From Candidatus Campbellbacteria bacterium GW2011_OD1_34_28 (GTDB lineage: Bacteria; Patescibacteriota; Minisyncoccia; Phycocordibacterales; UBA12079), in assembly GCA_001029775.1 (NCBI GenBank), contig CP011215.1:32148-96147 (forward strand): a DNA stretch of 64,000 nucleotides, in the 5' to 3' direction. Both the position numbers and the translations under genes were made by a program. The notes under the pieces were generated by a model. It was not told the origin of the DNA. It worked only from the letters and a program-made list of their open reading frames with translations, and did not search any database. Positions 1 to 64,000 of the stretch are shown here, piece by piece (position 1 is the first letter of the stretch; each line of letters opens with the position of its first letter).

Positions 1-738
1 AGTTTTTCCAACAGGAACAAAAGCAATTCTTTCACTTCCCTTCAACTTCAAATCAAAAGAAAATGTGTTCTTTGAAGAAAGGGCACCAGAGGGAACATTG
101 ACACTAAGACCAGAGGAACTTTTACCAAGACCTTCCATCGTAACTCTCTTTGCCTCAATTTCTCCGTTAGGATATATGCTTCCGCCAATATCTCTAATAA
201 CATCATCTGTTTTTATTCCAGAAATAAATTGAAGCTTTTGATTATTTAGATTGAAATCGGTTCTCTCTTCCAACCCTCTGATGTCTGGAATACCAATAGA
301 GATAAAAGCATTATTCCAATGTATAGATTGCAAACCGATACCCAAAGAAATAAAATCTGGTTTTTCAAAATCACCAGAAAAAGAAATGTTTGAAGAATAA
401 ACAACCGCATCATAAATTCCACGAGATCTTAATTCGGGAGAAATAGTTGTTTCAATATTTAAATGCTCTGGGAGAAAATGCGCATAGGCTGTTTCTTTAA
501 TTTGTTTTCCATCGACTGTTTTGTATGAATCATAAGGGACCGTCAAAATAGGTCCGGCTATAATTTGCTCGTTTCCCCATTTTGATGTTATATCCTGAAT
601 AGCAAATTGACGGTTATTTTCTCTGTCATATATAACAGATTTAATCATTCCGACAGGGATAAGTAATAAAAGAGCAAGAATTGCAACAAAAACAGCTTTA
701 AGAGTTGTGCTTTGTAATATTTTTTGTATTTTATTCAT
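1..738 (-). CDS. creD: Inner membrane protein of the cell-envelope-integrity (CreD) family. N-terminal 246 aa only; the 3' end runs off the window.
   Basis: Minus-strand ORF from ATG at 736-738, open to position 1. Translation MNKIQKILQSTTLKAVFVAILALLLLIPVGMIKSVIYDRENNRQFAIQDITSKWGNEQIIAGPIL... has the signal-anchor plus periplasmic domain pattern of CreD-family proteins. Not in the ORF track because it reaches the window edge. Confidence 0.5.
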   Translation of the reverse strand, partial: MNKIQKILQSTTLKAVFVAILALLLLIPVGMIKSVIYDRENNRQFAIQDITSKWGNEQIIAGPILTVPYDSYKTVDGKQIKETAYAHFLPEHLNIETTISPELRSRGIYDAVVYSSNISFSGDFEKPDFISLGIGLQSIHWNNAFISIGIPDIRGLEERTDFNLNNQKLQFISGIKTDDVIRDIGGSIYPNGEIEAKRVTMEGLGKSSSGLSVNVPSGALSSKNTFSFDLKLKGSERIAFVPVGKT

Positions 739-747
739 AATGCCATT

Positions 748-1341
748 TTACCACTTATTCAAGATTTTGAAATCTTTTAACAATGTTTCTCTCATTCCTC
801 CGTTATATAAAGCTACGGCCGGATGATATAAAGGTATTATTTTCACTTTGCCGTATGAAAAATCTATTTCATAAGATTTTCCGTGTGCTTTGCTAATCGG
901 TTCAATCTGATTTTCCAAACCAAAATGTCGCATCACATATTCAAAAGAAAACCTGCCGAGTGTTGCAATTATTTTTGGCTGGATTATCTCAATTTGTCTA
1001 TCTAAAAAAGGACCGTACAATTTTATTTCTTCTCGAGATGGATCACGGTTGTCCTCGGGTCTATCTTTCACAATATTGGTTATATAAACATTTTCTCTTT
1101 TTAGATTCACAGAAACAAACATACTGTCTAGAAATTTTCCTGATGCACCACAAAAAGGTTTGCCTGTCTGAGCTTCTTTTTTTCCAGGAGCTTCTCCGAT
1201 AAACATAATTTTTGAATTTAAACTCCCTTCCCCAACAACCGGAAAAAACTTGTTTTCAGTGCGATATTTATACAAAGGAGATTGCTTGAAATCGCTTAAT
1301 TCCTTTTCAATTTTTTTCATCAATTTTGCCTTGTCTTGCAT
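748..1341 (-). CDS. Uracil-DNA glycosylase, family 4/5 type
   Basis: 197 aa. Contains GEAPG...E and PFCGASGKFL motifs and a HPAV motif near the C-terminus, typical of family-4 UDGs. Confidence 0.75.
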   Translation of the reverse strand: MQDKAKLMKKIEKELSDFKQSPLYKYRTENKFFPVVGEGSLNSKIMFIGEAPGKKEAQTGKPFCGASGKFLDSMFVSVNLKRENVYITNIVKDRPEDNRDPSREEIKLYGPFLDRQIEIIQPKIIATLGRFSFEYVMRHFGLENQIEPISKAHGKSYEIDFSYGKVKIIPLYHPAVALYNGGMRETLLKDFKILNKW

Positions 1342-1439
1342 AAAAAGAATTTTATCATATTTTTGTAGCTTCCTGTTTTGATTTGTGATATAAATTTATC
1401 AGAAATGAATCTTTTAAAAAACCTTAACAAGGAGATTTT

Positions 1440-2147
1440 ATGTCCGTCCTAACTTGTATGATTCTCTCTGGCGAACTCTGTAGCTCTGATATCACAAAAG
1501 CAATTGAGTTAAGCAATTACGACAGAGAAGCAATCACTGCTGGACTGAAAACAAACAAACTATCAACCAGACAAATGCTAAAAATTTTGAAAGGGGTCGA
1601 AGAACGAGTCTTTCAGGGGAAAGATGATGTTTCCTCAAAAATTGTGGAAAAAATCAGTTTTAAGGGACTTTCGTGGGAGAAAAAAATCGGAATGATACCT
1701 GAACATAAACACAACATTCCACTCACCTGCAGAATAGTTAAATCAATTTTTTGGAAAAACCTTAGTCAAAAAAATTTGGAGAAAGCCGTCAGACTATCTG
1801 AATACAACCACTTCGTCCTAATTGCCGCAATAGAAACGGGCAATCTTACAAATCAGACAAAATTTGAGGCGATTAAAAAAGTCTCTGGTAATGGCAAAGA
1901 TCGCCCACGCATTGCTGATACAGTTATTCGGATGAACCACTGGGGGGAAATGAGTGTGATTGATTGCTGTATGGCGATAACATTAAGTGGAGGAAACAGA
2001 AAAATCGCCGAATCAGTCAGAGATCACATAGATCTCACAAGAATGTCTCTAGAAACTATTCTCAAAGTAATAGAGCTCTCCGGCAGACATATAGTGATTA
2101 TGAATGCTGTTGGAGAGGAGTTGAAAAGAAGAAATCTGAGAAAGTAA
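1440..2147 (+). CDS. Hypothetical protein with three internal helical repeats of about 70 aa
   Basis: 235-aa ORF preceded by a strong SD (AAGGAG, 7 nt upstream). Internal repeats are AIELSNYDREAITAGLKTNKLSTRQMLKILKGV, AVRLSEYNHFVLIAAIETGNLTNQTKFEAIKKV and AITLSGGNRKIAESVRDHIDLTRMSLETILKV. No family recognised. Confidence 0.5.
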   Translation: MSVLTCMILSGELCSSDITKAIELSNYDREAITAGLKTNKLSTRQMLKILKGVEERVFQGKDDVSSKIVEKISFKGLSWEKKIGMIPEHKHNIPLTCRIVKSIFWKNLSQKNLEKAVRLSEYNHFVLIAAIETGNLTNQTKFEAIKKVSGNGKDRPRIADTVIRMNHWGEMSVIDCCMAITLSGGNRKIAESVRDHIDLTRMSLETILKVIELSGRHIVIMNAVGEELKRRNLRK

Positions 2148-2155
2148 TTTTATTT

Positions 2156-2200
2156 AAGCCGGAAAAACTTTGTACACAAAGTTTTTCCGGCTTATTTTAT
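2156..2200 (+). terminator. Rho-independent terminator
   Basis: Perfect palindrome aagccggaaaaactttgtacacaaagtttttccggctt followed by attttattt. Confidence 0.6.
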
Positions 2201-2248
2201 TTGAGTTTTTATTGTTTCTATGTTATAAATAGTACCTAAGTTTAATAG

Positions 2249-2764
2249 ATGTCACAAAAAACTCACACAAGAATAAATGAAGCTATCAGGGCCCGCGAGG
2301 TTAGGGTTATTGCCGAGAACGGTGATAATTTGGGTGTCATTACAACAAAAGAAGCTATTCAAAAAGCTCAGGAGGTTGGATTAGACTTGATCGAGATTTC
2401 ACCAAACAGCAATCCTCCCATTGCAAAGATAATGGATTATGGTAAATTTCAATACGAACAAAACAAGAAAGCTAAAGTTGCAAAAGCGAAAGCTCATGTA
2501 ACAGAAACAAAAGTAATTCAAATAAAGATAGGAACAAGCGAACACGATTTAAATTTGAAAGCAAAAAACATATCCAAATGGCTGAAAGAAGGAAATAGAA
2601 TAAAATTGGATCTATTCTTGATGGGAAGAACAAAATATATGGATATGCAGTTTCTAAAAGGAAGATTGGAAAGAATTTTAAATCTGATAACCGAGGAATA
2701 CAAGGTAGCAGATGAGCCAAAAAAAGGGCCAAAGGGATTAACCATGACCCTGGAAAGAAAATAA
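2249..2764 (+). CDS. infC: Translation initiation factor IF-3
   Basis: 171 aa. INEAIRAREVRVIAENGDNLGVITTKEAIQKAQEVGLDLIEISPNSNPPIAKIMDYGKFQYE is a canonical IF-3 N-domain. Followed by rpmI and rplT in the conserved operon order. Confidence 0.9.
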   Translation: MSQKTHTRINEAIRAREVRVIAENGDNLGVITTKEAIQKAQEVGLDLIEISPNSNPPIAKIMDYGKFQYEQNKKAKVAKAKAHVTETKVIQIKIGTSEHDLNLKAKNISKWLKEGNRIKLDLFLMGRTKYMDMQFLKGRLERILNLITEEYKVADEPKKGPKGLTMTLERK

Positions 2765-2844
2765 ATAAACTTAGATTTAAGTGGACTTGAAAAAATATAG
2801 ATATTAATGTAATATAGTGAGGTCTAAAATATCTGCGTTGATCT

Positions 2845-2879
2845 GCGTAACATTCGCATCGATTTACGCTTTATTTTTT
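2845..2879 (+). promoter_or_regulatory. Possible attenuator or terminator-like hairpin in the infC-rpmI spacer
   Basis: Stem gcgtaa(2845-2850)/ttacgc(2864-2869) followed by tttatttttt. A direct repeat atctgcgt x2 lies immediately upstream. Sits 10 nt before the rpmI ATG. Confidence 0.25.
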
Positions 2880-2889
2880 AAATAAAGCT

Positions 2890-3069
2890 ATGAAAACAAA
2901 CAAATCATACAAAAAAAGAATAAAAGTAAGTAAAAACGGAAAACTTGTTACAAGAAAGATAGGACAAGGTCACTTCAACGCGAAAGCATCTGGAACAAAA
3001 AATCTTAAAAAGAGACGCACGTCATCAATCACAATGACAAACAAATCAAAAGCAAGATTTTTAAGCTAA
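2890..3069 (+). CDS. rpmI: 50S ribosomal protein L35
   Basis: 59-aa ORF MKTNKSYKKRIKVSKNGKLVTRKIGQGHFNAKASGTKNLKKRRTSSITMTNKSKARFLS. Basic, with a typical L35 N-terminus. Absent from the ORF track because it is under 60 aa. Confidence 0.85.
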   Translation: MKTNKSYKKRIKVSKNGKLVTRKIGQGHFNAKASGTKNLKKRRTSSITMTNKSKARFLS

Positions 3070-3101
3070 AAACTAATTTACTAAAAACTAACAACTAGAA
3101 T

Positions 3102-3482
3102 ATGACAAGAGTAAAAAGAGGAACAACCTCGCTAAAAAGAAGAAAGAAAGTTTTGAAACTAGCAAAAGGATTCAGAAATGCTAGATCAACAAAAGAGAGA
3201 CAGGCTCACGAGGCTTTGATGCATGCAGGAGTTCACGCCTTTGCTCACAGAAGAGACAAGAAAAATGACTTTAGAAGATTGTGGCAAACAAAGATGAACG
3301 CAGGACTAAGAGCAATCGGATTTACATACAGCAAATTCACAGGCGAACTAAATAAAAAAGGAATCGCTTTGAACAGAAAAATGTTGGCAGAAATTGCAGA
3401 AAAACATCCAGAAACATTGGAAAGAATTGTAAAACAAGTTACATCCGCAACACCTACAACAAAAGCTACTGTTACAGAATAA
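3102..3482 (+). CDS. rplT: 50S ribosomal protein L20
   Basis: 126 aa. MTRVKRGTTSLKRRKKVLKLAKGFRNARSTKERQAHEALMHAGVHAFAHRRDKKNDFRRLWQTKMNAG is a canonical L20. Confidence 0.92.
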   Translation: MTRVKRGTTSLKRRKKVLKLAKGFRNARSTKERQAHEALMHAGVHAFAHRRDKKNDFRRLWQTKMNAGLRAIGFTYSKFTGELNKKGIALNRKMLAEIAEKHPETLERIVKQVTSATPTTKATVTE

Positions 3483-3493
3483 TAACCAAAAAC

Positions 3494-3521
3494 AAAAAAT
3501 CTCCTTGCGGAGATTTTTTTG
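3494..3521. terminator. Bidirectional rho-independent terminator
   Basis: aaaaaatctccttgcggagattttttt: stem tctcc/ggaga with A-run and T-run flanks. Serves rplT (+) and the convergent minus-strand gene. Confidence 0.7.
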
Positions 3522-3599
3522 TTTATAAGTTTTATGATTTAAGATTTAGAATTTATAAATTTTTTCTTTATAAACTTTCTACTTTATAAACTTTATTAA
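3522..3599. repeat. Tandem CTTTATAAA-like 9-mer array
   Basis: ctttataaa / ctttcta / ctttataaa / ctttattaa at 3566-3599, plus degenerate tttataagt and tttataaat units upstream. Confidence 0.5.
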
Positions 3600-4232
3600 C
3601 TACAAAATTCTATCCTGACAATATGTCCCATTAAATCCATCAGAATTTTTATAAGCTCTCACAATTCCCTCTTTGTCTTTCTTTACCAATTCCAAAACTC
3701 TTTCAACCAATTTTTTTGGATCAGAATCAAAAACAATTTGATCATTTTTTCTATTGCTTCTCTCAATAATTGTTTTAATTGTTTCGTCCATCAGCCAATC
3801 TCCTTCTAAAATGCCAATTGGCTTTCCATCTTCATAGGCCACAGTGAATTCGTGAATTGTGCCAATTCTTCCGCAACCAATAAAAACCGCGTCAGATGCT
3901 CTGGTCAAAAACAAATCTCTTCCTGGGTATCCAAAACCGGTGTAAACCATCAAATCCATATAATCAACAGGTAATCTGTAAATATTTCTGTGCTCATACT
4001 CACTAGATGCAGGAGAAAATCCTATAGAGATTCCCCCTTCTTCTTTACATCCTTTCGCTGCTTGCAAAGGAAATCCTGTTGTCGCACCGGTCACAAGAAT
4101 TGCGCCTTGTTTGGCAATCTCTCTCCCAAGTTCTTCTGCTAAATCAAAAGATGCTGCTCCACAATGACTTGTTTCAGCCGCTCCTGATACGCACAACTTT
4201 GGTTTAAAATTTCCGTCTTCTTTTATATTCAT
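3600..4232 (-). CDS. LOG-family / TIGR00725-like Rossmann-fold nucleotide-binding protein
   Basis: 210 aa. VTGATTG near the N-terminus and GCGRIGTIHEF (a variant of GGxGTxxE), characteristic of the LOG / lysine-decarboxylase-like family. Confidence 0.55.
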   Translation of the reverse strand: MNIKEDGNFKPKLCVSGAAETSHCGAASFDLAEELGREIAKQGAILVTGATTGFPLQAAKGCKEEGGISIGFSPASSEYEHRNIYRLPVDYMDLMVYTGFGYPGRDLFLTRASDAVFIGCGRIGTIHEFTVAYEDGKPIGILEGDWLMDETIKTIIERSNRKNDQIVFDSDPKKLVERVLELVKKDKEGIVRAYKNSDGFNGTYCQDRIL

Positions 4233-4299
4233 AAATTAATTTAAAATTACTATTACTTATATAATAACAAATTTTTTAGAAAAAATTATACAAAAATGT

Positions 4300-4746
4300 T
4301 TACAAACTATTTTTATTAATTTTTTCCAAGTCTTTTCTATAAAATTTTGAAACAACAACAAAAGCCATAATAGCTCCTATCATATCCATCAACAAATCCA
4401 ACAATGTGTCGTCTATATAATTGTTAGAAAAATCAACCTCTATTATAAATTCAAAAATCTCCCAACCAAGACCGATTAAAATACCGGAAAATAAAGAAAT
4501 AAAAAACATTTTTCTTTTATTAACAGTACCTTCTTTTGTAAAAATACTTTTACCACCTTTTTTTGAAAAACCAGAAGAGTAATAAAACCACAAAGCTGAA
4601 AGTCCTACCCAAAGACCGCCAAGAAAATGCATCATTATATCAAACCACCAAATCCTCCAATAAAAATAATAGTTCACCGCCAACTCATTTAGTGCGGCAA
4701 TAAACAAAATCAATATAAATGTAAAAATAAAAAGTTCTTTTCTCAT
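4300..4746 (-). CDS. Small polytopic membrane protein (VanZ-like?)
   Basis: The ORF track extends to 4863. The upstream 39 codons overlap a GC-rich structured element, so MRKELFIFTFILILFIAALNE... (ATG at 4744-4746) is taken as the start. Four hydrophobic segments. Confidence 0.45.
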   Translation of the reverse strand: MRKELFIFTFILILFIAALNELAVNYYFYWRIWWFDIMMHFLGGLWVGLSALWFYYSSGFSKKGGKSIFTKEGTVNKRKMFFISLFSGILIGLGWEIFEFIIEVDFSNNYIDDTLLDLLMDMIGAIMAFVVVSKFYRKDLEKINKNSL

Positions 4747-4751
4747 TGTCT

Positions 4752-4930
4752 CTAAATAAGAAAACCCGCTCCTCGATTTGAGAGAGCTGGTTTTCGCCTG
4801 GGCCACCTGAGGCATTATCCCTAGTATATAACTAGAGTGGGTATGCTCTGGGTACTGCACCAAGGTGCAATATCCACACGAGCCCCCTCATAATGCTTTA
4901 GTAGGAAAAATACTCTGCAGGTGACCTTCT
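4752..4930 (-). ncRNA. Candidate structured small RNA, identity unknown (6S- or SRP-like in size), with its own promoter and terminator
   Basis: A 170-nt block much GC-richer than its flanks. The closing helix GGUCACCUG (from plus 4918-4926) / CAGGUGGCC (from plus 4801-4809) is complete only on the minus strand (one U-G wobble; C-A mismatch on plus). Internal helices GCAUUAU/AUAAUGC and UGCAC-CUUG-GUGCA. TTGCAA-17-TAATAT promoter-like hexamers sit just upstream on the minus strand. Downstream is a terminator hairpin gaaaacc...gggttttc followed by a U-run (plus 4757-4796). Confidence 0.35.
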
Positions 4931-4946
4931 AATATTATTACATCTT

Positions 4947-4997
4947 AAAAAAAACTTGCAATAACAATATTGCAAGTTTTTTTATTTTTTTATTACT
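4947..4997. terminator. Bidirectional rho-independent terminator downstream of ndk
   Basis: A8-cttgcaata-acaa-tattgcaag-T8: perfect 9-bp stem with A and T runs on both sides. Confidence 0.65.
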
Positions 4998-5064
4998 CCT
5001 TAAAAAAGCTTTATTATTCAAGGGTTCCGTCTATGTTTACATCGTAAAGAATTTGTTCTTGAAA

Positions 5065-5643
5065 TTAAATTCTTGTTCTATAATGTATTTTTTCTTCAGG
5101 TCTTTCATAAGAATGAATTTCATCTGGACTAAACCAAAAATCAATTTCTTTTTGTGCTTCAGTCGGGTTATCAGTTGCATGAATTATTGTTAGATTTGGT
5201 CTATTTGATTTATTCGCAAGTTCAAATGTGTCATGTGAATAGTCCCCTCTGATTGTTCCAGGAGCCGCTTCGTCAATATTTGTAGGACCTGTTAATCTTT
5301 TTACTGTCATAACAGCGTTATGTCCTTCAAGAACTACAGCGATAATCGGTGAAATTTGCATATCGTGAATCAAACCTTCAACAATATTTTTTCCTACGGG
5401 AATAGGGTCTGCATCTTCTGGCATTCCCAATTTTTTCTTATAAAGCTCTCCCTTTTCTCTAAACCATTTTTCATCTTTTTCGTAATGTTTTTCAAGAACC
5501 TCTCTAGAAGCCTGAATCATTTTAATTGCAGAGATTTTCAAACCAACCCTTTCAAATCTTTGAATAATTTCTCCAACAATACCTCTGGCGATAACATCTG
5601 GTTTTAATAAAACCAAAGTCTTTTCTTTTGTTAAGTGTTTCAT
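5065..5643 (-). CDS. ndk: Nucleoside diphosphate kinase, with an internal insertion and C-terminal extension
   Basis: 192 aa. LVLLKPDVIARGIVGEIIQRFERVGLKI and the catalytic-His region NLTIIHATDN match NDK. An insertion of about 40 aa (EKHYEKDEKWFREKGELYKKKLGMPEDADPIPVGKN) and a tail of about 30 aa are extra. Confidence 0.8.
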   Translation of the reverse strand: MKHLTKEKTLVLLKPDVIARGIVGEIIQRFERVGLKISAIKMIQASREVLEKHYEKDEKWFREKGELYKKKLGMPEDADPIPVGKNIVEGLIHDMQISPIIAVVLEGHNAVMTVKRLTGPTNIDEAAPGTIRGDYSHDTFELANKSNRPNLTIIHATDNPTEAQKEIDFWFSPDEIHSYERPEEKIHYRTRI

Positions 5644-5699
5644 TTTTGTTTTAATTTAACTAATAAATAAAATTTAATACCCCCAATCTTACCACAATA

Positions 5700-5905
5700 G
5701 GTCCATTTTTCAAAAAATTGTGGGTTGCTTCACTTCGTTCGCAAAGACGGATTTTGCGAAGCAAAATCCGTCACCCTCGTCGTCTTCGCGAGGCGAAGCC
5801 GAAGCGATCCACGTCGTTTTTTTTTGGATTCCTGCCTGTCGTGTTGTTGCTTTTCTTTCAGAAAAGAGGCGGGGCAAATTTCCCGCCTAAATCCTAAACC
5901 CTCTT
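5700..5905. repeat. GC-rich hairpin-dense intergenic repeat element, copy 1
   Basis: Perfect hairpin gacggattttgc-gaa-gcaaaatccgtc, the words cgtcttcgcgag and gaagcgatccacgtcg, and the terminal hairpin ggcggggcaaatttcccgcc followed by taaatcctaa. About 55% GC against a genome of about 33%. Confidence 0.6.
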
Positions 5906-5907
5906 AA

Positions 5908-6603
5908 TTATTTCTGCATCGTAACCACCCAAAATTTTCTTTTGAAAACCCTTCCGTTCACAGTAGAATAACTCTCTGTTTTTTTCATATCCAATATTTT
6001 AAAATATTTTGAATATATTTCTATAAAATTATCTTTTGAAAAAACTCTTTCTATCAAACCTGTTTCTGGCATTATATAAGTATCTTTTTCTCTAGCTGAG
6101 TTGTTTTTCAAAAGAAATTGAGCATTTTTATCTCCATCTTTACACAAAGCTCTCACAAAAAATATTCCGTCTTTTCTCAAAACACGATTTACTTCTGACA
6201 GATAAATTTCTCTTTCTGCTTCATCCAAAGAGTTAGAACTTGTGATATCAATAACCAGATCAAAATATTCATTTTCAAACGAATATTTTTCTCCAATACT
6301 TTGCTTTATATATTTAGCACCAAGATTTCCAGCTCTTGTTTTTGCTGTATCAATCGCAGTTTGAGAGATTTCCATACCAAAAACATCCGCCTGTTTTTCG
6401 GCTAAATAATTTGCATTTCTCCCAGTCCCCGATCCTAAATCCAAAACCCTTAACCCCTCAAAACTTACAGGGACTCGGTCCCTGTAAGTTTTGAGGTATG
6501 TTTTATACCATTTTAAAAATTTCAAAAAAACAGACTGCGGTTTGTCGTGTCCTGTTACCAATTTTGGATTTCTGTATTCTTTTTCCCAAATATCTTTTTG
6601 CAT
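5908..6603 (-). CDS. Class I SAM-dependent methyltransferase
   Basis: 231 aa. The VLDLGSGTGRNANYLAEK motif I is followed by DVFGMEIS and DLVID. Confidence 0.75.
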   Translation of the reverse strand: MQKDIWEKEYRNPKLVTGHDKPQSVFLKFLKWYKTYLKTYRDRVPVSFEGLRVLDLGSGTGRNANYLAEKQADVFGMEISQTAIDTAKTRAGNLGAKYIKQSIGEKYSFENEYFDLVIDITSSNSLDEAEREIYLSEVNRVLRKDGIFFVRALCKDGDKNAQFLLKNNSAREKDTYIMPETGLIERVFSKDNFIEIYSKYFKILDMKKTESYSTVNGRVFKRKFWVVTMQK

Positions 6604-6720
6604 AAAATAAATATACCAATATACGAATTATGCGAATAAAACGAATAAATACAAATATTAGGAATCGTTATTTGTAACGATTTGTATAATTCGTATCATT
6701 CGTATATTAGTATGTTTATC

Positions 6721-7485
6721 TTAAATTTTTGTCAGAATTTCGGGGTCACCATCTGTGATTAAAATAGTGTGCTCAAAATGTGCACTTCTACTGCCATCCG
6801 CAGTTCTAAAAGTATATCCATCTTTATCTAAAACAACATGTTTCTTTCCTTCATTCAACATCGGTTCAAGAGCGAGAACCATTCCCTTTTGCAATTTTGT
6901 CCCTTGTCCTTTCTTGCCAACATTTGCTATGTATGGCTCTTCATGGACATTTTTTCCAACGCCGTGTCCACCCAACTCATCTATTACACCAAATTTAAAA
7001 GGTTTAACAAAATTTTCAATAGCATATCCAATATCGCCTGTCTTGTTTCCTGCCCTAGCCTGTTTAATTCCTTCATACAAAGACTGTTTTGTTACCTCAA
7101 TCAATTTTTTTGCTTCTTTATCTATTTCTCCCACTCCAACCGTCATTGCCATATCGGTAACTAATCCGTTGTGAACAAGCCCTAAATCAATTCCCACAAT
7201 ATCACCTTCTTGTAACACCTTTTCATTACCCGATGAAATGCCGTGCACGACTTCATCGTTTACTGACACACACAAAGTAGCAGGATATGGAAATCTGGCC
7301 CCTTCCGGTTTGTAATGCAAAAAAGCAGGCTTGTCACCGCCTTCTCTAATCAACTGTTCGGCATAATCGTTTAAATCATTAATTACCGCCCCCGGAATAA
7401 CCTTTTTTGCTGTTTCATTCAAAATAAAGGCAAGTCTCTTGCCTCCTTCTCGTAATATATTTATTTCACTTTCTGTATATATCAT
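6721..7485 (-). CDS. map: Methionine aminopeptidase type I
   Basis: Conserved MetAP-I metal-ligand blocks (VVHGI, GDIVGIDLG, HGVGKNVHEEP, LALEPM, HFEHT). The start is moved to MIYTESEINILREG (ATG at 7483-7485) because the longer ORF would read through the upstream terminator hairpin. Confidence 0.88.
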   Translation of the reverse strand: MIYTESEINILREGGKRLAFILNETAKKVIPGAVINDLNDYAEQLIREGGDKPAFLHYKPEGARFPYPATLCVSVNDEVVHGISSGNEKVLQEGDIVGIDLGLVHNGLVTDMAMTVGVGEIDKEAKKLIEVTKQSLYEGIKQARAGNKTGDIGYAIENFVKPFKFGVIDELGGHGVGKNVHEEPYIANVGKKGQGTKLQKGMVLALEPMLNEGKKHVVLDKDGYTFRTADGSRSAHFEHTILITDGDPEILTKI

Positions 7486-7503
7486 TATTTTGAGTATACA
7501 AGT

Positions 7504-7530
7504 AAAAAAGTCTTGAAACAAGACTTTTTT
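7504..7530. terminator. Bidirectional rho-independent terminator
   Basis: aaaaaagtcttg-aaac-caagactttttt, a perfect palindrome. Confidence 0.65.
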
Positions 7531-7661
7531 AAACAACAAACTACAATCACCAAATCACAAACAAATTCAAAATAACAAATACGAAATCCGAGACAAGTGT
7601 TTATTATTTTGAAATTAAAATTTGTAATTTGTTTAGAATTTAAAGTTTAAAAAATCTGATT

Positions 7662-8255
7662 TTACAATCCGATTTTTTCAATCATTTCTTGATAAACTTG
7701 CTCTATCGTTTGTTCCCCATTTACCTCGACAAATTTATATGTTGAATTATTTTTTAAATATTCAATTGCTGGCAAAACATCTCTATCAAACCAATCCAAT
7801 CTTTTCTTTACCTGTTCCTCATCGTCATCATGTCTTCCCCTGCCCAACAATCTTGCTGTTGACCATTCACGAGAAACATTCATATATACAACAGTTGGAT
7901 CTTCTCTTTTATAAAATCTGATTGCAGAATCGAGTACTTCAGCTTCGTTCAAACGACGAGGTGTCCCGTCCAGAATAAGATGTTCACTGCCTTTCATTTC
8001 CTCAATCAGATCTTTTCCCCAAAGATACACAACCAAAAATTCTGGCTGTAATTCTCCTTTTTCAACAATTTCTCTTGAAAGTCTATTTGAATAACTATCA
8101 TTTTCCCAAAATTTTCTTAAAACATTACCTGTACTAATATAATTGATCCCGATTTCAGGATTTTTTTCTTGTAATTTTTTTGATAACAAATCAATCTGTG
8201 TTCCTTTTCCACAACCAGACCGACCGATAAAAATGTAGGTTTTTTGTGCAGACAT
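7662..8255 (-). CDS. adk: Adenylate kinase family (nucleoside monophosphate kinase)
   Basis: P-loop YIFIGRSGCGKGTQ, ILDGTPRRLNEAEVL, and the LID-region RGRHDDDEEQVKKRL. The start is set at MSAQKTY (ATG at 8253-8255). The 85 upstream codons of the track ORF lie in the GC-rich repeat and are rejected. Confidence 0.78.
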   Translation of the reverse strand: MSAQKTYIFIGRSGCGKGTQIDLLSKKLQEKNPEIGINYISTGNVLRKFWENDSYSNRLSREIVEKGELQPEFLVVYLWGKDLIEEMKGSEHLILDGTPRRLNEAEVLDSAIRFYKREDPTVVYMNVSREWSTARLLGRGRHDDDEEQVKKRLDWFDRDVLPAIEYLKNNSTYKFVEVNGEQTIEQVYQEMIEKIGL

Positions 8256-8289
8256 ACTAATATACAAATTATACGAATAATACTCTGAA

Positions 8290-8600
8290 TTATACTTGAT
8301 TTTCTGAAGCCCTGCCTCTTCTCTTCCAGGAAAGAGGCAGGGATTCACGAAGTTATTTTGGATTGCTTTGTCGTTTCGTTTCACTCCACTCCTCACAAAG
8401 ACGACGAAGTTGTCGTCTTTGTGAGGAGCTTGCGACGAAGCAATCCACGCCGTCCGTTCGTCGTTCTGGATCGCTTCGCTACCGCTCGCGAAGACGAAGT
8501 TTTGCTCCACAAAACTTCGTGACGAATTTCCGCAGGAAATTCGTCTTTGCGAGCGAAGCGAAGCAATCCACGTCGTTCATTTGTCTTCGTTACTATCGAC
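8290..8600. repeat. GC-rich hairpin-dense intergenic repeat element, copy 2
   Basis: Hairpins ccctgcctct..agaggcaggg, the 17-bp stem ctcctcacaaagacgac-gaagtt-gtcgtctttgtgaggag, gaagttttg..caaaacttc and gacgaatttcc-gcag-ggaaattcgtc, plus the family words gcgaagcaatccacgtcg and tctttgcgag. Confidence 0.6.
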
Positions 8601-11600
8601 TATAAACTATCGACTGTCGTCGTAGCTGTCGGTTCTACCACAGGATCTGTTGTCGTTGCTGGTTCTGTTGTTACAGCTGTTGAATCTTCAACAAGTACTG
8701 TTCTTGTACTTGTTGAAGTATTTGTTCCATCAAACGCTGTGTAAGTAACTGTGTATTCTCCGGCGATTGTTGTGTCTACTATATCTAGGTCGTGAGTATC
8801 TACTATTAGAGAGTTTCCTTGGTAGTCTACTGCTGTAGCGCCTAGATCAATATAGTTGCTGTTTATTTCTACTACGGCTGGGTTGTTGCCTGTGATTGTT
8901 ATAACTGGTGCGATAGCATTCTGGATTGCTTCGCTATCGTTCGCAGAGACGGAAGATGTGTTAGAAGAAGTATCTGTGTTTTCCAACAAACTTCTCAACT
9001 GATCTTTGTTTATACACACATCATCGATACAAATTTCTTGTCTCGCTTTTATTTTATCCGCAACCAATTCTGTAACCGAAGCCAAAACATTTGAAATTCT
9101 TTCATCCAATGTGTTTATCAATTCTTGCATTGCTTTTACAATCACCGAAGTCAATTTTGGATAATCAAGGTTCATGATAGTACCTTTGTCGTCGTGTCCG
9201 ATGACTTCGGGAATTAACAAGTCAACTTCTTCTGCGATGAATCCGATTTGAGTAGATGATGAATTAATAAAGTCTGATTTCCAATTGAATGATACAGGGC
9301 GTAATTGGAGTACTGTGTCTAGACCGTATGTTAGATCGTTTATGTTTGTTTTGAATCTCTCTGATGATGCTCCACAGGCGGTTGTTGATGTGGCTAGTTC
9401 TCCGCTGGTTGATATACAAGCGTAATAACCTGTTCCGTCGTTGGTTAGACCGGTGAAAGCAGCTGTTCCGTTTACGGAAAGAGTTCTCCATGGGGTGGTG
9501 GTGCCGATGCCGACGTTGCCACCGAAATAGTTCGTGCCACCTTGCGAATATATAGAATAATTATTTGAAGATCCTTTATTTGGAGTTTCTATGTATAGCT
9601 GATATTGATTGGCAAGGACACTGGCGCCTCCATTTTCATAATTATTAAGATAGATATTGTAAGCATTCGTCACATTACCAGACGATCCCCAAACGCCAGA
9701 ACCGGCTTCAGAATATATTCCATAGATATTGCCAATGTTAGCGGTGGATCCGGACATAGCTCCGCCATAAGCTGCTACTTTCATACCGTATATATTTGAT
9801 ATATTTGATACTCCTGCATTTTCCAATCCTGAAGCGGCAAAACCACTTGATTCTGTTCCAATTATAGTTGTCACATCTCCATTTCCATAGAAAGTTCCCT
9901 TGTTAACGGATCCCTTAATTTCTTGGGTATCGCCGGAACCATAAACTCTGGCATCAGAAAATGCTCCATAAACCCAATTAATATTACCATTTCCATCATG
10001 ATATGCTGTTGTTCTAATTCCTTGCATTCCTGAACTAGAAAAATTCGTATTATCTCCAAAAGGTGTTGAAATAGCATTATTAATACCAATACCTTGTCCT
10101 TCTTTTTCAATGCTCAGCTTCCCCAACGGACTCATCGTCCCCACACCCACATTCCCATTATTCAACACAGCAAACAAAGAAGTGGTTGCACTCGCTGTAG
10201 AGCTGGCGATATTGAACAAAGTTGTGTTTGTTTCTCCGTTGTTTGCGTGGATTGATAGTTTTGCAAAAGGTGAGGTGGTGCCGATGCCTATTTTGCCACT
10301 TGATAGAGTCGTTCCCGTTCCATTTATTCCTGTTCCAAAAATTAAGTTTCCAATGTTTAATTGATTTGAGGCGGTGGCAGAAGGAGCATCAACATCGTAA
10401 CCTATAACAAGGTTGTTTGATCCTGTTGTTAAATTATTACCTGCTTGGTATCCAAGAAAAATATTATTTGAACCAGAAACCAATGAACCTGCATTGTATC
10501 CAATACCAACACTCCTAGAAGGTGATCCCCCATAAGCCAAGGAATTTATGCCAATAGCGACATTATAACTTCCTGTACTGTTGTTATATAATACTGAATC
10601 TCCTATTCCAACGTTAGAAGCTCCTGTAGTATTTGAATAAAGTGACATATCTCCCACAGCGCTGTTCAATCCGCCTGTTGTATTTGAAACCAAAGATTCT
10701 GTTCCGAGAGCAATATTATAACCTCCGGAAATATTTGCATACAAAGACATTGATCCGCTTGCTATGTTACGAGAACCACCAATATTTGAAAATAAAGCAT
10801 AAGATCCTGAGGCTATATTATTATTTCCAGTCGTATTTGAATAAAGGGATGTGTATCCGCTGGCAACATTGTTGTATCCTTCGGTATTGAAATGCAAAGA
10901 CTTGTACCCAAAAGAAGCATTGAGATAGCCTGTCGTATTTGAATATAGCGACTGATATCCTACCGCTGCGTTTCTATAACCAGAAGTATTTGAACGCAAT
11001 GACTGATAACCAATACCAACATTATAATTATCTGTTAGATCATCACTTCTTCCAGCCTCATATCCAAAATAAGTAGAACCACCCAAACCGGTTTGAGAAA
11101 CCCTTCCATACACGGATAACTTTGCTCCTGCGTTTTCTGAGGTTGTTGTTCCAATACTAACTCTATTATTTACTGAATCAATAACCAGAGTATCTGTATC
11201 AAAAACAGCACTGTCTATTGTCAAATTTGAAATATTTCCGTTAGTAAAGTTTAATTCTGTTCCTGAAACATTTGAGGTGCTAATGTTTGAATCATAAATT
11301 TCAACCCCACCCAAATTATCTATATCGTTGGTAGCAGAGATCACTTGATATGTGTTGGTGATTTGAGCATTTGTATTTGATGAGAGTTTGTAGATTTCAC
11401 TTCTTAATTCGTTGTTTAGTTTTTGAAGATCTTCCAGTGTGACGCCTGGTGTTTGGATTACTCTTTCTACTACGGTTTCTTTTATTATTTCTCTGATTGG
11501 GTTTGTAACGATGGTGGTGGTCTTTGGGGTTGCGGGAACTGAAGGAACATTTTCCGAGATCTCACCTCTGTCCGCTTCGCTCTCCGAGGAAAGACCTCGG

Positions 11601-11869
11601 GAAATTTCGTCTTCGTTTGTGCTATTGGTTGTTAGCTGTCCACTGTCAGCTGTTTCTTCAGCGGAGCTGAAAAAACCCGAGATTGTTCTGTATACATAAA
11701 CAGCCGTCTTTTCAACGGTGTTCAAATTGGAAATATTTTGAACTTCACTCGCTTCAACTTTTTGTAGAAAAAGTAAATTATCATCATTTGCTAGAAAACC
11801 ACCTCCCAACATCAACATAACGGCAAATACGATAAAAAACTGTTTTATAAATTTATCAATAAGATTCAT
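8600..11869 (-). CDS. Giant secreted surface protein 1 (1089 aa), built like a phage tail fibre. Signal anchor, block shared with giant 2, 14-15-aa xNTAxGYxSLxSNTTG repeat array, intramolecular-chaperone (Peptidase S74) domain, coiled coil, DUF5011-type Ig domain, Thr/Pro-rich tail.
   Basis: N-terminal signal MNLIDKFIKQFFIVFAVMLMLGGG. About 20 tandem repeats of the type NAAVGYQSLYSNTTGYLNASFGYKSL. ASSERFKTNINDLTYGLDTVLQLRPVSFNWKSD...IGFIAEEVDLLIPEVI matches the tailspike C-terminal intramolecular-chaperone consensus. ITITGNNPAVVEINSNYIDLGATAVDYQGNSLIVDT...GEYTVTYTAFDG is DUF5011-like. Confidence 0.8.
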   Translation of the reverse strand: MNLIDKFIKQFFIVFAVMLMLGGGFLANDDNLLFLQKVEASEVQNISNLNTVEKTAVYVYRTISGFFSSAEETADSGQLTTNSTNEDEISRGLSSESEADRGEISENVPSVPATPKTTTIVTNPIREIIKETVVERVIQTPGVTLEDLQKLNNELRSEIYKLSSNTNAQITNTYQVISATNDIDNLGGVEIYDSNISTSNVSGTELNFTNGNISNLTIDSAVFDTDTLVIDSVNNRVSIGTTTSENAGAKLSVYGRVSQTGLGGSTYFGYEAGRSDDLTDNYNVGIGYQSLRSNTSGYRNAAVGYQSLYSNTTGYLNASFGYKSLHFNTEGYNNVASGYTSLYSNTTGNNNIASGSYALFSNIGGSRNIASGSMSLYANISGGYNIALGTESLVSNTTGGLNSAVGDMSLYSNTTGASNVGIGDSVLYNNSTGSYNVAIGINSLAYGGSPSRSVGIGYNAGSLVSGSNNIFLGYQAGNNLTTGSNNLVIGYDVDAPSATASNQLNIGNLIFGTGINGTGTTLSSGKIGIGTTSPFAKLSIHANNGETNTTLFNIASSTASATTSLFAVLNNGNVGVGTMSPLGKLSIEKEGQGIGINNAISTPFGDNTNFSSSGMQGIRTTAYHDGNGNINWVYGAFSDARVYGSGDTQEIKGSVNKGTFYGNGDVTTIIGTESSGFAASGLENAGVSNISNIYGMKVAAYGGAMSGSTANIGNIYGIYSEAGSGVWGSSGNVTNAYNIYLNNYENGGASVLANQYQLYIETPNKGSSNNYSIYSQGGTNYFGGNVGIGTTTPWRTLSVNGTAAFTGLTNDGTGYYACISTSGELATSTTACGASSERFKTNINDLTYGLDTVLQLRPVSFNWKSDFINSSSTQIGFIAEEVDLLIPEVIGHDDKGTIMNLDYPKLTSVIVKAMQELINTLDERISNVLASVTELVADKIKARQEICIDDVCINKDQLRSLLENTDTSSNTSSVSANDSEAIQNAIAPVITITGNNPAVVEINSNYIDLGATAVDYQGNSLIVDTHDLDIVDTTIAGEYTVTYTAFDGTNTSTSTRTVLVEDSTAVTTEPATTTDPVVEPTATTTVDSL

Positions 11870-11947
11870 TAATATTTAAAGTTATTATTTAATATTATTA
11901 TAGTAATAATAACACAATAGATAATGAAAAATATTATAAAGACTGTG

Positions 11948-12035
11948 GATTTCTTTCTATTTATATAGACCTGTCAATTTTTTAACCAAAAAATCTGACA
12001 AAGACTTTAAATATTCATCGTCATAAACAAAGACA
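11948..12035. repeat. Duplicated fragment of the obg 3' end and its downstream sequence
   Basis: About 85 bp (tatatagacctgtcaattttttaaccaaaaaatctgacaaagactttaaatattcatcgtcataaaca) nearly identical to 18905-18990 (the obg stop-codon region). Lies between giant genes 1 and 2. Confidence 0.7.
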
Positions 12036-12076
12036 ACATTCTCACAGAAAAAGAGGATTTTCGTCTGCATTATTCC

Positions 12077-15000
12077 CTATTGACTATCAACTACCGGTTC
12101 CGTCGTTGTAGCTACAGAATCTAGACTATCGACTATTGCCTCTTCAACAAGTACTATTCTCGTACTTGTTGAAGTCAGTGTTCCATCAAACGCTGTGTAA
12201 GTAACTGTGTATTCTCCTGCTGTTGTTGTGTCTACTGTATCTGCGTCTATTGTATCTACTATTAGAGAGTTTCCTTGATAGTCTACTGCTGTAGCGCCTA
12301 GATCAATATAGTTGCTGTTTATTTCTACTACGGCTGGGTTGTTGCCTGTGATTGTTATTGTGGGAGGAGTGGTGTTTGAAGGTTCTGCTGTTGGCTGTTG
12401 GCTGTTGGCTGTATTAGTGTTATCAACACCCTCTAAAGCATTCAATCTAGCTTCCAATTCATTCAATCTATTTTCAAGACCAGAAACTTTTGCGATCAAT
12501 TCTTGTGTCTTGTTCCAAATTTCCTTAATCGCATTTACCAAAACCGAAGTCAGCTTTGGATAATCAAGGTTCATGATAGTACCTTTGTCGTCGTGTCCGA
12601 TAACTTCGGGAATTAACAAGTCAACTTCTTCTGCGATGAATCCGATTTGAGTAGATGATGAATTAATAAAGTCTGATTTCCAGTTGAAAGATACAGGGCG
12701 TAGTTGAAGGACTGTGTCTAGACCGTATGTTAGATCGTTGATGTTTGTTTTAAATCTTTCTGACGATGCTCCACAAGCGGTTGTTGATGTGGCTAGTTCT
12801 CCTGTTCCAGCGTTGGCACAGACATAATAGCCAGTGCCGTTGTTAGCAAGACTTTGAAACGCTACTGTTCCATCTACGGTTAGTTTGTAATTTGGAGTAG
12901 TTGAACCGATTCCGATGTTGCCGGTTGAGATGGTTGTGCCGTTTCCATCTATACCTGTCCCAAAGATTAGATTTCCAATTGTCATTGTGTTATTACTTGT
13001 TGCCGTTGGTGAATCAATGTTGTAACCAATAACTATGTTGTTGTCTCCCGTTGTTAAGGTCTCTCCAGCCTGATAGCCAAGTAATATATTATTATCTCCT
13101 GTCGTTAAATTAACCCCAGATCGATACCCAATAATAACACCCCCCTGATTGTAGGATACTGTGCTAACACCTTGACCGGCTTGATAACCGATCGCAACAG
13201 TAGAAGTAGCTGATCCATTATATCGATTTGCCTGAGTACCTATTGCCACATTTGAAGAACCTGTTCGATTACTACGAAGAGATTCAGACCCAATTGAAGT
13301 ATTGTAAGTTCCTGTAGTATTTAAAGACAGCGAATCATATCCGAGAGCGCTATTATAATTTCCTGTGGTGTTATTAGTTAAAGAAAAACCGGCGGCCATA
13401 TTATAAGAACCTGTTGTATTTGCACCCATGCTTAAACCTCCAACGGCTGTATTATAAATTCCTGTTGTATTGACATCCAAGGCACCAGCTCCAACCGCGG
13501 TATTATAATAACCTGTAGTATTGGCTTTCAATGCTTGATAGCCTACAGCAGTATTACTACTACTTGTTGTTGCTAAATAAAGTGCTTCGTAACCCAAAGC
13601 GGTGTTATTTAGAGCACCACTCAACAAAGCGTTTCCTGCTCCAATACCGACAGAAACAGAACGACTGGTTGAAGAGGCAAAAAGTATTTTGCTTCCCCCA
13701 ATAGAATATCCTCCATTTGTTGTATCTGTAGAATTAAATGCTGTTGCAGAAATCGATGAGGTTGCTGTTAAACTATTGACGGTTAAATCACCAGATATCC
13801 ACGCACTACCTTCTACACTCAACTTTCTGAAAGGTGAGGTGGTGCCGATGCCCACATTCCCCTTCAAAGCCGTAGTTGTGATACTGTCATTTCCAAGAAC
13901 AACAGAGTTGCTTCCTACTCCTGTGGCATCGTAACCGATTACAATTTCGTTTTGGTCATTGTCAGCAAGGGCTTTGGTGTTGTAGCCTAAGAATGTATTG
14001 TAGTCTCCTGTTGTGTTACCTGTTGAGCCGTTGGCAATGTAGCGACCTGCATTGTATCCAAAGGCTATATTATAATGACCTGTGGAGTTAGCATAGAGAG
14101 AAGAATAACCAACTGCAGTGTTATACATACCCGTAGAGTTGGCATAAAGAGAAGTGTACCCACTTGCAGTGTTGTATCTGCCTGAAGTGTTTGAAAAGAG
14201 AGATTCATAACCACTTGCAGTGTTGTGATAACCGGAGGTGTTGGACTGAAGAGAAGAATATCCAATCGCGGTGTTGTGATAACCGGTGTTGTTGTTATAC
14301 ATAGAGCTACCACCATAAGCAGTATTACGGTAACCTGTGGTATTAAGGTATAAAGTAAAAATTCCACTTGCGGTGTTACCATAACCAGTATTATTGGTGA
14401 AAAGAGCATTAACACCATTTGCAGTGTTAAAGTAACCTAGAGTATTTGCATAAAGAGCACGGTAACCTGTTGCGGTGTTATAACTGCCATGACTTGCGCT
14501 TGTCGCCGTGCTACCCATCGTAAGATTTCCCGCTTCTTCTCCCACAAAAGTATTCTGTCCTGTTGTCGTCACAGTTCCGTTGTTTCCATAATTGAAATTA
14601 TGAATGAAACTTGTTCCGTTTTTTGAGATTACCCCGTATTGATTTGTATTAGTGGTGTTGTCCAAATTCAAATTACCTTGATAGATATCGAGTTTTGCAG
14701 AAGGAGTCATTGTTCCTATTCCTGTATACCCAGAAGGGCCAGCAAAAAAAGAAATGAAATCTTGAACTCCATCGTTTGTTCCTATTAAAACACTATTGGC
14801 AATATTATTATTTAAAGAACCTCCTCCTGATCCACTATAGCCAAAACCTATAGTAATTGATTTCGTCGCCGAAGCCTTCGCTGTGCCTCCTAAAACAACT
14901 GAATACTGACCGGCAGCTGTTGCCCCTCCTTTTCCAAAAACAGAAGAATACTGCCCACTAGCAATACCTGAACCAACAACAATAGACCCTTCACCTGTTG

Positions 15001-18000
15001 CACTACTACTTTCTCCTAATGCTATGGATTTCCATCCACTTGCAGAACCATTAATCATGGAAACATTAACGCCACCAGAAGAGTTAACCTTAAATCCATT
15101 AGACACTTCTAGTTTGGCTGTCGGACTCGCCGTCCCAATGCCCACATTCCCCGTACTCCTATCCACCACCAATTTGTTTGTTCCCACAGCAAAACCACCA
15201 GCAAAAGTAGAAGTTGCTGTTGTTGAAGTTGCGTTGAAATAGTCGGCAACGACATCTCCGACAACGGAAAGTTTTGCGAAAGGTGAGGTGGTGCCGATGC
15301 CGACATTTCCTCCTAAAAACACCCCTGCATAATTGTTGATTGCTCCTGTAGAAGCATTCACCAATAACCCGTAGGCATTTGTTACTACGGCTTGGCTTGT
15401 GCTCACTGGTTTAGTTGGCACAAGAATACTATAAGCATTTGTAATAGAAACATTTGCACTTGTGCTTTTCCAAGGCCATGCGGTGACTAAACTTGCTGCT
15501 TCTGTAACCACTTGATTTGCAGTAGTGCTATACAGTTGCATATTACCCAATTTAGTTCCGTATATTGTATCGTAAGTCGTTGGATCAGAACCAGATAGAG
15601 TTACAAGATGATCACGCAATGTTATTCCCGTAACGCCCGAAGATGTCAATGTGGTGACGGGATTAATATCAAGAAATGATGCAGGGGCGGTAGTATTGAT
15701 TCCTAAATATCCAGATGAATTTATTCTTGCTCTTTCAAATGTATTAGCTGAACTACTTGTTGTCCAAAAACTAAGGTATCCCTGTGCATTTCCACCGGTC
15801 GAATTTTCCTTTGCTCCTTTTATTGAACCAAAAGTCCAAAAACCAGTTGAACCGGAGTATACACCACCCAATCCGATGCTTCCCCCTTTATTAATCGCGT
15901 TTGTATCAGTAGACATTACAAGCATATTACCGGCATATTGGTCATTGCTACCCAATACTAAATCGCTTCCACGTATATCAAGCGTACGCTGTGGGTTTAT
16001 CGTACCAAGGCCCACAACAGGTGTCGCGAGGTTAATATTTGAAGTCAAGCCATTAACAACCAATCCTGAAAACTGAGGAGAATCAGTCGTTCGCAGACTC
16101 TGGCTCAATGAGACATTGCCACCACTAATTGAGAGATTTCTGACAGTTTCATTTTTAATCCAAGTGGTCCCTATATATATTGAATTTGCTAAAGCAATAT
16201 ACCCGGTCGGAGTTAGATGCAAATAATCAGCGAGAGCATACGAGGCAAGAAGGGTGTCAGGATTGGTTGGATCTTCGAGCGCAGAATAAGCATCTATCCT
16301 ATAGTCAACATCGGATGCCATGTTAAGTATCCAATTATTAACATCTTCTAAAACTACCTGACGAGCTTCCGTCCATGAAGTGCTAGTTTTAAACGGAGTA
16401 ATCGTAACAGCCACAACCTTAGATCCGTTGGCGTTAGCCGCAGTGTACATAGCTTGTAAATTACTTTCAATAGTGGCGGCAGATGCGTTTGCTGCTATAT
16501 CATTTATACCTCCCAGGATAATTACATATTCAGCATCGTCAACTACTACATCACCAGAAAAACGCGCTGCCATTTGTGTAGTAGTATTGCCTCCAACGCC
16601 TTTGCTATTCACATTCCATAATGCCCCCAGTAAATCAGCCAATGCACTTCCATAGTTTGTTAAGCTATCACCTATAGCATATACTTGATGAGTTTGAAGA
16701 ATGTTCACTTTATTCAGAGAAATATCTCCGTTTACATCAAACTTCGCTCCCGGACTCTCCGTCCCCACCCCCACATTCCCTGTAGAATAATCAACAACAA
16801 ATTTGTTTGTTCCAACAGCCAAACCTCCTGCAAATGTAGAAGTTGCTGTGGCTGATGTTGCTGTAAAGTAAGGGGCAGAAATTGAACTTGTGGCAGTAAT
16901 TGAATTAGCGGTTAAATCACCACTGATCCACGCATTACCTTCTACACTCAACTTTCTGAAAGGTGAAGTCGTCCCAATCCCAACATTTCCACTTGCTCTC
17001 CAAACATCTGTTCCGTTGGATGTCCAATTACCAACGGCTGAACCTGATAAAAGATTACCACCCCAGTATAAATCATTGGAGATGTTGTAAAGTCTGTCGG
17101 TTGTGATTGATGGAGCTGATATTGGTGCAAGGTATGTTGCTCCGTTTACTGAAAGAGTATCTGAAGGTGTTGTTGATCCGATGCCTACACGGTTGTTGAT
17201 TGAATCGATGTAAAGAGTGTCTGTGTCAAAGATTGTGTCTCCTGATACGGTAAGAGTGTTTAGAGTGGTGTTGCCTGTTACAGTTAGATTGCCAGAGTAT
17301 GTTCCACTGGTTGCAGAAATAGGGCCACCGTATGTAGAGGTAGCTGTGCCTGTGACAGTTAGGTTTTGAATTGTTCCGTTGGTAAAGCTTAGTTCTGTTC
17401 CTGAGACATTTGAGGAACTGATGTTTGAGTCGGTGATTGTGACACTACCCAGATTGTCGATGTTGTTAGTAGCAGAGATTACTTGGTAGGTGTTGGTGAT
17501 TTGAGCATTTGTATTTGAAGAGAGTTTGTAGATTTCACTTCTCAGTTCGTTGTTTAGTTTTTGAAGATCTTCCAGTGTGATGCCGGATGTTTGGATTACT
17601 CTTTCTACAACAACTTCTTTGATTATTTCTCTGATTGGGTTTGTAACGATGGTGGTGGTCTTTGGAGTTGCGGGAACTGAAGGAACATTTTCCGAGATCT
17701 CGCCTCTGTCCGCTTCGCTCTCCGAGGAAAGACCTCGAGAAATTTCGTCTTCGTTTGTGCTATTGGTTGTTAGCTGTCCGCTGTCAGCTTCGTCAACGCT
17801 ATCAGCTGTTGGCTGTAAGCTATCAGCTTCGTTACTAAACAAATTATTAACAAACTTATACCAAACAATCGCAAACTGTTCCACAGGACTTGCTGTTTCG
17901 TAGACTGCTAAAGCTAGGTTGTTTACACCCGTCTTCGCGAACGAAGTGAAGCGACCTGCCTCGCCGGCAGGCAGGTCCATGTCGTCCGTTTTCTGGATTG

Positions 18001-18541
18001 CTTCGTCATAAACTCCTCGCAAAGACGACGAACCAGAGACAATTTTGTTTTTTAATCCATCTAAATAATCTAAAAAGTCTTGTGTATATGTATCTACTGT
18101 TTTTACATTTTTACTGTCTTTTATTTCTTTGATGGGAGAATTGTCATTGCTATCAAGAATTTGTGTTTTGAACAAATCTCTTTTTTCTGCACCAACTTTG
18201 TATGTTATTTCTTTTGTGTTTTTTACCGCAGAAAAAACAGCCTCCCCTGTTTTGTTGAGTTGGTTTAATATGTCTCCTGAAAAGTAACCTGCTCCGATTA
18301 AGAGAATCGCTAAAACAGCCGTTGACAATGCTCTCACTGGCAAAATCATCGGCTTGTTTGTTTTGTTTTTATATTCAAAAAGTTTTTCTAATTCAACAAA
18401 ATATTCCCCTTCTACCTTTGTAAAATCTATCTTTTCTTCACGGCACAGGTCTTTAATATGTTCTTCATCCAATTCTATGATTTTTGTCGCTTTTTTTGTT
18501 GAAAGATACCTTTTGCCATTTAAAAATATCTCACTTTGCAT
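12077..18541 (-). CDS. Giant surface protein 2 (about 2150 aa). N-terminal HTH-like cytoplasmic segment plus TM anchor, block shared with giant 1, repeat arrays, embedded SGNH/GDSL esterase domain, tail-fibre NTA-GY repeats, Peptidase S74 intramolecular chaperone domain, coiled coil, DUF5011 Ig domain.
   Basis: Track ORF is 12077..18589; the preferred start is MQSEIFLNGKRYLS (18541). TM segment LSTAVLAILLIGAGYF. A 110-aa block (ADSGQLTTNSTNEDEISRGL...NAQITNTYQVISATN) is nearly identical to giant 1. The SGNH motifs are AIGDSLT, GGNTT, GINDI and DYLHLT. The C-terminal 230 aa are nearly identical to giant 1. Confidence 0.8.
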   Translation of the reverse strand: MQSEIFLNGKRYLSTKKATKIIELDEEHIKDLCREEKIDFTKVEGEYFVELEKLFEYKNKTNKPMILPVRALSTAVLAILLIGAGYFSGDILNQLNKTGEAVFSAVKNTKEITYKVGAEKRDLFKTQILDSNDNSPIKEIKDSKNVKTVDTYTQDFLDYLDGLKNKIVSGSSSLRGVYDEAIQKTDDMDLPAGEAGRFTSFAKTGVNNLALAVYETASPVEQFAIVWYKFVNNLFSNEADSLQPTADSVDEADSGQLTTNSTNEDEISRGLSSESEADRGEISENVPSVPATPKTTTIVTNPIREIIKEVVVERVIQTSGITLEDLQKLNNELRSEIYKLSSNTNAQITNTYQVISATNNIDNLGSVTITDSNISSSNVSGTELSFTNGTIQNLTVTGTATSTYGGPISATSGTYSGNLTVTGNTTLNTLTVSGDTIFDTDTLYIDSINNRVGIGSTTPSDTLSVNGATYLAPISAPSITTDRLYNISNDLYWGGNLLSGSAVGNWTSNGTDVWRASGNVGIGTTSPFRKLSVEGNAWISGDLTANSITATSSISAPYFTATSATATSTFAGGLAVGTNKFVVDYSTGNVGVGTESPGAKFDVNGDISLNKVNILQTHQVYAIGDSLTNYGSALADLLGALWNVNSKGVGGNTTTQMAARFSGDVVVDDAEYVIILGGINDIAANASAATIESNLQAMYTAANANGSKVVAVTITPFKTSTSWTEARQVVLEDVNNWILNMASDVDYRIDAYSALEDPTNPDTLLASYALADYLHLTPTGYIALANSIYIGTTWIKNETVRNLSISGGNVSLSQSLRTTDSPQFSGLVVNGLTSNINLATPVVGLGTINPQRTLDIRGSDLVLGSNDQYAGNMLVMSTDTNAINKGGSIGLGGVYSGSTGFWTFGSIKGAKENSTGGNAQGYLSFWTTSSSANTFERARINSSGYLGINTTAPASFLDINPVTTLTSSGVTGITLRDHLVTLSGSDPTTYDTIYGTKLGNMQLYSTTANQVVTEAASLVTAWPWKSTSANVSITNAYSILVPTKPVSTSQAVVTNAYGLLVNASTGAINNYAGVFLGGNVGIGTTSPFAKLSVVGDVVADYFNATSTTATSTFAGGFAVGTNKLVVDRSTGNVGIGTASPTAKLEVSNGFKVNSSGGVNVSMINGSASGWKSIALGESSSATGEGSIVVGSGIASGQYSSVFGKGGATAAGQYSVVLGGTAKASATKSITIGFGYSGSGGGSLNNNIANSVLIGTNDGVQDFISFFAGPSGYTGIGTMTPSAKLDIYQGNLNLDNTTNTNQYGVISKNGTSFIHNFNYGNNGTVTTTGQNTFVGEEAGNLTMGSTATSASHGSYNTATGYRALYANTLGYFNTANGVNALFTNNTGYGNTASGIFTLYLNTTGYRNTAYGGSSMYNNNTGYHNTAIGYSSLQSNTSGYHNTASGYESLFSNTSGRYNTASGYTSLYANSTGMYNTAVGYSSLYANSTGHYNIAFGYNAGRYIANGSTGNTTGDYNTFLGYNTKALADNDQNEIVIGYDATGVGSNSVVLGNDSITTTALKGNVGIGTTSPFRKLSVEGSAWISGDLTVNSLTATSSISATAFNSTDTTNGGYSIGGSKILFASSTSRSVSVGIGAGNALLSGALNNTALGYEALYLATTSSSNTAVGYQALKANTTGYYNTAVGAGALDVNTTGIYNTAVGGLSMGANTTGSYNMAAGFSLTNNTTGNYNSALGYDSLSLNTTGTYNTSIGSESLRSNRTGSSNVAIGTQANRYNGSATSTVAIGYQAGQGVSTVSYNQGGVIIGYRSGVNLTTGDNNILLGYQAGETLTTGDNNIVIGYNIDSPTATSNNTMTIGNLIFGTGIDGNGTTISTGNIGIGSTTPNYKLTVDGTVAFQSLANNGTGYYVCANAGTGELATSTTACGASSERFKTNINDLTYGLDTVLQLRPVSFNWKSDFINSSSTQIGFIAEEVDLLIPEVIGHDDKGTIMNLDYPKLTSVLVNAIKEIWNKTQELIAKVSGLENRLNELEARLNALEGVDNTNTANSQQPTAEPSNTTPPTITITGNNPAVVEINSNYIDLGATAVDYQGNSLIVDTIDADTVDTTTAGEYTVTYTAFDGTLTSTSTRIVLVEEAIVDSLDSVATTTEPVVDSQ
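17925..18045. repeat. GC-rich repeat element, copy 3, embedded in-frame inside giant gene 2
   Basis: cttcgcgaacgaagtgaagcgacctgcctcgccggcaggcaggtc...ggattgcttcg...tcgcaaagacgacgaa shares the gacctgcc..ggcaggtc hairpin and family words with copy 4. It is translated as ...DDMDLPAGEAGRFTSFAKTG... with no stop. Confidence 0.55.
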
Positions 18542-18639
18542 ATTTATCTTTAGCCAAATTATACCAATAATTAAGGCTAATTTAAACAAAAAAGGGTGCG
18601 TAAGTGTTGATAAATAAATTGAAGCTTATAGCTCTATAG

Positions 18640-18895
18640 CACAGACGAAAACGAAGCTGACAGCGGACAGTCAATAGCTAACAGCACGGATGATGTGGAT
18701 TGCTTCGCTACGCTCGCAATGACGACGAAGGTGACGGAATTTCGTTTTGCGAAATTCCGTCTTCGCGAGGAGTGAAGCGACCTGCCTCGCCGACAGGCAG
18801 GTCGTTTCACCTTCGGTTCGCAAAGACGGACAAAGGCGGGAAATTTGCTTCGCAAATTTCCCGCCTAAATTCTAATTTCTAATTTCTAAATTCTC
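18640..18895. repeat. GC-rich hairpin-dense intergenic repeat element, copy 4
   Basis: Hairpins gacggaatttcg-tttt-gcgaaattccgtc and gacctgcct-cgccgac-aggcaggtc, the 12-bp stem ggcgggaaattt..aaatttcccgcc, the words ggattgcttcgc, cttcgcgagg and tcgcaaagacgg, and a tail ctaattt x3. Confidence 0.6.
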
Positions 18896-18899
18896 GTCT

Positions 18900-19874
18900 T
18901 TATTTATATAGCTCTGTCAATTTTTTAACCAAAAAATCTGACAAAGACTTTAAAGATTCATCGTCATAAACAGAAACAGAGACAACATCTTCACAATATT
19001 TTCTCAATTTTTCTTCCGCCTTTTTTGTTGTCTTGCTGTCAACCAAATCAGTCTTTGTCAAAATAATAATCTCGGATTTTTCAGCCAATTCTGGATCAAA
19101 TTTTTTCAATTCATTTTTAATTGTTTTATATGCTTTTACAACATCTTCATTTTCAAGAGAAATACAGTGCAAAAGAAGTTTTGTCCTTTTTATATGTCTT
19201 AAAAACTTGTGTCCCAAACCTTTTCCCTCTGATGCCCCTTCTATAAGCCCCGGAATATCCGCCAAAATATATTTGTACAATTCTCCCAAATTTGGTTCCA
19301 ATGTTGTAAAAGGATAAGCTCCCACTTTTGCATTTGCACGAGTTAATTCGTTAAGCAAAGAAGATTTTCCAGCACTTGGCAAACCGATAAGACCAGCGTC
19401 CGCAATCAATTCTAGCTCAATAAAAAATTCTGCGTCTTCGCCTTTTTTCCCCTCCGTAGATTCTACTGGGCTAGTATTTTTTGAACCCTTAAAATTTTCA
19501 TTTCCCAAACCGCCGTGACCTCCTTTCAAAACCAAAATATTCTCTCCCTCCTTAATCAATTCAAATTTTTCATCAGTTATCAAATTTTTTACAATAGAAC
19601 CAATAGGCAAATCAATAAACAAATCATCACCATTTTTTCCATGCATACTATTTTTCTCTCCATTTCCTCCGTTTTCCGCAGTAAACTTTTTATTTTTTGT
19701 GTAACGAGAAAGAACCTCTATATCTCTAATTGCACGAATATAGACATCGGCACCTTTTCCGCCATTGCCCCCAGCAGGACCCATAAGAGGTTTGTATTTT
19801 TCTCTTCTCCATCTAACAACACCGTCTCCCCCTTTTCCGGCTCTGGCATAAATTTTTAGTTCATCTATTAACAT
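18900..19874 (-). CDS. obg: GTPase Obg/CgtA
   Basis: The Obg fold Gly-rich N-domain (KIYARAGKGGDGVVRWRREKY...GGNGGKGADVYI) followed by a G-domain with GLPSAGKSSLLN, DIPGLIEGA and LTKTDL. The start is chosen at MLIDELKIY (19874); the track ORF extends 12 codons further. Confidence 0.85.
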   Translation of the reverse strand: MLIDELKIYARAGKGGDGVVRWRREKYKPLMGPAGGNGGKGADVYIRAIRDIEVLSRYTKNKKFTAENGGNGEKNSMHGKNGDDLFIDLPIGSIVKNLITDEKFELIKEGENILVLKGGHGGLGNENFKGSKNTSPVESTEGKKGEDAEFFIELELIADAGLIGLPSAGKSSLLNELTRANAKVGAYPFTTLEPNLGELYKYILADIPGLIEGASEGKGLGHKFLRHIKRTKLLLHCISLENEDVVKAYKTIKNELKKFDPELAEKSEIIILTKTDLVDSKTTKKAEEKLRKYCEDVVSVSVYDDESLKSLSDFLVKKLTELYK

Positions 19875-19918
19875 AAGAGACAGTATATATGTAGCAAAAA
19901 TAAAGAGCAACTTTTATT

Positions 19919-21118
19919 TTATTTATATTTAAGAGCAGTCAAAGGATTAAGCCTTGATGCTTTTATAGAAGGGTAAACTCCTGTGAGCAATCCGATTATT
20001 GTTGAAAAGACAATAATGAAGACAACAAACCAAACTGGTTGATAAAACAGGTCCAATGCCCTTCCACCAAAAGTTTTAGCCAAAATATTGACACCCAAGT
20101 TTGCAATTTCTCCTCCCAAATATCCGACAATAAGACCTCCCAAACCTCCCAAAAAACCCATCAAAATAGATTCAAACAAAAAGAGTTGAACAATATCTTT
20201 TCTTGTTATTCCAATAGCTCTCATAATACCGATTTCATTAATACGCTCCAACAAAGCGATTGTCATTGTGTTAAACATTCCAATAGCAGAAACAAGCAAA
20301 GCGATCAAACCAAACAAGGCCAAGATAATTTGGACTATTTTAAATATTTTATTTGCCTGATCAATAGTATCTGACAAAGATGAAACCAAAAATCCTCTTT
20401 CTATAATACTACTCCTGATACTCTCTATGCTTTCGTTATTTATAGACTTGACCTTCAAAAAATCATATTCAGTCAAACCAAGATCACTTATTGTTTTTTC
20501 AGGAATATAAATAAAATTTGTATCCTGACTCTCTACGACACCAACCACTTTGTATGAATCTTCCCTCTTGAATATTTGATCTTCAAAAGAACCATCTTCT
20601 GTTTCTTTTGAGACGAAGATTGTTAAAAATACTTCTCTTCCTATGATTTCTTGCGGTGTCATATCAAAAAGCTGTGCGCCTGCCGAAGAAATTACGACAC
20701 TGTGCTCATTTTCATCTTCAAAAAATTTCCCTTTCATAGGAAGGATTCCGTCCAGACGAAAAAAAGATGGCGTAACAGAATATACAAGTCCGTCTCCTGT
20801 GAATTCACCTATTGTGATGTGTGCAGATAGATTTACAACAGGACTTACTTCTACTACTCCTGTAATAGATCTGATCTCTTCCAGATCTCTTTGTGTTATT
20901 GTTATCAGATCAGTTGATCCCGCAGAAACATCCAAGCTCAAAAGAGAATCTACTGTCGTAATTTGACCCAAAATTACATTTTGAATACCATAACCCAAGG
21001 ACACAAGAAACAACACGGCTCCAATACCGACGCTTACTCCGAGTATGGTAAGAAATGTTCTAAGAGGTCTAGTCTTGAACATTCTTGTTGATAGTGAAAA
21101 TGTATCAATAATTCTCAT
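19919..21118 (-). CDS. ABC transporter permease, FtsX-like (MacB/LolCE family)
   Basis: 399 aa. N-terminal TM, large periplasmic domain, then three C-terminal TM segments containing the FtsX signature region GIMRAIGITRKDIVQLFLFESILMG. Confidence 0.75.
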   Translation of the reverse strand: MRIIDTFSLSTRMFKTRPLRTFLTILGVSVGIGAVLFLVSLGYGIQNVILGQITTVDSLLSLDVSAGSTDLITITQRDLEEIRSITGVVEVSPVVNLSAHITIGEFTGDGLVYSVTPSFFRLDGILPMKGKFFEDENEHSVVISSAGAQLFDMTPQEIIGREVFLTIFVSKETEDGSFEDQIFKREDSYKVVGVVESQDTNFIYIPEKTISDLGLTEYDFLKVKSINNESIESIRSSIIERGFLVSSLSDTIDQANKIFKIVQIILALFGLIALLVSAIGMFNTMTIALLERINEIGIMRAIGITRKDIVQLFLFESILMGFLGGLGGLIVGYLGGEIANLGVNILAKTFGGRALDLFYQPVWFVVFIIVFSTIIGLLTGVYPSIKASRLNPLTALKYK

Positions 21119-21124
21119 AATTTG

Positions 21125-22471
21125 TTAATTCTTGTATTTACCCAAAATTAATAATTCAAATCCTCTAGTCATTTTTTTAGCAGTTCTACTATCCAAACCA
21201 AGTCCTGATTCTTTAATAGGCAAGTCTAATATTTTCTTAAACATTTTAGAGTCGATCTTGTTATCAAGTCTGTCTTTTATAGCATTGTCTAATATTGTCA
21301 ATTGTTGTGATATTTGCAAATCAACGCTAAATGTCTCCAACAAATATTGTCTAATTTGAACCACCTCTTCCAATTCATCAAAGTTTTTATCTTTATTTTT
21401 TTGATCTTCAAGATCTCTAATATTTTTTATTTCATTGATTAAATCAAAAATCTTGTCTGCTATTTTTCTTGCATTTCTCTTATCCATTCCAAGTCCTCCA
21501 TCTTCAACTTCTTTATCCAAATAGTCATAAAAGTTCATCTCGCCTTCTCTTATACCATATTCTAACAACTCTCTGACCTTGGCTTCTATTTTTGAAACAT
21601 CGTCTGCTGTCATACCGATGAGAGCTTCTGTAACAATCTCTTTTGATTTGAAAGGAATAATACTGTTGATTGAATCTAAAATCGAAGGGAACGATCTGGA
21701 CAACAATTCTAATTCTCTAGAAACTGAAATCTGAGGTTTTTGTTCAATTGTTGAGACAACCTTGTCGTTTATTGCTCGGTTTACTTTTGTCTGAATTAAC
21801 ACCCCGTCTTTAATGTGAAAAACTCTGTGGGCATAATCCAAATAAGAAGCGTCGTGAGTAACCAGAATAATTGTCTTCTTTTGTTCATCATTAAGTTGTC
21901 TCAAAAGAGACATAACGTCCGCTGCCGATTTTGAATCGAGGTTACCTACGGGTTCATCCGCCATCAAAATATCTGGATCATTTATTAGAGATCTACAAAC
22001 AGCGACTCTTTGTTGTTGTCCTCCAGAAAGCTCGTTTGGCAATTTGTGAGACTGCAAGCCAACCCCAAATTTGTCTAACAAGTTTTGAGCCTTTTCTTCT
22101 CTCTCTTTAATCTTTGCACCAATGGCAATCTGTGGTAACACAACATTTTTAATAACACTAAGAGAAGCAATCAGATAATATGCCTGAAAAATCATTCCTA
22201 TTTTCTTTTGGTGGAGAGTTTCTATCTCTGATTGTTTAAGTCCGTTCAGTTTTTTATTATCAATATAAACATTTCCCTCGATGTCTGTTTCCAAACCAGA
22301 GATAGAATAAAGCAATGTTGATTTTCCACAACCAGACGGACCAAAGAAAATTATAAATTCTCCTGGAAAAATTTCGAGTGAAATATTTTTCAGTACTTTT
22401 GCTTCATTAGTTTTACCCAAATTATAGGTAACATTTAAATTTTCTACTTTTACAATAGGGTCAATGGACAT
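21125..22471 (-). CDS. ABC transporter ATP-binding protein (MacB/LolD type) with an unusual C-terminal extension of about 220 aa
   Basis: Walker A GPSGCGKST, signature LSGGQQQRVAVCRSL, Walker B ILMADEPVGNLD, H-loop VTHD. The extension has two copies of a motif: EDGGLGMDKRNARKIADKIFDL and KESGLGLDSRTAKKMTRGFELL. Confidence 0.8.
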   Translation of the reverse strand: MSIDPIVKVENLNVTYNLGKTNEAKVLKNISLEIFPGEFIIFFGPSGCGKSTLLYSISGLETDIEGNVYIDNKKLNGLKQSEIETLHQKKIGMIFQAYYLIASLSVIKNVVLPQIAIGAKIKEREEKAQNLLDKFGVGLQSHKLPNELSGGQQQRVAVCRSLINDPDILMADEPVGNLDSKSAADVMSLLRQLNDEQKKTIILVTHDASYLDYAHRVFHIKDGVLIQTKVNRAINDKVVSTIEQKPQISVSRELELLSRSFPSILDSINSIIPFKSKEIVTEALIGMTADDVSKIEAKVRELLEYGIREGEMNFYDYLDKEVEDGGLGMDKRNARKIADKIFDLINEIKNIRDLEDQKNKDKNFDELEEVVQIRQYLLETFSVDLQISQQLTILDNAIKDRLDNKIDSKMFKKILDLPIKESGLGLDSRTAKKMTRGFELLILGKYKN

Positions 22472-22495
22472 AATTAAAATTATTTTATTTAGCTT

Positions 22496-25400
22496 TTATC
22501 TACCGCGAATATCTCCAACCCAACCAAATATATCTTCAACATTTGACATAATTACCTGGAATACAGACTCTCTGTGTCTAGGAGTAAGGATTGTATAAAC
22601 TTTTGACAAACTTACATTTCCTCCAGAGTCGGTGCTTTCTACCCTAAAGCTGTAAACTGTTCCTAGATCAAACGAAGTAATTACAACCACGTGTTTCTTC
22701 GTATATGTGCTGTCTAATTTTGTCATATTGGCTAGTGGTTTGTCCATACCAATAATTCCTTTTTGGTAATAAACTTGACTTGTTGAAGGTTCGTTAGTTA
22801 ACCAAGTGATGATGCTTTGAATTTTACTTTCTTTACCTGTAGAAATAGCTGAATCTGTCTTTACGGAATAAATCAAAGGAGGGAGGTCATCTTCTGATGT
22901 AGAAAAAGTAGGAATCTTTTTGCTTGTGATAGAACCGTCTACACCCTTGCTGGTCAATTCAACATCATAAAATACTCCTGCTTCCAAATTGTCCAATTCA
23001 ATTTCGTGAATAAAACTATTTCTTTTATCCGAAATTGTTGTTGTTTCCTCGATAGAAAGAGTATTATTTCTGTACGGTGTATATCGAACAGTTCCATCTG
23101 CCTCTACGTTTGTAACCCACTGAAAGACAACTGATTCGTTTGAATTTTTCTTTATTGTATAAGAAGAAATTTCCAATTCTTCAGATCTTGTTTTGAAAGT
23201 AAAGTCAGGAGAGTACCCGATTGTTCCTACAGAGGCTTTGCTTCTTACTTGATAATGATAATTCGTCTCTGGTTCCAAATCATAAATCATTACTGTGTGA
23301 TCTGTTGTGCTTGTAGAATTTCCACCTATTACCTGTACATATCCCATCTCATCAGAATTTGTTCCTTTGAAATCTTTTTCCTGAGCAATCGCAACAAAAG
23401 AACCCGCTGGCTTGTCAGTTCTCCAAGAGATGGTTGCTGTCTTGGCTGTTGTCACAACCTTTGGTTCTCCGCTCATAAGAGGTGCAGAGATTCTTGTAGA
23501 CAAATATTCCAAATTAGTAAACTGTTCTGAAACTGTTGTCTCCAAAGTTCCAAGAGAAACTTGAGAAGAAATCTTGAGAGCCAATCCCATTGCCTGTCGC
23601 ACAGTAGAAACAAACAATTCATCCAATTCTTCTGCTGTCATTGTCTTTGACAAAGAGTCATCGCCTTCATTATTTTTTTCCAACTGATCAACAAACGATA
23701 TTGTCTCAAAACTCTTCTCTGGAGAACGATAAACATTTCCGAAAGAATCATTTCCTGCAACCTTAAAGAAATATGTTTTTTCTGGAAGAAGATAATTCAA
23801 ATTTACTTCGTGAATATTACCCATGCTGAGACTTCCTATCGTCGTTCCATAACTATTTGTCAAACCGTACTCGACAAAACCATTAGCGCTTTCATCAGTT
23901 TTCCATCTAATTTTTGCCGAAGTATCTGTTATATTCAAAATTTCTATATCTGAAAATCCTGGAGCCGTAACATCTGCATCACTTTGTCTTCTACTTACAG
24001 CGGCGCCCTGTCTAGCTGCCAATTCTCTTGCCAAAACTTCCGACTCTAAAGAAAGTTCTTCTAGGGTTGTAAAATCTGCTTCATCAGAAACAACACTGTT
24101 TCCATTAGCATCTGAGGAATAAACCCTGTAATAATATTTTGTGCTGGTTGCTAAGTTGATAAGGGCAACTGTGTGATCACGGTTATAATTGACCGCCAAA
24201 GAAGTACTTGTCGCATAATCGCTTATGTCATTACCACTTTCTGGACCAAAATAAACTCTCGCATTTGCATCTTCGTCAGTCGTCCACTGAATAATAGCAG
24301 TCGTATCTGAAATAGAAGAACTATCCGGACCTGTTGTTATAGTCGGAGAGGTTGTATCATTGTTTGTTGTAAAACTATAATAATCTCCAGAAAAATTGTC
24401 TAATGCAATATTACCTTCAGCATCAACAGACTTAACATAGAAATAATAGGTTGTTGCCTGATCCAACCCTGTAATATCTGCAGAGTGCGCAGTTGTAAGA
24501 TTAACTGAACCTTGAAATTCTGAGGAAACACTAAGATCGGGGTTAAGAGAATAAACAACAGCAGTATCAGCAAGAATGTCAGTATTCCAAACTATTGTTA
24601 CCATATTATTATCTACATGAGAAACAAGAACATCAGAAATCACCGCTCCTGGATTTGTTGTAAATGTATATCCTGGACCATCGTTATCGTCAGTATCTGA
24701 ATTTCCTGACAAGTCGGAAGACATTGCTTGGAAATAATATGTTGTATCTGGTGTTAACCCAGTAAGAAAAATTTGGTGCTGTCCGATACCGCTTTCTGAA
24801 TCTGCCATGGTTGAAACACCGACTTCGCCAGAAAATTGATATGGGATTGTTGAATAACCCACAGTTGAACGAGATACCTCGTCAGTATCCCAAGTTACCA
24901 CTGCACTCTGTGTTGTAACTGATCCAACAGAAACATTAGAAATGGTCGGAGGAACATTGTCTCCACCTCCCTGTCCATCAGCGAGTTCGCTCACTTCACT
25001 TGAATAATATGATGATGTACCGTAAGTGTCTTCTGTTGAAATCTTGTAATAATAAGTTGTGGATGTTGCAATTCCGCTATGTACATAATAGTTTGTTGTA
25101 CGAACATTTACTCTATCTAACAAAGAATAGTCGGTTCCGTTTGTAGAAGACCAAATATTGTATCTTCTGAAATTTGTGATATTTGTCGTCGCAGGTTTCC
25201 ATGCCAAAAACATATAGTAACTTCCTGTTACATAGTTTGCGACATCATACGCTTGTAAATTCAAAGCTGTTTCCATTGTCTCAACAGATGCACTAACAGT
25301 ATTTCCCAAAGCATCTCTAAATTGAACATAGGCAATGTCAGGGTCAGTCTCGAGAGTAATTGTGGAAGAACTTTGGTAAGCTTCCCAAGCACCATCGCTA

Positions 25401-28400
25401 TAGTCCGACGCCAATCCGATCTTCATTTCAATAGAATTATCGTCTGACACATCAAAATTTAATGTAGCAGGAGATGTTGTTGCTGTTACAGTAACATAAG
25501 TAGAAGATGTTGCAGGATCTTTTGTATCCAAACTAAACGATGAAGATGTCACGGTCTGACTATTTGATGAACAGGAAGAAACCAATCTTATCTGCATCGT
25601 TTCATTATATGTTCCGTCGTAGTCAATTTTTGCATCCCAAATAATTTGTTTAGCGGTGCTAGAAGAAACACCAGTTCCATAATCACCAGACAAACTGGTT
25701 GCATCCAGCCAACTTGCACCATCCCAATATTTTAACGAAACACTTGATACAGCAGAGCATCCTTCATAAATAGAATAATCATAACCAACGATTACTTTTC
25801 CTAAAGTTCCCGAATCTGTTGATTGAGAAGATGTCAAATTTGAAATTGCAACAGTCGTCAGATTAAAATCGGCTGTCATAGAGCTCGCTATATTATTGGC
25901 AGCTTCGTTGTCGTTTACGGTCACTCTAATTTTTGCTGTAGTTGTTGAAGTATCCAAACCTATCTGTAACTGAGGATCCCATGTCATCGTATAAGTTGAA
26001 TAGCTGGCCTCATCTACTGCTTTGTTGTCAGTAGATGTAGCATTCATTCCGGCTGTTATGTTACCCCATGTCGAACCACCATCAAGAGAATATTCAAATG
26101 AAGGTGTTAATTCATTTGGACTATTTGTTCCTGTGGTTGAGTCTATGTCTCTAACAGAATAAACAATTTCAACAATTCCATCTGTTCTTTGTACTGCAGT
26201 GGCTTCACTTTGGAAATCAGGAGTTTCGTTCACTACATATTCAAGACCCGCGCTAGTTACCATCGGCACAGCACCGTTATCAGATTCCAATGTTATTTTG
26301 TATTGCATCCATTGATCGGCCGTCATATCGGTAAATTCTGTTGAAACATCCGTAATACTGCAGACAATGTCTGTTCCTGTTTTTACACAACTTCCCACAT
26401 CACTTTGAAAAAAACCTCCATCTACATCATCATCTCCTAAAAAGTTCGACGCTGTGTCTGTGTCAGGGGCAGGTCCGTCTGTAGAGGTAGCAGTTCTCAA
26501 CTGAAACTTGACTGCAGTTCCAGCAGGCAAAGATTCGTTCTCGGACCAATTTATTTTTGAAACAATATTTACGATATCATTACTGTTATACCAGCTTGAA
26601 AGAAGTGTCCCTGTTGTAGTTGTGTAATTTATATAATTAAAAGAAATATCTTGTAGTTGAGGCGTTACAGAAATATCTGTGGTTGAAAAAACAACCTGAT
26701 ATTGAATATATTGATCGGTGTTGTTAACACAACTAGAAGCAGACGCAATATCCGTGATGCCTTTATCACTTCGACTGAAAGCGGGACAACTAGAAATGGC
26801 GGTTTCCCCCGAACAAGAAGCATCGTCGCAAGTTCTAACTTTTATTTGTAAATCTGTATCAGTCAAAATAGAGCCAGATTCATTTTCTGTCCAATCGATT
26901 GTTGTTAAACCTGTGTTAGCTCCCAAATTTTGAATATCTGATGTATATACACCCGAAGATTCATACTCAACCACGATGTTCAGTGAAGAAGTGTTTGCCG
27001 TCGGAGCAGTAGTTCCAGAAATATTACTAGATTTCACATGGATGCGTCCTACACCTCCATCCCCACCATCAACACTTCCACAATCATCACTTGTACCATC
27101 ACCCGCTCCACCAGAAGCCGTAACATGTGAAGCCGTGCCAAGAACTACGGAATTACCTGTCAGATAAATAGATCCTCCCGATCCGCCCCCGTTAGGAGAG
27201 GTGTGCAAAGTCGGACTTGTTCCATTGCTGACAATGTTTCCAACGGAGGAATTTATAGAACCTGCACCAATATACACTATACCACCACCATCTCCACCAG
27301 TATCTCCAAAATTGGCAGCCGTACCTCCTGCGCTTCCAAGATAAAATTTGCTTAAATCTGCAATTCCATAAATAGATCCTCCAACAGCAGGAGCCATCCC
27401 TTGTCCTACAGCTCCATATCCTCCACCTGCACCAGTTGCAATAAAACAAAAAGGATCATCTAAATAATATGCCCCACCTCCTCCAAGATTAGCACTCGTA
27501 GAAACTGCACCTAGTTTACTATATGATTCTCCTTGCACAGCAGTAACAGCAGATCCCCTAAATCCTTTTCCTGTCATATTAATACTTCCGCCACTTCCAA
27601 CTGTTACAGCACCACTCGCCAAAAACGCCAATACTCCACCTTTGGATCCATTCCAATCGCTGGCTGTCAAAACACCTCCCGAAATTGTTAGGTCGGTATA
27701 ACGAGGAACTCTTTGCAACATCACTCTTTGGTTTGTTGTTGCTGTTCCTATGTTGGTATCGTCGGAATCAGTACCGTCTCCATAATATTTTGTTTTGTTG
27801 CTAGCGAAAGTAACTGTATTTGAAGAAACAGACAGTACTTCAAAGATTTCATAATTTCCAACATTTCCATAGTTTGAGGCTGTTCCTTGCAAATTTATTA
27901 ATAAAACAGAATCTCCTGCGGATAAACAGCCAGCGGAAGGAGATGTTGACAAAGTAGCCGTGTTTGAAGAAAGTGCTGTAGCACTATAAGAAACTCCGTC
28001 TCCTCCATCGGCACAACTTCTTCCACTTGCAAGAGTATCAGTATTTATATTTACAGTTCCGCTAGAAATAGTAACGCTACCGTCTGCGTAAGTTCCTTCG
28101 GGAATTTCTTCCAACTCAATGCTTCCTGCGGTTTGAGTTCTGCTTGTACTGCTATCTGTCCCACCAGAAAAATCGGTATCAGTATGAGTGTCTTCTGCTT
28201 TGTCTATTCTATTAAAATTAATTGTTGCAGAAGATAGCGCAGATGTCTGCGATAAATCCGACGATGCACCAAAAGTCACTTTGTATTGAACATATCTATT
28301 TCCATCTGTAACACAAGGATCGCTAGATATATCATTTCCACTTGTAATATTTGAACAGCTTGTCCAATTATTAGCACCAGCCATATCTGTACTAGTTCCT

Positions 28401-29182
28401 GTTCTCACTTTCACAGTAAGAGTCGAGTTGGAAGGAACAGAAGAACTGAAAACTAGTGTTCCAAAATTTGCGTTTCCTAAAGTATCATAAACAGGAGAAG
28501 TATAAGTTCCGGTGCTGTAATAACTTCCGCCATTCAAACTTAGTTGAACAGAACCAGAAGTACCACTTCCACTTGTTCCTGTTTGAGAATTTGTTCCTGC
28601 GTCAAAATCTGTGTCGGTTGTTTGTGTCCATGAAGCTGCAGCAGTTGCAAGAGTAACACCGTCAGAAGAAGTAACAACACCAGTTGATGAATCAAAACTT
28701 GTAACCGTTGGAGTCGGAGAAGAGTGTGTAACATAAGTTCCGGGACTAGCAGAAGCATCCCAATCAGTTTGTGTCCATGAATAAGTGGCGGCATACGCTC
28801 TTGGAGCAGGTCCTAAAGATAAATTTAGTACAGAAACCATTAACAATAGAACCAAAGTAGAAGATAAAATTTGAGGAATAGTTTTTTTAATTTTTTTGAT
28901 ACTAAAAATATCTTTCAAAAACAAAAAAACAACATCTCTCATGCGAGGACTCTCATCTTTTATATATACAGCTCTGCTAGCTTCTTCTTTTACAAGTTCT
29001 AAAAAAGATTTTTCAACATACATTTTTCCTTTTACAGTTTTTGTATTTATTTCTTTGTCATAACAAAAACTGACTATGTATTCTTTTTTATAGCCTGTTA
29101 AATCTGAAGCCCTTTCCAGAGAAATATACTTTTGTACTTTTGATACAATTTCTTTATGCTTCATCACACTAAATGATAACAT
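22496..29182 (-). CDS. Giant surface protein 3 (2228 aa). N-terminal HTH-like segment plus TM anchor, Gly-rich beta-helix-like region, multiple fibronectin type III domains.
   Basis: N-terminus YISLERASDLTGYKKEYIVSFCYDKEINTKTVKGKMYV, then TM IPQILSSTLVLLLMVSVLNLSLG. Gly-rich segments (GGGGAYY, GGDGGGIVYIGAGS, GGGSGGSIYLTGNS). At least five FN3-like units (for example PPTISNVSVGSVTTQSAVVTWDTDE..., SPTITTGPDSSSISDTTAIIQWTTDE..., APGFSDIEILNITDTSAKIRWKTDE...). Confidence 0.8.
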   Translation of the reverse strand: MLSFSVMKHKEIVSKVQKYISLERASDLTGYKKEYIVSFCYDKEINTKTVKGKMYVEKSFLELVKEEASRAVYIKDESPRMRDVVFLFLKDIFSIKKIKKTIPQILSSTLVLLLMVSVLNLSLGPAPRAYAATYSWTQTDWDASASPGTYVTHSSPTPTVTSFDSSTGVVTSSDGVTLATAAASWTQTTDTDFDAGTNSQTGTSGSGTSGSVQLSLNGGSYYSTGTYTSPVYDTLGNANFGTLVFSSSVPSNSTLTVKVRTGTSTDMAGANNWTSCSNITSGNDISSDPCVTDGNRYVQYKVTFGASSDLSQTSALSSATINFNRIDKAEDTHTDTDFSGGTDSSTSRTQTAGSIELEEIPEGTYADGSVTISSGTVNINTDTLASGRSCADGGDGVSYSATALSSNTATLSTSPSAGCLSAGDSVLLINLQGTASNYGNVGNYEIFEVLSVSSNTVTFASNKTKYYGDGTDSDDTNIGTATTNQRVMLQRVPRYTDLTISGGVLTASDWNGSKGGVLAFLASGAVTVGSGGSINMTGKGFRGSAVTAVQGESYSKLGAVSTSANLGGGGAYYLDDPFCFIATGAGGGYGAVGQGMAPAVGGSIYGIADLSKFYLGSAGGTAANFGDTGGDGGGIVYIGAGSINSSVGNIVSNGTSPTLHTSPNGGGSGGSIYLTGNSVVLGTASHVTASGGAGDGTSDDCGSVDGGDGGVGRIHVKSSNISGTTAPTANTSSLNIVVEYESSGVYTSDIQNLGANTGLTTIDWTENESGSILTDTDLQIKVRTCDDASCSGETAISSCPAFSRSDKGITDIASASSCVNNTDQYIQYQVVFSTTDISVTPQLQDISFNYINYTTTTGTLLSSWYNSNDIVNIVSKINWSENESLPAGTAVKFQLRTATSTDGPAPDTDTASNFLGDDDVDGGFFQSDVGSCVKTGTDIVCSITDVSTEFTDMTADQWMQYKITLESDNGAVPMVTSAGLEYVVNETPDFQSEATAVQRTDGIVEIVYSVRDIDSTTGTNSPNELTPSFEYSLDGGSTWGNITAGMNATSTDNKAVDEASYSTYTMTWDPQLQIGLDTSTTTAKIRVTVNDNEAANNIASSMTADFNLTTVAISNLTSSQSTDSGTLGKVIVGYDYSIYEGCSAVSSVSLKYWDGASWLDATSLSGDYGTGVSSSTAKQIIWDAKIDYDGTYNETMQIRLVSSCSSNSQTVTSSSFSLDTKDPATSSTYVTVTATTSPATLNFDVSDDNSIEMKIGLASDYSDGAWEAYQSSSTITLETDPDIAYVQFRDALGNTVSASVETMETALNLQAYDVANYVTGSYYMFLAWKPATTNITNFRRYNIWSSTNGTDYSLLDRVNVRTTNYYVHSGIATSTTYYYKISTEDTYGTSSYYSSEVSELADGQGGGDNVPPTISNVSVGSVTTQSAVVTWDTDEVSRSTVGYSTIPYQFSGEVGVSTMADSESGIGQHQIFLTGLTPDTTYYFQAMSSDLSGNSDTDDNDGPGYTFTTNPGAVISDVLVSHVDNNMVTIVWNTDILADTAVVYSLNPDLSVSSEFQGSVNLTTAHSADITGLDQATTYYFYVKSVDAEGNIALDNFSGDYYSFTTNNDTTSPTITTGPDSSSISDTTAIIQWTTDEDANARVYFGPESGNDISDYATSTSLAVNYNRDHTVALINLATSTKYYYRVYSSDANGNSVVSDEADFTTLEELSLESEVLARELAARQGAAVSRRQSDADVTAPGFSDIEILNITDTSAKIRWKTDESANGFVEYGLTNSYGTTIGSLSMGNIHEVNLNYLLPEKTYFFKVAGNDSFGNVYRSPEKSFETISFVDQLEKNNEGDDSLSKTMTAEELDELFVSTVRQAMGLALKISSQVSLGTLETTVSEQFTNLEYLSTRISAPLMSGEPKVVTTAKTATISWRTDKPAGSFVAIAQEKDFKGTNSDEMGYVQVIGGNSTSTTDHTVMIYDLEPETNYHYQVRSKASVGTIGYSPDFTFKTRSEELEISSYTIKKNSNESVVFQWVTNVEADGTVRYTPYRNNTLSIEETTTISDKRNSFIHEIELDNLEAGVFYDVELTSKGVDGSITSKKIPTFSTSEDDLPPLIYSVKTDSAISTGKESKIQSIITWLTNEPSTSQVYYQKGIIGMDKPLANMTKLDSTYTKKHVVVITSFDLGTVYSFRVESTDSGGNVSLSKVYTILTPRHRESVFQVIMSNVEDIFGWVGDIRGR

Positions 29183-29248
29183 GGATTTGTCAAAAACACT
29201 GTGGAAAATTAAACAAAAAATCTAAAAAATTATAGAAATTTTTGCATT

Positions 29249-29875
29249 CTAAAATTTTTTTATCTTTTTAAAATACCAAATCAAAATAATAGCCGTAATA
29301 AGAAAAATAGAGACAAAACTAGTCAAAAATACATTGTCAAACAAGACAATTTTGTAACCATAAGCAAAAATAAATGAAAAAGGGATAATTCCTATAAAAG
29401 AAGCCAGTAAATATTTTCCCATCTTCATATTTGTCAAAAGACCAATTAAATAACTTATTACATCCACAGGGATAACCATTCTCAAGAAAACAACCCACCA
29501 AAAACCGATATCCTCTGGCAAATACTTGTGATATTTAACAACATCTTTTTCTGAAATAAATTTCATCAAAATTGGTCTCCCAAAACCTCGTGCAATCCAA
29601 AAAGCAATTGCTGAACCAATAAACCATCCAATGATAGAGTAAATAGCTGTTTCAAATTGACCCAACAAAACACCCACGGCTGGAACAATCGGCAAGATAA
29701 CCAACGGTTCAAATACAGTAGAAAGCACCATCAAAAAAATAAAAACAAAAATACTTAAGATTGAATTGTCTACTACAAATTTACTAAAATAATCCATAGG
29801 AGCCTGCCAGAAAAAAAACACTATTGTAAGAACAACAAACAAGACAATAAAAATGTTTTTTAATAATTTTATCAT
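29249..29875 (-). CDS. DedA / TVP38 / SNARE-associated family membrane protein
   Basis: 208 aa. Polytopic, with LPIVPAVGVLLG and ARGFGRPIL, typical DedA motifs. Confidence 0.65.
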   Translation of the reverse strand: MIKLLKNIFIVLFVVLTIVFFFWQAPMDYFSKFVVDNSILSIFVFIFLMVLSTVFEPLVILPIVPAVGVLLGQFETAIYSIIGWFIGSAIAFWIARGFGRPILMKFISEKDVVKYHKYLPEDIGFWWVVFLRMVIPVDVISYLIGLLTNMKMGKYLLASFIGIIPFSFIFAYGYKIVLFDNVFLTSFVSIFLITAIILIWYFKKIKKF

Positions 29876-29890
29876 TTGTATGTAACAAAT

Positions 29891-30898
29891 TTAAACTGTT
29901 ACCAAATTTATAGGATCGTTTTTTTCAAATGCTTTTATATTTTCAACAGTTACTGAAAAAATTCTTTCTATGGCTTCTTGTGTGTTGAAAGCATTATGTG
30001 GAGTAATAATAACCTGTGGGTGATCGATCAAATATTGATTTTCCAAAACAGTTTTCAAAGTATCGGGATTAGGGTGTTCTTGAGTGAGTAAACTAACTTC
30101 ATCATTCATCAAACTTTCTTCTTCTAATACATCCAATCCTGCGCCAGACAAAATACCCTTTTCAAGTGCCTCAACTACCGCGTCTGTCTCAACCACTTCC
30201 CCTCTAGATGTGTTTATCAAAATTGCGCCTTTCTTTATTTTCGAAATATTTTCTTTATTGATCAAATGTCTTGTGTGAGGATTCAGAGGAACATGCAAAG
30301 AAATAATATCTGATTCGGACAACAAATCGTCAAAATCTGCATATTCAAAATTTAATTCTTTTGCAAAATCCTCGTCTCTTTTAATATCAAAAGCGATTAC
30401 TTTCATTCCAAATCCATTTGCCATTCTGATAGAGTGCTTTCCAATATTTCCAACACCAACGATACCCATTGTCTTGCCCGCCAAATCAGAACCTCTTAAG
30501 CCTTCTTGAGAGAAACTTCCTTGCTCAACTATTCTATTATAAGCGGGATATATTTTTCTTGTTAGCGACAAAAGTAATGCAAAAGAAAATTCTGCAACAG
30601 TATTTTCTCCGTATGTTGGCACATTTGAAACTTTTATATTTCTTTTCTTTGCTTCTTCCAAATCGATATGGTCATATCCGGTTGAACGAGTAACAATAGA
30701 TTTTAAATTTGGAAAACGATTCATTTCATCAATTCCCACAGGAGAATTTACGAAAACAACCAACATTTCTGCTTGATCGTCTTTATATGCGACATTGTCT
30801 TGAGTTGTTCCTTTCAAAAAAACTATCTCATTTCCTGACAATCTTTCTGAAAAATAATCTTTTTCTTTTCCCTCTTCGTAAAAATATACGATTTTCAT
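29891..30898 (-). CDS. D-isomer-specific 2-hydroxyacid dehydrogenase (D-lactate / phosphoglycerate dehydrogenase family)
   Basis: 335 aa. NAD-binding GKTMGIVGVGNIGK, a catalytic R/E/H arrangement, and HVPLNPHTRHLIN. Confidence 0.8.
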   Translation of the reverse strand: MKIVYFYEEGKEKDYFSERLSGNEIVFLKGTTQDNVAYKDDQAEMLVVFVNSPVGIDEMNRFPNLKSIVTRSTGYDHIDLEEAKKRNIKVSNVPTYGENTVAEFSFALLLSLTRKIYPAYNRIVEQGSFSQEGLRGSDLAGKTMGIVGVGNIGKHSIRMANGFGMKVIAFDIKRDEDFAKELNFEYADFDDLLSESDIISLHVPLNPHTRHLINKENISKIKKGAILINTSRGEVVETDAVVEALEKGILSGAGLDVLEEESLMNDEVSLLTQEHPNPDTLKTVLENQYLIDHPQVIITPHNAFNTQEAIERIFSVTVENIKAFEKNDPINLVTV

Positions 30899-30946
30899 AA
30901 TTTATCTTTTAAATTTAACTACTATGTTTTTAGTATAACATTTTTA

Positions 30947-30990
30947 TAAAAAATTGCCGTACAGGTGTGCACACCTGTACGGCAATTTAA
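30947..30990 (-). terminator. Rho-independent terminator (GC-rich perfect palindrome)
   Basis: attgccgtacaggtgtgc/gcacacctgtacggcaat followed by a T-run on the minus strand. Downstream of the 86-aa Cys-rich gene. Confidence 0.65.
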
Positions 30991-30993
30991 AAC

Positions 30994-31254
30994 CTAACGA
31001 CGGCCAAATCTTCCGACCGCAGTCTTTGATGTAGTAGGGCGCTGACGATCGACCAAGCCGTGGATCTCGTTTTTGTAGAAATCACATTTACGACAACCGG
31101 CCTTTTTTTCGTTATAACTTCCCTGAACATCTCCATGACACAAGGTTCCTCTGACGGAAAAACAAATCCTTCCATTATTGGGATATGCGGGGCACTTGTC
31201 TTTGGCCTGGCACCCTTTCCCGTGTTCCCAGCAATTCATTTCTTTTGTTGCCAT
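30994..31254 (-). CDS. Small cysteine-rich protein (7 Cys, basic C-tail), probable metal-binding protein, no family assigned
   Basis: 86 aa, MATKEMNCWEHGKGCQAKDKCPAYPNNGRICFSVRGTLCHGDVQGSYNEKKAGCRKCDFYKNE.... Local GC is clearly higher than in the neighbours. Has its own terminator. Confidence 0.5.
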   Translation of the reverse strand: MATKEMNCWEHGKGCQAKDKCPAYPNNGRICFSVRGTLCHGDVQGSYNEKKAGCRKCDFYKNEIHGLVDRQRPTTSKTAVGRFGRR

Positions 31255-31348
31255 ATTTCTCTTTCTCCCCTTTTAAAAGTAGTTTAGTATCCAACGATAC
31301 CGAAAAACATCCATCTCAAAAGGTACACCACAAAAACAAAAACGTCAA

Positions 31349-32536
31349 TTAAATCTCTTTTGAGATTTGTTGCAGTCTTTGATATTTTACCAATCTTTCT
31401 TGCTGTCTAGGAGACCCTGCTTTTATTCCATAGGCTCCAATACCTACTGCTAAATCAGCAATAAAATCGTCCATTGTTTCTCCTGAACGGTGTGAACAAA
31501 TTATTTTCCATCCCGCTCCGCGTGCAATTTTCACTGCACTATAAACCTCGCTTAATGTTCCAATTTGATTCGGTTTTATTATCACAGCATTCGCTCGTCT
31601 ATTTCTGGCAGAATCCAAAATCTGTTTTGCGTTCGTCGTCGTCAAATCGTCCCCCACAATTATCAAATCTTCGTCTCCCGATTTCAATTTCCAATCACGA
31701 GATTCTTTTACCATATCTGAAAAAGCAGAAAAATCTGATTCTTCAAAGGGATCCTCTATGCTGAAAAGTGGAAAATTCTCAACTAAATCTTTATAAATTT
31801 TTTGTAATTCATTTGATGTATATTCTTTTTCAAAAAGTTTATACCGTCCATCTTTGTAAAGCTCTGAACCAGCAACATCAATAGCGATTTTCATATCTGA
31901 ATCCATCAAACTATAAATCAACTCAAAAGGTTCTTCCACACGACTCATCTGTGGAGAAAAACCTCCTTCATCCCCTATTTTTACTTCGCCATATTTTTCT
32001 TTTACCACCTCGCCCAATTTATCCAAAAAAGTAACGGCGTTGTCATACGAGTTACAATCTGTGACAATCATAGATTCTTGAAAAGGAATCCTGAAATCGG
32101 CGTGAGCTCCGCCATTTATCACATTCATAAACAATTTTGGCAAAGCGGGATTCGTATCTACACCAGAAATTTCATTTATATATTTCCAAAGAGGTTTGTT
32201 TTCTAATTTTGATGCCAATCTGGTAACAGCCAAACTTACTCCGAGAGTTGTATTCCCACCCAATTTTGATTTGTCTTCTGTTCCGTCTAATTCAATCAAA
32301 ATTTTATCAACTCCTTGTGGGTCTATTTCCAAGTTTAAAATAGCAGGAGCAATAATTTCTTCAATATTTTTTATAACTGTTTCAATAGGAACATTTTTTG
32401 CTTCACGAGAACCAGCACTTTTTCCAGAAGGAACAGACGCTGTGACACAAATATTTTCAGAACAAACCTCTACTTCAATGGTGGGTTCTCCACGAGAATC
32501 TTTTATTTCTTTTGATTTTATTGATGTTATTTTCAT
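31349..32536 (-). CDS. eno: Enolase (phosphopyruvate hydratase)
   Basis: 395 aa. SVPSGKSAGSREA, the metal ligands SIEDPFEE and IVGDDL, IKPNQIGTLSE, and SHRSGETMDDFIADLAV. Confidence 0.88.
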   Translation of the reverse strand: MKITSIKSKEIKDSRGEPTIEVEVCSENICVTASVPSGKSAGSREAKNVPIETVIKNIEEIIAPAILNLEIDPQGVDKILIELDGTEDKSKLGGNTTLGVSLAVTRLASKLENKPLWKYINEISGVDTNPALPKLFMNVINGGAHADFRIPFQESMIVTDCNSYDNAVTFLDKLGEVVKEKYGEVKIGDEGGFSPQMSRVEEPFELIYSLMDSDMKIAIDVAGSELYKDGRYKLFEKEYTSNELQKIYKDLVENFPLFSIEDPFEESDFSAFSDMVKESRDWKLKSGDEDLIIVGDDLTTTNAKQILDSARNRRANAVIIKPNQIGTLSEVYSAVKIARGAGWKIICSHRSGETMDDFIADLAVGIGAYGIKAGSPRQQERLVKYQRLQQISKEI

Positions 32537-32569
32537 ATGTAAATAAAATTATATCACAAAGAATTAAAC

Positions 32570-32600
32570 AAAAAGTAGGACGTCCGACGTCCTACTTTTT
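32570..32600. terminator. Bidirectional rho-independent terminator
   Basis: aaaaagtaggacg-tccg-acgtcctacttttt, a perfect palindrome. Confidence 0.65.
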
Positions 32601-32602
32601 GT

Positions 32603-34981
32603 TTATTTTTTATTCTTTTCTGTTTTGTTTACATTGATAGTTGTTTTAATCACAGTATCTGGAATTACCGAGATAGAATCGATTTCACAATCCACCAAGA
32701 ATTTTACGAACTCTGGAAAATCGCTTGGCGCCTGTCCACAAATTCCAACTTTGGTTTTTGTTTTCTTTGCTTTCTCAATCAAATCTTTAATCAAAATTTT
32801 AACAGCTTCGTTGTTTTCATTTGAAACTCCGGCCACATCCAATGTTCCTGTCGAGTCTCTGTCAATTCCCAAAGTCAGCTGAGTCAAATCGTTTGAGCCA
32901 ATTGAAAATCCGTCAAAAATCTTTGCAAATTGTTCTGCCAAAATAATATTTGAAGGAATCTCTGCCATAACATAAATTTCTAATCCGTTTGTTCCTCGTT
33001 TCAATCCATACTTTGCCATAATTTCTTGAACTTTTTTACCTTCTTCAACTGTTCTACAGAAAGGCACCATAATTTTTGTATTAGTTAATCCCATTTCATT
33101 ACGAACTTTTACAAGAGCCATACATTCCAATTCAAAAGCTGGCAAAAATTCTGGAGAATAATAACGAGATGCTCCTCTGTACCCAATCATCGGATTTGAT
33201 TCCACAGGCTCGTAAGAGTGTCCTCCAATCAAGTTTGCATATTCGTTGCTCTTGAAATCAGAAAGTCTGACAATCACTGGTTTTGGATAAAAAGCAGCAG
33301 AAATTCGGGCAACACCTTCGGCAAGCTTATCAACAAAAAATTGTTTTTTGTCTTTATAACCAATAGTGAAAGCTTCAATTTCTTTTTTAGTTTTGGCATC
33401 TTGTTTGCTGAAATTTATCAATGCCAAAGGGTGAGCTTTGATAGTATTGTTGATAATAAATTCAAGTCTAGCCAATCCTACTCCGTCATTTGGAATAAAT
33501 GAACTTGAAAAAGCCAACTCTGGTTCCCCAAGATTCAACATTATTTTTGTCTTTGGTCTTTCAAGATTTCCAATATCAGTTTTTATAACTTCGTATTTCA
33601 ATTCTCCTTTGTGAACTTTTCCTGTTTCTCCGTCCGAGCAATTCACAGTCACTTTTTGTCCCGATTTCAAAAGGCCTGACCCTGTTTCTGTTCCAACAAC
33701 ACAAGGAATGCCCAACTCTCTTGAAACAATCGCTGCGTGACAAGTACGCCCTCCTTTGTCCGTAATAATTGCAGAAGCAATCTTCATGATTGGTTCCCAA
33801 TCTGGATCAGTCATGGTAGTTACCAAAACCTGTCCTTTTTTGAATTTGGTAATATCTTTGACATTCATAATCTTGTTAACGACACCGGCACCTATCTTTT
33901 GTCCAATACTTTGTCCTGTGATTATTACATCGCCTTTTTCTCTCAATTTATATTCTTCAATAGTATTTTTATTTTTCTGACTCTGAACAGTCTCAGGACG
34001 AGCTTGTACGATGTAAAGTTTTTTGTCTCTACCATCCAATGCCCATTCCATATCCATCGGACGATTGTAGTGCTTTTCAATAGTGATTGCCCATTCAGCC
34101 AACTGCTTTACTTGTTCGTCAGTAATAGATTGTTTTGCTTGATCAGCAGAACTGACAGCGATATTTTTAACTGGGTTTTTTAGGTCAGATGTATAAACCA
34201 TTTTTACATCTTTTTTGTTTATTGTTTTTGAGATTATGGATTTTGTTGGTTTGAAATAATAAAACTCGTCTGGAGTTACTCTACCCTGCACAATATTTTC
34301 TCCCAAACCGTAAATAGAACTTATCAAGACAGTGTTTTCAAAACCTGATTCTGTATCAATAGAAAACATAACACCCGAGCTCGCCAAATCAGAACGAACC
34401 ATTTTTTGGATACCCACGGAAAGAGAAATACTGAAGTGGTCAAAGCCTTTATCGGCCCTGTAAGAAATTGCTCTGTTTGTAAACAATGACGCGATACATT
34501 TTTTAACTGCAATCAACAATTCTTTTTCTCCCTTAATATTTAAATATGTTTCTTGTTGTCCTGCAAAAGAAGCGTCTGGCAAATCTTCTGCTGTGGCAGA
34601 AGAACGAACAGCCACATCCACATTGGCTGTACCATACAGCTTGGACAATTCTTTATAAGCCGAAACAACATCTCTTTTCAAATCTTCTGGGAATTCTGCT
34701 TTTAAAATTACTTTTCTCACCTTTTCTCCTCTGGTCATAAGATTTCTTATATCGTGAGTATTCAAATCTTTCAAAATCTTTTTTATCTCATCCATCGTTC
34801 CGCTTTCTTTCATAAATTTTACATAAGCTTCCGCAGTCGTAGCAAAACCATTTGGGATATTTACTCCTTTACTAGTAAGCTTTTGATACATCTCTCCAAG
34901 AGACGCATTTTTTCCCCCAACCAAAGGAACATCTTTATTGGTCAAATTTTTAAACCAAATTACACTTTTTTCTGTCTCCAT
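32603..34981 (-). CDS. ppsA: Phosphoenolpyruvate synthase (pyruvate, water dikinase)
   Basis: 792 aa. Domain order is N-terminal ATP-grasp, then the phosphohistidine domain (GGRTCHAAIVSRELGIPCVVG), then a PEP-utilizing C-terminal TIM barrel. Confidence 0.85.
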   Translation of the reverse strand: METEKSVIWFKNLTNKDVPLVGGKNASLGEMYQKLTSKGVNIPNGFATTAEAYVKFMKESGTMDEIKKILKDLNTHDIRNLMTRGEKVRKVILKAEFPEDLKRDVVSAYKELSKLYGTANVDVAVRSSATAEDLPDASFAGQQETYLNIKGEKELLIAVKKCIASLFTNRAISYRADKGFDHFSISLSVGIQKMVRSDLASSGVMFSIDTESGFENTVLISSIYGLGENIVQGRVTPDEFYYFKPTKSIISKTINKKDVKMVYTSDLKNPVKNIAVSSADQAKQSITDEQVKQLAEWAITIEKHYNRPMDMEWALDGRDKKLYIVQARPETVQSQKNKNTIEEYKLREKGDVIITGQSIGQKIGAGVVNKIMNVKDITKFKKGQVLVTTMTDPDWEPIMKIASAIITDKGGRTCHAAIVSRELGIPCVVGTETGSGLLKSGQKVTVNCSDGETGKVHKGELKYEVIKTDIGNLERPKTKIMLNLGEPELAFSSSFIPNDGVGLARLEFIINNTIKAHPLALINFSKQDAKTKKEIEAFTIGYKDKKQFFVDKLAEGVARISAAFYPKPVIVRLSDFKSNEYANLIGGHSYEPVESNPMIGYRGASRYYSPEFLPAFELECMALVKVRNEMGLTNTKIMVPFCRTVEEGKKVQEIMAKYGLKRGTNGLEIYVMAEIPSNIILAEQFAKIFDGFSIGSNDLTQLTLGIDRDSTGTLDVAGVSNENNEAVKILIKDLIEKAKKTKTKVGICGQAPSDFPEFVKFLVDCEIDSISVIPDTVIKTTINVNKTEKNKK

Positions 34982-35034
34982 ATTTCTCTAAATTTTTAAT
35001 GTTTTTAATGTTTCTTTATTCTAGCACAAAGAAA

Positions 35035-36324
35035 TTATTCGCTATCCTCACCCGTGAGGACAAAATACCAATCTGCAACATTTGCCCCTGTCCTTCCTGT
35101 ATTGATATGTCCACCAACTTTTTTGAAAAATTCATAAGAATTGTTTTCTTTTAAAAAGTCTTCTGTCTCAAGCCCCTCGTCAGATGCTCGTTTGAACAAA
35201 TCTTTGTCTCCGATAGCACCCGCTGTATCGCTATTGTCCCACCCATCGGATGCCGAAGCAACAACCACCATATTCGGGACAATATACGGCAAACTCGCCA
35301 AAACAAATTCTTGATTTCTTCCGCCTATTCCATTTCCTTTTACCTTAACCGTTGTTTCCCCTCCCCAAATATGACAACTTTTTGGCAAATAATTTTTTGT
35401 AACAATTTTTTCAGACACAGAAACTACTTCTCCTTCTAATTTGTTGTCTTCTATATACGCATCATATCCTAAATCTTCTGCCTTTCTTTTCATTGCCTCA
35501 AGACCAACCATGTTTGAACCCAAAAGAATATTAGTGACATTTTCAAAAAATTTTTCTTTCTTTGGGGTTTCCGTTAAAGAGATATTTAAATGACGCATTG
35601 AATTTTGCATATCGTATTTTTTTAAAACATCCTCTGCATCTTTGATTGTTGTTTTGTCCATAACAGTTGGACCAGAAGCAATCACACTCAGATCGTCCCC
35701 TGGTACATCAGAAAGAATAAAAGAAACCAATTTTGCAGGATATGCAAACTCGGCAAATTGTCCGCCCTTTATAGAAGAAGTGTGTTTTCTTACCGTGTTT
35801 ATCTCTGTTATATTTGCTCCTTTTTTCATCAACTCTTCAATAAATTCTTTTTGATTTTGAAAATCTGTTTTATATGGCAAACACAACAACGCAGATCCAC
35901 CGCCAGAAATAACGGTCAAAACAAGATCTTTTTTCGTAGCTTGTTTCAACATCTCAATAATTTGTTCTGTGACAAAAACATTTTTTGCGGAAGGAAATGG
36001 GTGTGTCCCTTCTTCTGAAAGCAAATTTTTAAATTCGTCTTTTTTTACATCCAAAACAATACCACTCGTTATTTTATCTCCCAAAATATCTTCCAATGCT
36101 TTTGCCGAACTAACCGCACATTTTCCAATAGCAATAACAAAAATCCTTTCATAATCATTGAGACAAATTTTTTGATCAGCAAAACAAATATGTCCGTCTC
36201 TTACTTCTATTTTTGATTTGAAAAGACGCTCTACCATGATGGCTTCGTATCCTGTTTCCAATATTTCCAAAGCATCTCTTTTCAATTTAGATGTTCCTAA
36301 TTCATCAATATTTTTGATTATCAT
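35035..36324 (-). CDS. Glycerate 2-kinase (MOFRL family; DUF4147 + MOFRL)
   Basis: 429 aa. VIAIGKCAVSSAKALE, a Gly-rich SGGGSALL, and C-terminal MOFRL-like blocks. Confidence 0.7.
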   Translation of the reverse strand: MIIKNIDELGTSKLKRDALEILETGYEAIMVERLFKSKIEVRDGHICFADQKICLNDYERIFVIAIGKCAVSSAKALEDILGDKITSGIVLDVKKDEFKNLLSEEGTHPFPSAKNVFVTEQIIEMLKQATKKDLVLTVISGGGSALLCLPYKTDFQNQKEFIEELMKKGANITEINTVRKHTSSIKGGQFAEFAYPAKLVSFILSDVPGDDLSVIASGPTVMDKTTIKDAEDVLKKYDMQNSMRHLNISLTETPKKEKFFENVTNILLGSNMVGLEAMKRKAEDLGYDAYIEDNKLEGEVVSVSEKIVTKNYLPKSCHIWGGETTVKVKGNGIGGRNQEFVLASLPYIVPNMVVVASASDGWDNSDTAGAIGDKDLFKRASDEGLETEDFLKENNSYEFFKKVGGHINTGRTGANVADWYFVLTGEDSE

Positions 36325-36349
36325 AGATTAAATTTTAACATAAAAAAAT

Positions 36350-36388
36350 AAAAACTATCCGCGATTTAGCGGACAGTTTTTATTTTTT
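36350..36388. terminator. Rho-independent terminator
   Basis: ctatccgc-gattta-gcggacag (7 of 8 bp) flanked by A5 and T5AT6. Confidence 0.5.
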
Positions 36389-36391
36389 CAT

Positions 36392-36790
36392 CTATTCTGT
36401 TGTTACCCCTTCAAAGTGCTCATCGTCGGCTTCGGCCTGTTCTTTTGTCGCATGAACAACCCCGTCTCTATGATGCGCAGGAGAATAAATTGTGTAAAGC
36501 TTCATATCTTCTGTTTCAGAAGTATTTATAATATTATGTCGAGCACCAGCTGGTATAACGATCGCAAAACCATCACTTATCTCTGTTTCCACTCCATCCA
36601 ACACAACCTTTCCTTTTCCAGCATCTACTCTAAAAAATTGGTCATTATCCTCATGAACCTCCATTCCAATTTCTTCCATCGGTTTCAAACTCATCAAAAC
36701 TAATTGACTATATTTGCTTGTATAAAGAACCTTTCTAAAATTAGAATTTTCTTTTGTTAGATTTTCAATATTTTCTACAAATCCTTTCAT
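36392..36790 (-). CDS. Cupin-domain protein
   Basis: 132 aa. GFAIVIPAGARHNIINTSETEDMKLYTIY is the cupin_2 motif-2 region. Confidence 0.65.
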   Translation of the reverse strand: MKGFVENIENLTKENSNFRKVLYTSKYSQLVLMSLKPMEEIGMEVHEDNDQFFRVDAGKGKVVLDGVETEISDGFAIVIPAGARHNIINTSETEDMKLYTIYSPAHHRDGVVHATKEQAEADDEHFEGVTTE

Positions 36791-36874
36791 AATAGTTAAA
36801 AATTAATTTAATAAAATAAATTATAACATACAAAAAACATGCTCGTGAAAATTTAATAAATTACAATTTTAATA

Positions 36875-38509
36875 TTATTCCAAAAACAATCTCGCGACTC
36901 TTATCTCGTCAAAACCAAAATCATCACCCAAAATTTCTTTAACTGGGGTCAATTTTTTGTCCTTTGTTTTTTTGAATGCTTTTAATATCTTTTCTAATCT
37001 ATTTTTTTCAAAACCTTTTTTAATATAATCAATATCAATCTTTTCACCAGATTCAAGTAGCTTTTCAATATGGCCGACAATTGTTTCTTTGGTTACCTCT
37101 CTTTTATCTGCTATTTCTTGTAAAGAATTTTTTTCATCTATCAACAGTTTTGTTTTTTCGTAGGTTGAAAGACTCTCTTGTTTTTCTTCTTTTGTTGGAC
37201 TAACAAGATCCAAAAAAGTTTCTTGAATTTTTTTGACTTCATTTTCAGAAAAACTGCTCAACTCGTCAACAGCCTTTTCAGAAAACAATAATAATTTTTT
37301 ATCTAATTCAGAAACTTCTTTGTTGATCCTTAGGGCAATATCATTCAAACCCATCAGTCTCAAACCTTCTATTTTTTTTACACGAGAAAGAGCCACATAC
37401 CCCATTCCCTCAACAAAAGATTTTGATAAATCAATTTCTGCACAGTCCAAACTCATTCCCTGACTTTTATGAATCGTAATTGCCCACGCCAAACGCAAAG
37501 GAATTTGTTTTAATTCTGCTTTTATTTTTCCATCTTCATCAATTACCCAAGATTCTTCTTCTACCTCGATTATCCTTCCGTCGTATGTTTTAACAATCGG
37601 CAATCCTCCGGCGCTAAAATCTATGACTTTGCCGAGTGTTCCATTTACATACTTCTTGATGGGATTATTTTTTAAAAACATAACAACAGCACCTTTTTTC
37701 AACCTCAATTCTTCTTGTGCCAAACAGCTCTTTTTCAATGTCTCTACCAATTTTCTATTACCTTTGGTATGCATTTCAAAAATCTTTAGGGAACCTTCTA
37801 TCAAATCCAGCTGTTGATTGTTTATGATATCAATATCAGCATTATGTGTGTAAAGTTTTGTAGGAACTATTTCCGAATTAATTTGTTTTTTATACCGAAG
37901 TCTCAAAGGAGCCAACACATTTTCTCCTGCATTATCTTGCCTGATATTATTCAAAATATTTGTCAGAGTATCACAATCTTGACGATATTGTTCATCAAGA
38001 TAACAAACCTTCAAATCCATATCATTCCAAACATTTGCCTTATTTATAAAACAAAATCCTTCATTGTTTTTACTTATCGGAGGCAGTTGAAAAAAATCTC
38101 CAGACAAAATAACTTGCATTCCACCAAAAGGAAAATCTTTTTGTCTAAAAGCTCTGCAAACTTTGTCTATCAAATCCAAACGATAATGATGCAACATAGA
38201 CACCTCGTCTATTATCAAAACTTTTGTATTTTGAAATCTTTTTGCTAGATGACTTTTTTGTAAAAGAGAATCCATCTCCCATTCATTTAAATCATCGTTT
38301 ATTCCTATCCCTGCCCAAGAATGAATTGTCATCCCGCCCAGATGAGTAGAAGCAATCCCAGTTGATGCCGTTACCGCTACACTAACATCATTTTCTTTCA
38401 AAAAATTTATATATTCATTAAGGAGATATGTTTTTCCACTACCAGCAGCACCCGTTAAATAAACATTGTGACCCATTTTTAAGATTTCTAGTGCCTCTTT
38501 TTGTTTCAT
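36875..38509 (-). CDS. ATP-dependent DNA helicase, PIF1/RecD family, with a C-terminal HTH-containing domain
   Basis: Walker A LTGAAGSGKTYLL, Walker B LIIDEVSM, the PIF1 signature region, and a C-terminal SH3/UvrD_C-like part. The last 100 aa or so look like a wHTH. Confidence 0.75.
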   Translation of the reverse strand: MKQKEALEILKMGHNVYLTGAAGSGKTYLLNEYINFLKENDVSVAVTASTGIASTHLGGMTIHSWAGIGINDDLNEWEMDSLLQKSHLAKRFQNTKVLIIDEVSMLHHYRLDLIDKVCRAFRQKDFPFGGMQVILSGDFFQLPPISKNNEGFCFINKANVWNDMDLKVCYLDEQYRQDCDTLTNILNNIRQDNAGENVLAPLRLRYKKQINSEIVPTKLYTHNADIDIINNQQLDLIEGSLKIFEMHTKGNRKLVETLKKSCLAQEELRLKKGAVVMFLKNNPIKKYVNGTLGKVIDFSAGGLPIVKTYDGRIIEVEEESWVIDEDGKIKAELKQIPLRLAWAITIHKSQGMSLDCAEIDLSKSFVEGMGYVALSRVKKIEGLRLMGLNDIALRINKEVSELDKKLLLFSEKAVDELSSFSENEVKKIQETFLDLVSPTKEEKQESLSTYEKTKLLIDEKNSLQEIADKREVTKETIVGHIEKLLESGEKIDIDYIKKGFEKNRLEKILKAFKKTKDKKLTPVKEILGDDFGFDEIRVARLFLE

Positions 38510-38514
38510 AAAAG

Positions 38515-38556
38515 TAAGTATAAAGTTAAAAGTTTATAAAGTCTATAAAGTTATTT
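38515..38556. repeat. Tandem TATAAAG(T) 9-mer-like array (minus-strand orientation CTTTATAGA / CTTTATAAA) directly upstream of the helicase start
   Basis: gtataaagttaaaagtttataaagtctataaagtta; the reverse complement carries 3 CTTTATAxA units. Confidence 0.45.
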
Positions 38557-38564
38557 AAATTAAA

Positions 38565-38590
38565 CAAAAATCGCCAAAGGCGATTTTTGT
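38565..38590. terminator. Bidirectional rho-independent terminator downstream of secA
   Basis: aaaaatcgcc-aaa-ggcgattttt. Confidence 0.65.
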
Positions 38591-38626
38591 TTTCTACATT
38601 CGTTCTTGCTACCTACTACTTTTTAC

Positions 38627-41158
38627 TTATTTCCCGTGGCACTTTTTATATTTTTTGCCCGACCCACAAGGACACAAATCATTTCTTCCAATCTTTTCTT
38701 CTTCCCCTTTTACAATAGGTTGTTGATTTTTTTCTGTACCAGATCCTTCTTGTTCTGCAATATTTTTTGCACTCTCATGAGTCGCTTTCAATTGTTGTTG
38801 TTCTCTAACAAAAGCCCCCTCTCCCATACTTGGCAAAAAGTGCAAAATCTTTTCGTTGATCACCCACTGCATTTCTTTAAACATAGTCAGTCCCTCTCTC
38901 TTGTATTCTACAAGAGGGTCTCTTTGGCCATAAGCACGCAAGTTAACAGACGATCTCAAATAATCCATTACTTCTAGATGTTCCACCCAAAGCATGTCAG
39001 TTGTCTGCAAAAGCAATCTTCTCATTACCGTAAAAAATTCTGCTTCCCCCAAAGTATCTTTTTTGTCTTGAACAAGTTTTTCCATTTCTTCTTTTGTGCC
39101 AAAAACCTCGTTTGCCAAAGCAATTGTTCTAGGAGAATAAACATCCTCAATTATTTCATTCAAAAAATCGGAGATCTCTTCATTTGCTCCAAACAAAATT
39201 CTTCTTCTCTTTTCATAAACAATTTTTCTTTGGAAATTTAAAACATCGTCATATTGTAAAACATGTTTTCTTGAATCAAAGTTGAATCCTTCTATTTTTG
39301 TCTGAGCCGATTCCAAAGAACGAGTAATCATTTTGTTTTGTATCGGTTCGTCTTCTGGAATACCCAATCTGCCCATCATGTTTTTTACCATGTCAGATGC
39401 GAATATCCTCATTAGAGAGTCCTCCAAAGAAACAAAAAATTGTGTTTCTCCTGGATCGCCCTGTCTTCCCGAACGACCTCGCAACTGATTATCAATTCTC
39501 CTTGAATCATGTCTTTCAGTACCGATAACAAACAAACCACCCAAAGATTTTACTTCTTCATATTTTGTCTTATCAAAAGGTACACCTCCTAGTTTGATAT
39601 CTACTCCACGACCTGCCATATTGGTTGCAATAGTTACTCTGCCCTTTTCTCCAGCACGAGCGACGATCTCTCCTTCTCTCTCGTGATTTTTTGCATTCAA
39701 CAATTCGTGTTTTACTCCTTCTGCTTTCAAATATTGTGAAAGCAATTCATTTTTTTCAATAGAAACAGTACCAATCAAAACAGGTTGGCCGTTTTTATTT
39801 AATTCTTTTATCTTTTTAGCAAGCGCTTTAAATTTTCCTGTCTCTGTTTGAAAAATCAAATCATCTCTGTCTATTCTCTTTATTTCCCTATGTGTTGGAG
39901 CAACAGTTGTTTCCAAACCATAAACTTTATAAAATTCTTCTGCCGATGTTTTGGCTGTACCTGTCATACCCGACAATTTTTTGTATAGGCGGAAATAATT
40001 TTGGAAAGTAATAGAAGCGAAGGTACGAGATTCTTTTTGAACTTTCAGCCCTTCCTTTGCTTCAATCGCTTGGTGTAAACCATCAGACCATCTTCTTCCT
40101 GGTTGCATACGACCAGTAAATTCATCCACGATAACAACCTCGCCTTCTCTTACAACATATTCTTTGTTTGCACTGAACAAAGCCTTTGCTCTGACCGCTG
40201 TTTCCAAATGGTGAACAAATTTAATTCCTCTCTCTGTATAAATATTTTCTATTCCCAAAAACTTCTCCGCTTTCTCAATTCCCAAATCTGTCATCTTTAT
40301 TGCTTTGTATTTTTCTTCAACGGTAAAATCTTGGTCTTTTATCATTGTCTGCGCAATCTTTGCAAATTTTGCGTAAAGATCTTCTGACTCTGTTGTCGGA
40401 GCAGAAATAATCAACGGAGTTCTCGCCTCATCAATCAAAATAGAATCTATCTCGTCTACAATCGCAAAATTGTAACCACGTTGACGGATTTCTTCTTTTC
40501 TATATTCAATATTGTCTCTCAAATAATCAAAACCAAATTCATTGTTTGTTCCATAAGTGATATCAGCATCGTATGCCTGTTGTCTTGTACAGGGACGCAA
40601 AAATTCATTTACAACTTTGTATGATCCCTCTTCGTCTCTTTCTTCATCCAACTCTTTGTGGTTGGGGTCATAAATATAAGAAGCTTCACTGTTTATTATT
40701 CCAACGCTCAATCCCAAAAATGAATAAATCTGTCCCATCCAAACGGCATCTCTTCGTGAAAGATAATCGTTTACCGTAACAACGTGAACTCCTTTTCCTG
40801 AAAGTGCATTTAAATAAACTGGCAAGGTCGCTACCAAAGTTTTTCCTTCTCCTGTTCTCATCTCGGCGATTCTTCCTTGATGCAAAATAACACCTCCGAT
40901 CAACTGAACATCATAATGCCTTTCATTCAAATTTCTTTTTGATGTTTCTCGAACAACAGCAAAAGCTTCGGGAAGTAAATTATCCAACGCTTCTCCCTCT
41001 TTTAATCTATTCTTAAATTCTTGTGTTTTTGCTTTCAAATCATCATCGGACAAAGAAGAAACCTCGCTTTCAAGAGAATTTATTTTTTCTACGATTGGTT
41101 GTATTTTTTTCAAATACTTTTTATTTTCGTCACCAAAAATGTTCTTAATATTCATCAT
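38627..41158 (-). CDS. secA: Preprotein translocase ATPase SecA
   Basis: 843 aa. DEAD motor GKGVHVVTVNDYLSRRDA, the preprotein-crosslinking domain, and a C-terminal zinc-binding tail CPCGSGKKYKKCHG. Confidence 0.92.
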   Translation of the reverse strand: MMNIKNIFGDENKKYLKKIQPIVEKINSLESEVSSLSDDDLKAKTQEFKNRLKEGEALDNLLPEAFAVVRETSKRNLNERHYDVQLIGGVILHQGRIAEMRTGEGKTLVATLPVYLNALSGKGVHVVTVNDYLSRRDAVWMGQIYSFLGLSVGIINSEASYIYDPNHKELDEERDEEGSYKVVNEFLRPCTRQQAYDADITYGTNNEFGFDYLRDNIEYRKEEIRQRGYNFAIVDEIDSILIDEARTPLIISAPTTESEDLYAKFAKIAQTMIKDQDFTVEEKYKAIKMTDLGIEKAEKFLGIENIYTERGIKFVHHLETAVRAKALFSANKEYVVREGEVVIVDEFTGRMQPGRRWSDGLHQAIEAKEGLKVQKESRTFASITFQNYFRLYKKLSGMTGTAKTSAEEFYKVYGLETTVAPTHREIKRIDRDDLIFQTETGKFKALAKKIKELNKNGQPVLIGTVSIEKNELLSQYLKAEGVKHELLNAKNHEREGEIVARAGEKGRVTIATNMAGRGVDIKLGGVPFDKTKYEEVKSLGGLFVIGTERHDSRRIDNQLRGRSGRQGDPGETQFFVSLEDSLMRIFASDMVKNMMGRLGIPEDEPIQNKMITRSLESAQTKIEGFNFDSRKHVLQYDDVLNFQRKIVYEKRRRILFGANEEISDFLNEIIEDVYSPRTIALANEVFGTKEEMEKLVQDKKDTLGEAEFFTVMRRLLLQTTDMLWVEHLEVMDYLRSSVNLRAYGQRDPLVEYKREGLTMFKEMQWVINEKILHFLPSMGEGAFVREQQQLKATHESAKNIAEQEGSGTEKNQQPIVKGEEEKIGRNDLCPCGSGKKYKKCHGK

Positions 41159-41204
41159 TTATTTTTTTAGCTTTAAATTACGAAATACTCTGGGTAGCAA
41201 TATT

Positions 41205-41440
41205 GCTTAAATTTTCTCTCAAAAAATTAAAAGTGCTATCGCTCGCGAAGAGAAACGAGGACATCGTGGATCGCGTCGCTTCGCTCGCGAAGACGAATTT
41301 TCTGAAAGAAAATTCGTTGACGAAGTTGGGCTTTGCCCAACTTTGTCTTTGCGAGCCTTGGCGAAGCAATCCACGTCGTCGTTCGTCTTTGCGAGCCTTG
41401 GCGAAGCAATCCAGTTTCGTAATTCAAAGTTCTTTTATTA
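41205..41440. repeat. GC-rich hairpin-dense intergenic repeat element, copy 5
   Basis: Hairpins gacgaattttct-gaaa-gaaaattcgt and gaagttgggc-tttg-cccaacttt. A tandem direct repeat tcgtctttgcgagccttggcgaagcaatcca x2. The words ctcgcgaag and gcgaagcaatccacgtcg. Confidence 0.6.
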
Positions 41441-41451
41441 CAGCATATACT

Positions 41452-42486
41452 TTACCACATAACGACTTCTGTTTCTATGTTTATCCCTGTTTTCTCTTTT
41501 ACATCTTTGGCTATTTTTTCTACAAGATTTTTTACATCTTTTGCTGTGGCATTCCCGTGATTAATCACAATCAAAGAATGTTTTTCAAAAATCCCCGCTT
41601 CCCCATCTTTGTAACCCTTCCAACCAAACTGTTCCAAAAGATGGCCAAGTGGAATTTTATGTTCTCCTTGCAGAGAAGTATTACATCCTATATCAATTTT
41701 ATAATGTGGCATATCAGGAGAGATTTTTTTAAGGGCGAACAATGTCTCACTATTGACGACAGGAAGTTTAAAGAAAGATCCGGCTGTTCCAAATTGTTTT
41801 AAATCAGGAAGTTTATTTTTTCTAATGAAAAGTAATATCTCTCTCATCTTTCCAAGGCTAACATTTTTCTCTTCCAAATTATTTTCTTTCAAATAATTTT
41901 TTACATCTTTGTAGTCCAAATTTAATGTGCCTTCTTTTTTTAAAACAAAATTTACTCTCAGAATAATATATTTCTTCCCCTCCTCTGTTTTAAAAATACT
42001 GTGTCTATAAATAAAATCACACTGTTTGTTAGTTAAAATCTCAATTTCCAAAGTTTCTATATTAAACACTTCGACACTCTCCACAGAATCCTTAACCTCT
42101 GCACCATAACATTCAATATTTTGAACAACACTCGCTCCGACCGTTCCAGGAATATAAGAGAGATTTTCTAAACCATATAGATTTTTGTCTACAGTTTGTT
42201 GGACCAAATCATCCCAAACCTCTCCTGCTCCCACAATCACTTGGGACTCCGAATCCCAAGTGACTCCTTTTATTTCAATTTTCAAAACCAAACCGTCTAC
42301 GCCTTCATCAGAAATCAAAAGATTGGATCCTCCGCCCAATATATAGAGAGGCAGTTGATTTTGCTTCGCAAAAATCACTGCGCCTTTCAAGTCCTCTTCA
42401 TTTTTTATAACAGCAAAATATCTAGCGCATCCGCCAATTTTAAAAGTAGTATAATCCGCAAGCAAAACATTTTCTTCAATATTCAT
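41452..42486 (-). CDS. murB: UDP-N-acetylenolpyruvoylglucosamine reductase
   Basis: 344 aa. FAD-binding GGGSNLL and a MurB C-terminal domain. Confidence 0.85.
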   Translation of the reverse strand: MNIEENVLLADYTTFKIGGCARYFAVIKNEEDLKGAVIFAKQNQLPLYILGGGSNLLISDEGVDGLVLKIEIKGVTWDSESQVIVGAGEVWDDLVQQTVDKNLYGLENLSYIPGTVGASVVQNIECYGAEVKDSVESVEVFNIETLEIEILTNKQCDFIYRHSIFKTEEGKKYIILRVNFVLKKEGTLNLDYKDVKNYLKENNLEEKNVSLGKMREILLFIRKNKLPDLKQFGTAGSFFKLPVVNSETLFALKKISPDMPHYKIDIGCNTSLQGEHKIPLGHLLEQFGWKGYKDGEAGIFEKHSLIVINHGNATAKDVKNLVEKIAKDVKEKTGINIETEVVMW

Positions 42487-42502
42487 ATAAAAACATTATA
42501 AC

Positions 42503-42539
42503 AAAAAACACCAGATTTTATAAAATCTGGTGTTTTTTT
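42503..42539. terminator. Bidirectional rho-independent terminator
   Basis: aaaaaacaccagatttt-ataa-aatctggtgttttttt, a perfect palindrome. Confidence 0.65.
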
Positions 42540-42540
42540 A

Positions 42541-42578
42541 CTTTATGAACTTTATAACTTTACAAACTTTATAAACTT
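42541..42578. repeat. Tandem CTTTATAAA-like 9-mer array
   Basis: ctttatgaa ctttataa ctttacaaa ctttataaa, immediately beside the terminator. Confidence 0.5.
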
Positions 42579-42579
42579 C

Positions 42580-44760
42580 TTACGGTCTTCTCCCTGCCCT
42601 AATTTCACTTATATAAAATTCTCCTTGTTCTTTAAACTCTGGATTTATCTCAATTGCTTTTTGCAAAACCTCTATAGACTTTTCTCGATTGCCAATATCA
42701 AGATAGCTGGCAGCCAAAGACAAATAATTTTGTAACTCGTTAGGTCTATTTTCAACGGCAAATTCCAAAATCTTTATCAGTTTTGAATATTGTTTTGTAT
42801 CATAATAAGCTTGAATTATTCTTGGGTTGTCTACTAGAACGGTTCCAAAAGTTTCCATCAAAATTCCATCTGCCAATTCTTGGTCTCCTAGACGAATAGC
42901 ATTTGCAGCATAATAAGCGGCTGCATCCTTAAAGCTCTTGTCCAATTCATAAGCTTGTTTGTAATAAACCAAAGCCTCTTCGCTCTTTTCTTGCAACTGC
43001 AAAACAGTTCCCGTCATAAACAAAATTGATTGTTTGTTTGGGGACAACTCACTCGCTCTCATAAAATGGGGCAAGGAATCATCATATGCACCAAAGCTAG
43101 ATAGCAATGTTCCCGCAATAACTTCTGTTCTTGCATTGTTTGGATCTCTTTCAATTTCTTTTAACATTTCTGCAAAAGCAAAATCGGCAACTCCTTGTTT
43201 GATTTCTGTAGTAGTGTCGGCAGATGCAACTTGAATTGCAAATTGTGCTAACTGTTCACGAACCTCTTGATTTCCAAAAGATTCATAAGACAAAGATTTT
43301 TGATAATTCTCCAAGTTAACATTTATATTTCCTTGTGGTCGCAATGCTTCCAATAGATGATAAGCCGTAAAAAATCCTTTTGTATTTACAAAATAAATTG
43401 AACCAAACATAACAACAACAATTACAGGCATTGCAACAAAATATTTTTTGTCACCAATCACTTTCTCATAATTAAACAAAATCCTTCCAGAATTTAAATT
43501 GTGCAAATAAGCAAGTAACGAGAAAAACAAAATATAACTGATCAGGTTATCAAACACAAAGAAATTGTGAATAAAATATCCTGCAAGCAATCCAATCAAA
43601 ATTGCTTTTTCTATCAGAGAGAAATGAGAATTTTTATCTCTAATCAAATAATACAAAATTGCAAAAAACAAAGACAGATATCCAATCAATCCCAAAATAC
43701 CACCCGCAATCAACCAATCAAAGAAAACATTGTGAGTTCTATCAAACCATTGCTCTTGATCATACATTCCGGGGTCATAATACTTGTTGAATACATAGTT
43801 AAAGTTTTCCTGTCCCCAACCCAATATAGGTCTTTCTTTAAAACCTTGAAATGCCATATCCCAAACCAAAAAACGAGATTTGGTTGTTGTTTCTTGCAAA
43901 GAGATATTGGCAAATCTATTCAACACAGGACTATTCTGAACAAAACTACTATCTTTCACCAAAATAAAACCTCCAACAAACAAAACCAAAGCAACTAATA
44001 CTCCCATAGCTATTTTCTTCAATTTTAAATTTTCTTTTTCAAACAAAGAAATTATAATCGCCGATATCATCAATCCCACAAGCAATCCCAAAATTGCTCC
44101 TCTAGTAGCGGTGTAATACAAAATCACTGTTTCCAAAACAATTACCAAACCGTACAGATAAGAAATCATATTCAAACCTTTTCTTTTTGCCAACATAAAG
44201 ATCGTCAAGAAAATATGCACGAGCAAATAAACGGCAAAGTAAGCCGAGTTTCCAAATGTTGCATCAAGACGAACACCTCCTTGGTGAACTTCTAATACTC
44301 CCAGCAACTGCATAACCCCGTAAAGAGAAAGACCAACACTGGCAACAATAGATGTATTCAAAAATCTTGCCCAAAGTTTTGAAGATGTCAAAACGCTTCC
44401 GACAACAACCAAATATCCAAAAAGGTGAACCAAAGTTACCCAACCCTCCATTCTTTCAAAATTACTCCAAATACTTTTCAAAGGATTTACTCCCATAAAA
44501 TCTGAAAGTCCAATCAAAGCAACAAAAATTGCCGAAAAAACCAATATCAGAGAATTCTTTAATCTGTACTCAGGATTGCGAAGTGAAAGAATCAGCCATA
44601 ACCCGATCATTATCTCTACCAAAATTCTAAAAACAAAAGCTTTTCCTGTTATAAAAGGAAAAAACAAATTTCCATAAACAACGAAAGGAATAAAAGGAAC
44701 TAAAAATATCGCCGTGAATAAAATGTATTTAAGTATATTATCTATTTTTGCCAAATTCAT
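42580..44760 (-). CDS. O-antigen ligase / Wzy-like polytopic membrane protein fused to C-terminal TPR repeats
   Basis: 726 aa. About 12 TM helices with a Wzy_C-like periplasmic loop, then a soluble domain of about 250 aa with TPR-like repeats (YYKQAYELDKSFKDAAAYYAANAIRLGDQE...). Confidence 0.65.
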   Translation of the reverse strand: MNLAKIDNILKYILFTAIFLVPFIPFVVYGNLFFPFITGKAFVFRILVEIMIGLWLILSLRNPEYRLKNSLILVFSAIFVALIGLSDFMGVNPLKSIWSNFERMEGWVTLVHLFGYLVVVGSVLTSSKLWARFLNTSIVASVGLSLYGVMQLLGVLEVHQGGVRLDATFGNSAYFAVYLLVHIFLTIFMLAKRKGLNMISYLYGLVIVLETVILYYTATRGAILGLLVGLMISAIIISLFEKENLKLKKIAMGVLVALVLFVGGFILVKDSSFVQNSPVLNRFANISLQETTTKSRFLVWDMAFQGFKERPILGWGQENFNYVFNKYYDPGMYDQEQWFDRTHNVFFDWLIAGGILGLIGYLSLFFAILYYLIRDKNSHFSLIEKAILIGLLAGYFIHNFFVFDNLISYILFFSLLAYLHNLNSGRILFNYEKVIGDKKYFVAMPVIVVVMFGSIYFVNTKGFFTAYHLLEALRPQGNINVNLENYQKSLSYESFGNQEVREQLAQFAIQVASADTTTEIKQGVADFAFAEMLKEIERDPNNARTEVIAGTLLSSFGAYDDSLPHFMRASELSPNKQSILFMTGTVLQLQEKSEEALVYYKQAYELDKSFKDAAAYYAANAIRLGDQELADGILMETFGTVLVDNPRIIQAYYDTKQYSKLIKILEFAVENRPNELQNYLSLAASYLDIGNREKSIEVLQKAIEINPEFKEQGEFYISEIRAGRRP

Positions 44761-44844
44761 ACCGTTAAAATGATTAAAATTATTAATAAATATGTATTTT
44801 CATAAATGATAGCATAATGATAAGATTAAGACATCTTTACATCC

Positions 44845-46104
44845 ATGAAAAAAATTATAGAAAATTACAGAAATAAAACCTACAAATTCCTCCGCTGGAG
44901 CGAAAAATGGACCAAAACAGACATGATATACCTCACCAAAGGCGGTTTTTGGCTTACACTAGGACAAATTTTTTCTTCTATATCAGGATTGCTTTTAGCG
45001 ATTGCATTTGCCCACTTCATCCCCCAAGAAATTTACGGAAATTACAAATATATATTATCTCTTGTCGGAATTTTAAGTGCCCTATCTCTTTCAGGAATTG
45101 GTGTATCTATAACACAAAATGTTGCTCGTGGTTTTGAAGGATCTCTGGAACAAGGTTTTTGGGAAAATCTTCGTTGGGGAATATTAGTGATATTAGCATC
45201 GTTAGGTGGTTTCATTTATTATTTTTTAAATGAAAATTATACTATCGCCTATTCTCTATTAATAGCAGGAACAACATACCCTATATTACAAAGTGCTTCT
45301 TTTTATGGATCATTTTTGGGAGGGAAAAGAGAATTCAAAGCTTCAACAATAATAGGAATATTTAGAAGTATCATTCCAGCGTTTCTAATTTTTCTAACAA
45401 TTGTTTTTACTCAAAATCTACTTGCTATTATTACAGTCTATTCTTTATCCCACGCCATAACAGCTTTGTTTTTTTATTTTTACACTATTAAAAAATTTAA
45501 GCCAAACAACAAAATAGATGAAAAAAATATAAATTTTGGAAAACATTTAAGTTTAATGGGTTCGCTTGGTACAGTCGCCGACAACCTGGAAAGCATTTTA
45601 ATTTTCCATTTTTTTGGAGGCGCTCAGTTGGCAGTTTATACTTTTGCTACCGCTCTTCCAAAACAATTTAATTTTTTAAAAAAAGCGATCCAAACAATGG
45701 CCCTACCAAAACTCAGCCAAAAATCAATTCCTGAACTGAAAAAAATTCTTCCTACAAAAGTAACAATGCTTTTCTTTGCTCTTATTCCTATTGTTGGTGC
45801 GTTTATATTGTCAGCGCCTTATATATATAAAATATTTTTTCCCCAATATCTTGATTCTGTAATTTATTCTCAGGTTTTGTCTCTATATATACTTCTCTTC
45901 CCTAGTCTTTTTTACACACAGGCTTTGGTTGCTCATGCAAAAAAAAGCTACCTTTATGTAACGGGAGTTACGCTACCCATAATCCAAATAATATCTCTTC
46001 TTATTCTTCTCCCTATTTACGGAATTTGGGGAGCTGTCTTTTCAACTCTTATACTAAGACTTTCAAATTTTATAATCTCTCTCTTCTTGTTTAATAGAAT
46101 GTAA
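44845..46104 (+). CDS. Oligosaccharide flippase (Wzx / MOP superfamily polysaccharide biosynthesis protein)
   Basis: 419 aa. About 12 TM segments and an N-terminal region typical of Polysacc_synt family proteins. Confidence 0.65.
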   Translation: MKKIIENYRNKTYKFLRWSEKWTKTDMIYLTKGGFWLTLGQIFSSISGLLLAIAFAHFIPQEIYGNYKYILSLVGILSALSLSGIGVSITQNVARGFEGSLEQGFWENLRWGILVILASLGGFIYYFLNENYTIAYSLLIAGTTYPILQSASFYGSFLGGKREFKASTIIGIFRSIIPAFLIFLTIVFTQNLLAIITVYSLSHAITALFFYFYTIKKFKPNNKIDEKNINFGKHLSLMGSLGTVADNLESILIFHFFGGAQLAVYTFATALPKQFNFLKKAIQTMALPKLSQKSIPELKKILPTKVTMLFFALIPIVGAFILSAPYIYKIFFPQYLDSVIYSQVLSLYILLFPSLFYTQALVAHAKKSYLYVTGVTLPIIQIISLLILLPIYGIWGAVFSTLILRLSNFIISLFLFNRM

Positions 46105-46109
46105 ATTAT

Positions 46110-46138
46110 AAAAGGGCGAACAAGTGTTCGCCCTTTTT
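46110..46138. terminator. Bidirectional rho-independent terminator
   Basis: aaaagggcgaac-aa-gttcgcccttttt. Confidence 0.65.
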
Positions 46139-46151
46139 CCCGCAGGACATT

Positions 46152-47024
46152 TTACTTCCTACGCAATTTTTTCTTGATGGGAACTTCGCGGTCGAGAACG
46201 ACCTTTTCGCCGTTCCCAAACCCTTCTTCAAAAACACGAATGTCGCGGATCATCAACTCGAAACCTTTCGGCTCGAGTGACGCTGCCTGATCAGACCCCC
46301 ACATCGTCCGATCCAGAGTAATGTGTCGTTCAACGACGCATGCACCCATGGCGACTGCGCACAAAGAAAGACTGATGCCTCTCTCGTGTCCACTATATCC
46401 GATGGGGTAATTCGGGTAACGCTTTTTGAGCGTGTTAATGACGGCCAAGTTGGCCTCCTCATTTTCCGATGGATATGTGGATACCGCATGCAGTATCACC
46501 AAAGGAATCTGGTGTTCAAAAAAAATTGCCACGGCCCGATCAATCTCTTCAACCGTGCTCATGCCCGTAGAAATAATCACCGGACGGTTTTTAGAAGCAA
46601 CGTGATTCAAAAGACCGATATCGGTCAAGCTCGCGGAAGCGATTTTGTGACAAGGCGGATCAAACTCATCCAGAAAATCAACGCTGGCCTCGTCCCACGG
46701 AGACGCAAACCACAAGATGCCTTTCTCTTTGCAGTAAGCATCAATTTCTTTATATCCGGCAAGGTCAAACTCGAGGCCGTATTTCAGGTCACCATTGGTC
46801 GTACCAAAAGGATTTTCCCTCGGCATTGCCAACTCTTCCTGTGTGTAGACGATATCAATCGTCCTCTTCTGAAATTTAACCGCGTCAGCACCCGCCGAAA
46901 CAGCCATATCAATGAGTTTTTTGGCAGTCTCCAAACTGCCGTTATGATTGATACCGACTTCGCCAATGATAAAACACGGCGCACCATTACCGACTTCTTT
47001 CCCTCCGATTTTGACTGATTTCAA
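46152..47024 (-). CDS. Nonulosonic acid synthase (NeuB/PseI/LegI family N-acetylneuraminate-synthase-like), no SAF domain
   Basis: 290 aa. CFIIGEVGINHNGSLETAKKLIDMAVSAGADAVKFQ and the TIM-barrel NeuB core. Ends before where the C-terminal SAF domain would be. Confidence 0.75.
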   Translation of the reverse strand: MKSVKIGGKEVGNGAPCFIIGEVGINHNGSLETAKKLIDMAVSAGADAVKFQKRTIDIVYTQEELAMPRENPFGTTNGDLKYGLEFDLAGYKEIDAYCKEKGILWFASPWDEASVDFLDEFDPPCHKIASASLTDIGLLNHVASKNRPVIISTGMSTVEEIDRAVAIFFEHQIPLVILHAVSTYPSENEEANLAVINTLKKRYPNYPIGYSGHERGISLSLCAVAMGACVVERHITLDRTMWGSDQAASLEPKGFELMIRDIRVFEEGFGNGEKVVLDREVPIKKKLRRK

Positions 47025-47215
47025 TTTTTTCTCCGTTCTCTGATGTTAATGTGAATAGTTCACCATACAATTTGTCTGCGCCAATTAAAACACAACAAAA
47101 ATATAAAATCAATAGAAAATTTAAAGTATTGCTAAAAATAAACTCTTATGTTTTAATTCACACAGAAATCAGCTCTAAAACATACTAAATATTCACAAAG
47201 TGAAAGGAGTAAAAA

Positions 47216-48019
47216 ATGAAAAAAAAGATCTATGGCTTGTCGGCTATAAACATTGAGCTGACAAACAGGTGCAACAAAGCCTGTTGGATGTGTGGGCGAA
47301 GAAAGGTGGAAAAGGATTATCCCAAACTTGCTCTGCAATATGGTGATATGGATTTCAATCTACTCAAAATTATCGCACCACAGATTCCCCCGAGGACTGT
47401 GATCCAATTTCACAAAGACGGCGAAGGATTGCTCTATCCCCGATTTGGAGAAGCTGTCAGGCTTTTTAAAAATCAAACAATCAAATGTCTCACGACCAAC
47501 GGAAAATTGTTAGCTGAAAAGGCCGCTGAAATAATCGGTAATCTGGATACAATTTCTCTTTCTATAATTCAAGACGACCCCGAAGCCGACGAGCAATACG
47601 AGGTCATCAAAAAATTTCTGGAAATGAAAGGCTCTCAAAAGCCCTTCGTGATTTACCGTCTACTTGGAGATGTTTCCTCGGACAGATATGAAAATCTCCC
47701 TGGCATTATTGTCCGCAGAATTCTTCATTCTCCGATGGGTAGTTTCAAATATCAAAAAAAGACGACTATCCCCGAAATCGGTTTTTGTCTTGATTTGATG
47801 AATCATCTCGTGATTAGCAATACTGGTGAGGTTTCTTTCTGTGTTCGCTTTGATCCCAACAAAATCGGAGTGCTTGGGAACATTAAAGAACAAACACTTT
47901 CGGAAATTTGGAACGGCGAAATGCGACAAGAAATTATAAACCTTCATATTGCCGGACGGAGGGATATGGTCACTCTCTGCTCAACCTGTGAATATTGGGG
48001 CGTTCCGACCAGCCCCTGA
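47216..48019 (+). CDS. Radical SAM protein with a SPASM/twitch-like C-terminus
   Basis: 267 aa. CNKACWMC (Cx3Cx2C) near the N-terminus and C-terminal Cys pairs (CVRF...LCSTCEYWG). SD AAAGGAG lies 9 nt upstream. Confidence 0.65.
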   Translation: MKKKIYGLSAINIELTNRCNKACWMCGRRKVEKDYPKLALQYGDMDFNLLKIIAPQIPPRTVIQFHKDGEGLLYPRFGEAVRLFKNQTIKCLTTNGKLLAEKAAEIIGNLDTISLSIIQDDPEADEQYEVIKKFLEMKGSQKPFVIYRLLGDVSSDRYENLPGIIVRRILHSPMGSFKYQKKTTIPEIGFCLDLMNHLVISNTGEVSFCVRFDPNKIGVLGNIKEQTLSEIWNGEMRQEIINLHIAGRRDMVTLCSTCEYWGVPTSP

Positions 48020-48021
48020 AC

Positions 48022-48047
48022 AAAAGCCACGCTTCGCGTGGCTTTTT
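48022..48047 (+). terminator. Rho-independent terminator
   Basis: aaaagccacgc-ttcg-cgtggctttttt. Confidence 0.65.
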
Positions 48048-48052
48048 TATTT

Positions 48053-49003
48053 TTATTTAGTACCAATAATCAAAGAAATCTCTTTTGGAAAATTGTTTAC
48101 CAGTTTGGTATATACCCTATTTTCGCTGGAAAGATCATTATATGTTTCCTTGTCAGGATCTATAAATTTTGATGTAAAAAATATCTGAATTTTTGGTGGT
48201 AATTTTGAAAAAATATTCTTTAAAATTCTTACAAAAAAATTATTACTATCGGAACGAGCAATATTATAATGTTCAAAATTTGAAAAATTTGTCAGCATAA
48301 AATATTTTTTCCAATCCTTCAATCTAAATTCTTGTTCGCCGTTCATTCTTCTCGTTAATCTCTCCTTTACATCAACCCCCATGTTCTTCTTTGCCTCTTC
48401 AGAATATTCCTTATCCAGCATATTCTTCAAATCATCTTCTTTCAAATAATCCGCCCGAGCTTTATCAAAACAAAAAATTACACCTCCTGGCTTCAACACT
48501 CTGTGGATTTCAGATAATGTCTTTTGTAAATCATTGGAGTGATGCAAGGAAAAAAAATCAAAAACAAAATCAACAGAATTGTCTTTCAGCTCCAAATTAT
48601 TAAACTCACCCACGACACCAACAACTTTTTCGCTTTTCTTTTTTCCTAAAACAAAGTCGGCAATAACAGGCATCAATTCAGTCACAATATTTTCGCAAAC
48701 TTCAACAGCATAAATCTTTTCCACTTTTTTGTTATCTGCCAAAACAGCACTAAAAAATCCCGGTCCCGCCCCTACTTCCAAACCAACGCCTTTTATTTTT
48801 TTATTTAAAAAATTTTTATTTATGTATTTAAAAAATTTTTTTACATCAATAATAGTAATATTGGGAGCAACATTATCAAATGTAATTTTTTTAATTATTT
48901 CAACAGGGTTAGAATCTTTTAAAGAAATTGCAAAATCTGTCCGATAATGACTATCAATTTCTTTTTTTAACTCTGGTTGAATCTTCCAATTTAATATCTG
49001 CAT
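48053..49003 (-). CDS. Class I SAM-dependent methyltransferase
   Basis: 316 aa. GVGLEVGAGPGFFSAVLA motif I and VLKPGGVIF. Confidence 0.7.
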   Translation of the reverse strand: MQILNWKIQPELKKEIDSHYRTDFAISLKDSNPVEIIKKITFDNVAPNITIIDVKKFFKYINKNFLNKKIKGVGLEVGAGPGFFSAVLADNKKVEKIYAVEVCENIVTELMPVIADFVLGKKKSEKVVGVVGEFNNLELKDNSVDFVFDFFSLHHSNDLQKTLSEIHRVLKPGGVIFCFDKARADYLKEDDLKNMLDKEYSEEAKKNMGVDVKERLTRRMNGEQEFRLKDWKKYFMLTNFSNFEHYNIARSDSNNFFVRILKNIFSKLPPKIQIFFTSKFIDPDKETYNDLSSENRVYTKLVNNFPKEISLIIGTK

Positions 49004-49026
49004 AAATTACATAATACCCCAAAAGC

Positions 49027-49055
49027 ATTGACTACCCTAGCTAATTTGTTTATAT
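49027..49055 (+). promoter_or_regulatory. Sigma70-type promoter candidate for the cytidylyltransferase gene
   Basis: TTGACT (49027-49032), a 17-nt spacer, then TATATT (49050-49055), about 50 nt upstream of the ATG at 49104. Confidence 0.4.
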
Positions 49056-49103
49056 TGAAAAAAGAAAAAATGTTCTATAAACCCAAATCATGAGGATAAA
49101 ATA

Positions 49104-49826
49104 ATGAATATTGTAGGAATAATACCTGCCCGAGGCGGGTCAAAAGGGATCCCCTCGAAAAACACGAGGAGATTGTATGGGAAACCTTTGATAGCGTGGA
49201 CGATATTGACCGCGCTAAAAAGCAGTTTAGACAGGGTGATTGTTAGCACCGATGATCCAAAAATAAAGAAGATTGCAAAAAGATATGGCGCAGAGGCACC
49301 ATTCTTGAGACCTGCAAAATTAGCCGGCGACAAAGGTGGAATAGAACCGGTGTTGAAACACACTGTTGAATGGCTATTTAAAAACGAACATTATCACGCG
49401 GATATTGTTGTATTACTTTTACCGACCTCCCCTCTTCGCCAACCACGGCATATAGACAAAATTATTGATCATTTTATAGAAACAGGTGCCGATTCGATAG
49501 TGTCTGTATCTGAAGCAATTGCCAACAACAATCCATATTGGATGCTTCAAAGAGATCAAAATGGCAGGGTAATTCTTGCAAACGGAAAACCTTTGACCGA
49601 AATCAAAGACCGCAGACAAGAGCTTCCTCCTTATTTCATTAGAAACGATTTGGTATATATCCTTAAAAATGAAAATCTTTACGAGGAAAAACCAAATCTT
49701 TATGGAAAAAAAGTAGAACTTTTACAGACAGAACCAGAGTTTGATATTGACATCAACAACGAACAAGACTGGTTGCTCTGTCAATTCAAAATGAAGCAAC
49801 TTCGGAAAAAAGGATATTTCCGATAA
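49104..49826 (+). CDS. CMP-nonulosonic acid synthetase (acylneuraminate cytidylyltransferase, NeuA/PseF/LegF family)
   Basis: 240 aa. IIPARGGSKGIPSKN at the N-terminus; the CTP_transf_3 fold. Confidence 0.78.
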   Translation: MNIVGIIPARGGSKGIPSKNTRRLYGKPLIAWTILTALKSSLDRVIVSTDDPKIKKIAKRYGAEAPFLRPAKLAGDKGGIEPVLKHTVEWLFKNEHYHADIVVLLLPTSPLRQPRHIDKIIDHFIETGADSIVSVSEAIANNNPYWMLQRDQNGRVILANGKPLTEIKDRRQELPPYFIRNDLVYILKNENLYEEKPNLYGKKVELLQTEPEFDIDINNEQDWLLCQFKMKQLRKKGYFR

Positions 49827-49828
49827 AC

Positions 49829-49858
49829 AAAACGCGTAGGGCAACCTACGCGTTTTTT
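49829..49858. terminator. Bidirectional rho-independent terminator shared by convergent genes
   Basis: aaaacgcgtaggg-caa-cctacgcgtttttt. The 3' half overlaps the last codons of the minus-strand hydrolase gene. Confidence 0.6.
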
Positions 49859-50739
49859 ATTTCTTCAAGTAGAAACTCTTTAATTAAATTAATTATTTTT
49901 TCACTCCCGAATTCATCTCCTCCATGAGTAGCTCCTTCTATGGGGTAAAAATATGACCTCAGCCCCATCTTGTTATAAAGATAATTAAGATGTGAACTTT
50001 GACTTATAGAAACAGTAACATCCTTATCTCCATGAAATATAATTACAGGGGGGTCATCAGAAGTTAAATAATACACTGGACTGGCAGATTCTAGTAACCT
50101 ACTAGATATATTACCAAGCCTATTAAAAGAAGGTGATTCTATATCAAACAGACTAAGATCGCTAATACCATAAAAATCAACAATAGCATCCACTTTTGAT
50201 GAATATTCTAGGTTTCCCCCAACAGTACCCTCGAGTTCGGCAACATCCCCACTTAATCCCAGTAACAAGGCTAGGTGTGCTCCGGAAGACCCACCTCCAA
50301 CTATTATACTAGATGTATTGTAGCCATAGTTATCAGCGTTAGCCCTCAACCATCGAATGGCCCCTTTTATTTCTTGAATTTGTCGTGGGTGGGAATCGAT
50401 GTTAGTCAGACTATAATTTATATAAGCAACAGCATATCCGCTCTTTATAAATTTCTTAAATATTTGATTTGCATCTTTTTTATCACCATTTGTCCAACCT
50501 CCCCCATGTATCCAAACAAGTAATGCTGATGGTTCGTCTGGTATATACAAATCAAGTGTTAGTGATTTTTTATCTGCATATCTTATATCCTTAATAACAA
50601 TCGCTGATTCTTTACACATACCTACCATTCTTTTATCGTCTATTTCTTTTTCGATCATAATATAACCTACAATGCCAACAAAAATCACAACCAGTATTGT
50701 AATTTGTGTAGAAATATTTGTATAAATCCTCATATCCAT
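49846..50739 (-). CDS. Alpha/beta hydrolase (esterase/lipase fold, HGGGW type)
   Basis: 297 aa. N-terminal TM or signal, the oxyanion motif WIHGGGW, and the nucleophile elbow GGSSGAHLAL. Confidence 0.7.
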   Translation of the reverse strand: MDMRIYTNISTQITILVVIFVGIVGYIMIEKEIDDKRMVGMCKESAIVIKDIRYADKKSLTLDLYIPDEPSALLVWIHGGGWTNGDKKDANQIFKKFIKSGYAVAYINYSLTNIDSHPRQIQEIKGAIRWLRANADNYGYNTSSIIVGGGSSGAHLALLLGLSGDVAELEGTVGGNLEYSSKVDAIVDFYGISDLSLFDIESPSFNRLGNISSRLLESASPVYYLTSDDPPVIIFHGDKDVTVSISQSSHLNYLYNKMGLRSYFYPIEGATHGGDEFGSEKIINLIKEFLLEEIKNA

Positions 50740-50760
50740 ATAGACAATCTCAATTTAACA

Positions 50761-52149
50761 TCATAAAAAATAATTATTAATTTCATTCAATATGTATTGA
50801 CCAATCCTTTCTCCAGACCTACCATCTAATTTCCAAAATTGTTGATCAATCACCATTTTTCTCTTATCTCTATTCAAAGATGGATCATTTATATATTTAT
50901 TAATGATATCAATTAATTCTTCTTTTGAGTTTACAACACTCATTCCGCCAAGATCAAGCATCTTTTTCATATGATCCTCATCATGATATCTTTTCACACT
51001 TTCTATATATTTTTTATTTTCAAAACCATCAAAATTGACAACAATCTGTGGTTTATCGTAAACCAAAGCATCTATACCAAGAGTAGTAGCAATCCAAATA
51101 ATTAAGTTTGAGTGAAATAATGAATCAGCTAAATGATTTGTGTCGTCTGGTCTAAACTCGACGTCCTTACCTTCACCTATGCCAGGCTTATCAAATATAA
51201 AATTATTATCTTTTACAAAATCACCAATGGGCAAATCTCTACCAGGATGCAACCTCACTAAAAATTGTACATCCGCAGGAATTTCATTACTGTTTAAGGC
51301 GTCTTTCAAAATCTGACAAATTTGCCAATCAGTATCAGAAAGAGGATCCCCTACAGGAGAAAACATTATTATTTTCTTTTTTATATCAGCCCCTATTTTA
51401 TTGCAAAATAATTCTCGAGAAATCCTTTTCTCATTTAATAATTTATCAAACTGCGGCAATCCTCCAACATAAATATCATTTTGTGGGACAAGATGAATAA
51501 ATTCCGCATCAGCTTTAATCGTCTCATTATTAACTATCAATTTATCAGGCAAAACCCTAAGGAGTCCTTTACTATTGCAATTATCCCAAGATCTAACCAT
51601 TCCAACTGAATGAATTTTTCTATATTTTGCATCTCTCAAAAAAAAGGAATCTGTGCTATCAAAAACATCTGTAACAAAAACACAATCAGGATTATATTTA
51701 TCGAAATATTCTGCTAAAAAATTTTTAGGAACAAAAAGATAATCAAAAAAACGAAAGATTTTTTTTGCTATTTTTGAAGATGCAAAAAATTTAGTAAAAG
51801 TTATTTTATAAAAATATTTTAAAAAAATAATTAACGACTTCGATCGATTTATTTTTTCTCTTTTTTTATACCAAAGATAATGAGAATTAATTAAAAGCAG
51901 AGAAATACGTGAGAAAAAAACATTAATTCTATTTTGAGAAATTTTTCTAGGATTTACTCCTTCAAAAACAACCTTCTCACTAGAATAATATTTTTCGAAT
52001 AATTTTTTCTTATGCTCTGGAACGAAAACAACGATTTCTAAATTATTATCACTTTTTAGTACTTTAAAGACATCCGAATTTAATATATTCTTCGATATAA
52101 TCCCATGGAAACTTGTGATAAATAAAACTTTCTTATTTTTTACTGACAT
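50761..52149 (-). CDS. Putative polysaccharide biosynthesis transferase. Has TagB/TagF (CDP-glycerol glycerophosphotransferase) or capsule-synthase-like features; the exact family is uncertain.
   Basis: 462 aa. The C-terminal block ADSLFHSNLIIWIATTLGIDALVYDKPQIVVNFD resembles the TagF ADxLITDYSS..DxxxLDKPIIFY region. Confidence 0.4.
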   Translation of the reverse strand: MSVKNKKVLFITSFHGIISKNILNSDVFKVLKSDNNLEIVVFVPEHKKKLFEKYYSSEKVVFEGVNPRKISQNRINVFFSRISLLLINSHYLWYKKREKINRSKSLIIFLKYFYKITFTKFFASSKIAKKIFRFFDYLFVPKNFLAEYFDKYNPDCVFVTDVFDSTDSFFLRDAKYRKIHSVGMVRSWDNCNSKGLLRVLPDKLIVNNETIKADAEFIHLVPQNDIYVGGLPQFDKLLNEKRISRELFCNKIGADIKKKIIMFSPVGDPLSDTDWQICQILKDALNSNEIPADVQFLVRLHPGRDLPIGDFVKDNNFIFDKPGIGEGKDVEFRPDDTNHLADSLFHSNLIIWIATTLGIDALVYDKPQIVVNFDGFENKKYIESVKRYHDEDHMKKMLDLGGMSVVNSKEELIDIINKYINDPSLNRDKRKMVIDQQFWKLDGRSGERIGQYILNEINNYFL

Positions 52150-52152
52150 AAT

Positions 52153-53097
52153 TTAAATATTTCTCACTTTCTTAAAAACAAAACCTGACGGGAAAAACTC
52201 ATTAACAAATCTTCCCAAAAAAGAACCTGTGGAATAAATATTTCTCTCTTTTTTTGATAATCTGGTTTTTTTATTATTACAATGCATTTGTCTTTGTTTT
52301 TTAGATAACAATCTTTTCATGAATGAATACAACTCAAACATATAATAAACAAATTTTGGCTTCTGGTAAACCAATTTAAATCCATGTTTATTAAATACTT
52401 CGATCATTCTTTTTTTTGAAAAATAACTACAATGATATGGTGGTTCAAACTGTCTTTCAAAATAATTTTGATCATTTTTAAAAGAATTAAGTGAAAACAA
52501 ATTATTTTTTACAAACACAACTCCTGATTCATTCATAATCTTATTCAGGGCCTGCAAATTTTTATTAGGATCTCTCATGTGTTCTAAAACATCATTCATA
52601 ATAACCACATCGATATTTCTTACAGGTAGTTCGGATAATTCCCCCGAATAGACATCTCTTATTTTTTTCTCTTTACATCTGTTAATAGCATCAACAGATA
52701 CATCAACACCAAAAACATTAGAGCCCATATCTTTGGCAACTAACAACCCATAACCCTCTGCGCAACCAACATCTAACAAATTACTATTTTTAAGTTTTTT
52801 AAATCGATTCAATAACAAAAGAATATTCGTATACACTTTTTTGTGTTCATTTCTATTATCTGCATAGCTAACTTCCGTACCGTCATTTTTTATGTTACTA
52901 CAAAAAGCCTCTGGATTATCATAATTATCAAAATAATACCTATTATAGTAATCGGAGTAATTAAAATCTTCTTTCACAAACATAAAATCACACCCTCTAC
53001 ACACAGACAATGTATATTCAAATCTTTTTCTAAGATCGTATATATCTTTATTATGACACAAAGGACATTTATCTTGTATTGTGTTTTTATTTTCCAT
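52153..53097 (-). CDS. SAM-dependent methyltransferase with an N-terminal zinc ribbon
   Basis: CPLCHNKDIYD...CRGCDF, then LLDVGCAEGYGLLVA motif I. Confidence 0.65.
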   Translation of the reverse strand: MENKNTIQDKCPLCHNKDIYDLRKRFEYTLSVCRGCDFMFVKEDFNYSDYYNRYYFDNYDNPEAFCSNIKNDGTEVSYADNRNEHKKVYTNILLLLNRFKKLKNSNLLDVGCAEGYGLLVAKDMGSNVFGVDVSVDAINRCKEKKIRDVYSGELSELPVRNIDVVIMNDVLEHMRDPNKNLQALNKIMNESGVVFVKNNLFSLNSFKNDQNYFERQFEPPYHCSYFSKKRMIEVFNKHGFKLVYQKPKFVYYMFELYSFMKRLLSKKQRQMHCNNKKTRLSKKERNIYSTGSFLGRFVNEFFPSGFVFKKVRNI

Positions 53098-53674
53098 AAT
53101 TTTTCTTTACCAAATAAATAATTTGATCATTCCATTTATACTTTTCAATTAATTTCAAATTATCTCGAACAAATAATTCATTCAGATTATCTTCGGTCAA
53201 ATTATTAACCCATCCTTTATTTAACCTCTCTAACTTAGATTTTTCTTTGTCAAAATGGGAATACGAAATAATCATATGTTCACCATATCTTGATAATTGT
53301 TCTATTGCATCTTTTGGGTTTCTTGCGTATTCCAAAACACCACTCAAAATTACATAATCGTATTGATAATTCACGCTTGGATAAATATTTGAATTAAAAT
53401 CACAAAACAAAACGCCCGTACGATTAGCTATCAAATCACAAGGTTGATATTCACAATCTTTTTTTAAAAAAGATCTTAAATTTTGATCGCCACAACCAAT
53501 GTCAAGAACCCTGCTTTTATCAGGAATAATTTTGGCAATCAATCTATTTCTTTCATACCAAGCTGTTGGAGACTTTTCAGAAACATTCTTCCATCTTTCT
53601 AGGTCATTTTTTATAAAAATAACTCTCAGCGAGATAAATATTTTTTTTATTTTATTAATGATTCGTTCACTCAT
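53087..53674 (-). CDS. SAM-dependent methyltransferase
   Basis: 195 aa. RVLDIGCGDQNL motif I. Overlaps the upstream gene end by 11 nt. Confidence 0.6.
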   Translation of the reverse strand: MSERIINKIKKIFISLRVIFIKNDLERWKNVSEKSPTAWYERNRLIAKIIPDKSRVLDIGCGDQNLRSFLKKDCEYQPCDLIANRTGVLFCDFNSNIYPSVNYQYDYVILSGVLEYARNPKDAIEQLSRYGEHMIISYSHFDKEKSKLERLNKGWVNNLTEDNLNELFVRDNLKLIEKYKWNDQIIYLVKKNYGK

Positions 53675-53690
53675 ACTGCTAACAAATAAA

Positions 53691-54848
53691 CTATATAATA
53701 TACGGGGTTAGATACTCTTTAATAGAAATTGAACAACTCCTAAATTCTGAGAAATCTAAAACATTTTTCTTTGAACCATCCATTGCATCCAATATTGTAT
53801 TTAAAAATATCTCCGGCTTTTGAATGATGTCGTTAATTGAGAAAAAACAATCCTCCTTGAAAAACATACTCAAATTTAACACTTTTTCGTCATAAATAAT
53901 AGGTATGATTGGCAAATCTTTTACATTAGATGCCAAAATGATAGCATGCAATCTTGAGCACACAAATAGATCCAATTTTGACGACAAATCAAGAAATTCT
54001 TGCGGAGTGTCTACTATGTGTTTCTCTATATTTATATTTTTTGATAATTTCTGATATAAATACTCAAATAAGACATCATCTTTCTTTTGTGCTGTCGGCA
54101 AATAATACAATGTATATTGTTTAATTTCGGAAAGTTTATTTAAGGAATATGCAAGTGAATTTATAAAATCATTGACAGATTTCTGGTCAGACAAATCTGC
54201 TTTCCAAAAAGCCAAATTTAAACCAATGATTAATTCATTATGATTATTTTTTTTTCTATCAATACTATCAAAGTGAAAAACTGGATCATTGATAACATAA
54301 ATATTATTTCTCAAATTAAATAAGATTTCCTCTAGTGATTTTTTACTTTCTTTATCTCTAACAGATATAAAATCGACATCTTTTATGTGATTTACTAAAT
54401 TAATCACTTTTTTATTACTTATTTTGTTTACACCAATAGACCAAACAAAAATTCTCTTCTTGAAAAATTTAGCGATTCTTAGTGGAATTATATAAAGACT
54501 CAACCAATCAGGTCTATTTCTAATGATTCCACCACCACCCCACACAAACAAATCACAATAAAATATATCGATGATGACACTCATTGTCCCCCAAATCTTC
54601 TCAAAAGAAAGGTAATCTCTATTGTTTTTTACAATCTCTAAAATCTTTATATTTTTAATACTGAATAAATTTGGATGTGATTTAAAAAATTTACTTATAT
54701 CAATAACAATAACTGTTAAAACAACATTCTTATTTATTGATAAAATGTCTTTAATAATTGTGTCACAAATAGCTTCATCTCCAAGATTGCCCATCCCATA
54801 AGCCGCCGATATTACAATTCTTTTTTTACTCTTGTATTTCATAAACAC
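53691..54848 (-). CDS. Polysaccharide pyruvyl transferase (CsaB/WcaK family)
   Basis: 385 aa. N-terminal GMGNLGDEAI and the PS_pyruv_trans fold length. Confidence 0.65.
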   Translation of the reverse strand: MFMKYKSKKRIVISAAYGMGNLGDEAICDTIIKDILSINKNVVLTVIVIDISKFFKSHPNLFSIKNIKILEIVKNNRDYLSFEKIWGTMSVIIDIFYCDLFVWGGGGIIRNRPDWLSLYIIPLRIAKFFKKRIFVWSIGVNKISNKKVINLVNHIKDVDFISVRDKESKKSLEEILFNLRNNIYVINDPVFHFDSIDRKKNNHNELIIGLNLAFWKADLSDQKSVNDFINSLAYSLNKLSEIKQYTLYYLPTAQKKDDVLFEYLYQKLSKNINIEKHIVDTPQEFLDLSSKLDLFVCSRLHAIILASNVKDLPIIPIIYDEKVLNLSMFFKEDCFFSINDIIQKPEIFLNTILDAMDGSKKNVLDFSEFRSCSISIKEYLTPYII

Positions 54849-55926
54849 TTATATATTTTTGAGATATTTTATCCCAAGAAAAATCTTTAACCCATTCTCT
54901 TGCGTTATCAGACATTTTAACATACAAAGCATCGTCTTCTAACAAAATCTTTATCTTTTCTGCCGATTCCTCGGGATTTTCATTATGAACTAAAAAGCCA
55001 TTATAACCATCTTTTATGGCATCTTCTCCACCATTGCCATATGATCCTATCACGGGCAAACCCAGAGCATTCGCTTCCAAATAAACCAAACCAAAACCCT
55101 CAAAATTAAATTCGTTGCTTACTGGGTTTAAAACAAAAATCTTTGATTTATTAAGTAATTCAAACTTTTTTGAATCATCCGCATTTCCATAAAAAAAGAC
55201 ATTTTCTTCCAATCTTTTTTCTTTTACTATTTTTTCTAGCAACTCAAAATATTTTTTATCTCTTTGAATTCCAACAATGTAATATTTAATGTCTGGAATG
55301 TTTTCTCTAACCAAAGCCAAGGCATTTAGTGTGATATGAAAACCTTTTCTATTTTTCAACACACCGATACCGATGATAGAATTCTCTTTTTCAACAGAAG
55401 TCGTAAAAGAGGATATTTTATCACTAACACCATTTGGAATAATGACAATATTTTCAAAATTTCCATATTCCAAAATTCTATTCTTTGTGTAATTGCTAAT
55501 ACAAATAATTTTTTTGGCTTTAATATAAGAAAATATCTGAATAGTTTTATAGATAATACAGTCAAAACCTTTTACACCGTACGATCCGTGAATAGTCAAA
55601 AAATAAGGGACTTTAAAAAACAGAGATAAAATAAAAGTAAAAAATAGATATGGTTCAACAAAACAATGAATTAGATTTGGTTTTCCAAAATCATTTTTTA
55701 AAAAAAACCTGATAGCATCCCAAAGAGCTGTGAATTGATTTTTACGCAGTCGCAAAGGATCAGGCAACAATTCTATTTGTTTTATGTTTTTATAGGAATC
55801 ATTTTTTTTATGACAAATAACCAAAACATCAAAACCGTTTTGGATTAAACCGTTAACCATATCCAAAGAATACCTCTCCCATCCAGATCTTTCTCCTAAA
55901 CTATTAGTAATAATTAAAGCTTTCAT
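54826..55926 (-). CDS. Glycosyltransferase family 4
   Basis: 366 aa. C-terminal EX7E-type region GFGLVYLEANALGLPVIGSYGNGGEDAIKDGYNGFLV. Confidence 0.75.
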   Translation of the reverse strand: MKALIITNSLGERSGWERYSLDMVNGLIQNGFDVLVICHKKNDSYKNIKQIELLPDPLRLRKNQFTALWDAIRFFLKNDFGKPNLIHCFVEPYLFFTFILSLFFKVPYFLTIHGSYGVKGFDCIIYKTIQIFSYIKAKKIICISNYTKNRILEYGNFENIVIIPNGVSDKISSFTTSVEKENSIIGIGVLKNRKGFHITLNALALVRENIPDIKYYIVGIQRDKKYFELLEKIVKEKRLEENVFFYGNADDSKKFELLNKSKIFVLNPVSNEFNFEGFGLVYLEANALGLPVIGSYGNGGEDAIKDGYNGFLVHNENPEESAEKIKILLEDDALYVKMSDNAREWVKDFSWDKISQKYISVYEIQE

Positions 55927-57065
55927 TCTTTTATAAAATTAATTATATTTTCTACTCTTTTATCCCAAGTATAGTTTTGAACATCTATAAATGCCTGATT
56001 CCCTATTTTTTTAGCGAAAAGATCATCACTCAAAACAATATTTATTCCACTTGCCAAGGAATCAAGATTGTCTGGCTCAACCAAGACAGAATTTTCTTCA
56101 TTTAAAATTTCCCTTATTGAAGGTAAACCAGAAGCCACAATCGGATTACCACTTGCCATATATTCGAACAATTTCATTGGCGACATATACAAAGCATAAT
56201 GTTCAATATTTGGATAACTCATAATCAAAACATTTGAAATTTTCAAATATTCTGGAATCTTTTTCTTTGGAATGTGAGTCACCAATTTATAAGATTCTTG
56301 ATTTATATTAAATTTTTCAAAAATTTTTACGATATCTTCAATCTCGGATTTATTTATACCAACCAACAAAAAAAATGCTTGTTTATTTTTTTCTAATATT
56401 CTAGGAAAAACCTCTATAATATCTTCCACCCCCTTACTTTTTCCCATTGTCTTTAATTTTCCAATATAAGTAACAACCTTTTTATCAGAGGGTATGTCAA
56501 ATTCTTTACGCAAAATATTTTCGTCAGGCAAATTTAAAAAATTCTTTAAATCAACAGCATCCGGAGACCAAAATATCTTTTTCTCATCAACACCATATTC
56601 TTTTACATAAAAATCTTTCAATTTTTGTGTAATAGCAATAATATTTTTTACTTTTCTAAAAACTCTTTTAGAAATAAAGTTGTTTTTAGCGATGTGAATT
56701 TCGAGAACCAGATTATTTTTAAAGAAACTGAGAAACCACAAAGGTAATTCGTCTCTAGAATAGATTAGATCTGATTTTTTAAACAGAGAATAAATTGTTG
56801 CAAATTTTGCAAAATTTGTTGATTGAATCCAAAATCCTATTTTACCAAACCTGACTAAATCTAAAACCGGCAATTTAACAATTTTAAAATTTTCTTTTAT
56901 ACCGTAAAAATCAAAAGGTGTCTCGTTTGTATTATTCAATCTTTTTGGAACAACAAGAGTTACATCGTTTCCTGCATTAGCAAAAGCAGAGCACATCTCC
57001 ATTATCTGGACTCCGTGTGCTTTTTCTGTTGGTATTCTTATGTTAGCAATATAAATTATTTTCAT
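55923..57065 (-). CDS. Glycosyltransferase family 4
   Basis: 380 aa. SPMKLFEYMASGNPIVASGLPSIREIL. Start overlaps the previous stop (ATGA). Confidence 0.75.
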   Translation of the reverse strand: MKIIYIANIRIPTEKAHGVQIMEMCSAFANAGNDVTLVVPKRLNNTNETPFDFYGIKENFKIVKLPVLDLVRFGKIGFWIQSTNFAKFATIYSLFKKSDLIYSRDELPLWFLSFFKNNLVLEIHIAKNNFISKRVFRKVKNIIAITQKLKDFYVKEYGVDEKKIFWSPDAVDLKNFLNLPDENILRKEFDIPSDKKVVTYIGKLKTMGKSKGVEDIIEVFPRILEKNKQAFFLLVGINKSEIEDIVKIFEKFNINQESYKLVTHIPKKKIPEYLKISNVLIMSYPNIEHYALYMSPMKLFEYMASGNPIVASGLPSIREILNEENSVLVEPDNLDSLASGINIVLSDDLFAKKIGNQAFIDVQNYTWDKRVENIINFIKE

Positions 57066-57072
57066 TCCACTA

Positions 57073-57762
57073 TTATTTTACCTTACAAAAATAAACGATT
57101 TGGTGTCCAAGCATATTTTTCCAAATATTTTTTAAAGGAGGCACCAAACCAAACAAAGAAAAACCATTTGATGAAACAGATTTTTCAATATCTAACCCCA
57201 TTGCATTCAGCCAATCCAAAAAATCTATATGCGACCAAAATCTAATATGCTCTGACGGATGATAAACCCATTGAGTAAAAAATCTTCCTCCAAAAAATAG
57301 CCCTATTCTATATCTATAAAAAGCACTATTCGGTACGGTAATAATAAAACTTTTTGTGTATTTCTTCAATTCTCCAATAATTTCTTCTGGATTTTTTGTA
57401 TGTTCCAAAACTTCACTCAAAATAATAACATCAAATTTCCCATCCAATTTTAAACTATCTATTTTTTCCAAATCAATCTGCAAACTTGAAATGTTATATT
57501 TTTGAAAACCCCTCAAAACTTCTTCTGAAATATCCGCAACTTTTATGTCGATCCCCTTCTCTTTCAATTCAACAGGGAGACGAGAATTTCCACATCCAAT
57601 ATCCAAAACTTTTTTATCAATAGCAATATTGTTCAAGATAATCAATTCTCTCTCCTTCATTTTTTTATTTATTTCAAAACCTCTTTCAGACCAATATCGG
57701 TTATAATCGATTTTCTTTATCTCTGAAAAATTTGGTTTTCTTGTGCCTTCAAATTTAAACAT
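57073..57762 (-). CDS. Class I SAM-dependent methyltransferase
   Basis: 229 aa. KVLDIGCGNSRLPVELKEKG motif I. Confidence 0.7.
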   Translation of the reverse strand: MFKFEGTRKPNFSEIKKIDYNRYWSERGFEINKKMKERELIILNNIAIDKKVLDIGCGNSRLPVELKEKGIDIKVADISEEVLRGFQKYNISSLQIDLEKIDSLKLDGKFDVIILSEVLEHTKNPEEIIGELKKYTKSFIITVPNSAFYRYRIGLFFGGRFFTQWVYHPSEHIRFWSHIDFLDWLNAMGLDIEKSVSSNGFSLFGLVPPLKNIWKNMLGHQIVYFCKVK

Positions 57763-57763
57763 C

Positions 57764-58804
57764 TTATTTCTTTAAATCATTTAACAAATCTCTCACTAAT
57801 ATCTTGGGAGTTAATCTTTTATTGAAGATATCAAATGCATTGTTTGATATTTTTTCTCTCAAAAAATCGTCTTTTTTTATTTTGATTATCTTTTGAGCCA
57901 AGTCTCTTCCATCGGCTCTGTTACACAAAATAATGCTTTCATTATCCTCAAATAATTCTTTAATAGCAAGAGTACTAGCTGTTATTACAGGTTTCCTTAT
58001 AGCAATTGCTTCATAAACTTTGTTTGGAATGACATTGTCAGCTTTTTCGGTATTTCCAAAAATCCCCAAACAAAGATCAGCTTTGTTCATATATTCGGAT
58101 AATTTTTCATAAGAAATATTTTCAATAAAATTGATATTATCAAACTTTTTACCCAAATACTTTTTTTTGATATTTGTTCCTATTATATTAAATTGGATAT
58201 CTTTTTCTTTTTCCAAAATCTTTGCCGATTCTATTATGTATTCAACCCCCTGCAATGGAATAAAACTCCCGTGAAAATGAACTACAAAATTTTTGTCCTT
58301 TCTTTCACTATCTTTCGGATAAAAAATAGAGTTGTCACTTCCAACAAAGACACGAATAAATTTATCTTTATCTATTTTAAAATTTTTAGAAAAATAATCT
58401 ATATGTCTGTTTGTATCCAAGAGAATTTTTTCAGCGAACATACAACTATACCAATCTAAAAACCAATCTCTAAAGCCTCTCGGACTAAAAGGTTTGTACA
58501 ACTTTCTATCCCAGACATTTGAATCGTAAAGAGAAACAAAAGCATCAAAAATAATATCTTTACCAAACAAAAGATATGCAAGCCACACGACAGAATGACC
58601 CGGGAAAGCAACTATTATATAATCAAATTTTATATCTTTAATTTTTTTATATTCCTCCAACAAAGCAATGTATTTTTTTATTTTTCCAGATTTTGGATCT
58701 ACTTTGCATTCAAAAACATCAAAACCGTTTTGCTTGAAACCAGAAATCAATACTCTATTTCTAGAATATTCAGGATTATAAATACCAAAAAAGCAGATTT
58801 TCAT
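57764..58804 (-). CDS. Glycosyltransferase (GT-B fold, GT4-like)
   Basis: 346 aa. The C-terminal domain with NKVYEAIAIRKPVITAS resembles the GT4 E-x7-E region. Confidence 0.6.
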   Translation of the reverse strand: MKICFFGIYNPEYSRNRVLISGFKQNGFDVFECKVDPKSGKIKKYIALLEEYKKIKDIKFDYIIVAFPGHSVVWLAYLLFGKDIIFDAFVSLYDSNVWDRKLYKPFSPRGFRDWFLDWYSCMFAEKILLDTNRHIDYFSKNFKIDKDKFIRVFVGSDNSIFYPKDSERKDKNFVVHFHGSFIPLQGVEYIIESAKILEKEKDIQFNIIGTNIKKKYLGKKFDNINFIENISYEKLSEYMNKADLCLGIFGNTEKADNVIPNKVYEAIAIRKPVITASTLAIKELFEDNESIILCNRADGRDLAQKIIKIKKDDFLREKISNNAFDIFNKRLTPKILVRDLLNDLKK

Positions 58805-58806
58805 AT

Positions 58807-59841
58807 TTAAAAATGAGTTTTTATTTTCTTTATCAAATTAACAACAGAATAATTTTCTCTTACAAAATCACTTAATTCCTTTTTATTATTATACCCCTCT
58901 TTCAAAATTGAAAAGATCTTATCTGCCAACTCGTTCTTATCATCATTTTTTAAGATAAGTTTGTCATCTCTCAAAATATTCACAAATGTTTTATTGAGAG
59001 CAATTGCCGGCGTTCCGCAAAGCAATGATTCCAACACTACCTTGTCTAATCCCCCCGTCGGGGCAAGATTTATACTAAATCCTGACTCATAATAATATAG
59101 ATGTATAAAATTGTTTGGAACACTCCCAATAAAAATTATATTGTTTTCCAAACCCTTATTGTCAACAAAATCTTTAACACTCTTATAATAACCATTATCA
59201 AAATCGGAAAAACCTCCTACCAATGCAACTTTTAAATCGCGTACACCTTTTTCGTTAACCAAGACATCAACTGCTTCAACCAAAAGTTTTTGATTTTTTA
59301 TTGGAGATATTCTACCAACACAAACAGCTGTATATTTTCTTTGTTCTACATTTTTATATTGATATTTATCTACATCTATACCATGACCTACTATTTTCAA
59401 CTTTTTGCTTCTTAGCAGAAAGCTTTCTTTTGATGCAGAAAAAATTACATTCGTGATTTTTTCAGCGATTCTTAATTTAAGATCAATATTTTTATGGGTG
59501 TACCACAAAGCAAGTCTGTTTCCTCTCAACCTCCAAAACAAACCGCCTAAAACAACATAAATAGGATTCATGTGGACAAATACACGGTCATATTCATTGC
59601 GATTTTTCCAAATATATTTATAGAAACGAAAAAAAGCTCTTAGCTTATAGCTTATAGCTGATAGCTCGTCTTTGCCTAAAGACAATACTTTTACATTGTT
59701 AGGTAAATTGTGTTCCCCCTCGTAAAGACAGATCACTGTTACCTTTTCATAATTCTTGGCAAATTCAATAACCCACTGGTGAAAAAAACCGAGAACATCA
59801 TCATGTTTATCTATTTTCTGCGTAATTATAAGCAAATTCAT
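58807..59841 (-). CDS. Glycosyltransferase family 4
   Basis: 344 aa. GLDKVVLESLLCGTPAIA. Contains an imperfect heptamer tract. Confidence 0.7.
   Translation of the reverse strand: MNLLIITQKIDKHDDVLGFFHQWVIEFAKNYEKVTVICLYEGEHNLPNNVKVLSLGKDELSAISYKLRAFFRFYKYIWKNRNEYDRVFVHMNPIYVVLGGLFWRLRGNRLALWYTHKNIDLKLRIAEKITNVIFSASKESFLLRSKKLKIVGHGIDVDKYQYKNVEQRKYTAVCVGRISPIKNQKLLVEAVDVLVNEKGVRDLKVALVGGFSDFDNGYYKSVKDFVDNKGLENNIIFIGSVPNNFIHLYYYESGFSINLAPTGGLDKVVLESLLCGTPAIALNKTFVNILRDDKLILKNDDKNELADKIFSILKEGYNNKKELSDFVRENYSVVNLIKKIKTHF
59635..59669. repeat. Imperfect heptanucleotide tandem tract (AGCTNNT x5) inside a glycosyltransferase gene
   Basis: agctctt agcttat agcttat agctgat agctcgt; encodes ...DELSAISYKLRA... 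Confidence 0.6.
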
Positions 59842-59845
59842 ATTT

Positions 59846-61003
59846 TTACTTTAAACAACTCTCCCAATCTTCTTTCATTTTATTCAAATACTCTTGTTTG
59901 TCTTTTATAACATTTTCTTCAATTCTTTTTCTGGCTTTAATGGACATATCACACAAAAGCAATTTATCCTTCAAAAGTTTTTTAATTTCTGCGACAAAAC
60001 AATCTTTATCACCTGTCTTACATACTTTTATATCCCCTTCTTTTAACACACCGCCTACCAAACCAACATCAGTTGTCAGAATAGGACATCCCGATGCAGA
60101 GGCTTCTATCAAAGACATCCCGTAACCCTCGTAGTTAGAAGTGAACAAAAACAAATCGGCTGTTTTGTAATAAGAAAACAAATCTTTTTGCCATCCTTCG
60201 AAGATTATACTAGCTGATAGCTTATAGCCGATAGCTGATAGCTCTAGTTTTCTTTTCAAAGATCCGTCGCCTACAATAACAAGTCCTGCTTTGGGATGTT
60301 TCTTAATAATTTTCTTCATTACTTTTATAGCCATAGAAATATTCTTCTCTTTTTCTAAACGACAAGTCATCAAAATAATAAAATCAAATTGAGGATATTT
60401 TTTGTGCAAATCAAAGGCGGGTATTTTATTTTCGTAATTTTTAATATCAACAAAAATTGGCAAAACAATTGGTTCAGTTTTTAGTTTATAGTTTTTAGTT
60501 TTTAGAGACTGACTTATTCGCTCGCTAACTACCCTCACCCCATCGGCTTTTGGTAATAAAAATTTTGCCAAACAAACTCTGACACGATTTAAGAAAGATT
60601 CTTTTATAAAATATTTACTCAAAAAATCAGTGTGTATTTGTAAGTGCAATTTTGCACCTGTTTTTTTCGCAATCCACCAACCTACAAAACCAGTTTCAAA
60701 AACGTCCTGAGTCGTAACCAGATTACCTTCTACTTTCCACTCTCTACTTTCAAAAATTTCTTTAGAAATTTTTATTGCATCAAAAATATAAAACCAACGA
60801 TTTCTGGAATTTGTTGGATATAAAGTAACATTGGTCCCTAAAATCCTTTCTACTTGATACTTACTACTTGCTACTCTTGTCGACGAATTGAATATCACAA
60901 TATTTAGTTCGTCGACAAGTTTGCCATACTGAACAACCCTCTGTCGAACGGCAGAATCCCTCTCAAGAATCTTTCTATCTGTTGAAATCATTAAAATTTT
61001 CAT
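59846..61003 (-). CDS. Glycosyltransferase family 4
   Basis: 385 aa. GMSLIEASASGCPILTTDVGLVGGVL. Contains three distinct heptamer tracts. Confidence 0.7.
   Translation of the reverse strand: MKILMISTDRKILERDSAVRQRVVQYGKLVDELNIVIFNSSTRVASSKYQVERILGTNVTLYPTNSRNRWFYIFDAIKISKEIFESREWKVEGNLVTTQDVFETGFVGWWIAKKTGAKLHLQIHTDFLSKYFIKESFLNRVRVCLAKFLLPKADGVRVVSERISQSLKTKNYKLKTEPIVLPIFVDIKNYENKIPAFDLHKKYPQFDFIILMTCRLEKEKNISMAIKVMKKIIKKHPKAGLVIVGDGSLKRKLELSAIGYKLSASIIFEGWQKDLFSYYKTADLFLFTSNYEGYGMSLIEASASGCPILTTDVGLVGGVLKEGDIKVCKTGDKDCFVAEIKKLLKDKLLLCDMSIKARKRIEENVIKDKQEYLNKMKEDWESCLK
60211..60247. repeat. Imperfect heptanucleotide tandem tract (TAGCTNA x5) inside a glycosyltransferase gene
   Basis: tagctga tagctta tagccga tagctga tagctct; encodes ...LELSAIGYKLSAS.... 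Other tracts in the same gene are TTTTTAG x4 (60478-60505) and TACTTNN x4 (60851-60878). Confidence 0.6.
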
Positions 61004-61067
61004 TTGTATTCATAGTAGCACCCAAACAGACAAAAATTAAGACCGAGCATCTGCTCGGTCTTATTGT

Positions 61068-61247
61068 TTACCTACGAAATCTCCAGTTGGTGGTCCTTGC
61101 CCATTCGCGACCACTTTCAAGAACATCGTCACCTTTTTTAAAAATTCTTTTCACGAAAGAAGCTGTTTGTGGGTCAATCCTTACAGGATACCCCTTTCCC
61201 TCCAGTCCATACTTTTTTGCAAAAGTAATTTTATTTTGTTGTGACAT
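61068..61247 (-). CDS. Small hypothetical protein (59 aa)
   Basis: MSQQNKITFAKKYGLEGKGYPVRIDPQTASFVKRIFKKGDDVLESGREWARTTNWRFRR. The start is taken at the internal Met of track ORF 61068..61319. Basic C-terminus. Confidence 0.35.
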   Translation of the reverse strand: MSQQNKITFAKKYGLEGKGYPVRIDPQTASFVKRIFKKGDDVLESGREWARTTNWRFRR

Positions 61248-61257
61248 AAATATTCCC

Positions 61258-61476
61258 TTAGAATTGTTTACATTTACGATATCGAACAGGGTTATCCCCG
61301 CAAGATATCGTCTCAACACGGCCTCGAAGATTATTCAAAAAACCACGAACAATATTTTTGTCAGATCCGATTTTATTAGAGATTTCATCAATTGTCACAC
61401 CACTCTCTTTTTCTTCCCAATCTGGAATAGCTTCAAAAACTTTTTGTTTTAATTTGTCAAAAAAATCATTGCTCAT
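61258..61476 (-). CDS. Small winged-helix DNA-binding protein (72 aa), putative regulator
   Basis: VTIDEISNKIGSDKNIVRGFLNNLRGRVETI has a wHTH-like pattern. Lies 10 nt upstream of the 59-aa ORF. Confidence 0.4.
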   Translation of the reverse strand: MSNDFFDKLKQKVFEAIPDWEEKESGVTIDEISNKIGSDKNIVRGFLNNLRGRVETISCGDNPVRYRKCKQF

Positions 61477-61536
61477 ACAAATCTCCTCTTTTTTACAAAG
61501 ATAGGTTAAATCTTGTCTGAATATATAGTAATTACT

Positions 61537-62643
61537 CTATTTTTGCAACAAAACATCCACCAACTCATCCAGCATCTTTTCTTCATCAAAATGTTTCAGT
61601 TTTTCTTTGGCATTTGCGACAAGCTTGTCAGCAAAAACCCTCTTTTTTGACAACTTCAAAATTGCCTCTTTCAATTGTTCTTTATTGTTGTAATCAATCA
61701 AAAGACCTTCTCTTTCATCTTTTATCAATTCTGGATTTCCGCCTACATTGGTCGTGATTATCGCGGTTCCAACACTCATCACTTCTAACAACTGATGAGA
61801 AAGCCCTTCATAGCCAGTATTTAAAACAAAAATGTCTGATGCTTTTATTTGTTTTAACAAATCATCCTTACCCAAACGACCAGACAAAACCACTCTATTT
61901 TCCAAGCCCATTTTTTTTATTTTTTCTTGCAATTTATCATAATCAGGACCCTCTCCTGCAATAATCAATCTTGTCTCGGGCAATTCATTTACGACATCTA
62001 TCAAAGTGTCATACCCTTTCCAAGGAACAAGTCTACCCGCAGAAAAAATAGCCGTACCACTTATTTTGTAACGAATTCGCAAACTATATTTTTCTTCAAT
62101 AATATCAACAGGGGCAAAAGCGTTGTAAATAACGGTTATTTTTTTTTCATCGATTCCCCAACCAGACACTATATCTTTTAAATAATTGCTTGGAGTGATT
62201 ATTTTTTCTGCTCTATCGGCCGTAAACTTTTCTATTTTTTTCAAAAGCTCTGTTTTGAAATCAAATTTTCTTTTCCAAAAATTTTCTGGGTAAACAAAAT
62301 CCATCTCTTGTGCGCTTTTGCTTTGTTGAAATTGTTCCCAAGCGTAATCACCCACCACCTTCAAAACAAATTTCTTATTTATCTTTTTACAAGCACAAGC
62401 AGTTGGAAAGCCGACAGAAACAGGATCTTGAACATAGATTAGATCGGCATCTCTCCCCAATTTCTTTACTTTTTGATAATAAACAAAATGTCTAATTATT
62501 TTTGGCAGATGTCGCACCTCACTGAAACTTAAAATTTTTACACTGATTTCTTTTTCTGGAAGCCTGTCAAAAAGCAACTTTGAATAAGTTGCCGGGCCTC
62601 CCATATCAGGAGGGTATATTCCTGTGCATACCAATAATTTCAT
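61537..62643 (-). CDS. Glycosyltransferase family 4
   Basis: 368 aa. GLSHQLLEVMSVGTAIITTNVGGNPELI. Confidence 0.75.
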   Translation of the reverse strand: MKLLVCTGIYPPDMGGPATYSKLLFDRLPEKEISVKILSFSEVRHLPKIIRHFVYYQKVKKLGRDADLIYVQDPVSVGFPTACACKKINKKFVLKVVGDYAWEQFQQSKSAQEMDFVYPENFWKRKFDFKTELLKKIEKFTADRAEKIITPSNYLKDIVSGWGIDEKKITVIYNAFAPVDIIEEKYSLRIRYKISGTAIFSAGRLVPWKGYDTLIDVVNELPETRLIIAGEGPDYDKLQEKIKKMGLENRVVLSGRLGKDDLLKQIKASDIFVLNTGYEGLSHQLLEVMSVGTAIITTNVGGNPELIKDEREGLLIDYNNKEQLKEAILKLSKKRVFADKLVANAKEKLKHFDEEKMLDELVDVLLQK

Positions 62644-62712
62644 TATTATATATAGAATAGCAATTTTAAAGAGAAAAATAAAATACCGCGCCCAAATGGA
62701 CGCGGTAAGAGA

Positions 62713-63153
62713 TCAGAATGTAATCTGCGACGAATAAAGCTCGTTTCTGACCATCTCAAAGATATCACAATTAGCAGAGATGTTGAACCTTCTAATACAA
62801 AAATCTGAGACATAGGTTATCTCTGGAATAGAAGGAGAAACAAGAACATTTTTATTAACAATAACTTTCTCACAAAATTTAGGTTTCCAATTTTTGTCTT
62901 GAGAAATACCCTCAAACGAGCACTTTCTCTCTCCAGAAACCATATCATAAAAATAAAAAAGAATTGCAATACGATTCAGATCCAAAACCAATCCGATACA
63001 CTCAATACCGTCGATTTCTCCCAAATCCCTGCGGAAAGTAATTTCTTCTCCAAACAAAAAATCTTTTGAGCACGAAAAAATATCCATGACTTCCCTCATC
63101 AAAAAATTAATTTGAACAAATCCTAAATGAGAGAATATAAAAAATCTGGTCAT
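62713..63153 (-). CDS. Hypothetical protein of about 130-146 aa in the glycan cluster
   Basis: ORF with no clear signature. The true start may be MREVMDIF (63099). No TM. A cupin-like small sugar-modifying enzyme is possible. Confidence 0.35.
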   Translation of the reverse strand: MTRFFIFSHLGFVQINFLMREVMDIFSCSKDFLFGEEITFRRDLGEIDGIECIGLVLDLNRIAILFYFYDMVSGERKCSFEGISQDKNWKPKFCEKVIVNKNVLVSPSIPEITYVSDFCIRRFNISANCDIFEMVRNELYSSQITF

Positions 63154-63162
63154 TAGTCAACA

Positions 63163-64000
63163 TCACTTGGAAACAGGGTTTCCAAGTAGATTGTTAAAGA
63201 CTTTTTGCTTCATATCATTAGCAATAATATTCCAATCATATTTTTCAAATACCATTTTTTTGGCAGTAGCAACAACAATCTTTACATTTTCAGGACTATT
63301 TAAAATATCTTTTATCGTCTCTGCAATTTGCTCGGGGCTTCTCTTGTCTACTGCCCAACCCGTCGCCTGCTTGTCAGGATTTCTCTTTGCGTCAAACAAA
63401 AAATCAGCTATACCACCCTCTTGTGTAGCGATTACAGGAATTTCACAAGCCATTGCTTCAACAAAAGAATTACCAAATCCTTCGGAAAGAGCAGGGCGAA
63501 TAAAAATATCTGATATTCTCAAATATTTTGGCATTTCTTTGTGACTAACAAGCCCTAAAAATTTTACGCGATTTTCAACACCTTCTGTTTTTGCAAGACT
63601 CATCAAATCTTCTTTGTCCGGACCTTCACCCAATACAACAAATTTTATATTTTCTGGTAAATATTTTAATGATTTAATAACATCGTCAACGGCATTTTTC
63701 AAAACAAGTCTGGATGTTGTGATCATAAATTTGTCACCTTCTTTTTTATCCAATTTTTTCTTCAATTCACCCAAATCACTTTCAGAATAAATTTGTGAAA
63801 AATGTTTTGTATCAACCGCATTGGGAACAATTTCTACTTTTCCCTCAAAACCCATATCTTTTGCCCAAAATCCTAAATAGTTTGAAATCGCCTGAATAAC
63901 ATCGGCTTTTGTAAAGATTTTTACAAACAAAGGATACACAAACCTAACCTTTCTTTTTATATAATCAATTGGGTCGCCTTCTTGAAGTGTTAGTAGGTAT
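63163..64000 (-). CDS. Glycosyltransferase family 4 (5' end beyond the window)
   Basis: The reading frame stays open past 63939 to the window edge (...YLLTLQEGDPIDYIKRKVRFVYPLFVK...). The C-terminal domain has SEGFGNSFVEAMACEIPVIAT, the GT4 EX7E region. The track's M at 63939 is a GTG inside the gene. Confidence 0.7.
   Translation of the reverse strand, partial: YLLTLQEGDPIDYIKRKVRFVYPLFVKIFTKADVIQAISNYLGFWAKDMGFEGKVEIVPNAVDTKHFSQIYSESDLGELKKKLDKKEGDKFMITTSRLVLKNAVDDVIKSLKYLPENIKFVVLGEGPDKEDLMSLAKTEGVENRVKFLGLVSHKEMPKYLRISDIFIRPALSEGFGNSFVEAMACEIPVIATQEGGIADFLFDAKRNPDKQATGWAVDKRSPEQIAETIKDILNSPENVKIVVATAKKMVFEKYDWNIIANDMKQKVFNNLLGNPVSK

What the first reader, a model, noticed from the sequence alone, without database searches (positions are those of the whole stretch)
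4752..4930. Unannotated GC-rich structured RNA candidate with promoter and terminator, minus strand
Between ndk and a small membrane-protein gene lies a 170-nt block far GC-richer than its surroundings. On the minus strand only, a 9-bp closing helix forms (GGUCACCUG/CAGGUGGCC with a U-G wobble; the plus-strand equivalent has a C-A mismatch). Inner helices are GCAUUAU/AUAAUGC, a CUUG-tetraloop hairpin UGCAC-CUUG-GUGCA, and CUAG-UUAUAUA-CUAG. Minus-strand TTGCAA-17-TAATAT hexamers place the transcription start at the first G of the closing helix. A stem-loop plus U-run (plus 4757-4796) ends it before the next gene. The size fits 6S RNA, SRP RNA or an unknown sRNA. No diagnostic motif could be recognised by eye.
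Basis: seen in the sequence. Interest (0 to 1): 0.5.

Follow-up and report, generated by a model that had tools for sequence, protein, structure and literature searches.

The report
Compact 6S-like RNA gene in Parcubacteria
The GC-rich block is a real, unannotated small RNA gene with its own promoter and terminator, most likely a shortened 6S RNA (the RNA that mimics an open promoter and sequesters RNA polymerase), and it belongs to a family that Rfam does not detect across several Parcubacteria lineages.

Summary
On the minus strand, 4926->4801 is a ~126-nt structured RNA. A promoter lies at 4961-4932 and an intrinsic terminator at 4795-4754. The window comes from a Candidatus Campbellbacteria bacterium (CPR).

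A covariance model built from the element finds the same motif, always on the gene's strand, directly upstream of about 70 of 80 diverse DUF2238 genes. Named relatives are Campbell-, Nomura- and Kaiserbacteria. On the 29-sequence alignment, 91% of pair cells are paired, against about 45% in slid controls, and 38 of 42 pairs show double changes.

No Rfam family reaches threshold, and the window copy has no Rfam match at all. Three relatives have 6S RNA (RF00013) as their best weak hit (14.6-20.4 bits), aligned through the family's invariant core AGGGAG...CACCCACCU. Most members can adopt two near-isoenergetic folds. One is a rod with a roughly 14/14-nt central bubble. The other has a 3'-bubble hairpin. 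This matches the known 6S release switch.

A riboswitch reading is weakened because DUF2238 usually has its own -10 box 6-8 nt before the ATG.

Verdict: a compact, divergent 6S RNA (confidence about 0.75), and a new variant of a known kind. RNA polymerase binding is untested.

The parts
4956..4961 (-). -35-like hexamer TTGCAA of the RNA's promoter. It lies inside the ndk terminator stem.
   Evidence: TTGCAA-16-AATAAT. TTGCAA/TTGAAA is kept in L018, L019, L025 and L027.
4932..4939 (-). -10 region: AATAAT at 4939-4934, overlapping TAATAT at 4937-4932, preceded by TG.
   Evidence: Relatives have TGnTATAAT/TATACT 7-8 nt before the first G of the motif.
4801..4926 (-). Structured core of the RNA (126 nt), which is the covariance-model match. 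The transcription start is inferred at 4926-4928.
   Evidence: 153 bits, E 6e-37; 119 bits; fold z -5.9.
4918..4926 (-). Closing stem, 5' strand GGUCACCUG.
   Evidence: Helix 1: 93.8% of cells paired, 10 of 11 pairs with changes on both sides.
4801..4809 (-). Closing stem, 3' strand CAGGUGGCC.
   Evidence: helix 1.
4900..4916 (-). 5' strand of the bubble-proximal helix (AG.GUAUU.UUCCUA) plus CU. This is the inferred template for a product RNA 5'-GUAGGAAAAAUAC.
   Evidence: Rod conformer. The pRNA is inferred by analogy with known pRNAs, which carry GG at positions 4/5 (PMC8414754). It has not been observed.
4887..4901 (-). 5' strand of the central bubble in the rod conformer (CUAAAGCAUUAUGAG). 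It contains GCAUUAU (4896-4890).
   Evidence: R structure. GCAUUAU pairs with AUAAUGC at 4818-4812 in the alternative conformer (-7.0 kcal/mol).
4839..4887 (-). Internal (apical) stem, from GGG..GCUC through the CUUG tetraloop (4864-4861) to GAGC..CCC.
   Evidence: helices 3-5. The GGG/CCC base is nearly invariant, and the 4-bp and 10-bp helices vary with double changes at every pair. The apex length varies among relatives.
4819..4837 (-). 3'-bubble hairpin CUCUAG-UUAUAUA-CUAGGG. Its 3' strand can instead pair with 4907-4902 (UUCCUA).
   Evidence: helix 6 (97.6% paired, 6 of 7 pairs with double changes). for the alternative pairing.
4812..4818 (-). AUAAUGC. It pairs either with GUAUU (4913-4909, rod form) or with GCAUUAU (4896-4890, collapse-helix-like form).
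   Evidence: PMC8876501 describes the analogous element in B. subtilis 6S-1.
4754..4795 (-). Intrinsic terminator: hairpin GAAAACCAGCUCUCUC-AAAU-CGAGGAGCGGGUUUUC followed by UUAUUU.
   Evidence: -19.2 kcal/mol. A terminator 3-8 nt after the motif is found in nearly all relatives.
4300..4746 (-). Downstream gene for a DUF2238 / 'Wok'-family membrane protein (148 aa). It is a conserved neighbour, not part of the RNA.
   Evidence: bioRxiv 10.1101/2025.01.14.632903.

Best explanation
The element is the 6S RNA (SsrS) gene of this Campbellbacteria genome, in a shortened form shared by many Parcubacteria.

Shown:
- It is transcribed from its own sigma-70-type promoter, starting at about 4926, and ends at an intrinsic terminator at about 4754.
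- The ~126-nt core has a closing stem, an AU-rich unpaired 5' strand, and a conserved GGG/CCC-based internal stem capped by a tetraloop.
- It has a conserved hairpin on the 3' side of the bubble.
- It can alternate between two folds. One is a rod with a roughly 15/15-nt central bubble. In the other, the 3' strand of the bubble-proximal helix refolds into the 3'-bubble hairpin and a GCAUUAU/AUAAUGC helix.

Inferred, from what is established for E. coli and B. subtilis 6S RNAs:
- The rod form mimics an open promoter and occupies the active site of the housekeeping RNA polymerase holoenzyme.
- When NTPs return, the polymerase copies the 5' strand (...GUAUUUUUCCUAC) into a short product RNA, predicted as 5'-GUAGGAAAAAUAC.
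- That product RNA displaces the 3' strand, which snaps into the hairpin and collapse helix and releases the enzyme.

The conserved position upstream of DUF2238 is read as synteny, or occasional co-transcription as with ssrS-ygfA, and not as regulation of that gene.
For: 1. Real, conserved RNA.
- Models R1 and R2 find the motif on the gene's strand upstream of about 70 of 80 DUF2238 loci and nowhere else in 0.5 Mb, with a single copy in the 64-kb window.
- 91% of pair cells are paired, against 36-47% in slid controls, and 38 of 42 pairs have double changes.

2. Independent gene.
- A TATAAT-type box lies 7-8 nt before the motif, and a strong terminator follows it within 3-8 nt, in nearly all of 69 non-redundant loci.

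3. Link to 6S.
- RF00013 is the top Rfam match for L085 (20.0 bits, E 0.022), L072 (20.4 bits, full-length model over the whole motif) and L075 (14.6 bits).
- These alignments run in register through the family's invariant AGGGAG...CACCCACCU and the AU-rich 5' bubble strand.

4. Architecture and switch.
- The rod and hairpin conformers differ by <=3 kcal/mol in 47 of 67 members.
- At least 4 nt of the hairpin's 3' strand pair with the 5' strand in 45 of 67 members (70% of real sequences against 29% after shuffling the 5' segment).
- This mirrors the 3'-central-bubble hairpin and collapse helix described for 6S RNAs (PMC8876501; PMC8414754).

5. Size precedent.
- Truncated B. subtilis 6S-1, reduced to the bubble plus two short arms, still completes the cycle in vitro (PMC8876501).

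6. Synteny precedent.
- 6S genes are known for strong local synteny (PMC8414754).
Against: - No member reaches the RF00013 gathering score of 46.4 bits.
- The window copy gives no Rfam match at all at E<=10, even in a 146-nt search. Its link to 6S is therefore transitive, through relatives.
- The three weak 6S hits come from related sequences and are not independent.
- Model R2 does not detect E. coli ssrS.
- The core is 112-128 nt in most members, against 160-200 nt for known 6S RNAs.
- The association with one gene family (DUF2238) is very tight. In the window only 14 nt separate the U-run from the ATG and there is no good -10 box, which resembles a leader.
- In the window copy the collapse-type helix is predicted to be stronger than the proximal helix.
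- I could not scan a whole CPR genome to show that no other 6S exists there.
- The covariation counts come from an alignment fitted to the model.
Confidence: 0.75

Rival explanations
1. It is a cis-regulatory leader (a riboswitch or attenuator) of the DUF2238/Wok membrane-enzyme gene. The structured domain would sense a ligand or condition and decide whether transcription stops at the terminator or reads into the gene.
For: - The motif lies directly upstream of, and co-oriented with, DUF2238 in about 72 of 76 loci that have enough upstream sequence, while other neighbours change (ndk, methyltransferase, rplT, beta-lactamase-fold gene).
- A terminator always follows the motif.
- In the window the ATG is 14 nt after the U-run, with no convincing promoter in between.
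- The two alternative folds could also serve a switch.
Against: - 33 of 63 loci have a TATAAT/TATACT box 6-8 nt before the DUF2238 ATG, and only 4 have a Shine-Dalgarno. The gene therefore usually has its own promoter, probably giving a leaderless mRNA, downstream of the terminator.
- The terminator folds independently of the core. I saw no conserved antiterminator pairing, but I did not test this rigorously.
- The best database similarity is to 6S RNA, not to any riboswitch.
Confidence: 0.12
2. It is a stand-alone small RNA of a new family whose function is unrelated to RNA polymerase. The weak 6S similarity would be convergent or due to chance.
For: - All 6S scores are far below threshold, and the window copy does not match at all.
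- The reciprocal search of E. coli ssrS fails.
- The RNA is unusually short.
Against: - The weak hits are in register across closing stem, bubble, internal stem and conserved core.
- The two-state architecture matches the 6S mechanism in detail.
Confidence: 0.1
3. It is not an RNA gene at all. It would be either the 5' coding part of the 4300-4863 ORF (or of the annotated 171-aa protein starting at 4815) or a mobile inverted-repeat element.
For: - Public annotation extends the DUF2238 protein into the element (P0001, 171 aa; P0002, 158 aa).
- The MFE is a long rod.
Against: - 24 of 26 homologues start at the MRK/MKK position that corresponds to the ATG at 4746, and the extensions are not conserved as protein.
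- Substitutions preserve base pairs, not codons.
- There is a single copy in the window by BLAST and by the covariance model.
Confidence: 0.01

Closest known systems
6S RNA / SsrS (Rfam RF00013), especially the Bacillus subtilis 6S-1 and Aquifex type
   Same: - It is an independent gene with a housekeeping-type promoter.
- It has a closing stem, an AU-rich 5' bubble strand, and an internal stem that starts at GGGAG and ends at CACCCACCU.
- It has a 5-7 bp hairpin on the 3' side of the bubble.
- A second helix can form between the distal 5' bubble strand and the 3' strand of the proximal helix, like the 'collapse helix'.
- Local synteny is strong.
   Different: - The core is about 40% shorter (112-128 nt in most members, against 160-200 nt), because the closing and internal arms are short.
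- It scores 14.6-20.4 bits against a threshold of 46.4, and the window copy is not detected.
- It is followed directly by its own terminator hairpin.
- It is linked to DUF2238 and not to ygfA or rarA/uspA.
- RNA polymerase binding and pRNA synthesis are untested.
E. coli 6S RNA release switch (3'-central-bubble hairpin formed from the 3' strand of the downstream helix)
   Same: The 3' strand SUAGR can pair either with the 5' strand YCUAS (rod form) or with the adjacent CCUAG (hairpin). The two states are nearly isoenergetic.
   Different: - The hairpin is shorter here (about 7 bp against 9 bp).
- It is predicted to be slightly favoured already in the free RNA, as in B. subtilis.
- Model R2 does not find E. 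coli ssrS.
Terminator-type riboswitch leaders
   Same: It has a structured domain that begins at the transcription start, followed by an intrinsic terminator, upstream of one conserved gene family.
   Different: - The downstream gene usually has its own -10 box after the terminator.
- No antiterminator was recognised.
- There is no similarity to any riboswitch family in Rfam 15.

Membership tests
6S RNA (RF00013) | Covariance-model score at or above the Rfam gathering threshold (46.4 bits) | tested here: not met
   The window copy has no hit at the gathering threshold or at E<=10. Relatives score 20.0, 20.4 and 14.6 bits, with 6S as the top hit. There were no gathering-level hits in 20 loci.
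6S RNA (RF00013) | Rod architecture: closing stem, large central bubble, internal stem with terminal loop | tested here: met
   The rod conformer has a 14/14-nt bubble in L085 and a 15/15-nt bubble in the window. The window MFE is a rod. The stems are supported by covariation.
6S RNA (RF00013) | Conserved sequence bordering the bubble (Rfam consensus ...auaGGGag...gcaCCCACCUgg...) | tested here: met
   The family consensus is AGGGAg...cACCCACcu and aligns in register with the RF00013 consensus. The window copy reads GAGGGGG...AUACCCACUCU, a partial match.
6S RNA (RF00013) | Structural rearrangement elements (3'-bubble hairpin and/or collapse helix) compatible with pRNA-driven release | tested here: met
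   The hairpin is 97.6% paired, with 6 of 7 pairs covarying. Alternative pairings are specific compared with shuffles. Definitions come from PMC8876501. This test is computational only.
6S RNA (RF00013) | Length about 160-200 nt | tested here: not met
   The core is 112-128 nt in most members and up to 201 nt where the apex carries insertions. The window transcript is about 170 nt if the terminator hairpin is retained.
6S RNA (RF00013) | Binds sigma70/sigmaA holoenzyme and templates product RNAs | not testable with these tools
   The predicted template ...GUAUUUUUCCUAC would give 5'-GUAGGAAAAAUAC, with GG at positions 4/5 as in known pRNAs. This is inference only.
6S RNA (RF00013) | One housekeeping copy per genome, with no other 6S present | tested here: inconclusive
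   There is one copy in the 64-kb window and none in unrelated loci. Whole genomes could not be scanned.
Riboswitch / transcription-attenuation leader | Sits in the 5' UTR of the regulated gene, with no promoter between the terminator and the start codon | tested here: not met
   33 of 63 loci have a TATAAT/TATACT box 6-8 nt before the ATG. The window copy lacks a good one.
Riboswitch / transcription-attenuation leader | Mutually exclusive terminator and antiterminator pairing with the sensor domain | not tested
   The only observation is that the terminator folds as a separate domain in the window MFE. No systematic search was made.
Bacterial SRP RNA (4.5S) | Match to RF00169, with the domain IV motifs and a GNRA-type apical loop | tested here: not met
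   There is no Rfam match at E<=10. The apical loop is CUUG/UUCG.
tRNA / tmRNA | Cloverleaf or tRNA-like domain detectable by ARAGORN | tested here: not met
   ARAGORN finds no genes in the whole window.

The most novel reading that the evidence does not exclude
The RNA is not a general RNA polymerase regulator. It would be a dedicated partner of the DUF2238/Wok lipid-head-group enzyme in ultrasmall bacteria. It might be a new riboswitch or attenuator class, or a 6S-derived RNA that controls the adjacent leaderless promoter through terminator read-through or transcriptional interference. Either way it would tie membrane-lipid remodelling to an RNA sensor.
Probability: 0.12. Interest if true: 0.7.

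Novelty: new variant of a known kind. Interest (0 to 1): 0.45.

Why it matters
- 6S RNA is regarded as nearly universal in bacteria. In the library I searched, I found no paper that mentions it together with Parcubacteria, and no listed CPR/Patescibacteria paper mentions it. Rfam 15 does not detect this family.
- A natural 6S of about 120 nt would be the smallest known. It would be the natural counterpart of laboratory-truncated 6S-1 RNAs that still work in vitro.
- It would show that bacteria with genomes under 1 Mb keep global control of RNA polymerase.
- In practice, the model built here can annotate the gene in many CPR genomes. It also corrects a recurrent annotation error, in which DUF2238 proteins are extended at the N-terminus across the RNA.

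Tried and rejected
- **Archaeal origin.** The first genome scan with Ndk returned only DPANN-labelled MAGs. I briefly considered archaeal RNAs: 5S rRNA, H/ACA and C/D sRNAs, intron-containing tRNA. I dropped this when exact-protein look-ups placed the window in Campbellbacteria, next to bacterial infC-rpmI-rplT.
- **Synteny through ndk.** The element is absent downstream of ndk in L001-L011.
- **tRNA, tmRNA, SRP, RNase P, T-box.** ARAGORN and Rfam find nothing. The GGUGG that resembles a T-box is not conserved in L025.
- **Repeat or MITE.** The element has a single copy in the window.
- **Coding extension.** Rejected by the protein alignment.
- **Riboswitch.** This was my working hypothesis. 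The second promoter and the 6S hits weakened it.
- **Large Rfam E-value scan over 42 kb.** It was uninformative because the search space was too large for 20-bit hits.
- **Reciprocal search of E. coli ssrS with R2.** It found nothing.
- **Helix GCAUUAU/AUAAUGC as a family-wide 'P2'.** It is the weakest helix (78% paired). I reinterpreted it as a collapse-helix-like alternative.

Full report
**1. What is in the sequence**

The region 4750-4899 has GC 0.47-0.50. Its flanks are 0.25-0.31 and the window mean is 0.35. Read on the minus strand, 4945->4740 contains these elements in order:
- the ndk terminator (4983-4948);
- a promoter-like TTGCAA-16-AATAAT (4961-4934);
- a 126-nt structured core (4926->4801);
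- a hairpin plus U-run (4795->4754);
- the ATG of a membrane-protein gene at 4746.

The minus strand folds at -75.7 kcal/mol, with z = -5.9. The 187-aa ORF that overlaps the element is not coding. In an alignment of 26 homologues, all but a few start at the residue that corresponds to the ATG at 4746. The annotated N-terminal extensions (P0001, P0002) are translations of the RNA.

**2. Which organism**

An Ndk-based genome scan returned only MAGs labelled Woese-, Pace- or Nanoarchaeota, at 75-85% identity. That misled me for a while. Exact-protein look-ups place the window on a Candidatus Campbellbacteria contig (GCA_000990765.1), beside the bacterial genes infC-rpmI-rplT. Bacterial promoter and terminator logic therefore applies.

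**3. Conservation**

The element does not follow ndk. It follows the downstream gene, a DUF2238 protein.
- It is present between ndk and DUF2238 in L018 and L019.
- It lies between a methyltransferase gene and DUF2238 in L025.
- It is also upstream of DUF2238 in L026 and L027.

I used the single metagenome scan to fetch 80 diverse DUF2238 loci with 26-48% identity. A covariance model built from four close copies (R1), and a second built from 29 hits (R2), gave the following results:
- They find the motif on the gene's strand, 40-250 nt upstream of the start codon, in about 70 of the 80 loci.
- They find two further weak hits with filters off.
- They find none in the ndk-only loci.
- They find only one copy in the 64-kb window.

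Named relatives belong to Campbell-, Nomura- and Kaiserbacteria and to the 'Parcubacteria group'.

**4. Structure**

On the 29-sequence alignment:
- 91% of pair cells are standard pairs, against 36-47% when partners are slid.
- 38 of 42 pairs show changes on both sides.
- No shuffle out of 500 reaches the observed values.

One caveat applies: the alignment is fitted to the model. The closing stem, the internal stem and the small hairpin are each strongly supported. Invariant nucleotides are AGGGAG at the base of the internal stem and C-ACCCAC-CU after it. The apex is variable and carries insertions of up to about 80 nt in some members.

**5. Leader or separate gene**

Nearly every locus has a TATAAT-type box 7-8 nt before the motif and a terminator 3-8 nt after it. 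This arrangement, together with the tight link to DUF2238, first suggested a riboswitch.

However, 33 of 63 loci carry a second TATAAT/TATACT box exactly 6-8 nt before the DUF2238 ATG, and only 4 have a Shine-Dalgarno sequence. The gene therefore normally has its own promoter, probably producing a leaderless mRNA, downstream of the terminator. That makes the RNA a separate transcription unit. The window copy is an exception. Its ATG is 14 nt after the U-run and it has only a weak TATTTA, so read-through may matter there.

**6. Identity**

- No Rfam 15 family reaches threshold in the window or in 20 related loci.
- The window copy has no match even at E<=10.
- In small E-value searches, the top hit for three relatives is 6S RNA, RF00013: L085 at 20.0 bits (E 0.022), L072 at 20.4 bits with the full-length model laid over the whole motif, and L075 at 14.6 bits.
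- The alignments run in register. The AU-rich 5' bubble strand, GGGAG, the internal stem and CACCCACCU of the Rfam consensus coincide with the family's invariant core.

According to the literature, 6S RNAs have these properties (PMC8876501; PMC8414754):
- They are rods of 160-200 nt with a closing stem, a central bubble and an internal stem.
- B. subtilis-type 6S RNAs carry a 5-7 bp hairpin on the 3' side of the bubble.
- After product-RNA synthesis they form a 'collapse helix' between the distal 5' bubble strand and the freed 3' strand of the proximal helix.
- E. coli-type 6S RNAs form a hairpin from that freed strand.
- Truncated 6S-1 with only the bubble and two short arms still works in vitro.
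- 6S genes show strong synteny.

**7. Test of the 6S switch**

For each of 67 non-redundant members I computed two constrained folds.
- With the hairpin enforced, the 5' strand is open.
- With the hairpin's 5' strand blocked, its 3' strand (SUAGR) pairs with the conserved 5' motif YCUAS. This extends the proximal helix and leaves a symmetric bubble: 14/14 nt in L085 and 15/15 nt in the window.
- The two states differ by <=3 kcal/mol in 47 of 67 members.
- At least 4 nt of the hairpin's 3' strand pair with the 5' strand in 45 of 67.
- After shuffling the 5' segment, this fraction falls from 70% to 29%, and the mean energy gap widens from -2.25 to -5.26 kcal/mol. The sequences are related, so the p-value is inflated.

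A collapse-helix-like pairing of <= -4 kcal/mol exists in 21 of 67 members, and the proximal helix in 41 of 67. In the window copy:
- the rod scores -50.6 kcal/mol;
- the hairpin plus GCAUUAU/AUAAUGC form scores -51.6 kcal/mol;
- the unconstrained MFE is -55.5 kcal/mol.

**8. Mechanism (inferred)**

The rod form would occupy the housekeeping holoenzyme as an open-promoter mimic. Copying ...GUAUUUUUCCUAC would give 5'-GUAGGAAAAAUAC, with GG at positions 4/5 as in known pRNAs. The displaced 3' strand would then form the hairpin and collapse helix and release the enzyme. None of this has been tested experimentally.

**9. Weaknesses**

- All 6S scores are far below the threshold of 46.4 bits, and they come from related sequences.
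- The window copy links to 6S only through its family.
- R2 does not find E. coli ssrS.
- The core is about 40% shorter than known 6S RNAs.
- I could not check whole genomes for a second 6S.
- The linkage to DUF2238 is unusually tight and leaves room for a cis-regulatory role.

My estimates are 0.75 for 6S, 0.12 for a leader or riboswitch, 0.10 for an unrelated new sRNA, and about 0.01 for a non-RNA explanation.

**10. Novelty**

In the library I searched, I found no paper that holds both '6S RNA' and 'Parcubacteria', and none of the listed CPR/Patescibacteria papers mentions 6S RNA. This is a compact, sub-threshold lineage of a known RNA class, so I rate it a new variant of a known kind, of moderate interest.

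Noticed in passing
window 5065-5643 (ndk) and 5014-5064; loci L001-L011, L025, L027: The Ndk of this CPR bacterium is 75-85% identical to Ndk in MAGs labelled Woese-, Pace- or Nanoarchaeota. It differs from the Ndk type of other Parcubacteria (L025, L027), which ends ...EQ(V/M)LYDVN(L/I)DGI(L/F)E*. Directly after the window's ndk stop codon lie 16 codons that read FQEQILYDVNIDGTLE*. These codons are in frame 0 in the window, +1 in L018 and +2 in L019. They look like a relic of a native ndk 3' end left behind after in-place replacement by a DPANN-type gene, or after transfer in the opposite direction.
   Followed up: partly
window 5700-5870; also about 8547, 17935 and 18700: The second GC-rich intergenic island, between ndk and the methyltransferase gene, is a palindromic dispersed repeat. 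Its core TTGCGAACGAAGTGAAGCAA has 4 copies with <=3 mismatches in the window, where 0 are expected. The copies coincide with other GC islands. It has no Rfam match. It may be a REP- or MITE-like element.
   Followed up: partly
window 4747-4815; proteins P0001, P0002: Public gene calls start the DUF2238 protein at the ATG at 4815, inside the RNA (171 aa, 'MPQVTQ...'). Homologues show that the true start is 4746. This is a recurrent annotation error caused by the unannotated RNA.
   Followed up: yes
loci L030-L109, upstream of the DUF2238 start codons: In 33 of 63 loci a TATAAT/TATACT box ends 6-8 nt before the ATG, and only 4 of 63 have a Shine-Dalgarno-like sequence. This suggests leaderless DUF2238 mRNAs in these Parcubacteria. 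In some loci the box reuses the TG at the end of the upstream terminator's U-run, for example L085 TTTTTGTTAGAAT.
   Followed up: partly
window 1-64000: The whole 64-kb window contains no tRNA, tmRNA or Rfam family at gathering score.
   Followed up: no
L014 about 2680-2730; L019 about 1675-1740; window about 5890-5905: Tandem heptamer repeats follow the methyltransferase gene: (AATTTAG)n in L014 and (AATTTGT)n in L019. The window has only one or two units.
   Followed up: no
L098, L061 and L073, between the terminator and the DUF2238 promoter: A short GC-rich insert, ACCCTGAGCGAAGTCGAA(G/C)G(G/A)TT, appears in several loci. It resembles the GCGAAG-rich repeat seen in the window.
   Followed up: no
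L033-L036, L052, L065, L090, L037, L081 (apex of the internal stem): Some family members carry insertions of 20-80 nt at the apex of the internal stem, while the core is unchanged. This would restore a longer internal arm, as in canonical 6S RNAs.
   Followed up: no

Follow-up and report, generated by a model that had tools for sequence, protein, structure and literature searches.

GC-rich islands and their gene context

The window, by which we mean the whole 64-kb stretch of DNA analyzed here, belongs to the genome of an ultra-small Campbellbacteria bacterium (Patescibacteria, CPR) that originates from Rifle groundwater. Its GC content is 0.350, and the five islands singled out in the initial annotation (5700-5905, 8290-8600, 17925-18045, 18640-18895 and 41205-41440, here islands 1 to 5) are all richer, at 0.476, 0.486, 0.545, 0.492 and 0.449, respectively. 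The earlier figure of about 55% GC thus applies to island 3 only, since the other four range from 0.449 to 0.492. As had been claimed, the neighbors include ndk, adk, secA, murB and the giant genes; a SAM methyltransferase gene and obg can be added. Every intergenic island lies between co-directional genes.

The words shared by the islands are far above chance: GCGAAGCAATCCA (≤2 mismatches) has 12 matches in the window against 1.13 expected and CGTCTTYGCGAG (≤1 mismatch) has 14 against 0.15, and none of 100 shuffles reached either count. The perfect hairpins are also present (arms of 9-17 bp, complementarity 100%), and the window contains no regularly spaced direct-repeat array, in agreement with the earlier exclusion of CRISPR. 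Other parts of that description had to be revised. To speak of five copies is an underestimate, as the unit is a monomer of 29-45 nt with 12 complete and 3 rearranged or partial copies, and the repeat also occurs at a sixth, previously overlooked site outside the five islands (8922-8951). The view that the islands are intergenic and the ORFs across them artefacts is correct for the spurious ORFs 7662-8510 and 41203-41802, but not for island 3, which is read in frame in a real gene.

Islands 1 and 4 are situated 3' of a hairpin that trails the upstream gene and 5' of a promoter-like site. Both copies of the tail GGCGGG..CCCGCC-TAAAT[TC]CTAA were found here, the hairpin at 5867-5888 directly following the methyltransferase stop codon and sharing its tail with 18834-18875. 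These hairpins had been counted as part of the repeat family; they constitute a separate terminator-like element instead. The terminator scan flagged the hairpin of island 1 only, that of island 4 being passed over because its T-run is weak.

Table 1. Repeat monomers, hairpins and the murB-secA spacer in the window. R1 denotes the covariance model described in the text.
Position	Strand	Feature	Evidence
5721..5749	-	REP monomer CGTC-TTTGC-GAA-CGAAGT-GAA-GCAAC-CCA	R1 37.1 bits, E 6.7e-12; regex
5746..5772	.	Perfect 12-bp spacer hairpin GACGGATTTTGC-GAA-GCAAAATCCGTC between two tag-to-tag monomers	Hairpin search
5781..5811	+	REP monomer	R1 29.7 bits, E 6.5e-9
5867..5888	-	Terminator-like hairpin GGCGGGAAATTTGCCCCGCC, then T-rich tail; separate family, not REP	Terminator scan
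8305..8347	.	16-bp non-REP hairpin, 5' of adk	Hairpin search
8359..8403	-	REP monomer with 22-nt inner insert	Regex; R1 misses the whole copy
8414..8447	+	REP monomer, long form, GAGCTTGCGAC insert as in Bradyrhizobium copies	R1 22.3 bits, E 5.9e-6
8467..8496	-	REP monomer, apex GCGGTAGC (GCGNNAGC form)	R1 34.1 bits, E 1.1e-10
8493..8546	.	Two perfect spacer hairpins, 11-12 bp, between tag-to-tag monomers	Hairpin search
8542..8570	+	REP monomer, short form	R1 48.4 bits, E 2e-16
8922..8951	-	REP monomer, in frame (..SVSANDSEAIQ..) in giant gene 1	R1 29.2 bits, E 1e-8
17930..17982	+	REP monomer, in frame in giant gene 2	R1 26.7 bits, E 9.9e-8 (17930-17957)
17994..18027	-	REP monomer, long form, in frame in giant gene 2 (SSLRGVYDEAIQ)	R1 30.7 bits, E 2.7e-9
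18696..18724	-	Canonical REP monomer CGTCATTGCGAGCGTAGCGAAGCAATCCA	R1 51.7 bits, E 9e-18
18733..18761	.	Perfect 12-bp spacer hairpin GACGGAATTTCG-TTTTG-CGAAATTCCGTC	Hairpin search
18758..18830	+	Rearranged pair: REP 5' halves CGTCTTCGCGAG .. TCGCAAAGACG flank 16-bp hairpin GTGAAGCGACCTGCCT/AGGCAGGTCGTTTCAC	R1 only 10.4 bits
18834..18866	-	15-bp terminator-like hairpin, 3' of obg, same family as 5867-5888	Hairpin search
41267..41295	-	REP monomer	R1 40.6 bits, E 2.7e-13
41292..41347	.	Two spacer hairpins GACGAATTTTCT-GAA-AGAAAATTCGT, GACGAAGTTGGGC-TTT-GCCCAACTTTGTC	Fold prediction
41344..41413	+	Two tandem REP monomers 41344-41373 and 41384-41413, period 40 nt	R1 32.8 and 35 bits
41159..41451	.	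Entire murB-secA spacer, contains island 5	98% identical to orthologous spacer of L125

Sequence, fold and covariation of the repeat unit

The monomer reads 5'-CGTC-(A/T)TTGC-GA-GC-GNA-GC-GAA-GCAAT-CCA-3' and consists of an unpaired CGTC tag, an outer stem of 4-5 bp, a purine internal loop, an inner stem of 2 bp and a CCA tail. The inner stem is closed by a GNA or GNNA loop, which gives the GCGNAGC 'mini-hairpin' (GCGAAGC, GCGTAGC and GCGGTAGC in the window), and a variable insert may replace this apex. The copies align, and a covariance model (R1) trained on 39 distinct monomers, all of them from non-CPR genomes, recognized 12 of them in the window, six on each strand, with E-values from 9e-18 to 5.9e-6, the next match having an E-value of 0.12. 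Among 78 distinct monomers, 8 columns are invariant and another 11 are conserved at ≥90%, the N of the GNA loop being the most variable column. Covariation was observed at pairs 7-24 (UA 61, CG 8), 12-18 (GC 71, AU 5) and 13-17 (CG 69, UA 2, UG 4), with 15 double-change cells as compared to 2.3 in shuffles, a value that none of 500 shuffles reached. In the monomer at 5721-5749, AC/GT replaces GC/GC in the apex stem, which is a compensatory change.

Fold prediction for the monomer as single-stranded DNA reproduces the covariation-supported structure; with nearest-neighbor energies a lone monomer folds no more stably than shuffled sequence does (z about 0). Tag-to-tag dimers reach predicted fold z-values of −5 to −11. 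The monomers are arranged in inverted pairs, tail to tail or tag to tag, around unique and perfectly palindromic spacers, so that a pair folds into a long hairpin. In island 1, the two monomers form such a tag-inside (TT) dimer (5721-5811, −28 kcal/mol, z −5.35, as single-stranded DNA), and its spacer hairpin was found again within murB of a relative (L125). In island 2, the monomer at 8359-8403 pairs with that at 8414-8447 (−32.8 kcal/mol, z −10.5), and a fold of −43.7 kcal/mol (z −10.9) is predicted for 8467-8570. The pair 8414-8447 and 8467-8496 aligns end to end with head-to-head dimers from more than 25 other genomes, and the monomer at 8542-8570 has identical copies in 18 of the compared loci.

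The apex of the monomer is exactly the motif of the DNA mini-hairpins d(GCGNAGC) and d(GCGNNAGC) described by Hirao and co-workers, which are extraordinarily stable as DNA and far less stable as RNA (PMC13037366). In that literature the motif belongs to the replication origins of single-stranded DNA phages and to N4 promoters, not to a genomic repeat family (PMC13037366). We infer that this stability bears on the repeat in the window.

Copies read in frame inside genes

Two of the sites lie within giant surface-protein genes: island 3 (17930-18027) in the continuous ORF 12077-18541(-) and the sixth site in the continuous ORF 8600-11869(-). Both ORFs are real coding regions, because homologous proteins exist. 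The copy at 8922-8951 falls within the linker between an S74 chaperone domain and an Ig-like domain of giant gene 1. At island 3, where a 21-nt palindrome (CCTGCC..GGCAGG) splits the 3' arm of the first monomer, the orthologue in L123 differs by a 75-nt (25-codon) indel and has the monomer 17994-18027 alone; L123 also carries three additional in-frame copies. L125 and L128 each carry an in-frame copy in MurB, but at different places, and the two are independent of one another. Of the 72 reading frames that run across the 12 monomers, just 9 contain a stop codon; since the monomer is almost stop-free in all six frames, its survival in flexible protein linkers is possible.

Distribution and signs of mobility

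The 29-mer at 18696-18724 recurs base for base in five lineages that are only distantly related (Sphingomonas, Bradyrhizobium, Pseudolabrys, Fibrobacter and Bacteroidales). Repeat-bearing stretches were found at least 120 times in genomes, at least 120 times in metagenome contigs (GC 30-72%) and at least 120 times in viral contigs, and the repeat is present on ten plasmid records. Contamination or assembly chimeras are an unlikely source of the cross-phylum matches, because independent NCBI, JGI and ENA assemblies carry the same islands. Of 11 loci in close relatives, 5 contain REPs and 6 contain none, gain and loss being read from this presence or absence among relatives.

The 64-kb window contains no Y1/HuH gene, no recurrent neighbor gene was seen near 120 REP loci among the matches listed, and the Y1 protein of the relatives (see below), when searched against all compared loci, gave no homologue except one short fragment. 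Target-site duplications, for which the initial annotation had advised a search, were not seen at the copies. Its proposal of a REP/MITE-like mobile family is supported on the REP side, by the alignment, the cross-phylum model and the REP design; the MITE reading is not supported, as neither target-site duplications nor long terminal inverted repeats bound an element.

Comparison with known repeat families

The CGTC-tagged REP superfamily comprises the families CGTC-1 to CGTC-4 (Di Nocera, De Gregorio and Rocco 2013, BMC Genomics 14:522). According to the family descriptions in that paper, its members share with the window unit an unpaired terminal tag, CGTC or sometimes TGTC, A/T pairs that open the stem, a 3-nt CCA tail, inverted dimers that are for the most part heterodimers, and a location between co-directional genes near the upstream ORF, with some copies inside genes; they have no associated transposase gene, and Alphaproteobacteria predominate. 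By the same descriptions, their stem is 8-9 bp with a loop of 4-5 nt, in contrast to the interrupted 5+2 bp stem with GNA/GNNA loop or insert seen here, and none of the peptides given for them (VIPAKAGI, SFPRKRES, WIPWSNHGMT, VIAGLDPAIH and others) matches the window unit, which encodes VIASEAKQS, SLRAKRSNP and DCFASLAMT. Tag-to-tag dimers and clusters, dominant in the window, are described as rare in the published families, and the five phyla reported there do not include Patescibacteria. This sets the window unit apart by description, while an overlap with 'Bradyrhizobium CGTC-1 with other loops' is possible. Neisseria dRS3 and the Rickettsia palindromic element RPE-6 are CGTC-1 units, and RPE-4 is a CGTC-4 unit.

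Rickettsia palindromic elements, taken here by description rather than by consensus, likewise insert in frame into protein genes including housekeeping enzymes, add a short peptide and vary in site between related genomes. Their monomer sequence is different and their hosts are Rickettsia, whereas the hosts considered here are free-living or episymbiotic CPR bacteria, in which the inserts of 10-35 residues fall in the linkers of giant surface proteins and, in MurB, in two variable loops. Neisseria dRS3/NIME arrays are also mosaics between genes, built of CGTC-type inverted repeats with variable segments in between, but the dRS3 stem (ATTCCC..GGGAAT) differs from that of the window unit. dRS3 is linked to phage or IS110-type integration. 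GTAG REPs/REPINs, which are mobilized by RAYT (Y1 HuH transposases), and Escherichia coli BIMEs resemble the unit in several respects: the palindromes are short and imperfect and bear an unpaired tag of four nucleotides, inverted doublets form long hairpins, the clusters are mosaics with linker motifs, and the presumed action is on single-stranded DNA. The tags differ (GTAG versus CGTC), and we found no RAYT gene flanked by window-type units. GTAG REP families are largely lineage-specific, unlike the window repeat, which is conserved across phyla.

Origin and possible roles of the islands

The repeats form a genuine family, one that recurs with very little change in many phyla, is patchy in close relatives and occurs in frame inside genes. 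Judged by its design, the repeat belongs to the CGTC-tagged REP superfamily, with a stem and loop outside the four described families. We consider it likely that the islands are mosaics of one REP-type palindromic repeat, a non-autonomous selfish DNA copied in trans. Copying would take place on a single-stranded DNA hairpin by a trans-supplied enzyme of the HuH/RAYT type or another, and the repeat would persist at the few sites where a compact genome can tolerate it, in the gaps that separate co-directional genes and in flexible linkers of proteins. Effects on neighboring transcripts through termination, stability or leader structure would then probably be by-products, although at secA such an effect may have become a selected function. 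Small structured RNA or protein binding is possible as a secondary role of the islands. Because the repeat recurs in many phyla, what is new is the CPR host and the family member, not the kind of selfish DNA.

The islands could instead be primarily cis-acting or small structured RNAs, the family being kept because it stabilizes or terminates the 3' end of the upstream gene or serves as 5' leader of the downstream gene, for example secA. We regard this as unlikely, even though the co-directional flanking genes and G-U-compatible changes in the stems are in line with it. Island 5 deserves attention here: its spacer is 98% identical to that of L125 while the flanking genes are only about 82% identical, so that vertically inherited neutral junk does not explain it, which speaks against the selfish-DNA reading, and the neighboring spacer 42487-42579 is poorly conserved; this signal comes from one pair of lineages. 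In addition, a promoter-like box (TGTGGTAAAGTATA..CTGTAATA) that lies directly 5' of secA in relatives lies 5' of the island in the window, and the island may therefore belong to the secA leader. However, an RNA function is difficult to reconcile with six copies on each strand, copies in frame within genes, insertion sites that vary among close relatives, the lack of a matching Rfam family and an apex motif that is exceptionally stable only as DNA (PMC13037366). Moreover, little transcription is expected at islands 1 and 4, because a terminator-like hairpin precedes and a promoter-like site follows.

It seems quite improbable that the units organize supercoiling or domain boundaries as binding sites for a protein of the host, such as gyrase, a nucleoid protein or IHF, which are reported to bind E. 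coli BIMEs. The cross-phylum sequence conservation goes far beyond what structure alone needs, and the mosaic arrangement resembles BIMEs (in part after PMC3733652), but no candidate protein is known, the copies are patchy in sister lineages and, for the species covered in PMC3733652, very uneven in number, and sites inside coding regions would be odd for binding.

We give very little credence to the idea that the islands are relics of a REPtron, in which a RAYT-type Y1 gene with its REPs was once present at these positions, mobilized the repeats and was lost. In three relatives (L126, L127 and L130), a Y1_Tnp gene does occupy the very place of island 5 between murB and secA, and its best NCBIfam match is the REP-associated tyrosine transposase, but with 39-46 bits this match is below the cut-off of 80. 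This gene, the only RAYT-like one found, is flanked by another palindrome (TGTGCTAAGCTTAGC..AGCACA) and not by CGTC units, there are no CGTC REPs within 22 kb at these three loci, and a Y1 homologue is absent from the window and from the vicinity of 240 REP loci among the matches listed.

Finally, chance GC-rich words or generic codon runs, which the initial annotation had named as grounds for dismissal, as well as CRISPR or an assembly artefact, have nothing but the raised GC content in their favor and are practically precluded by the shuffle controls, the R1 E-values, the covariation, the lack of regularly spaced direct repeats in the window and the recurrence of the islands in independent assemblies and in a related species.

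Structure and arrangement of the repeat unit

The GC-rich islands represent a genuine repeat family. As the initial annotation had stated, they are enriched in G+C (0.45-0.55 versus 0.35) and they share short words: GCGAAGCAATCCA occurs 12 times with at most two mismatches compared to an expected 1.13 times, and CGTCTTYGCGAG 14 times with at most one mismatch compared to an expected 0.15. The perfect hairpins and both GGCGGG..CCCGCC tails were likewise found as described. However, the repeated unit is not the island, of which five copies had been counted, but a monomer of 29-45 nucleotides that is present in 12 complete copies (6 per strand) and 3 rearranged ones. A sixth site had been overlooked, and since this copy and island 3 lie in genes, the family is not entirely intergenic and non-coding as had been proposed. 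That the islands are no CRISPR array was borne out: regularly spaced direct repeats are absent, the monomers occur in both orientations at irregular spacing, and the single tandem pair has two copies with a 40-nt period.

The modules TGGATTGCTTCGC and CTCGCRAAGACG are invariably paired in a fixed order, and reading the opposite strand joins them into one unit, CGTC-(A/T)TTGC-GA-GC-GNA-GC-GAA-GCAAT-CCA. The CGTC tag starts 11 of the 12 window monomers, the remaining one starting with TGTC, and all 12 end with the CCA tail. Across the 78 distinct short-form monomers gathered over all fetched loci, tag columns 2-4 (GTC) and tail columns 27-28 never vary and 73 monomers have A in column 29, while the N of the GNA loop is the most variable column (A 31, C 23, T 13, G 11). 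The stem pairs 7-24 (UA 61, CG 8, UG 3), 12-18 (GC 71, AU 5) and 13-17 (CG 69, UG 4, UA 2) covary; 15 double-change cells were observed versus 2.3 in shuffles, none of 500 shuffles reached 15, and shifted registers collapse. The fold supported by these data has stem segments of 5 and 2 bp on either side of a GA/GAA internal loop and is closed by a 3-nt GNA loop, which can be replaced by a 4-nt loop (two window copies) or by a 7-22-nt insert. The second stem pair is T-A in 76 of the 78 monomers; the first is A-T in 41, and in one of the 12 window copies, the others having T or C opposite T. The minimum-energy single-stranded DNA fold of the canonical monomer is the expected structure, with no energy gain over shuffles in a nearest-neighbour model that holds no mini-hairpin bonuses. 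Its apex is the 'mini-hairpin DNA' motif GCGNAGC, with GCGNNAGC in two window copies. The DNA form of this motif has a melting temperature near 80 °C, withstands nucleases and is poorly bound by SSB, the RNA version being far less stable (PMC13037366). Rfam searches of the window and of 15 loci from other phyla returned nothing but one tRNA at the gathering threshold, and solely generic hairpin (miRNA-type) matches at permissive thresholds; a tRNA/tmRNA scan of the window found none.

The monomers are arranged in mosaics resembling BIMEs and NIMEs. Tag-inside dimers and clusters dominate in the window, with unique, perfectly complementary hairpins between the paired monomers, and the single-stranded DNA folds of the three tag-inside pairs in the Table have z scores of −5 to −11. 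One tags-outside pair, one tandem pair and rearranged units with a CCTGCC..GGCAGG palindrome are also present.

Features of the window and of related loci. Positions refer to the window unless a locus from another genome is named.
Feature	Position	Remarks
ndk	5065-5643	Pfam
Island 1	5700-5905	
Tag-inside pair	5721-5811	
GGCGGG hairpin	5867-5888	directly downstream of methyltransferase stop codon, - strand
SAM methyltransferase	5908-6603	Pfam
map	6721-7539	Pfam
adk	7662-8255	Pfam
Island 2	8290-8600	
Tag-inside pair	8359-8447	
Tags-outside pair	8414-8496	
Tag-inside pair	8467-8570	
Giant gene 1	8600-11869(-)	tandem paralogue of giant gene 2; S74 chaperone domain, Ig-like domain
Sixth site	8922-8951	in a gene
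Giant gene 2	12077-18541(-)	tandem paralogue of giant gene 1; S74 chaperone domain, Ig-like domain, GDSL lipase domain, N-terminal membrane anchor
Island 3	17925-18045	in a gene
Island 4	18640-18895	
GGCGGG hairpin	18834-18866	directly downstream of obg stop codon, - strand
obg	18900-19910	Pfam
Third giant gene	22496-29182(-)	
secA	38627-41158	Pfam
Island 5	41205-41440	
Tandem pair	41344-41413	
TGTGGTAAAGTA..TGTAATA box	41423-41482	overlaps murB stop codon
murB	41452-42486	Pfam
RAYT-like Y1 gene	L126 8843-9630	HuH motif NHFHL, YIHRNP
RAYT-like Y1 gene	L127 8843-9630	HuH motif NHFHL, YIHRNP
RAYT-like Y1 gene	L130 3130-3945	HuH motif NHFHL, YIHRNP

The window lies on contig LBQI01000001.1 (320 kb) of NCBI assembly GCA_000990765.1, and its SecA-bearing part was found again on a JGI Rifle groundwater contig. 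The nearest protein homologues carry the names Candidatus Campbellbacteria or Pacebacteria (Patescibacteria/CPR). The window has a G+C content of 35.0%, almost all of its genes are on the - strand, and the identity of the genes flanking the islands was confirmed by Pfam.

The same unit in other phyla, viruses and plasmids

A scan of genomes, one per species, with the pattern GGATTGCTTCG-N(1-14)-TCGCRAWGACG identified at least 120 loci. Most of the matches listed are from Alphaproteobacteria (Bradyrhizobium, sphingomonads, Methylobacterium, Rickettsiales); the others listed include Gammaproteobacteria (Legionella, Coxiellaceae, Solimonas), Bacteroidota, Fibrobacter, and Melainabacteria, Armatimonadetes, Acidobacteriota and Bacillota MAGs. 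The motif is present in Rickettsiales MAGs and a Tisiphia genome (loci L032, L062, L121, L122). At least 120 stretches were found in IMG/VR viral contigs with the pattern GGATTGCTTCG…TCGCRAWGACG. A metagenome scan with the CGTCTTYGCGAG form, which is more frequent in the window than any other, likewise found at least 120, and the contigs that hold them range over 30-72% GC. Ten plasmid records hold the element, the matches themselves being unannotated. The monomer at 18696-18724 is identical in 29 of 29 positions to copies in Sphingomonas, Bradyrhizobium, Pseudolabrys, a Fibrobacter MAG and a Bacteroidales MAG. A covariance model built exclusively from 39 distinct monomers of non-CPR genome loci recovered the 12 window copies with E-values of 9e-18 to 5.9e-6, the next hit having an E-value of 0.12. 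The usual form elsewhere is a tags-outside dimer of about 80 nt, CGTCATTGCGAG..GAAGCAATCCAG and CTGGATTGCTTCG..CTCGCAATGACG separated by a spacer of about 20 nt. At least 78 distinct dimers of this kind occur in other genomes; 37 of the 74 that were analyzed are short/long heterodimers, and the tags-outside dimer of the window can be aligned over its full length to more than 25 dimers of other genomes.

Relationship to known REP families

The initial annotation had suggested a REP- or MITE-like element, and the first of these proved correct. In Di Nocera et al. 2013 (PMC3733652), the CGTC-tagged REP superfamily is described as having an unpaired CGTC (TGTC/CCTC) tag, A/T pairs opening the stem and a CCA tail, as forming mostly tags-outside heterodimers with tag-inside dimers and clusters being rare, and as residing between co-directional or convergent genes, with units within genes possible. 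That study reports five phyla, associates no transposase with the superfamily, equates the Rickettsia elements RPE-4 and RPE-6 with CGTC-4 and CGTC-1, respectively, and concedes that bulged units may have been missed by the authors' own search. The window unit shares with the superfamily, as described there, the tag, the tail and the lack of an associated transposase gene. Tags-outside dimers are the common form in other genomes, as in the superfamily according to that study, whereas tag-inside dimers and clusters are dominant in the window. The dimensions stated for CGTC families 1-4, an 8-9-bp stem and a 4-5-nt loop, do not fit the interrupted 5+2-bp stem, so the unit is filed under the superfamily only, and none of the REP-encoded peptides listed for the CGTC families in Additional file 3 corresponds to it. 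The unit is a CGTC-type REP and, judged by these dimensions and listed peptides, probably represents a new sequence family of the superfamily.

In the GTAG REP/REPIN-RAYT system the tag is GTAG and the REPs flank a RAYT gene, whereas the tag of the window unit is CGTC. QMITE2 of Coxiella, with relatives in Bradyrhizobium, is by its description a GTAG REP (GTAG-3 type) and thus a different element. No unit bounded by terminal inverted repeats and flanked by target-site duplications was found, and the MITE reading is not supported. Inspection revealed no flanking direct repeats around dimers from other genomes or at the borders of the island 3 indel and the MurB insert, a weak test because the indel borders fall in variable protein regions.

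As a separate observation, one relative (L128) has variant monomers, CGTCATTGCGA-(AGGCTTTAACCT)-GTGGCAATCCAG, with an inner hairpin instead of the GCGNAGC apex (10240-10273, 10716-10746, 11178-11211); these adjoin toxin-antitoxin genes and illustrate the heterogeneity of the superfamily.

Units inside genes

The REP is partly written into proteins, as in Rickettsia. Giant gene 2 is a single open frame that runs from its ATG to the end listed in the Table, with a promoter-like site ahead, and island 3 codes for residues 172-204 (SSLRGVYDEAIQKTDDMDLPAGEAGRFTSFAKT) in the N-terminal linker of the giant protein. The peptide SSLRGVYDEAIQK would span its in-frame units as translated from the gene, and PSLRAKRSNPE would be the counterpart in MurB of L125, the relative that shares island 5. 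In a Pacebacteria MAG (L123), the orthologue, which is 68% identical, carries a lone monomer at the exact place of island 3, a difference of 75 nt or 25 codons. About 100 nt downstream it contains another three in-frame monomers plus a spacer hairpin, all of them absent from the window. Further homologues show still other combinations of monomers. Giant gene 1 has a monomer (SVSANDSEAIQ) in the linker between the S74 and Ig-like domains, and its paralogue has none there. In MurB of relatives, in-frame units were found at two different sites: a 57-nt hairpin-plus-monomer insert encoding DFAKQNPSLRAKRSNPE in L125, and an insert encoding FVIASAKRVAIQ in L128. Translation of the unit is tolerated, since only 9 of the 72 frames over the 12 window monomers contain a stop codon; the one stop of the canonical unit is lost because T replaces A at position 5, as is typical of this genome. 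Insertion in frame into functional ORFs, polymorphic between related genomes, is behavior shared with the Rickettsia palindromic elements.

Three giant genes are present in the window. Giant genes 1 and 2 have blocks that are 86-92% identical, and their Peptidase_S74 chaperone and Ig-like domains are C-terminal. Upstream of giant gene 1 there is a second copy of the obg 3' end (11958-12035 versus 18901-18978, 94% identical), a remnant of the tandem duplication from which the two genes arose. This duplicate, which has no REPs, was considered as an 'empty site' for island 4; it is suggestive only, because homology ends at the obg stop codon.

The murB-secA spacer and candidate enzymes

Of 11 loci of close relatives, which have SecA identities of 80-86% and a combined length of 139 kb, 5 contain REPs and 6 do not. 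The content of the murB-secA spacer is variable: the window and L125 have the REP island, L128 and L373 have small ORFs or toxin-antitoxin genes, and L126, L127 and L130 have a RAYT-like Y1 transposase gene flanked by its own, different palindrome, TGTGCTAAGCTTAGC(TT)AGCACA. Gene and palindrome together have the appearance of a CPR REPtron belonging to another REP type. A link between RAYT and the window unit was rejected, as the Y1_Tnp gene at this site is accompanied by another palindrome and by no CGTC units. The window contains no Y1 homologue; when all fetched loci, 240 REP loci among them, were searched with the Y1 protein of the relatives, one short fragment was the only further match. 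In all-against-all ORF clustering of the 120 genome loci listed, no neighbor gene family was shared by more than 14 of them.

The murB-secA spacers of the window and of L125 agree in 98% of positions along some 300 nt (58-59 of 60 positions in five consecutive 60-nt windows), whereas the flanking murB and secA genes are about 82% identical as DNA (80% and 86%, respectively, as protein). For the next spacer upstream, identity is 70-80% in a gapped alignment, and other spacers cannot be aligned. Such a difference between spacer and flanks, seen with one second lineage, implies that the spacer as a whole is under purifying selection or that a recent exchange took place. A composite mobile cassette was rejected as the explanation for island 5, as the non-REP parts of island 5 have no second copy in any fetched locus; none of eight further relatives has the island.

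The box TGTGGTAAAGTA..TGTAATA is conserved directly upstream of secA in relatives (L130 3960-3990, L131 455-480). In the window it lies upstream of island 5, which suggests that this island was inserted between the secA promoter and start codon.

Possible origin and relevance

We infer that a trans-acting enzyme would copy the REP in the form of a single-stranded DNA hairpin, and copies would survive in tolerant sites. A more far-reaching reading, which we consider rather unlikely in its entirety, is that of a fifth CGTC REP family, near base-for-base identical across Alphaproteobacteria, Bacteroidota, Fibrobacterota and Patescibacteria and carried by phages and plasmids, whose enzyme would read the DNA mini-hairpin and the CGTC tag, and which would have been domesticated in CPR as linker peptides of giant surface proteins and MurB and as a sequence-constrained leader or insulator at murB-secA. 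If true, the latter would explain why the spacer is so much better conserved than its flanks.

CPR genomes are regarded as streamlined and repeat-poor. Motif words in literature full text gave chance primer matches only; the term 'repetitive extragenic palindrom…' is absent from the ten best-ranked papers naming a CPR taxon, and CPR goes unmentioned in a REP survey of 2025. Within this scope, Patescibacteria are a phylum without earlier reports of REP-type elements. The in-frame copies in MurB and the giant surface proteins imply that the 'selfish DNA inside genes' of Rickettsia also shapes CPR proteins. Which machinery mobilizes CGTC-type REPs has been an outstanding question since 2013, and near-identity across phyla together with the DNA-specific mini-hairpin apex offers a good handle for finding it. 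This cross-phylum identity without a known enzyme and the conserved secA-proximal island are the two leads worth following. In practice, the units yield spurious ORFs and peptides (DCFASLAMT, GLLRFARND, SLRAKRSNP), break assemblies and go unannotated in public records.

Other small repeats near the islands

The GGCGGG hairpins are an element separate from the REP, and the one at 5867-5888 satisfies terminator criteria. They belong to a second small repeat family, a terminator-like GGCGGG..CCCGCC hairpin with the tail TAAAT(T/C)CTAA placed directly after stop codons (window 5825-5899 and 18834-18875; L124 9312-9360); window positions 5825-5873 are 94% identical to the L124 site, which follows a giant gene in another Campbellbacteria genome. 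At 6456-6496, near the 5' end of ORF 5908-6603, lies a perfect 19-bp palindrome, CCTCAAAACTTACAGGGAC..GTCCCTGTAAGTTTTGAGG; it is part of the methyltransferase gene or, should that gene begin further downstream, of the map-methyltransferase spacer. Short AT-rich tandem repeats adjoin islands, such as TAATTTC units after obg (18867-18895), and in L123 the giant-gene orthologue is preceded by an array of GTAAGGN heptamers about 140 nt long (9690-9830). The upstream end of island 4 (GAAGCTGACAGCGGACAG.., 18650-18690 (+)) resembles, in inverted orientation, the linker-coding DNA GACGAAGCTGACAGCGGACAGCTAACAACC of both giant genes (17700-17760 (-)), parts of which look like decayed REP and spacer sequence.

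Follow-up and report, generated by a model that had tools for sequence, protein, structure and literature searches.

Two adjacent giant genes in a Candidatus Campbellbacteria genome, g1 and g2, probably encode cellular, Sec-exported surface fibres of the S74 tail-fibre-like class, the characterised bacterial members of which are the MAT proteins of Bdellovibrio. The fibres are probable homotrimers that would be folded by an S74 domain and cleaved by it, and the two genes are read as old paralogues homogenised by gene conversion; we assign this reading as a whole a probability of about 0.6. On this reading, relatives of two recognition systems, the prey-recognition fibres of Bdellovibrio and the host-recognition fibres of phages, occur in membrane-anchored form in a Campbellbacteria genome. 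The locus would also offer a small-scale view of how fibre genes evolve, with base, chaperone and Ig-like modules homogenised and middles, linkers and tails swapped.

Gene pair and source

The window referred to throughout is the whole stretch of DNA analysed, which is 64 kb in length. The original prediction had placed two giant genes of a reduced-genome bacterium here; both ORFs (1089 and 2170 aa) were found, and the source is a member of the CPR, Candidatus Campbellbacteria. The g1 gene (8600..11869, minus strand) encodes a 1089-aa protein identical to the NCBI TPA entry DCP88_03770, also from Candidatus Campbellbacteria. Its same-strand neighbour g2 has an ORF that extends to a TTG at 18589, and the likely true start is the ATG at 18541, which is conserved as the start in P0124, the g2-type orthologue of a sister genome. 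This start gives a 2154-aa protein (12077..18541, minus strand), preceded by a promoter-like site (18558..18586, minus strand) with a TTTAAA element, a 17-nt spacer and a TG-extended TATAAT, in a region conserved upstream of P0124. Exact look-ups in a large protein collection returned no record for P0005 or for full-length g2 with either start; since full-length g2 is missing there, the 5' 1.4 kb of the gene is confirmed indirectly only, via its colinearity with P0124. A search of the proteins against NCBIfam gave no matches, and the window yielded no hits in Rfam or tRNA scans.

The search for relatives detected more than 6,500; those with a named source, a minority, belong to the Patescibacteria, Bacteroidota and Proteobacteria. 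A genome scan with a single sequence as the query placed relatives in many bacterial MAGs, including Saccharibacteria, Bdellovibrio and Omnitrophica among others. Several homologues are cut off at contig ends. A practical warning follows for this type of gene: metagenome assemblies break at such fibre genes, whose annotation is often no more than that of a partial hypothetical protein.

Domain architecture

Both proteins contain one hydrophobic segment, located at the N-terminus. In g1 this is a helix at aa 11-26 (11792..11839, minus strand), and because no other membrane-like segment is present in g1, it is read as a signal anchor; about 45 residues separate it by inspection from the acidic linker that begins the base. 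The g2 N-terminus is longer, and by inspection comprises an HTH-like domain, a single transmembrane helix (ORF aa 81-103; 18281..18349, minus strand) and a 165-aa spacer before the first block shared with g1. The putative cytoplasmic HTH_17-like domain (18362..18508, minus strand) has a sub-threshold score against HTH_17 (PF12728; 17.1 bits against a cut-off of 27, E 0.007), with 1-49 of the 51 profile positions aligned, and draws its support from the N-termini of the family, five of the six aligned examples of which match HTH_17 (best E 2e-8). A search of the PDB with the HTH profile gave nothing significant. The single N-terminal helix suggests surface display of both proteins, and would hold each chain in the cytoplasmic membrane, with the acidic linker and a short heptad-like stalk forming the base of the fibre.

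The shaft would be composed of solenoid repeats and capped beta-helix modules with lineage-specific inserts. A repeat of 14-15 aa had been proposed, and the true period is 17 residues (with starts at 300, 317, 334 and onward), with the consensus NxAxGYxSLxSNTTGxx. There is one such array in g1 (10550..11023, minus strand) and two in g2 (14060..14530 and 13190..13606, minus strand). The tail-fibre-like character that had been assigned to the proteins is borne out by these regions, which match PHROG tail-spike and virion-structural families at E values of 1e-25 to 1e-57. Tail-fibre genes annotated in 88 phage records carry a matching repeat as well, with 40-45% identity in the case of phages of Roseobacter, Pelagibacter and Synechococcus. 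When the repeats are modelled as a solenoid, confidence is modest (pLDDT 66); Foldseek returned no significant PDB match with this model, and a profile of the 17-residue repeat found none among solved structures. A further segment of g2 (14840..15043, minus strand), scanned alone, scores as a YadA_head-like repeat (32.8 bits against a cut-off of 25). The GNVGIGTTSP neck modules anticipated for g2 are present in seven copies, and g1 has three as well. When searched alone against the PDB, the neck module matches MAT fibres only (Bd2133, 8ond, 1.5e-10). The central region of g1 also contains a domain specific to this gene (aa 590-780; 9530..10102, minus strand) that Pfam does not recognise and that shares 88-100% identity with P0002 of the sister genome.

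The esterase domain predicted for g2 was recovered by Pfam as a GDSL esterase at aa 639-797 (16199..16675, minus strand). It scores 73.7 bits against PF13472 (cut-off 32.9) and matches GDSL lipases in the PDB at 4e-10. The motifs GDSL (640-643), GGIND (693-697) and DYLH (788-791) are all present, and by these catalytic motifs the predicted SGNH/GDSL enzyme is intact. It could deacetylate the surface glycan of a partner cell.

A chaperone and an Ig-like domain had also been predicted at the C-terminus, and Pfam finds Peptidase_S74 and Bact_surface_Ig-like in both proteins. The S74 chaperone (ICD) scores 49.3 bits in g1 and 48.2 bits in g2 against PF13884 (cut-off 22), and occupies 9129..9403 and 12528..12802, respectively, on the minus strand. 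Its SSERFK motif, which fits the Ser-x4-Lys pattern (SDxxxK) of the catalytic pair, contains the predicted nucleophile, Ser835 in g1 (codon 9365-9367) and Ser1942 in g2 (codon 12764-12766), together with the partner lysine, Lys840 or Lys1947; this serine and lysine are invariant in 24 family C-termini. In PDB searches, single sequences gave only Ig-like and GDSL matches, and a profile was needed to reveal the S74 and MAT relatives. The S74 profile matches phage fibres (8jov, 1e-18; 6f45, 2e-16), the ICA domain of MYRF (7dc3, 3e-14) and MAT fibres (8ond, 8ojn, 8ol4 and 8oml). An AF2 monomer model of g1 aa 780-1089 has pLDDT values above 90 in the ICD and Ig parts, and Foldseek relates it to the MyRF ICA domain (target-normalised TM-score 0.63) and to Ig-like domains. 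After export of the whole chain, the S74 domain would start trimer folding and then cut itself at the predicted serine.

The S74 domain is not C-terminal in either protein, as about 180 aa, comprising a linker, the Ig-like domain and a tail, lie beyond it. Most members of the S74 family end 0-15 aa past the domain, and the extension is carried by a subgroup from the Patescibacteria. The Ig-like domain (Bact_surface_Ig-like/DUF5011; 8677..8902 in g1 and 12133..12358 in g2, minus strand) scores 38.1 and 36 bits against PF16403 (cut-off 27), and is supported in g1 by the model, for which Foldseek finds the Ig-like domain of chitinase MmChi60 (5e-5). Self-cleavage would either release the linker and the Ig-like domain or leave both loosely attached.

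Function and relationship to the MAT fibres

How ultra-small CPR/Patescibacteria find and hold their hosts is largely unknown, according to the abstract of a 2024 preprint on Saccharibacteria type IV pili (PMC11623550). None of the papers retrieved by literature searches connects CPR bacteria with proteins of the S74 or tail-fibre-like kind. The closest characterised relatives of g1 and g2 belong to the S74 group of the MAT superfamily of Bdellovibrio bacteriovorus (Caulton et al. 2024, PMC10769870; PDB 8ond, 8ojn, 8ol4, 8oml and 8on4). Both sets consist of fibre-like, surface-directed cellular proteins that measure roughly 1,000 aa or more, with mosaic evolution and an S74 chaperone that has the Ser/Lys pair, and both come from bacteria that live on or in other bacteria, a lifestyle that is putative for Campbellbacteria. 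Both contain beta-helix modules with a capping loop of the form 'xVVDxxGNVGIGTxxPTAKLxV'; the g1 and g2 neck motif resembles the published MAT consensus (V-G-G/N-pi-x-x-P-x-x-x-L; PMC10769870), with a spacing that is one residue off. In the accessible part of the supplementary text of the same paper (PMC10769870), no entry for Patescibacteria was found.

The two systems nevertheless differ. A MAT begins with a cleavable signal peptide, and a conserved N-terminal domain, beta-rich and about 130 aa long, retains it on a Gram-negative surface. In g1 and g2, which probably lack this domain, there is a transmembrane anchor instead, to which g2 adds the putative cytoplasmic HTH-like domain. The S74 domain is terminal in MATs, whereas a linker and an Ig-like domain follow it in g1 and g2. 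In g1 and g2, unlike in the MATs, the ends are conserved and the middle is variable, and their long 17-residue arrays and the embedded SGNH esterase have not been described for MATs.

It is plausible, by analogy with these prey-recognition fibres, that g1 and g2 are host adhesins, and the homology strengthens their candidacy (PMC10769870). A less likely reading, and the one among the alternatives that deserves the most weight, is that the fibres are real but have a function for the cell itself: they might coat it in the manner of an envelope or S-layer, act as a spacer, scaffold the remodelling of glycans or serve as a decoy for phages. In favour of it, the tips are conserved and not variable, the opposite of what is typical for receptor-binding proteins, the Ig-like domain is similar to Ig-like domains of S-layer proteins and glycosidases, and a large cluster for surface-glycan synthesis is situated near the two genes. 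Against this reading are the prey-recognition function of the closest characterised relatives, and the mosaic, fast-recombining middles and embedded esterase, which are typical of recognition proteins. Episymbiotic and predatory lineages such as Saccharibacteria, Bdellovibrio and Omnitrophica are also among the sources of relatives in the genome scan, which may point in the same direction. For work on binding, cleavage and esterase activity, the locus gives concrete candidates and constructs.

Shared blocks and probable gene conversion

Two near-identical blocks had been expected in the pair; three are found, and their DNA identity is 90-93%. By blastn, the N-proximal block is 89.7% identical over 426 bp, the S74 block 93.5% over 275 bp and the Ig-like block 91.6% over 226 bp, which is far above chance (E 1e-88 to 1e-164). 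Pairwise alignment shows alike blocks near both ends and unrelated middles. The N-proximal block, predicted at about 110 aa, extends from aa 74 to 180 in g1 and from aa 268 to 374 in g2 with 97% protein identity (11226..11651 and 17365..17789, respectively, minus strand), and contains an acidic Ser/Thr-rich linker followed by the heptad-like stalk; a protein search with this block returned just three partial proteins. Two antisense ORFs, described as identical, are instead 86 and 108 aa in length, and about 70 residues match with four differences before the sequences diverge. They were rejected as genes, being merely the reverse frame of the N block.

At the other end, the expectation of 230-256 shared C-terminal residues holds for the two domains (98-99% protein identity in the ICD and 88-90% in the Ig domain), but not as a single continuous block, since the linker (17-37%) and the tail (27-48%) diverge. 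The g1 linker cassette (8915..9139, minus strand) is of a helix plus ICIDDVCINKDQL hairpin type, also found in P0002 and P0010, whereas the g2 cassette (12371..12538, minus strand) is of a coiled-coil VSGLENRLNELEARL type, also found in P0003 and P0031. The proteins are indeed mosaics, as had been proposed, in that the nearest relative differs module by module.

Gene conversion, which had also been suggested, is supported by comparisons with the sister genome. DNA identity within the genome is higher than identity to orthologues in all three shared blocks. Over the N block, g1 and g2 are 93% identical in this comparison, whereas g2 and its orthologue P0124 are 73% identical and the sister genome's own pair 74%. 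The g2 N block is 90% identical to the sister genome's g1-type gene, and is therefore g1-type rather than g2-type. For the Ig block, identities within the two genomes (91% and 83%) are above those between genomes (77-80%). In the acidic low-complexity linker, g1 and g2 have 100% protein and 97% DNA identity to each other, compared with 73% and 78% to P0002. Finally, the window and a second assembly, contig L001, differ by five mismatches in 17,188 bp; all five (11381, 11405, 11407, 11564 and 11600) are in the g1 N block, and each equals the base found in g2. These five paralogue-matching variants could, in principle, be an assembly or consensus artefact.

The similarity of the blocks might alternatively be due to purifying selection on anchoring and folding modules alone, without conversion, and signs of selection are present: the N block and the ICD have dN/dS values of 0.07-0.13, the latter is 92-97% identical in protein across genomes, and the Ser, Lys, Gly and Ala positions of S74 are invariant throughout the family. 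Strong purifying selection also contributes, the ICD of the pair being 98% identical in protein and only 93% in DNA. As the whole explanation, it is improbable, given the excess of within-genome DNA identity in three of three blocks, the near-identity of a low-complexity linker between g1 and g2, the g1-type N block in g2 and the strain differences that all carry the paralogue's base. The dS values across the shared blocks (0.19-0.40) are at odds with the DNA-level identity originally claimed, and conversion has been neither complete nor very recent, because dS is still 0.2-0.4.

The idea of cassette switching as a programmed mechanism finds no support, as neither silent cassettes nor invertible segments were observed. 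The observed pattern is one of recombination over evolutionary and population time. Short-tract gene conversion would have homogenised the base, chaperone and Ig modules, while linkers, tails and central modules would have been exchanged among paralogues and strains.

Origin of the pair

The neighbours of the two genes are adk, map, obg, an ABC exporter, enolase, secA, murB and glycan-synthesis genes. In the sister MAG STC_102, a lone g1-type gene is located between obg and adk. The sister genome's g2-type gene, P0124, comes after rpoD, with the same promoter and N-terminus as g2; this promoter and N-terminal coding stretch have 86% DNA identity, and the first 540 aa of the proteins are colinear. 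Since the g2-type gene follows rpoD in the sister genome, both gene types are older than the split between the genomes. A 78-bp direct repeat flanks the g2 segment: one copy is the real 3' end of obg (18901..18978, minus strand), and the other an obg 3'-end remnant, including the stop codon (11958..12035, minus strand), between the g2 stop and the conserved upstream region of g1. The g1-type and g2-type fibres would be old paralogues, with a rearrangement having put g2 beside g1 and left the obg repeats on both sides.

The duplication had originally been considered recent, which the g2-type orthologue at another locus contradicts. An origin by tandem duplication of a single fibre gene in the recent past, with middles that diverged later, would fit the adjacency of the genes on one strand, the single gene at the obg-adk locus of the sister genome, and the obg copy between the genes, which a junction inside obg would leave. 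This account is largely refuted, and we give it very little credence: the promoter, HTH-TM N-terminus and first 540 aa of g2 belong with the rpoD-linked gene, the sequence just past the real obg stop is unrelated to the g1 upstream region, and the middles are unrelated rather than diverged.

It is less probable still that the pair, or the architecture of g2, is an assembly chimera caused by the repeated blocks. The independent contig L001 does stop within g2, 177 bp from the N block, and the truncation of several homologues at contig ends and the missing protein record of full-length g2 would fit a chimera. L001 nonetheless matches positions 1-17188 of the window at 99.97% identity, and spans g1, the obg remnant and 1,703 aa of g2. 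The point at which L001 breaks off is bridged by P0124, which runs colinear with aa 17-540 of g2. The blocks should not collapse at k=141, since they differ by 7-10% and their identical runs are below 50 bp.

Comparison with phage, MYRF and YadA-family proteins

Phage fibres with C-terminal chaperones (K1F endosialidase, T5 pb1 and S16 gp37; PF13884) share the S74 domain and catalytic pair with g1 and g2, as well as the 17-residue shaft repeat and the PHROG tail families, whereas g1 and g2 are outside any phage, have membrane anchors rather than virion adaptors, and do not end with the chaperone. Despite the matches to PHROG families, phage-type S74 and phage tail-fibre genes, the two genes are almost certainly not tail-fibre genes of a prophage, tailocin or phage remnant, because no phage genes other than the fibre genes were found in the window, the flanks are housekeeping genes with synteny conserved in the sister genome, the N-termini are membrane anchors instead of virion-attachment domains, and the named relatives are bacterial, with others in bacterial MAGs.

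The eukaryotic MYRF ICA is likewise a trimerising, self-cleaving S74-type domain, and MYRF resembles g2 in having a DNA-binding domain (HTH-like in g2), a membrane helix and S74 in one chain. In MYRF the membrane does not separate the S74 domain from the DNA-binding domain, which is freed by cleavage. Cleavage in g2 cannot free the HTH-like domain in this way, because S74 is about 1,850 residues past the membrane helix. A g2-type fibre might conceivably act as an envelope-spanning contact sensor, in which an extracellular, esterase-bearing fibre of about 2,000 residues is joined through one helix to a cytoplasmic HTH_17-like domain, while gene conversion would hold the base and chaperone uniform and recognition modules would be reshuffled between paralogues; we consider this highly speculative and quite unlikely. 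If it were true, DNA binding or gene expression would respond directly to binding or tension at the host surface, in an episymbiont with few conventional signalling systems.

The trimeric autotransporter adhesins of the YadA family share with g1 and g2 the repetitive Gly/Asn/Ser/Thr-rich head-like repeats, and folding is thought to begin at the C-terminus in both. The orientation differs, in that g1 and g2 are anchored by the N-terminus, and Pfam found no YadA_anchor beta-barrel at the C-terminus of either protein. CPR cells are generally considered to lack an outer membrane. Several homologues are annotated by JGI as 'trimeric autotransporter adhesin'.

Gene models and shared blocks

The two fibre genes, g1 at 8600-11869 (1089 aa) and g2 at 12077-18589 (2170 aa, counted from an upstream TTG), are both on the minus strand and follow each other head to tail. 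Most likely g2 starts at the ATG at 18541 and is then 2154 aa long; between the two start codons lies a promoter-like site of TG-extended type (18586-18558, minus strand), a layout also kept in P0124, the orthologue in the sister MAG Paceibacterota STC_102. In a blastn comparison, the two genes have exactly three DNA blocks in common: an N block of 426 bp (g1 11226-11651, g2 17365-17789; 89.7% identity), an S74 block of 275 bp (g1 9129-9403, g2 12528-12802; 93.5%) and an Ig block of 226 bp (g1 8677-8902, g2 12133-12358; 91.6%). Synonymous divergence across them is 0.19-0.40, and the similarity is genuine and well beyond chance, but short of identity.

The near-identical terminal blocks of the original prediction are thus present as three similar segments, not as identical ones. 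At the protein level, the N-block core is 97% identical; the C-terminal block, also predicted to be conserved, is so in its S74 (98-99%) and Ig-like (88-90%) domains, but not in the linker between them (17-37%) or the tail (27-48%). The antisense ORFs described as an identical pair differ, and are just the N block read in reverse frame. The shaft repeat recurs every 17 residues instead of every 14-15.

Probable gene conversion and origin of the tandem pair

The sister MAG shares the gene order (enolase ... VTT-obg-[fibre]-adk-map), with a single fibre gene, P0002, at this locus. P0002 has the N-terminus of g1 and its central domain at 88-100% identity, together with g2-like modules and unique segments. 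N-block DNA identity is 93% between g1 and g2, 73% between g2 and P0124, and 74% between the sister's own two paralogues, while the g2 N block is 90% identical to that of the sister's g1-type gene; being closer to g1 types than to its orthologue, it appears to have been overwritten by g1-type sequence. For the Ig block, both within-genome pairs (91% and 83%) exceed every between-genome pair (77-80%), and for the S74 block an excess is seen in this genome (93% between g1 and g2, against 84-90% between genomes). An independent assembly from a different sample has a contig matching window 1-17188 with five mismatches, all silent and all inside the N block of g1, and at 5/5 of these it carries the base of g2. 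These comparisons support the predicted gene conversion between g1 and g2. Module shuffling is equally clear from the nearest relatives, which differ between C-terminal segments: the pre-S74 segment is closest to the homologous fibre protein P0010 in g1 and to P0005 in g2, the linker of g1 groups with P0002 and P0010 and that of g2 with P0003, and the tail of g1 groups with P0003.

Recent duplication, the other origin proposed for the pair, is largely refuted. P0124 is 68% identical across g2 aa 17-540, shares the HTH-TM start and the promoter of g2, and is located after rpoB-rpoC-dnaG-rpoD, at a contig end. Because this g2-type gene lies away from the obg-adk locus, both gene types predate the split between the genomes, and the tandem layout is a later rearrangement. 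Its surviving footprint is a 78-bp remnant of the obg 3'-end, stop codon included (11958-12035), which lies between the g2 stop and the conserved upstream region of g1 and has 93.6% identity with the genuine obg end (18901-18978). With obg 3'-end copies on either side, the g2 segment (~6.9 kb) is bracketed by direct repeats.

Domains and kinship

In both proteins, Peptidase_S74 and Bact_surface_Ig-like domains score higher than the Pfam thresholds. The esterase domain predicted in g2 was confirmed as a GDSL/SGNH match, also above threshold, with intact GDSL, GGIND and DYLH motifs, and one g2 segment scanned on its own passes the YadA_head threshold. Each protein has a single hydrophobic segment, which is N-terminal; in g2 it is preceded by a 64-residue domain aligning to the entire HTH_17 profile with a score below threshold, and HTH_17 matches occur in five of six aligned family N-termini (best E 2e-8). 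A fibre subgroup with an HTH_17/MerR-like domain, read as cytoplasmic, followed by a single membrane helix includes g2 (domain at 18362-18508 of the window), P0012, P0031, P0124, P0127 and P0133. Just outside the helix, many family members have the motif E-x-F-A-[VI]-x-[WV]-Y-[RK]-x-[IV]-[SN]-x-[LF]-F (g1 aa 52-70, g2 aa 235-253, P0003, P0010, and two copies in P0123). Ser835 and Lys840 (g1 numbering), invariant in an alignment of 24 family C-termini, are the predicted S74 catalytic pair.

The likeness to phage fibres is borne out. The repeat regions match tail-spike and virion-structural families in PHROG (E 1e-25 to 1e-57), and annotated tail-fibre genes in 88 phage records have 40-45% identity to the 17-residue repeat, so refutation by an absence of phage-fibre hits fails. 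A profile built from the 24 C-termini matches phage tail fibres (8jov, 1e-18; 6f45, 2e-16), the MYRF ICA domain (3e-14) and the mosaic adhesive trimer (MAT) fibres of Bdellovibrio. Searched alone against PDB, the 'GNVGIGTTSP...KLxV' neck module, which resembles the capping-loop motif described for MAT fibres, matches MAT structures only (Bd2133, 1.5e-10). Modelled with AF2, g1 aa 780-1089 shows four confident elements, namely the S74 domain, a long helix, a small Cys-hairpin and an Ig-like sandwich, and Foldseek matches back the S74 and Ig assignments. The repeat region is modelled with modest confidence as one coil per 17 residues, and no significant structural match was found for it.

By analogy with MAT fibres and phage S74 proteins (PMC10769870), the chains would be exported and retained by the N-terminal helix, trimer folding would begin at the S74 domain, and cleavage would follow at the conserved Ser. 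The shaft, including the esterase in g2, would then be offered to any surface contacted by the cell. We infer this mechanism as a whole largely from those systems; host attachment for a CPR bacterium is the most economical reading of its candidate role. Each component is already known, as is this general kind of protein. No description was found in the literature searched of their combination here: a membrane anchor replacing the N-domain of MAT fibres, a cytoplasmic HTH-like domain, an Ig-like domain after S74, an embedded esterase, and a CPR organism.

Genomic context and distribution

The window is ordinary cellular DNA. Besides a large glycan-synthesis cluster, it carries adk, map, obg, a MacB-type ABC exporter, enolase, a PEP-utilising enzyme, secA and murB; phage genes were not found within its 64 kb. 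An identical copy of g1 is DCP88_03770 at NCBI, from Candidatus Campbellbacteria (Patescibacteria/CPR lineage). Relatives of g1 number >6,500 database proteins at E below 1e-5, some named 'tail fiber domain-containing protein' (NCBI) or 'trimeric autotransporter adhesin' (JGI); full-length g2 was not found among 15 billion proteins. In a genome scan, relatives of the C-terminal module occur in many Patescibacteria classes, and in Planctomycetes, Bdellovibrio and relatives, Omnitrophica, Bacteroidota and others. S74 is the last part of the protein in most family members, and the linker and Ig-like extension after it characterise a mainly Patescibacteria subgroup. Nearly every further paralogue with the N block or the C-terminal module is truncated by a contig end (P0121, DCP88_01715; P0122 and P0123, DCZ46; sister loci L005 and L059), and one of them comes from the NCBI assembly that also contains g1; short-read assemblies are routinely broken by these genes.

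Between VTT and obg, the stretch 19919-29182 holds three genes that are missing from this place in the sister genome: a third giant gene (22496-29182) encoding 2228 aa, which include FN3 and Pur_ac_phosph_N repeats, and, adjoining it, genes for a MacB-type ABC ATPase and an FtsX permease. The region is a second surface-protein indel at the fibre locus. The surface-glycan cluster (42580-63939) encodes at least six GT4 glycosyltransferases, and its other products include a TPR-containing Wzy_C/O-antigen-ligase-like protein, a flippase, a NeuB sialic-acid-type synthase, a pyruvyl transferase and a glycerophosphotransferase. Between 52 and 60 kb, GC content drops to 28-29%.

Repeats and hairpins

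The obg-g2 intergenic region is rich in hairpins. A GC-rich palindromic element (GACCTGCC...GGCAGGTC...TCGCGAAGACGG) is found there (18757-18803) and, 92% identical, in frame within g2 (17929-17977), resembling the in-frame palindromic elements of Rickettsia. The coding copy encodes 'DLPAGEAGRFTSFAKTG', a peptide also present in the paralogues P0121 and P0123. Upstream of the sister's g2-type gene (L059 9700-9830), short repeats of the GTAAGG(T/A) type form a tandem array; the corresponding place in the genome of g2 has palindromic hairpins. Just downstream of g1, a 123-bp composite hairpin (8467-8589; -66.7 kcal/mol, z-score -9.2) is probably a MITE-like repeat or terminator. It has a related copy at ~41.3 kb (41246-41389), matching in both orientations, and a comparable element follows the fibre gene of the sister genome (L005).
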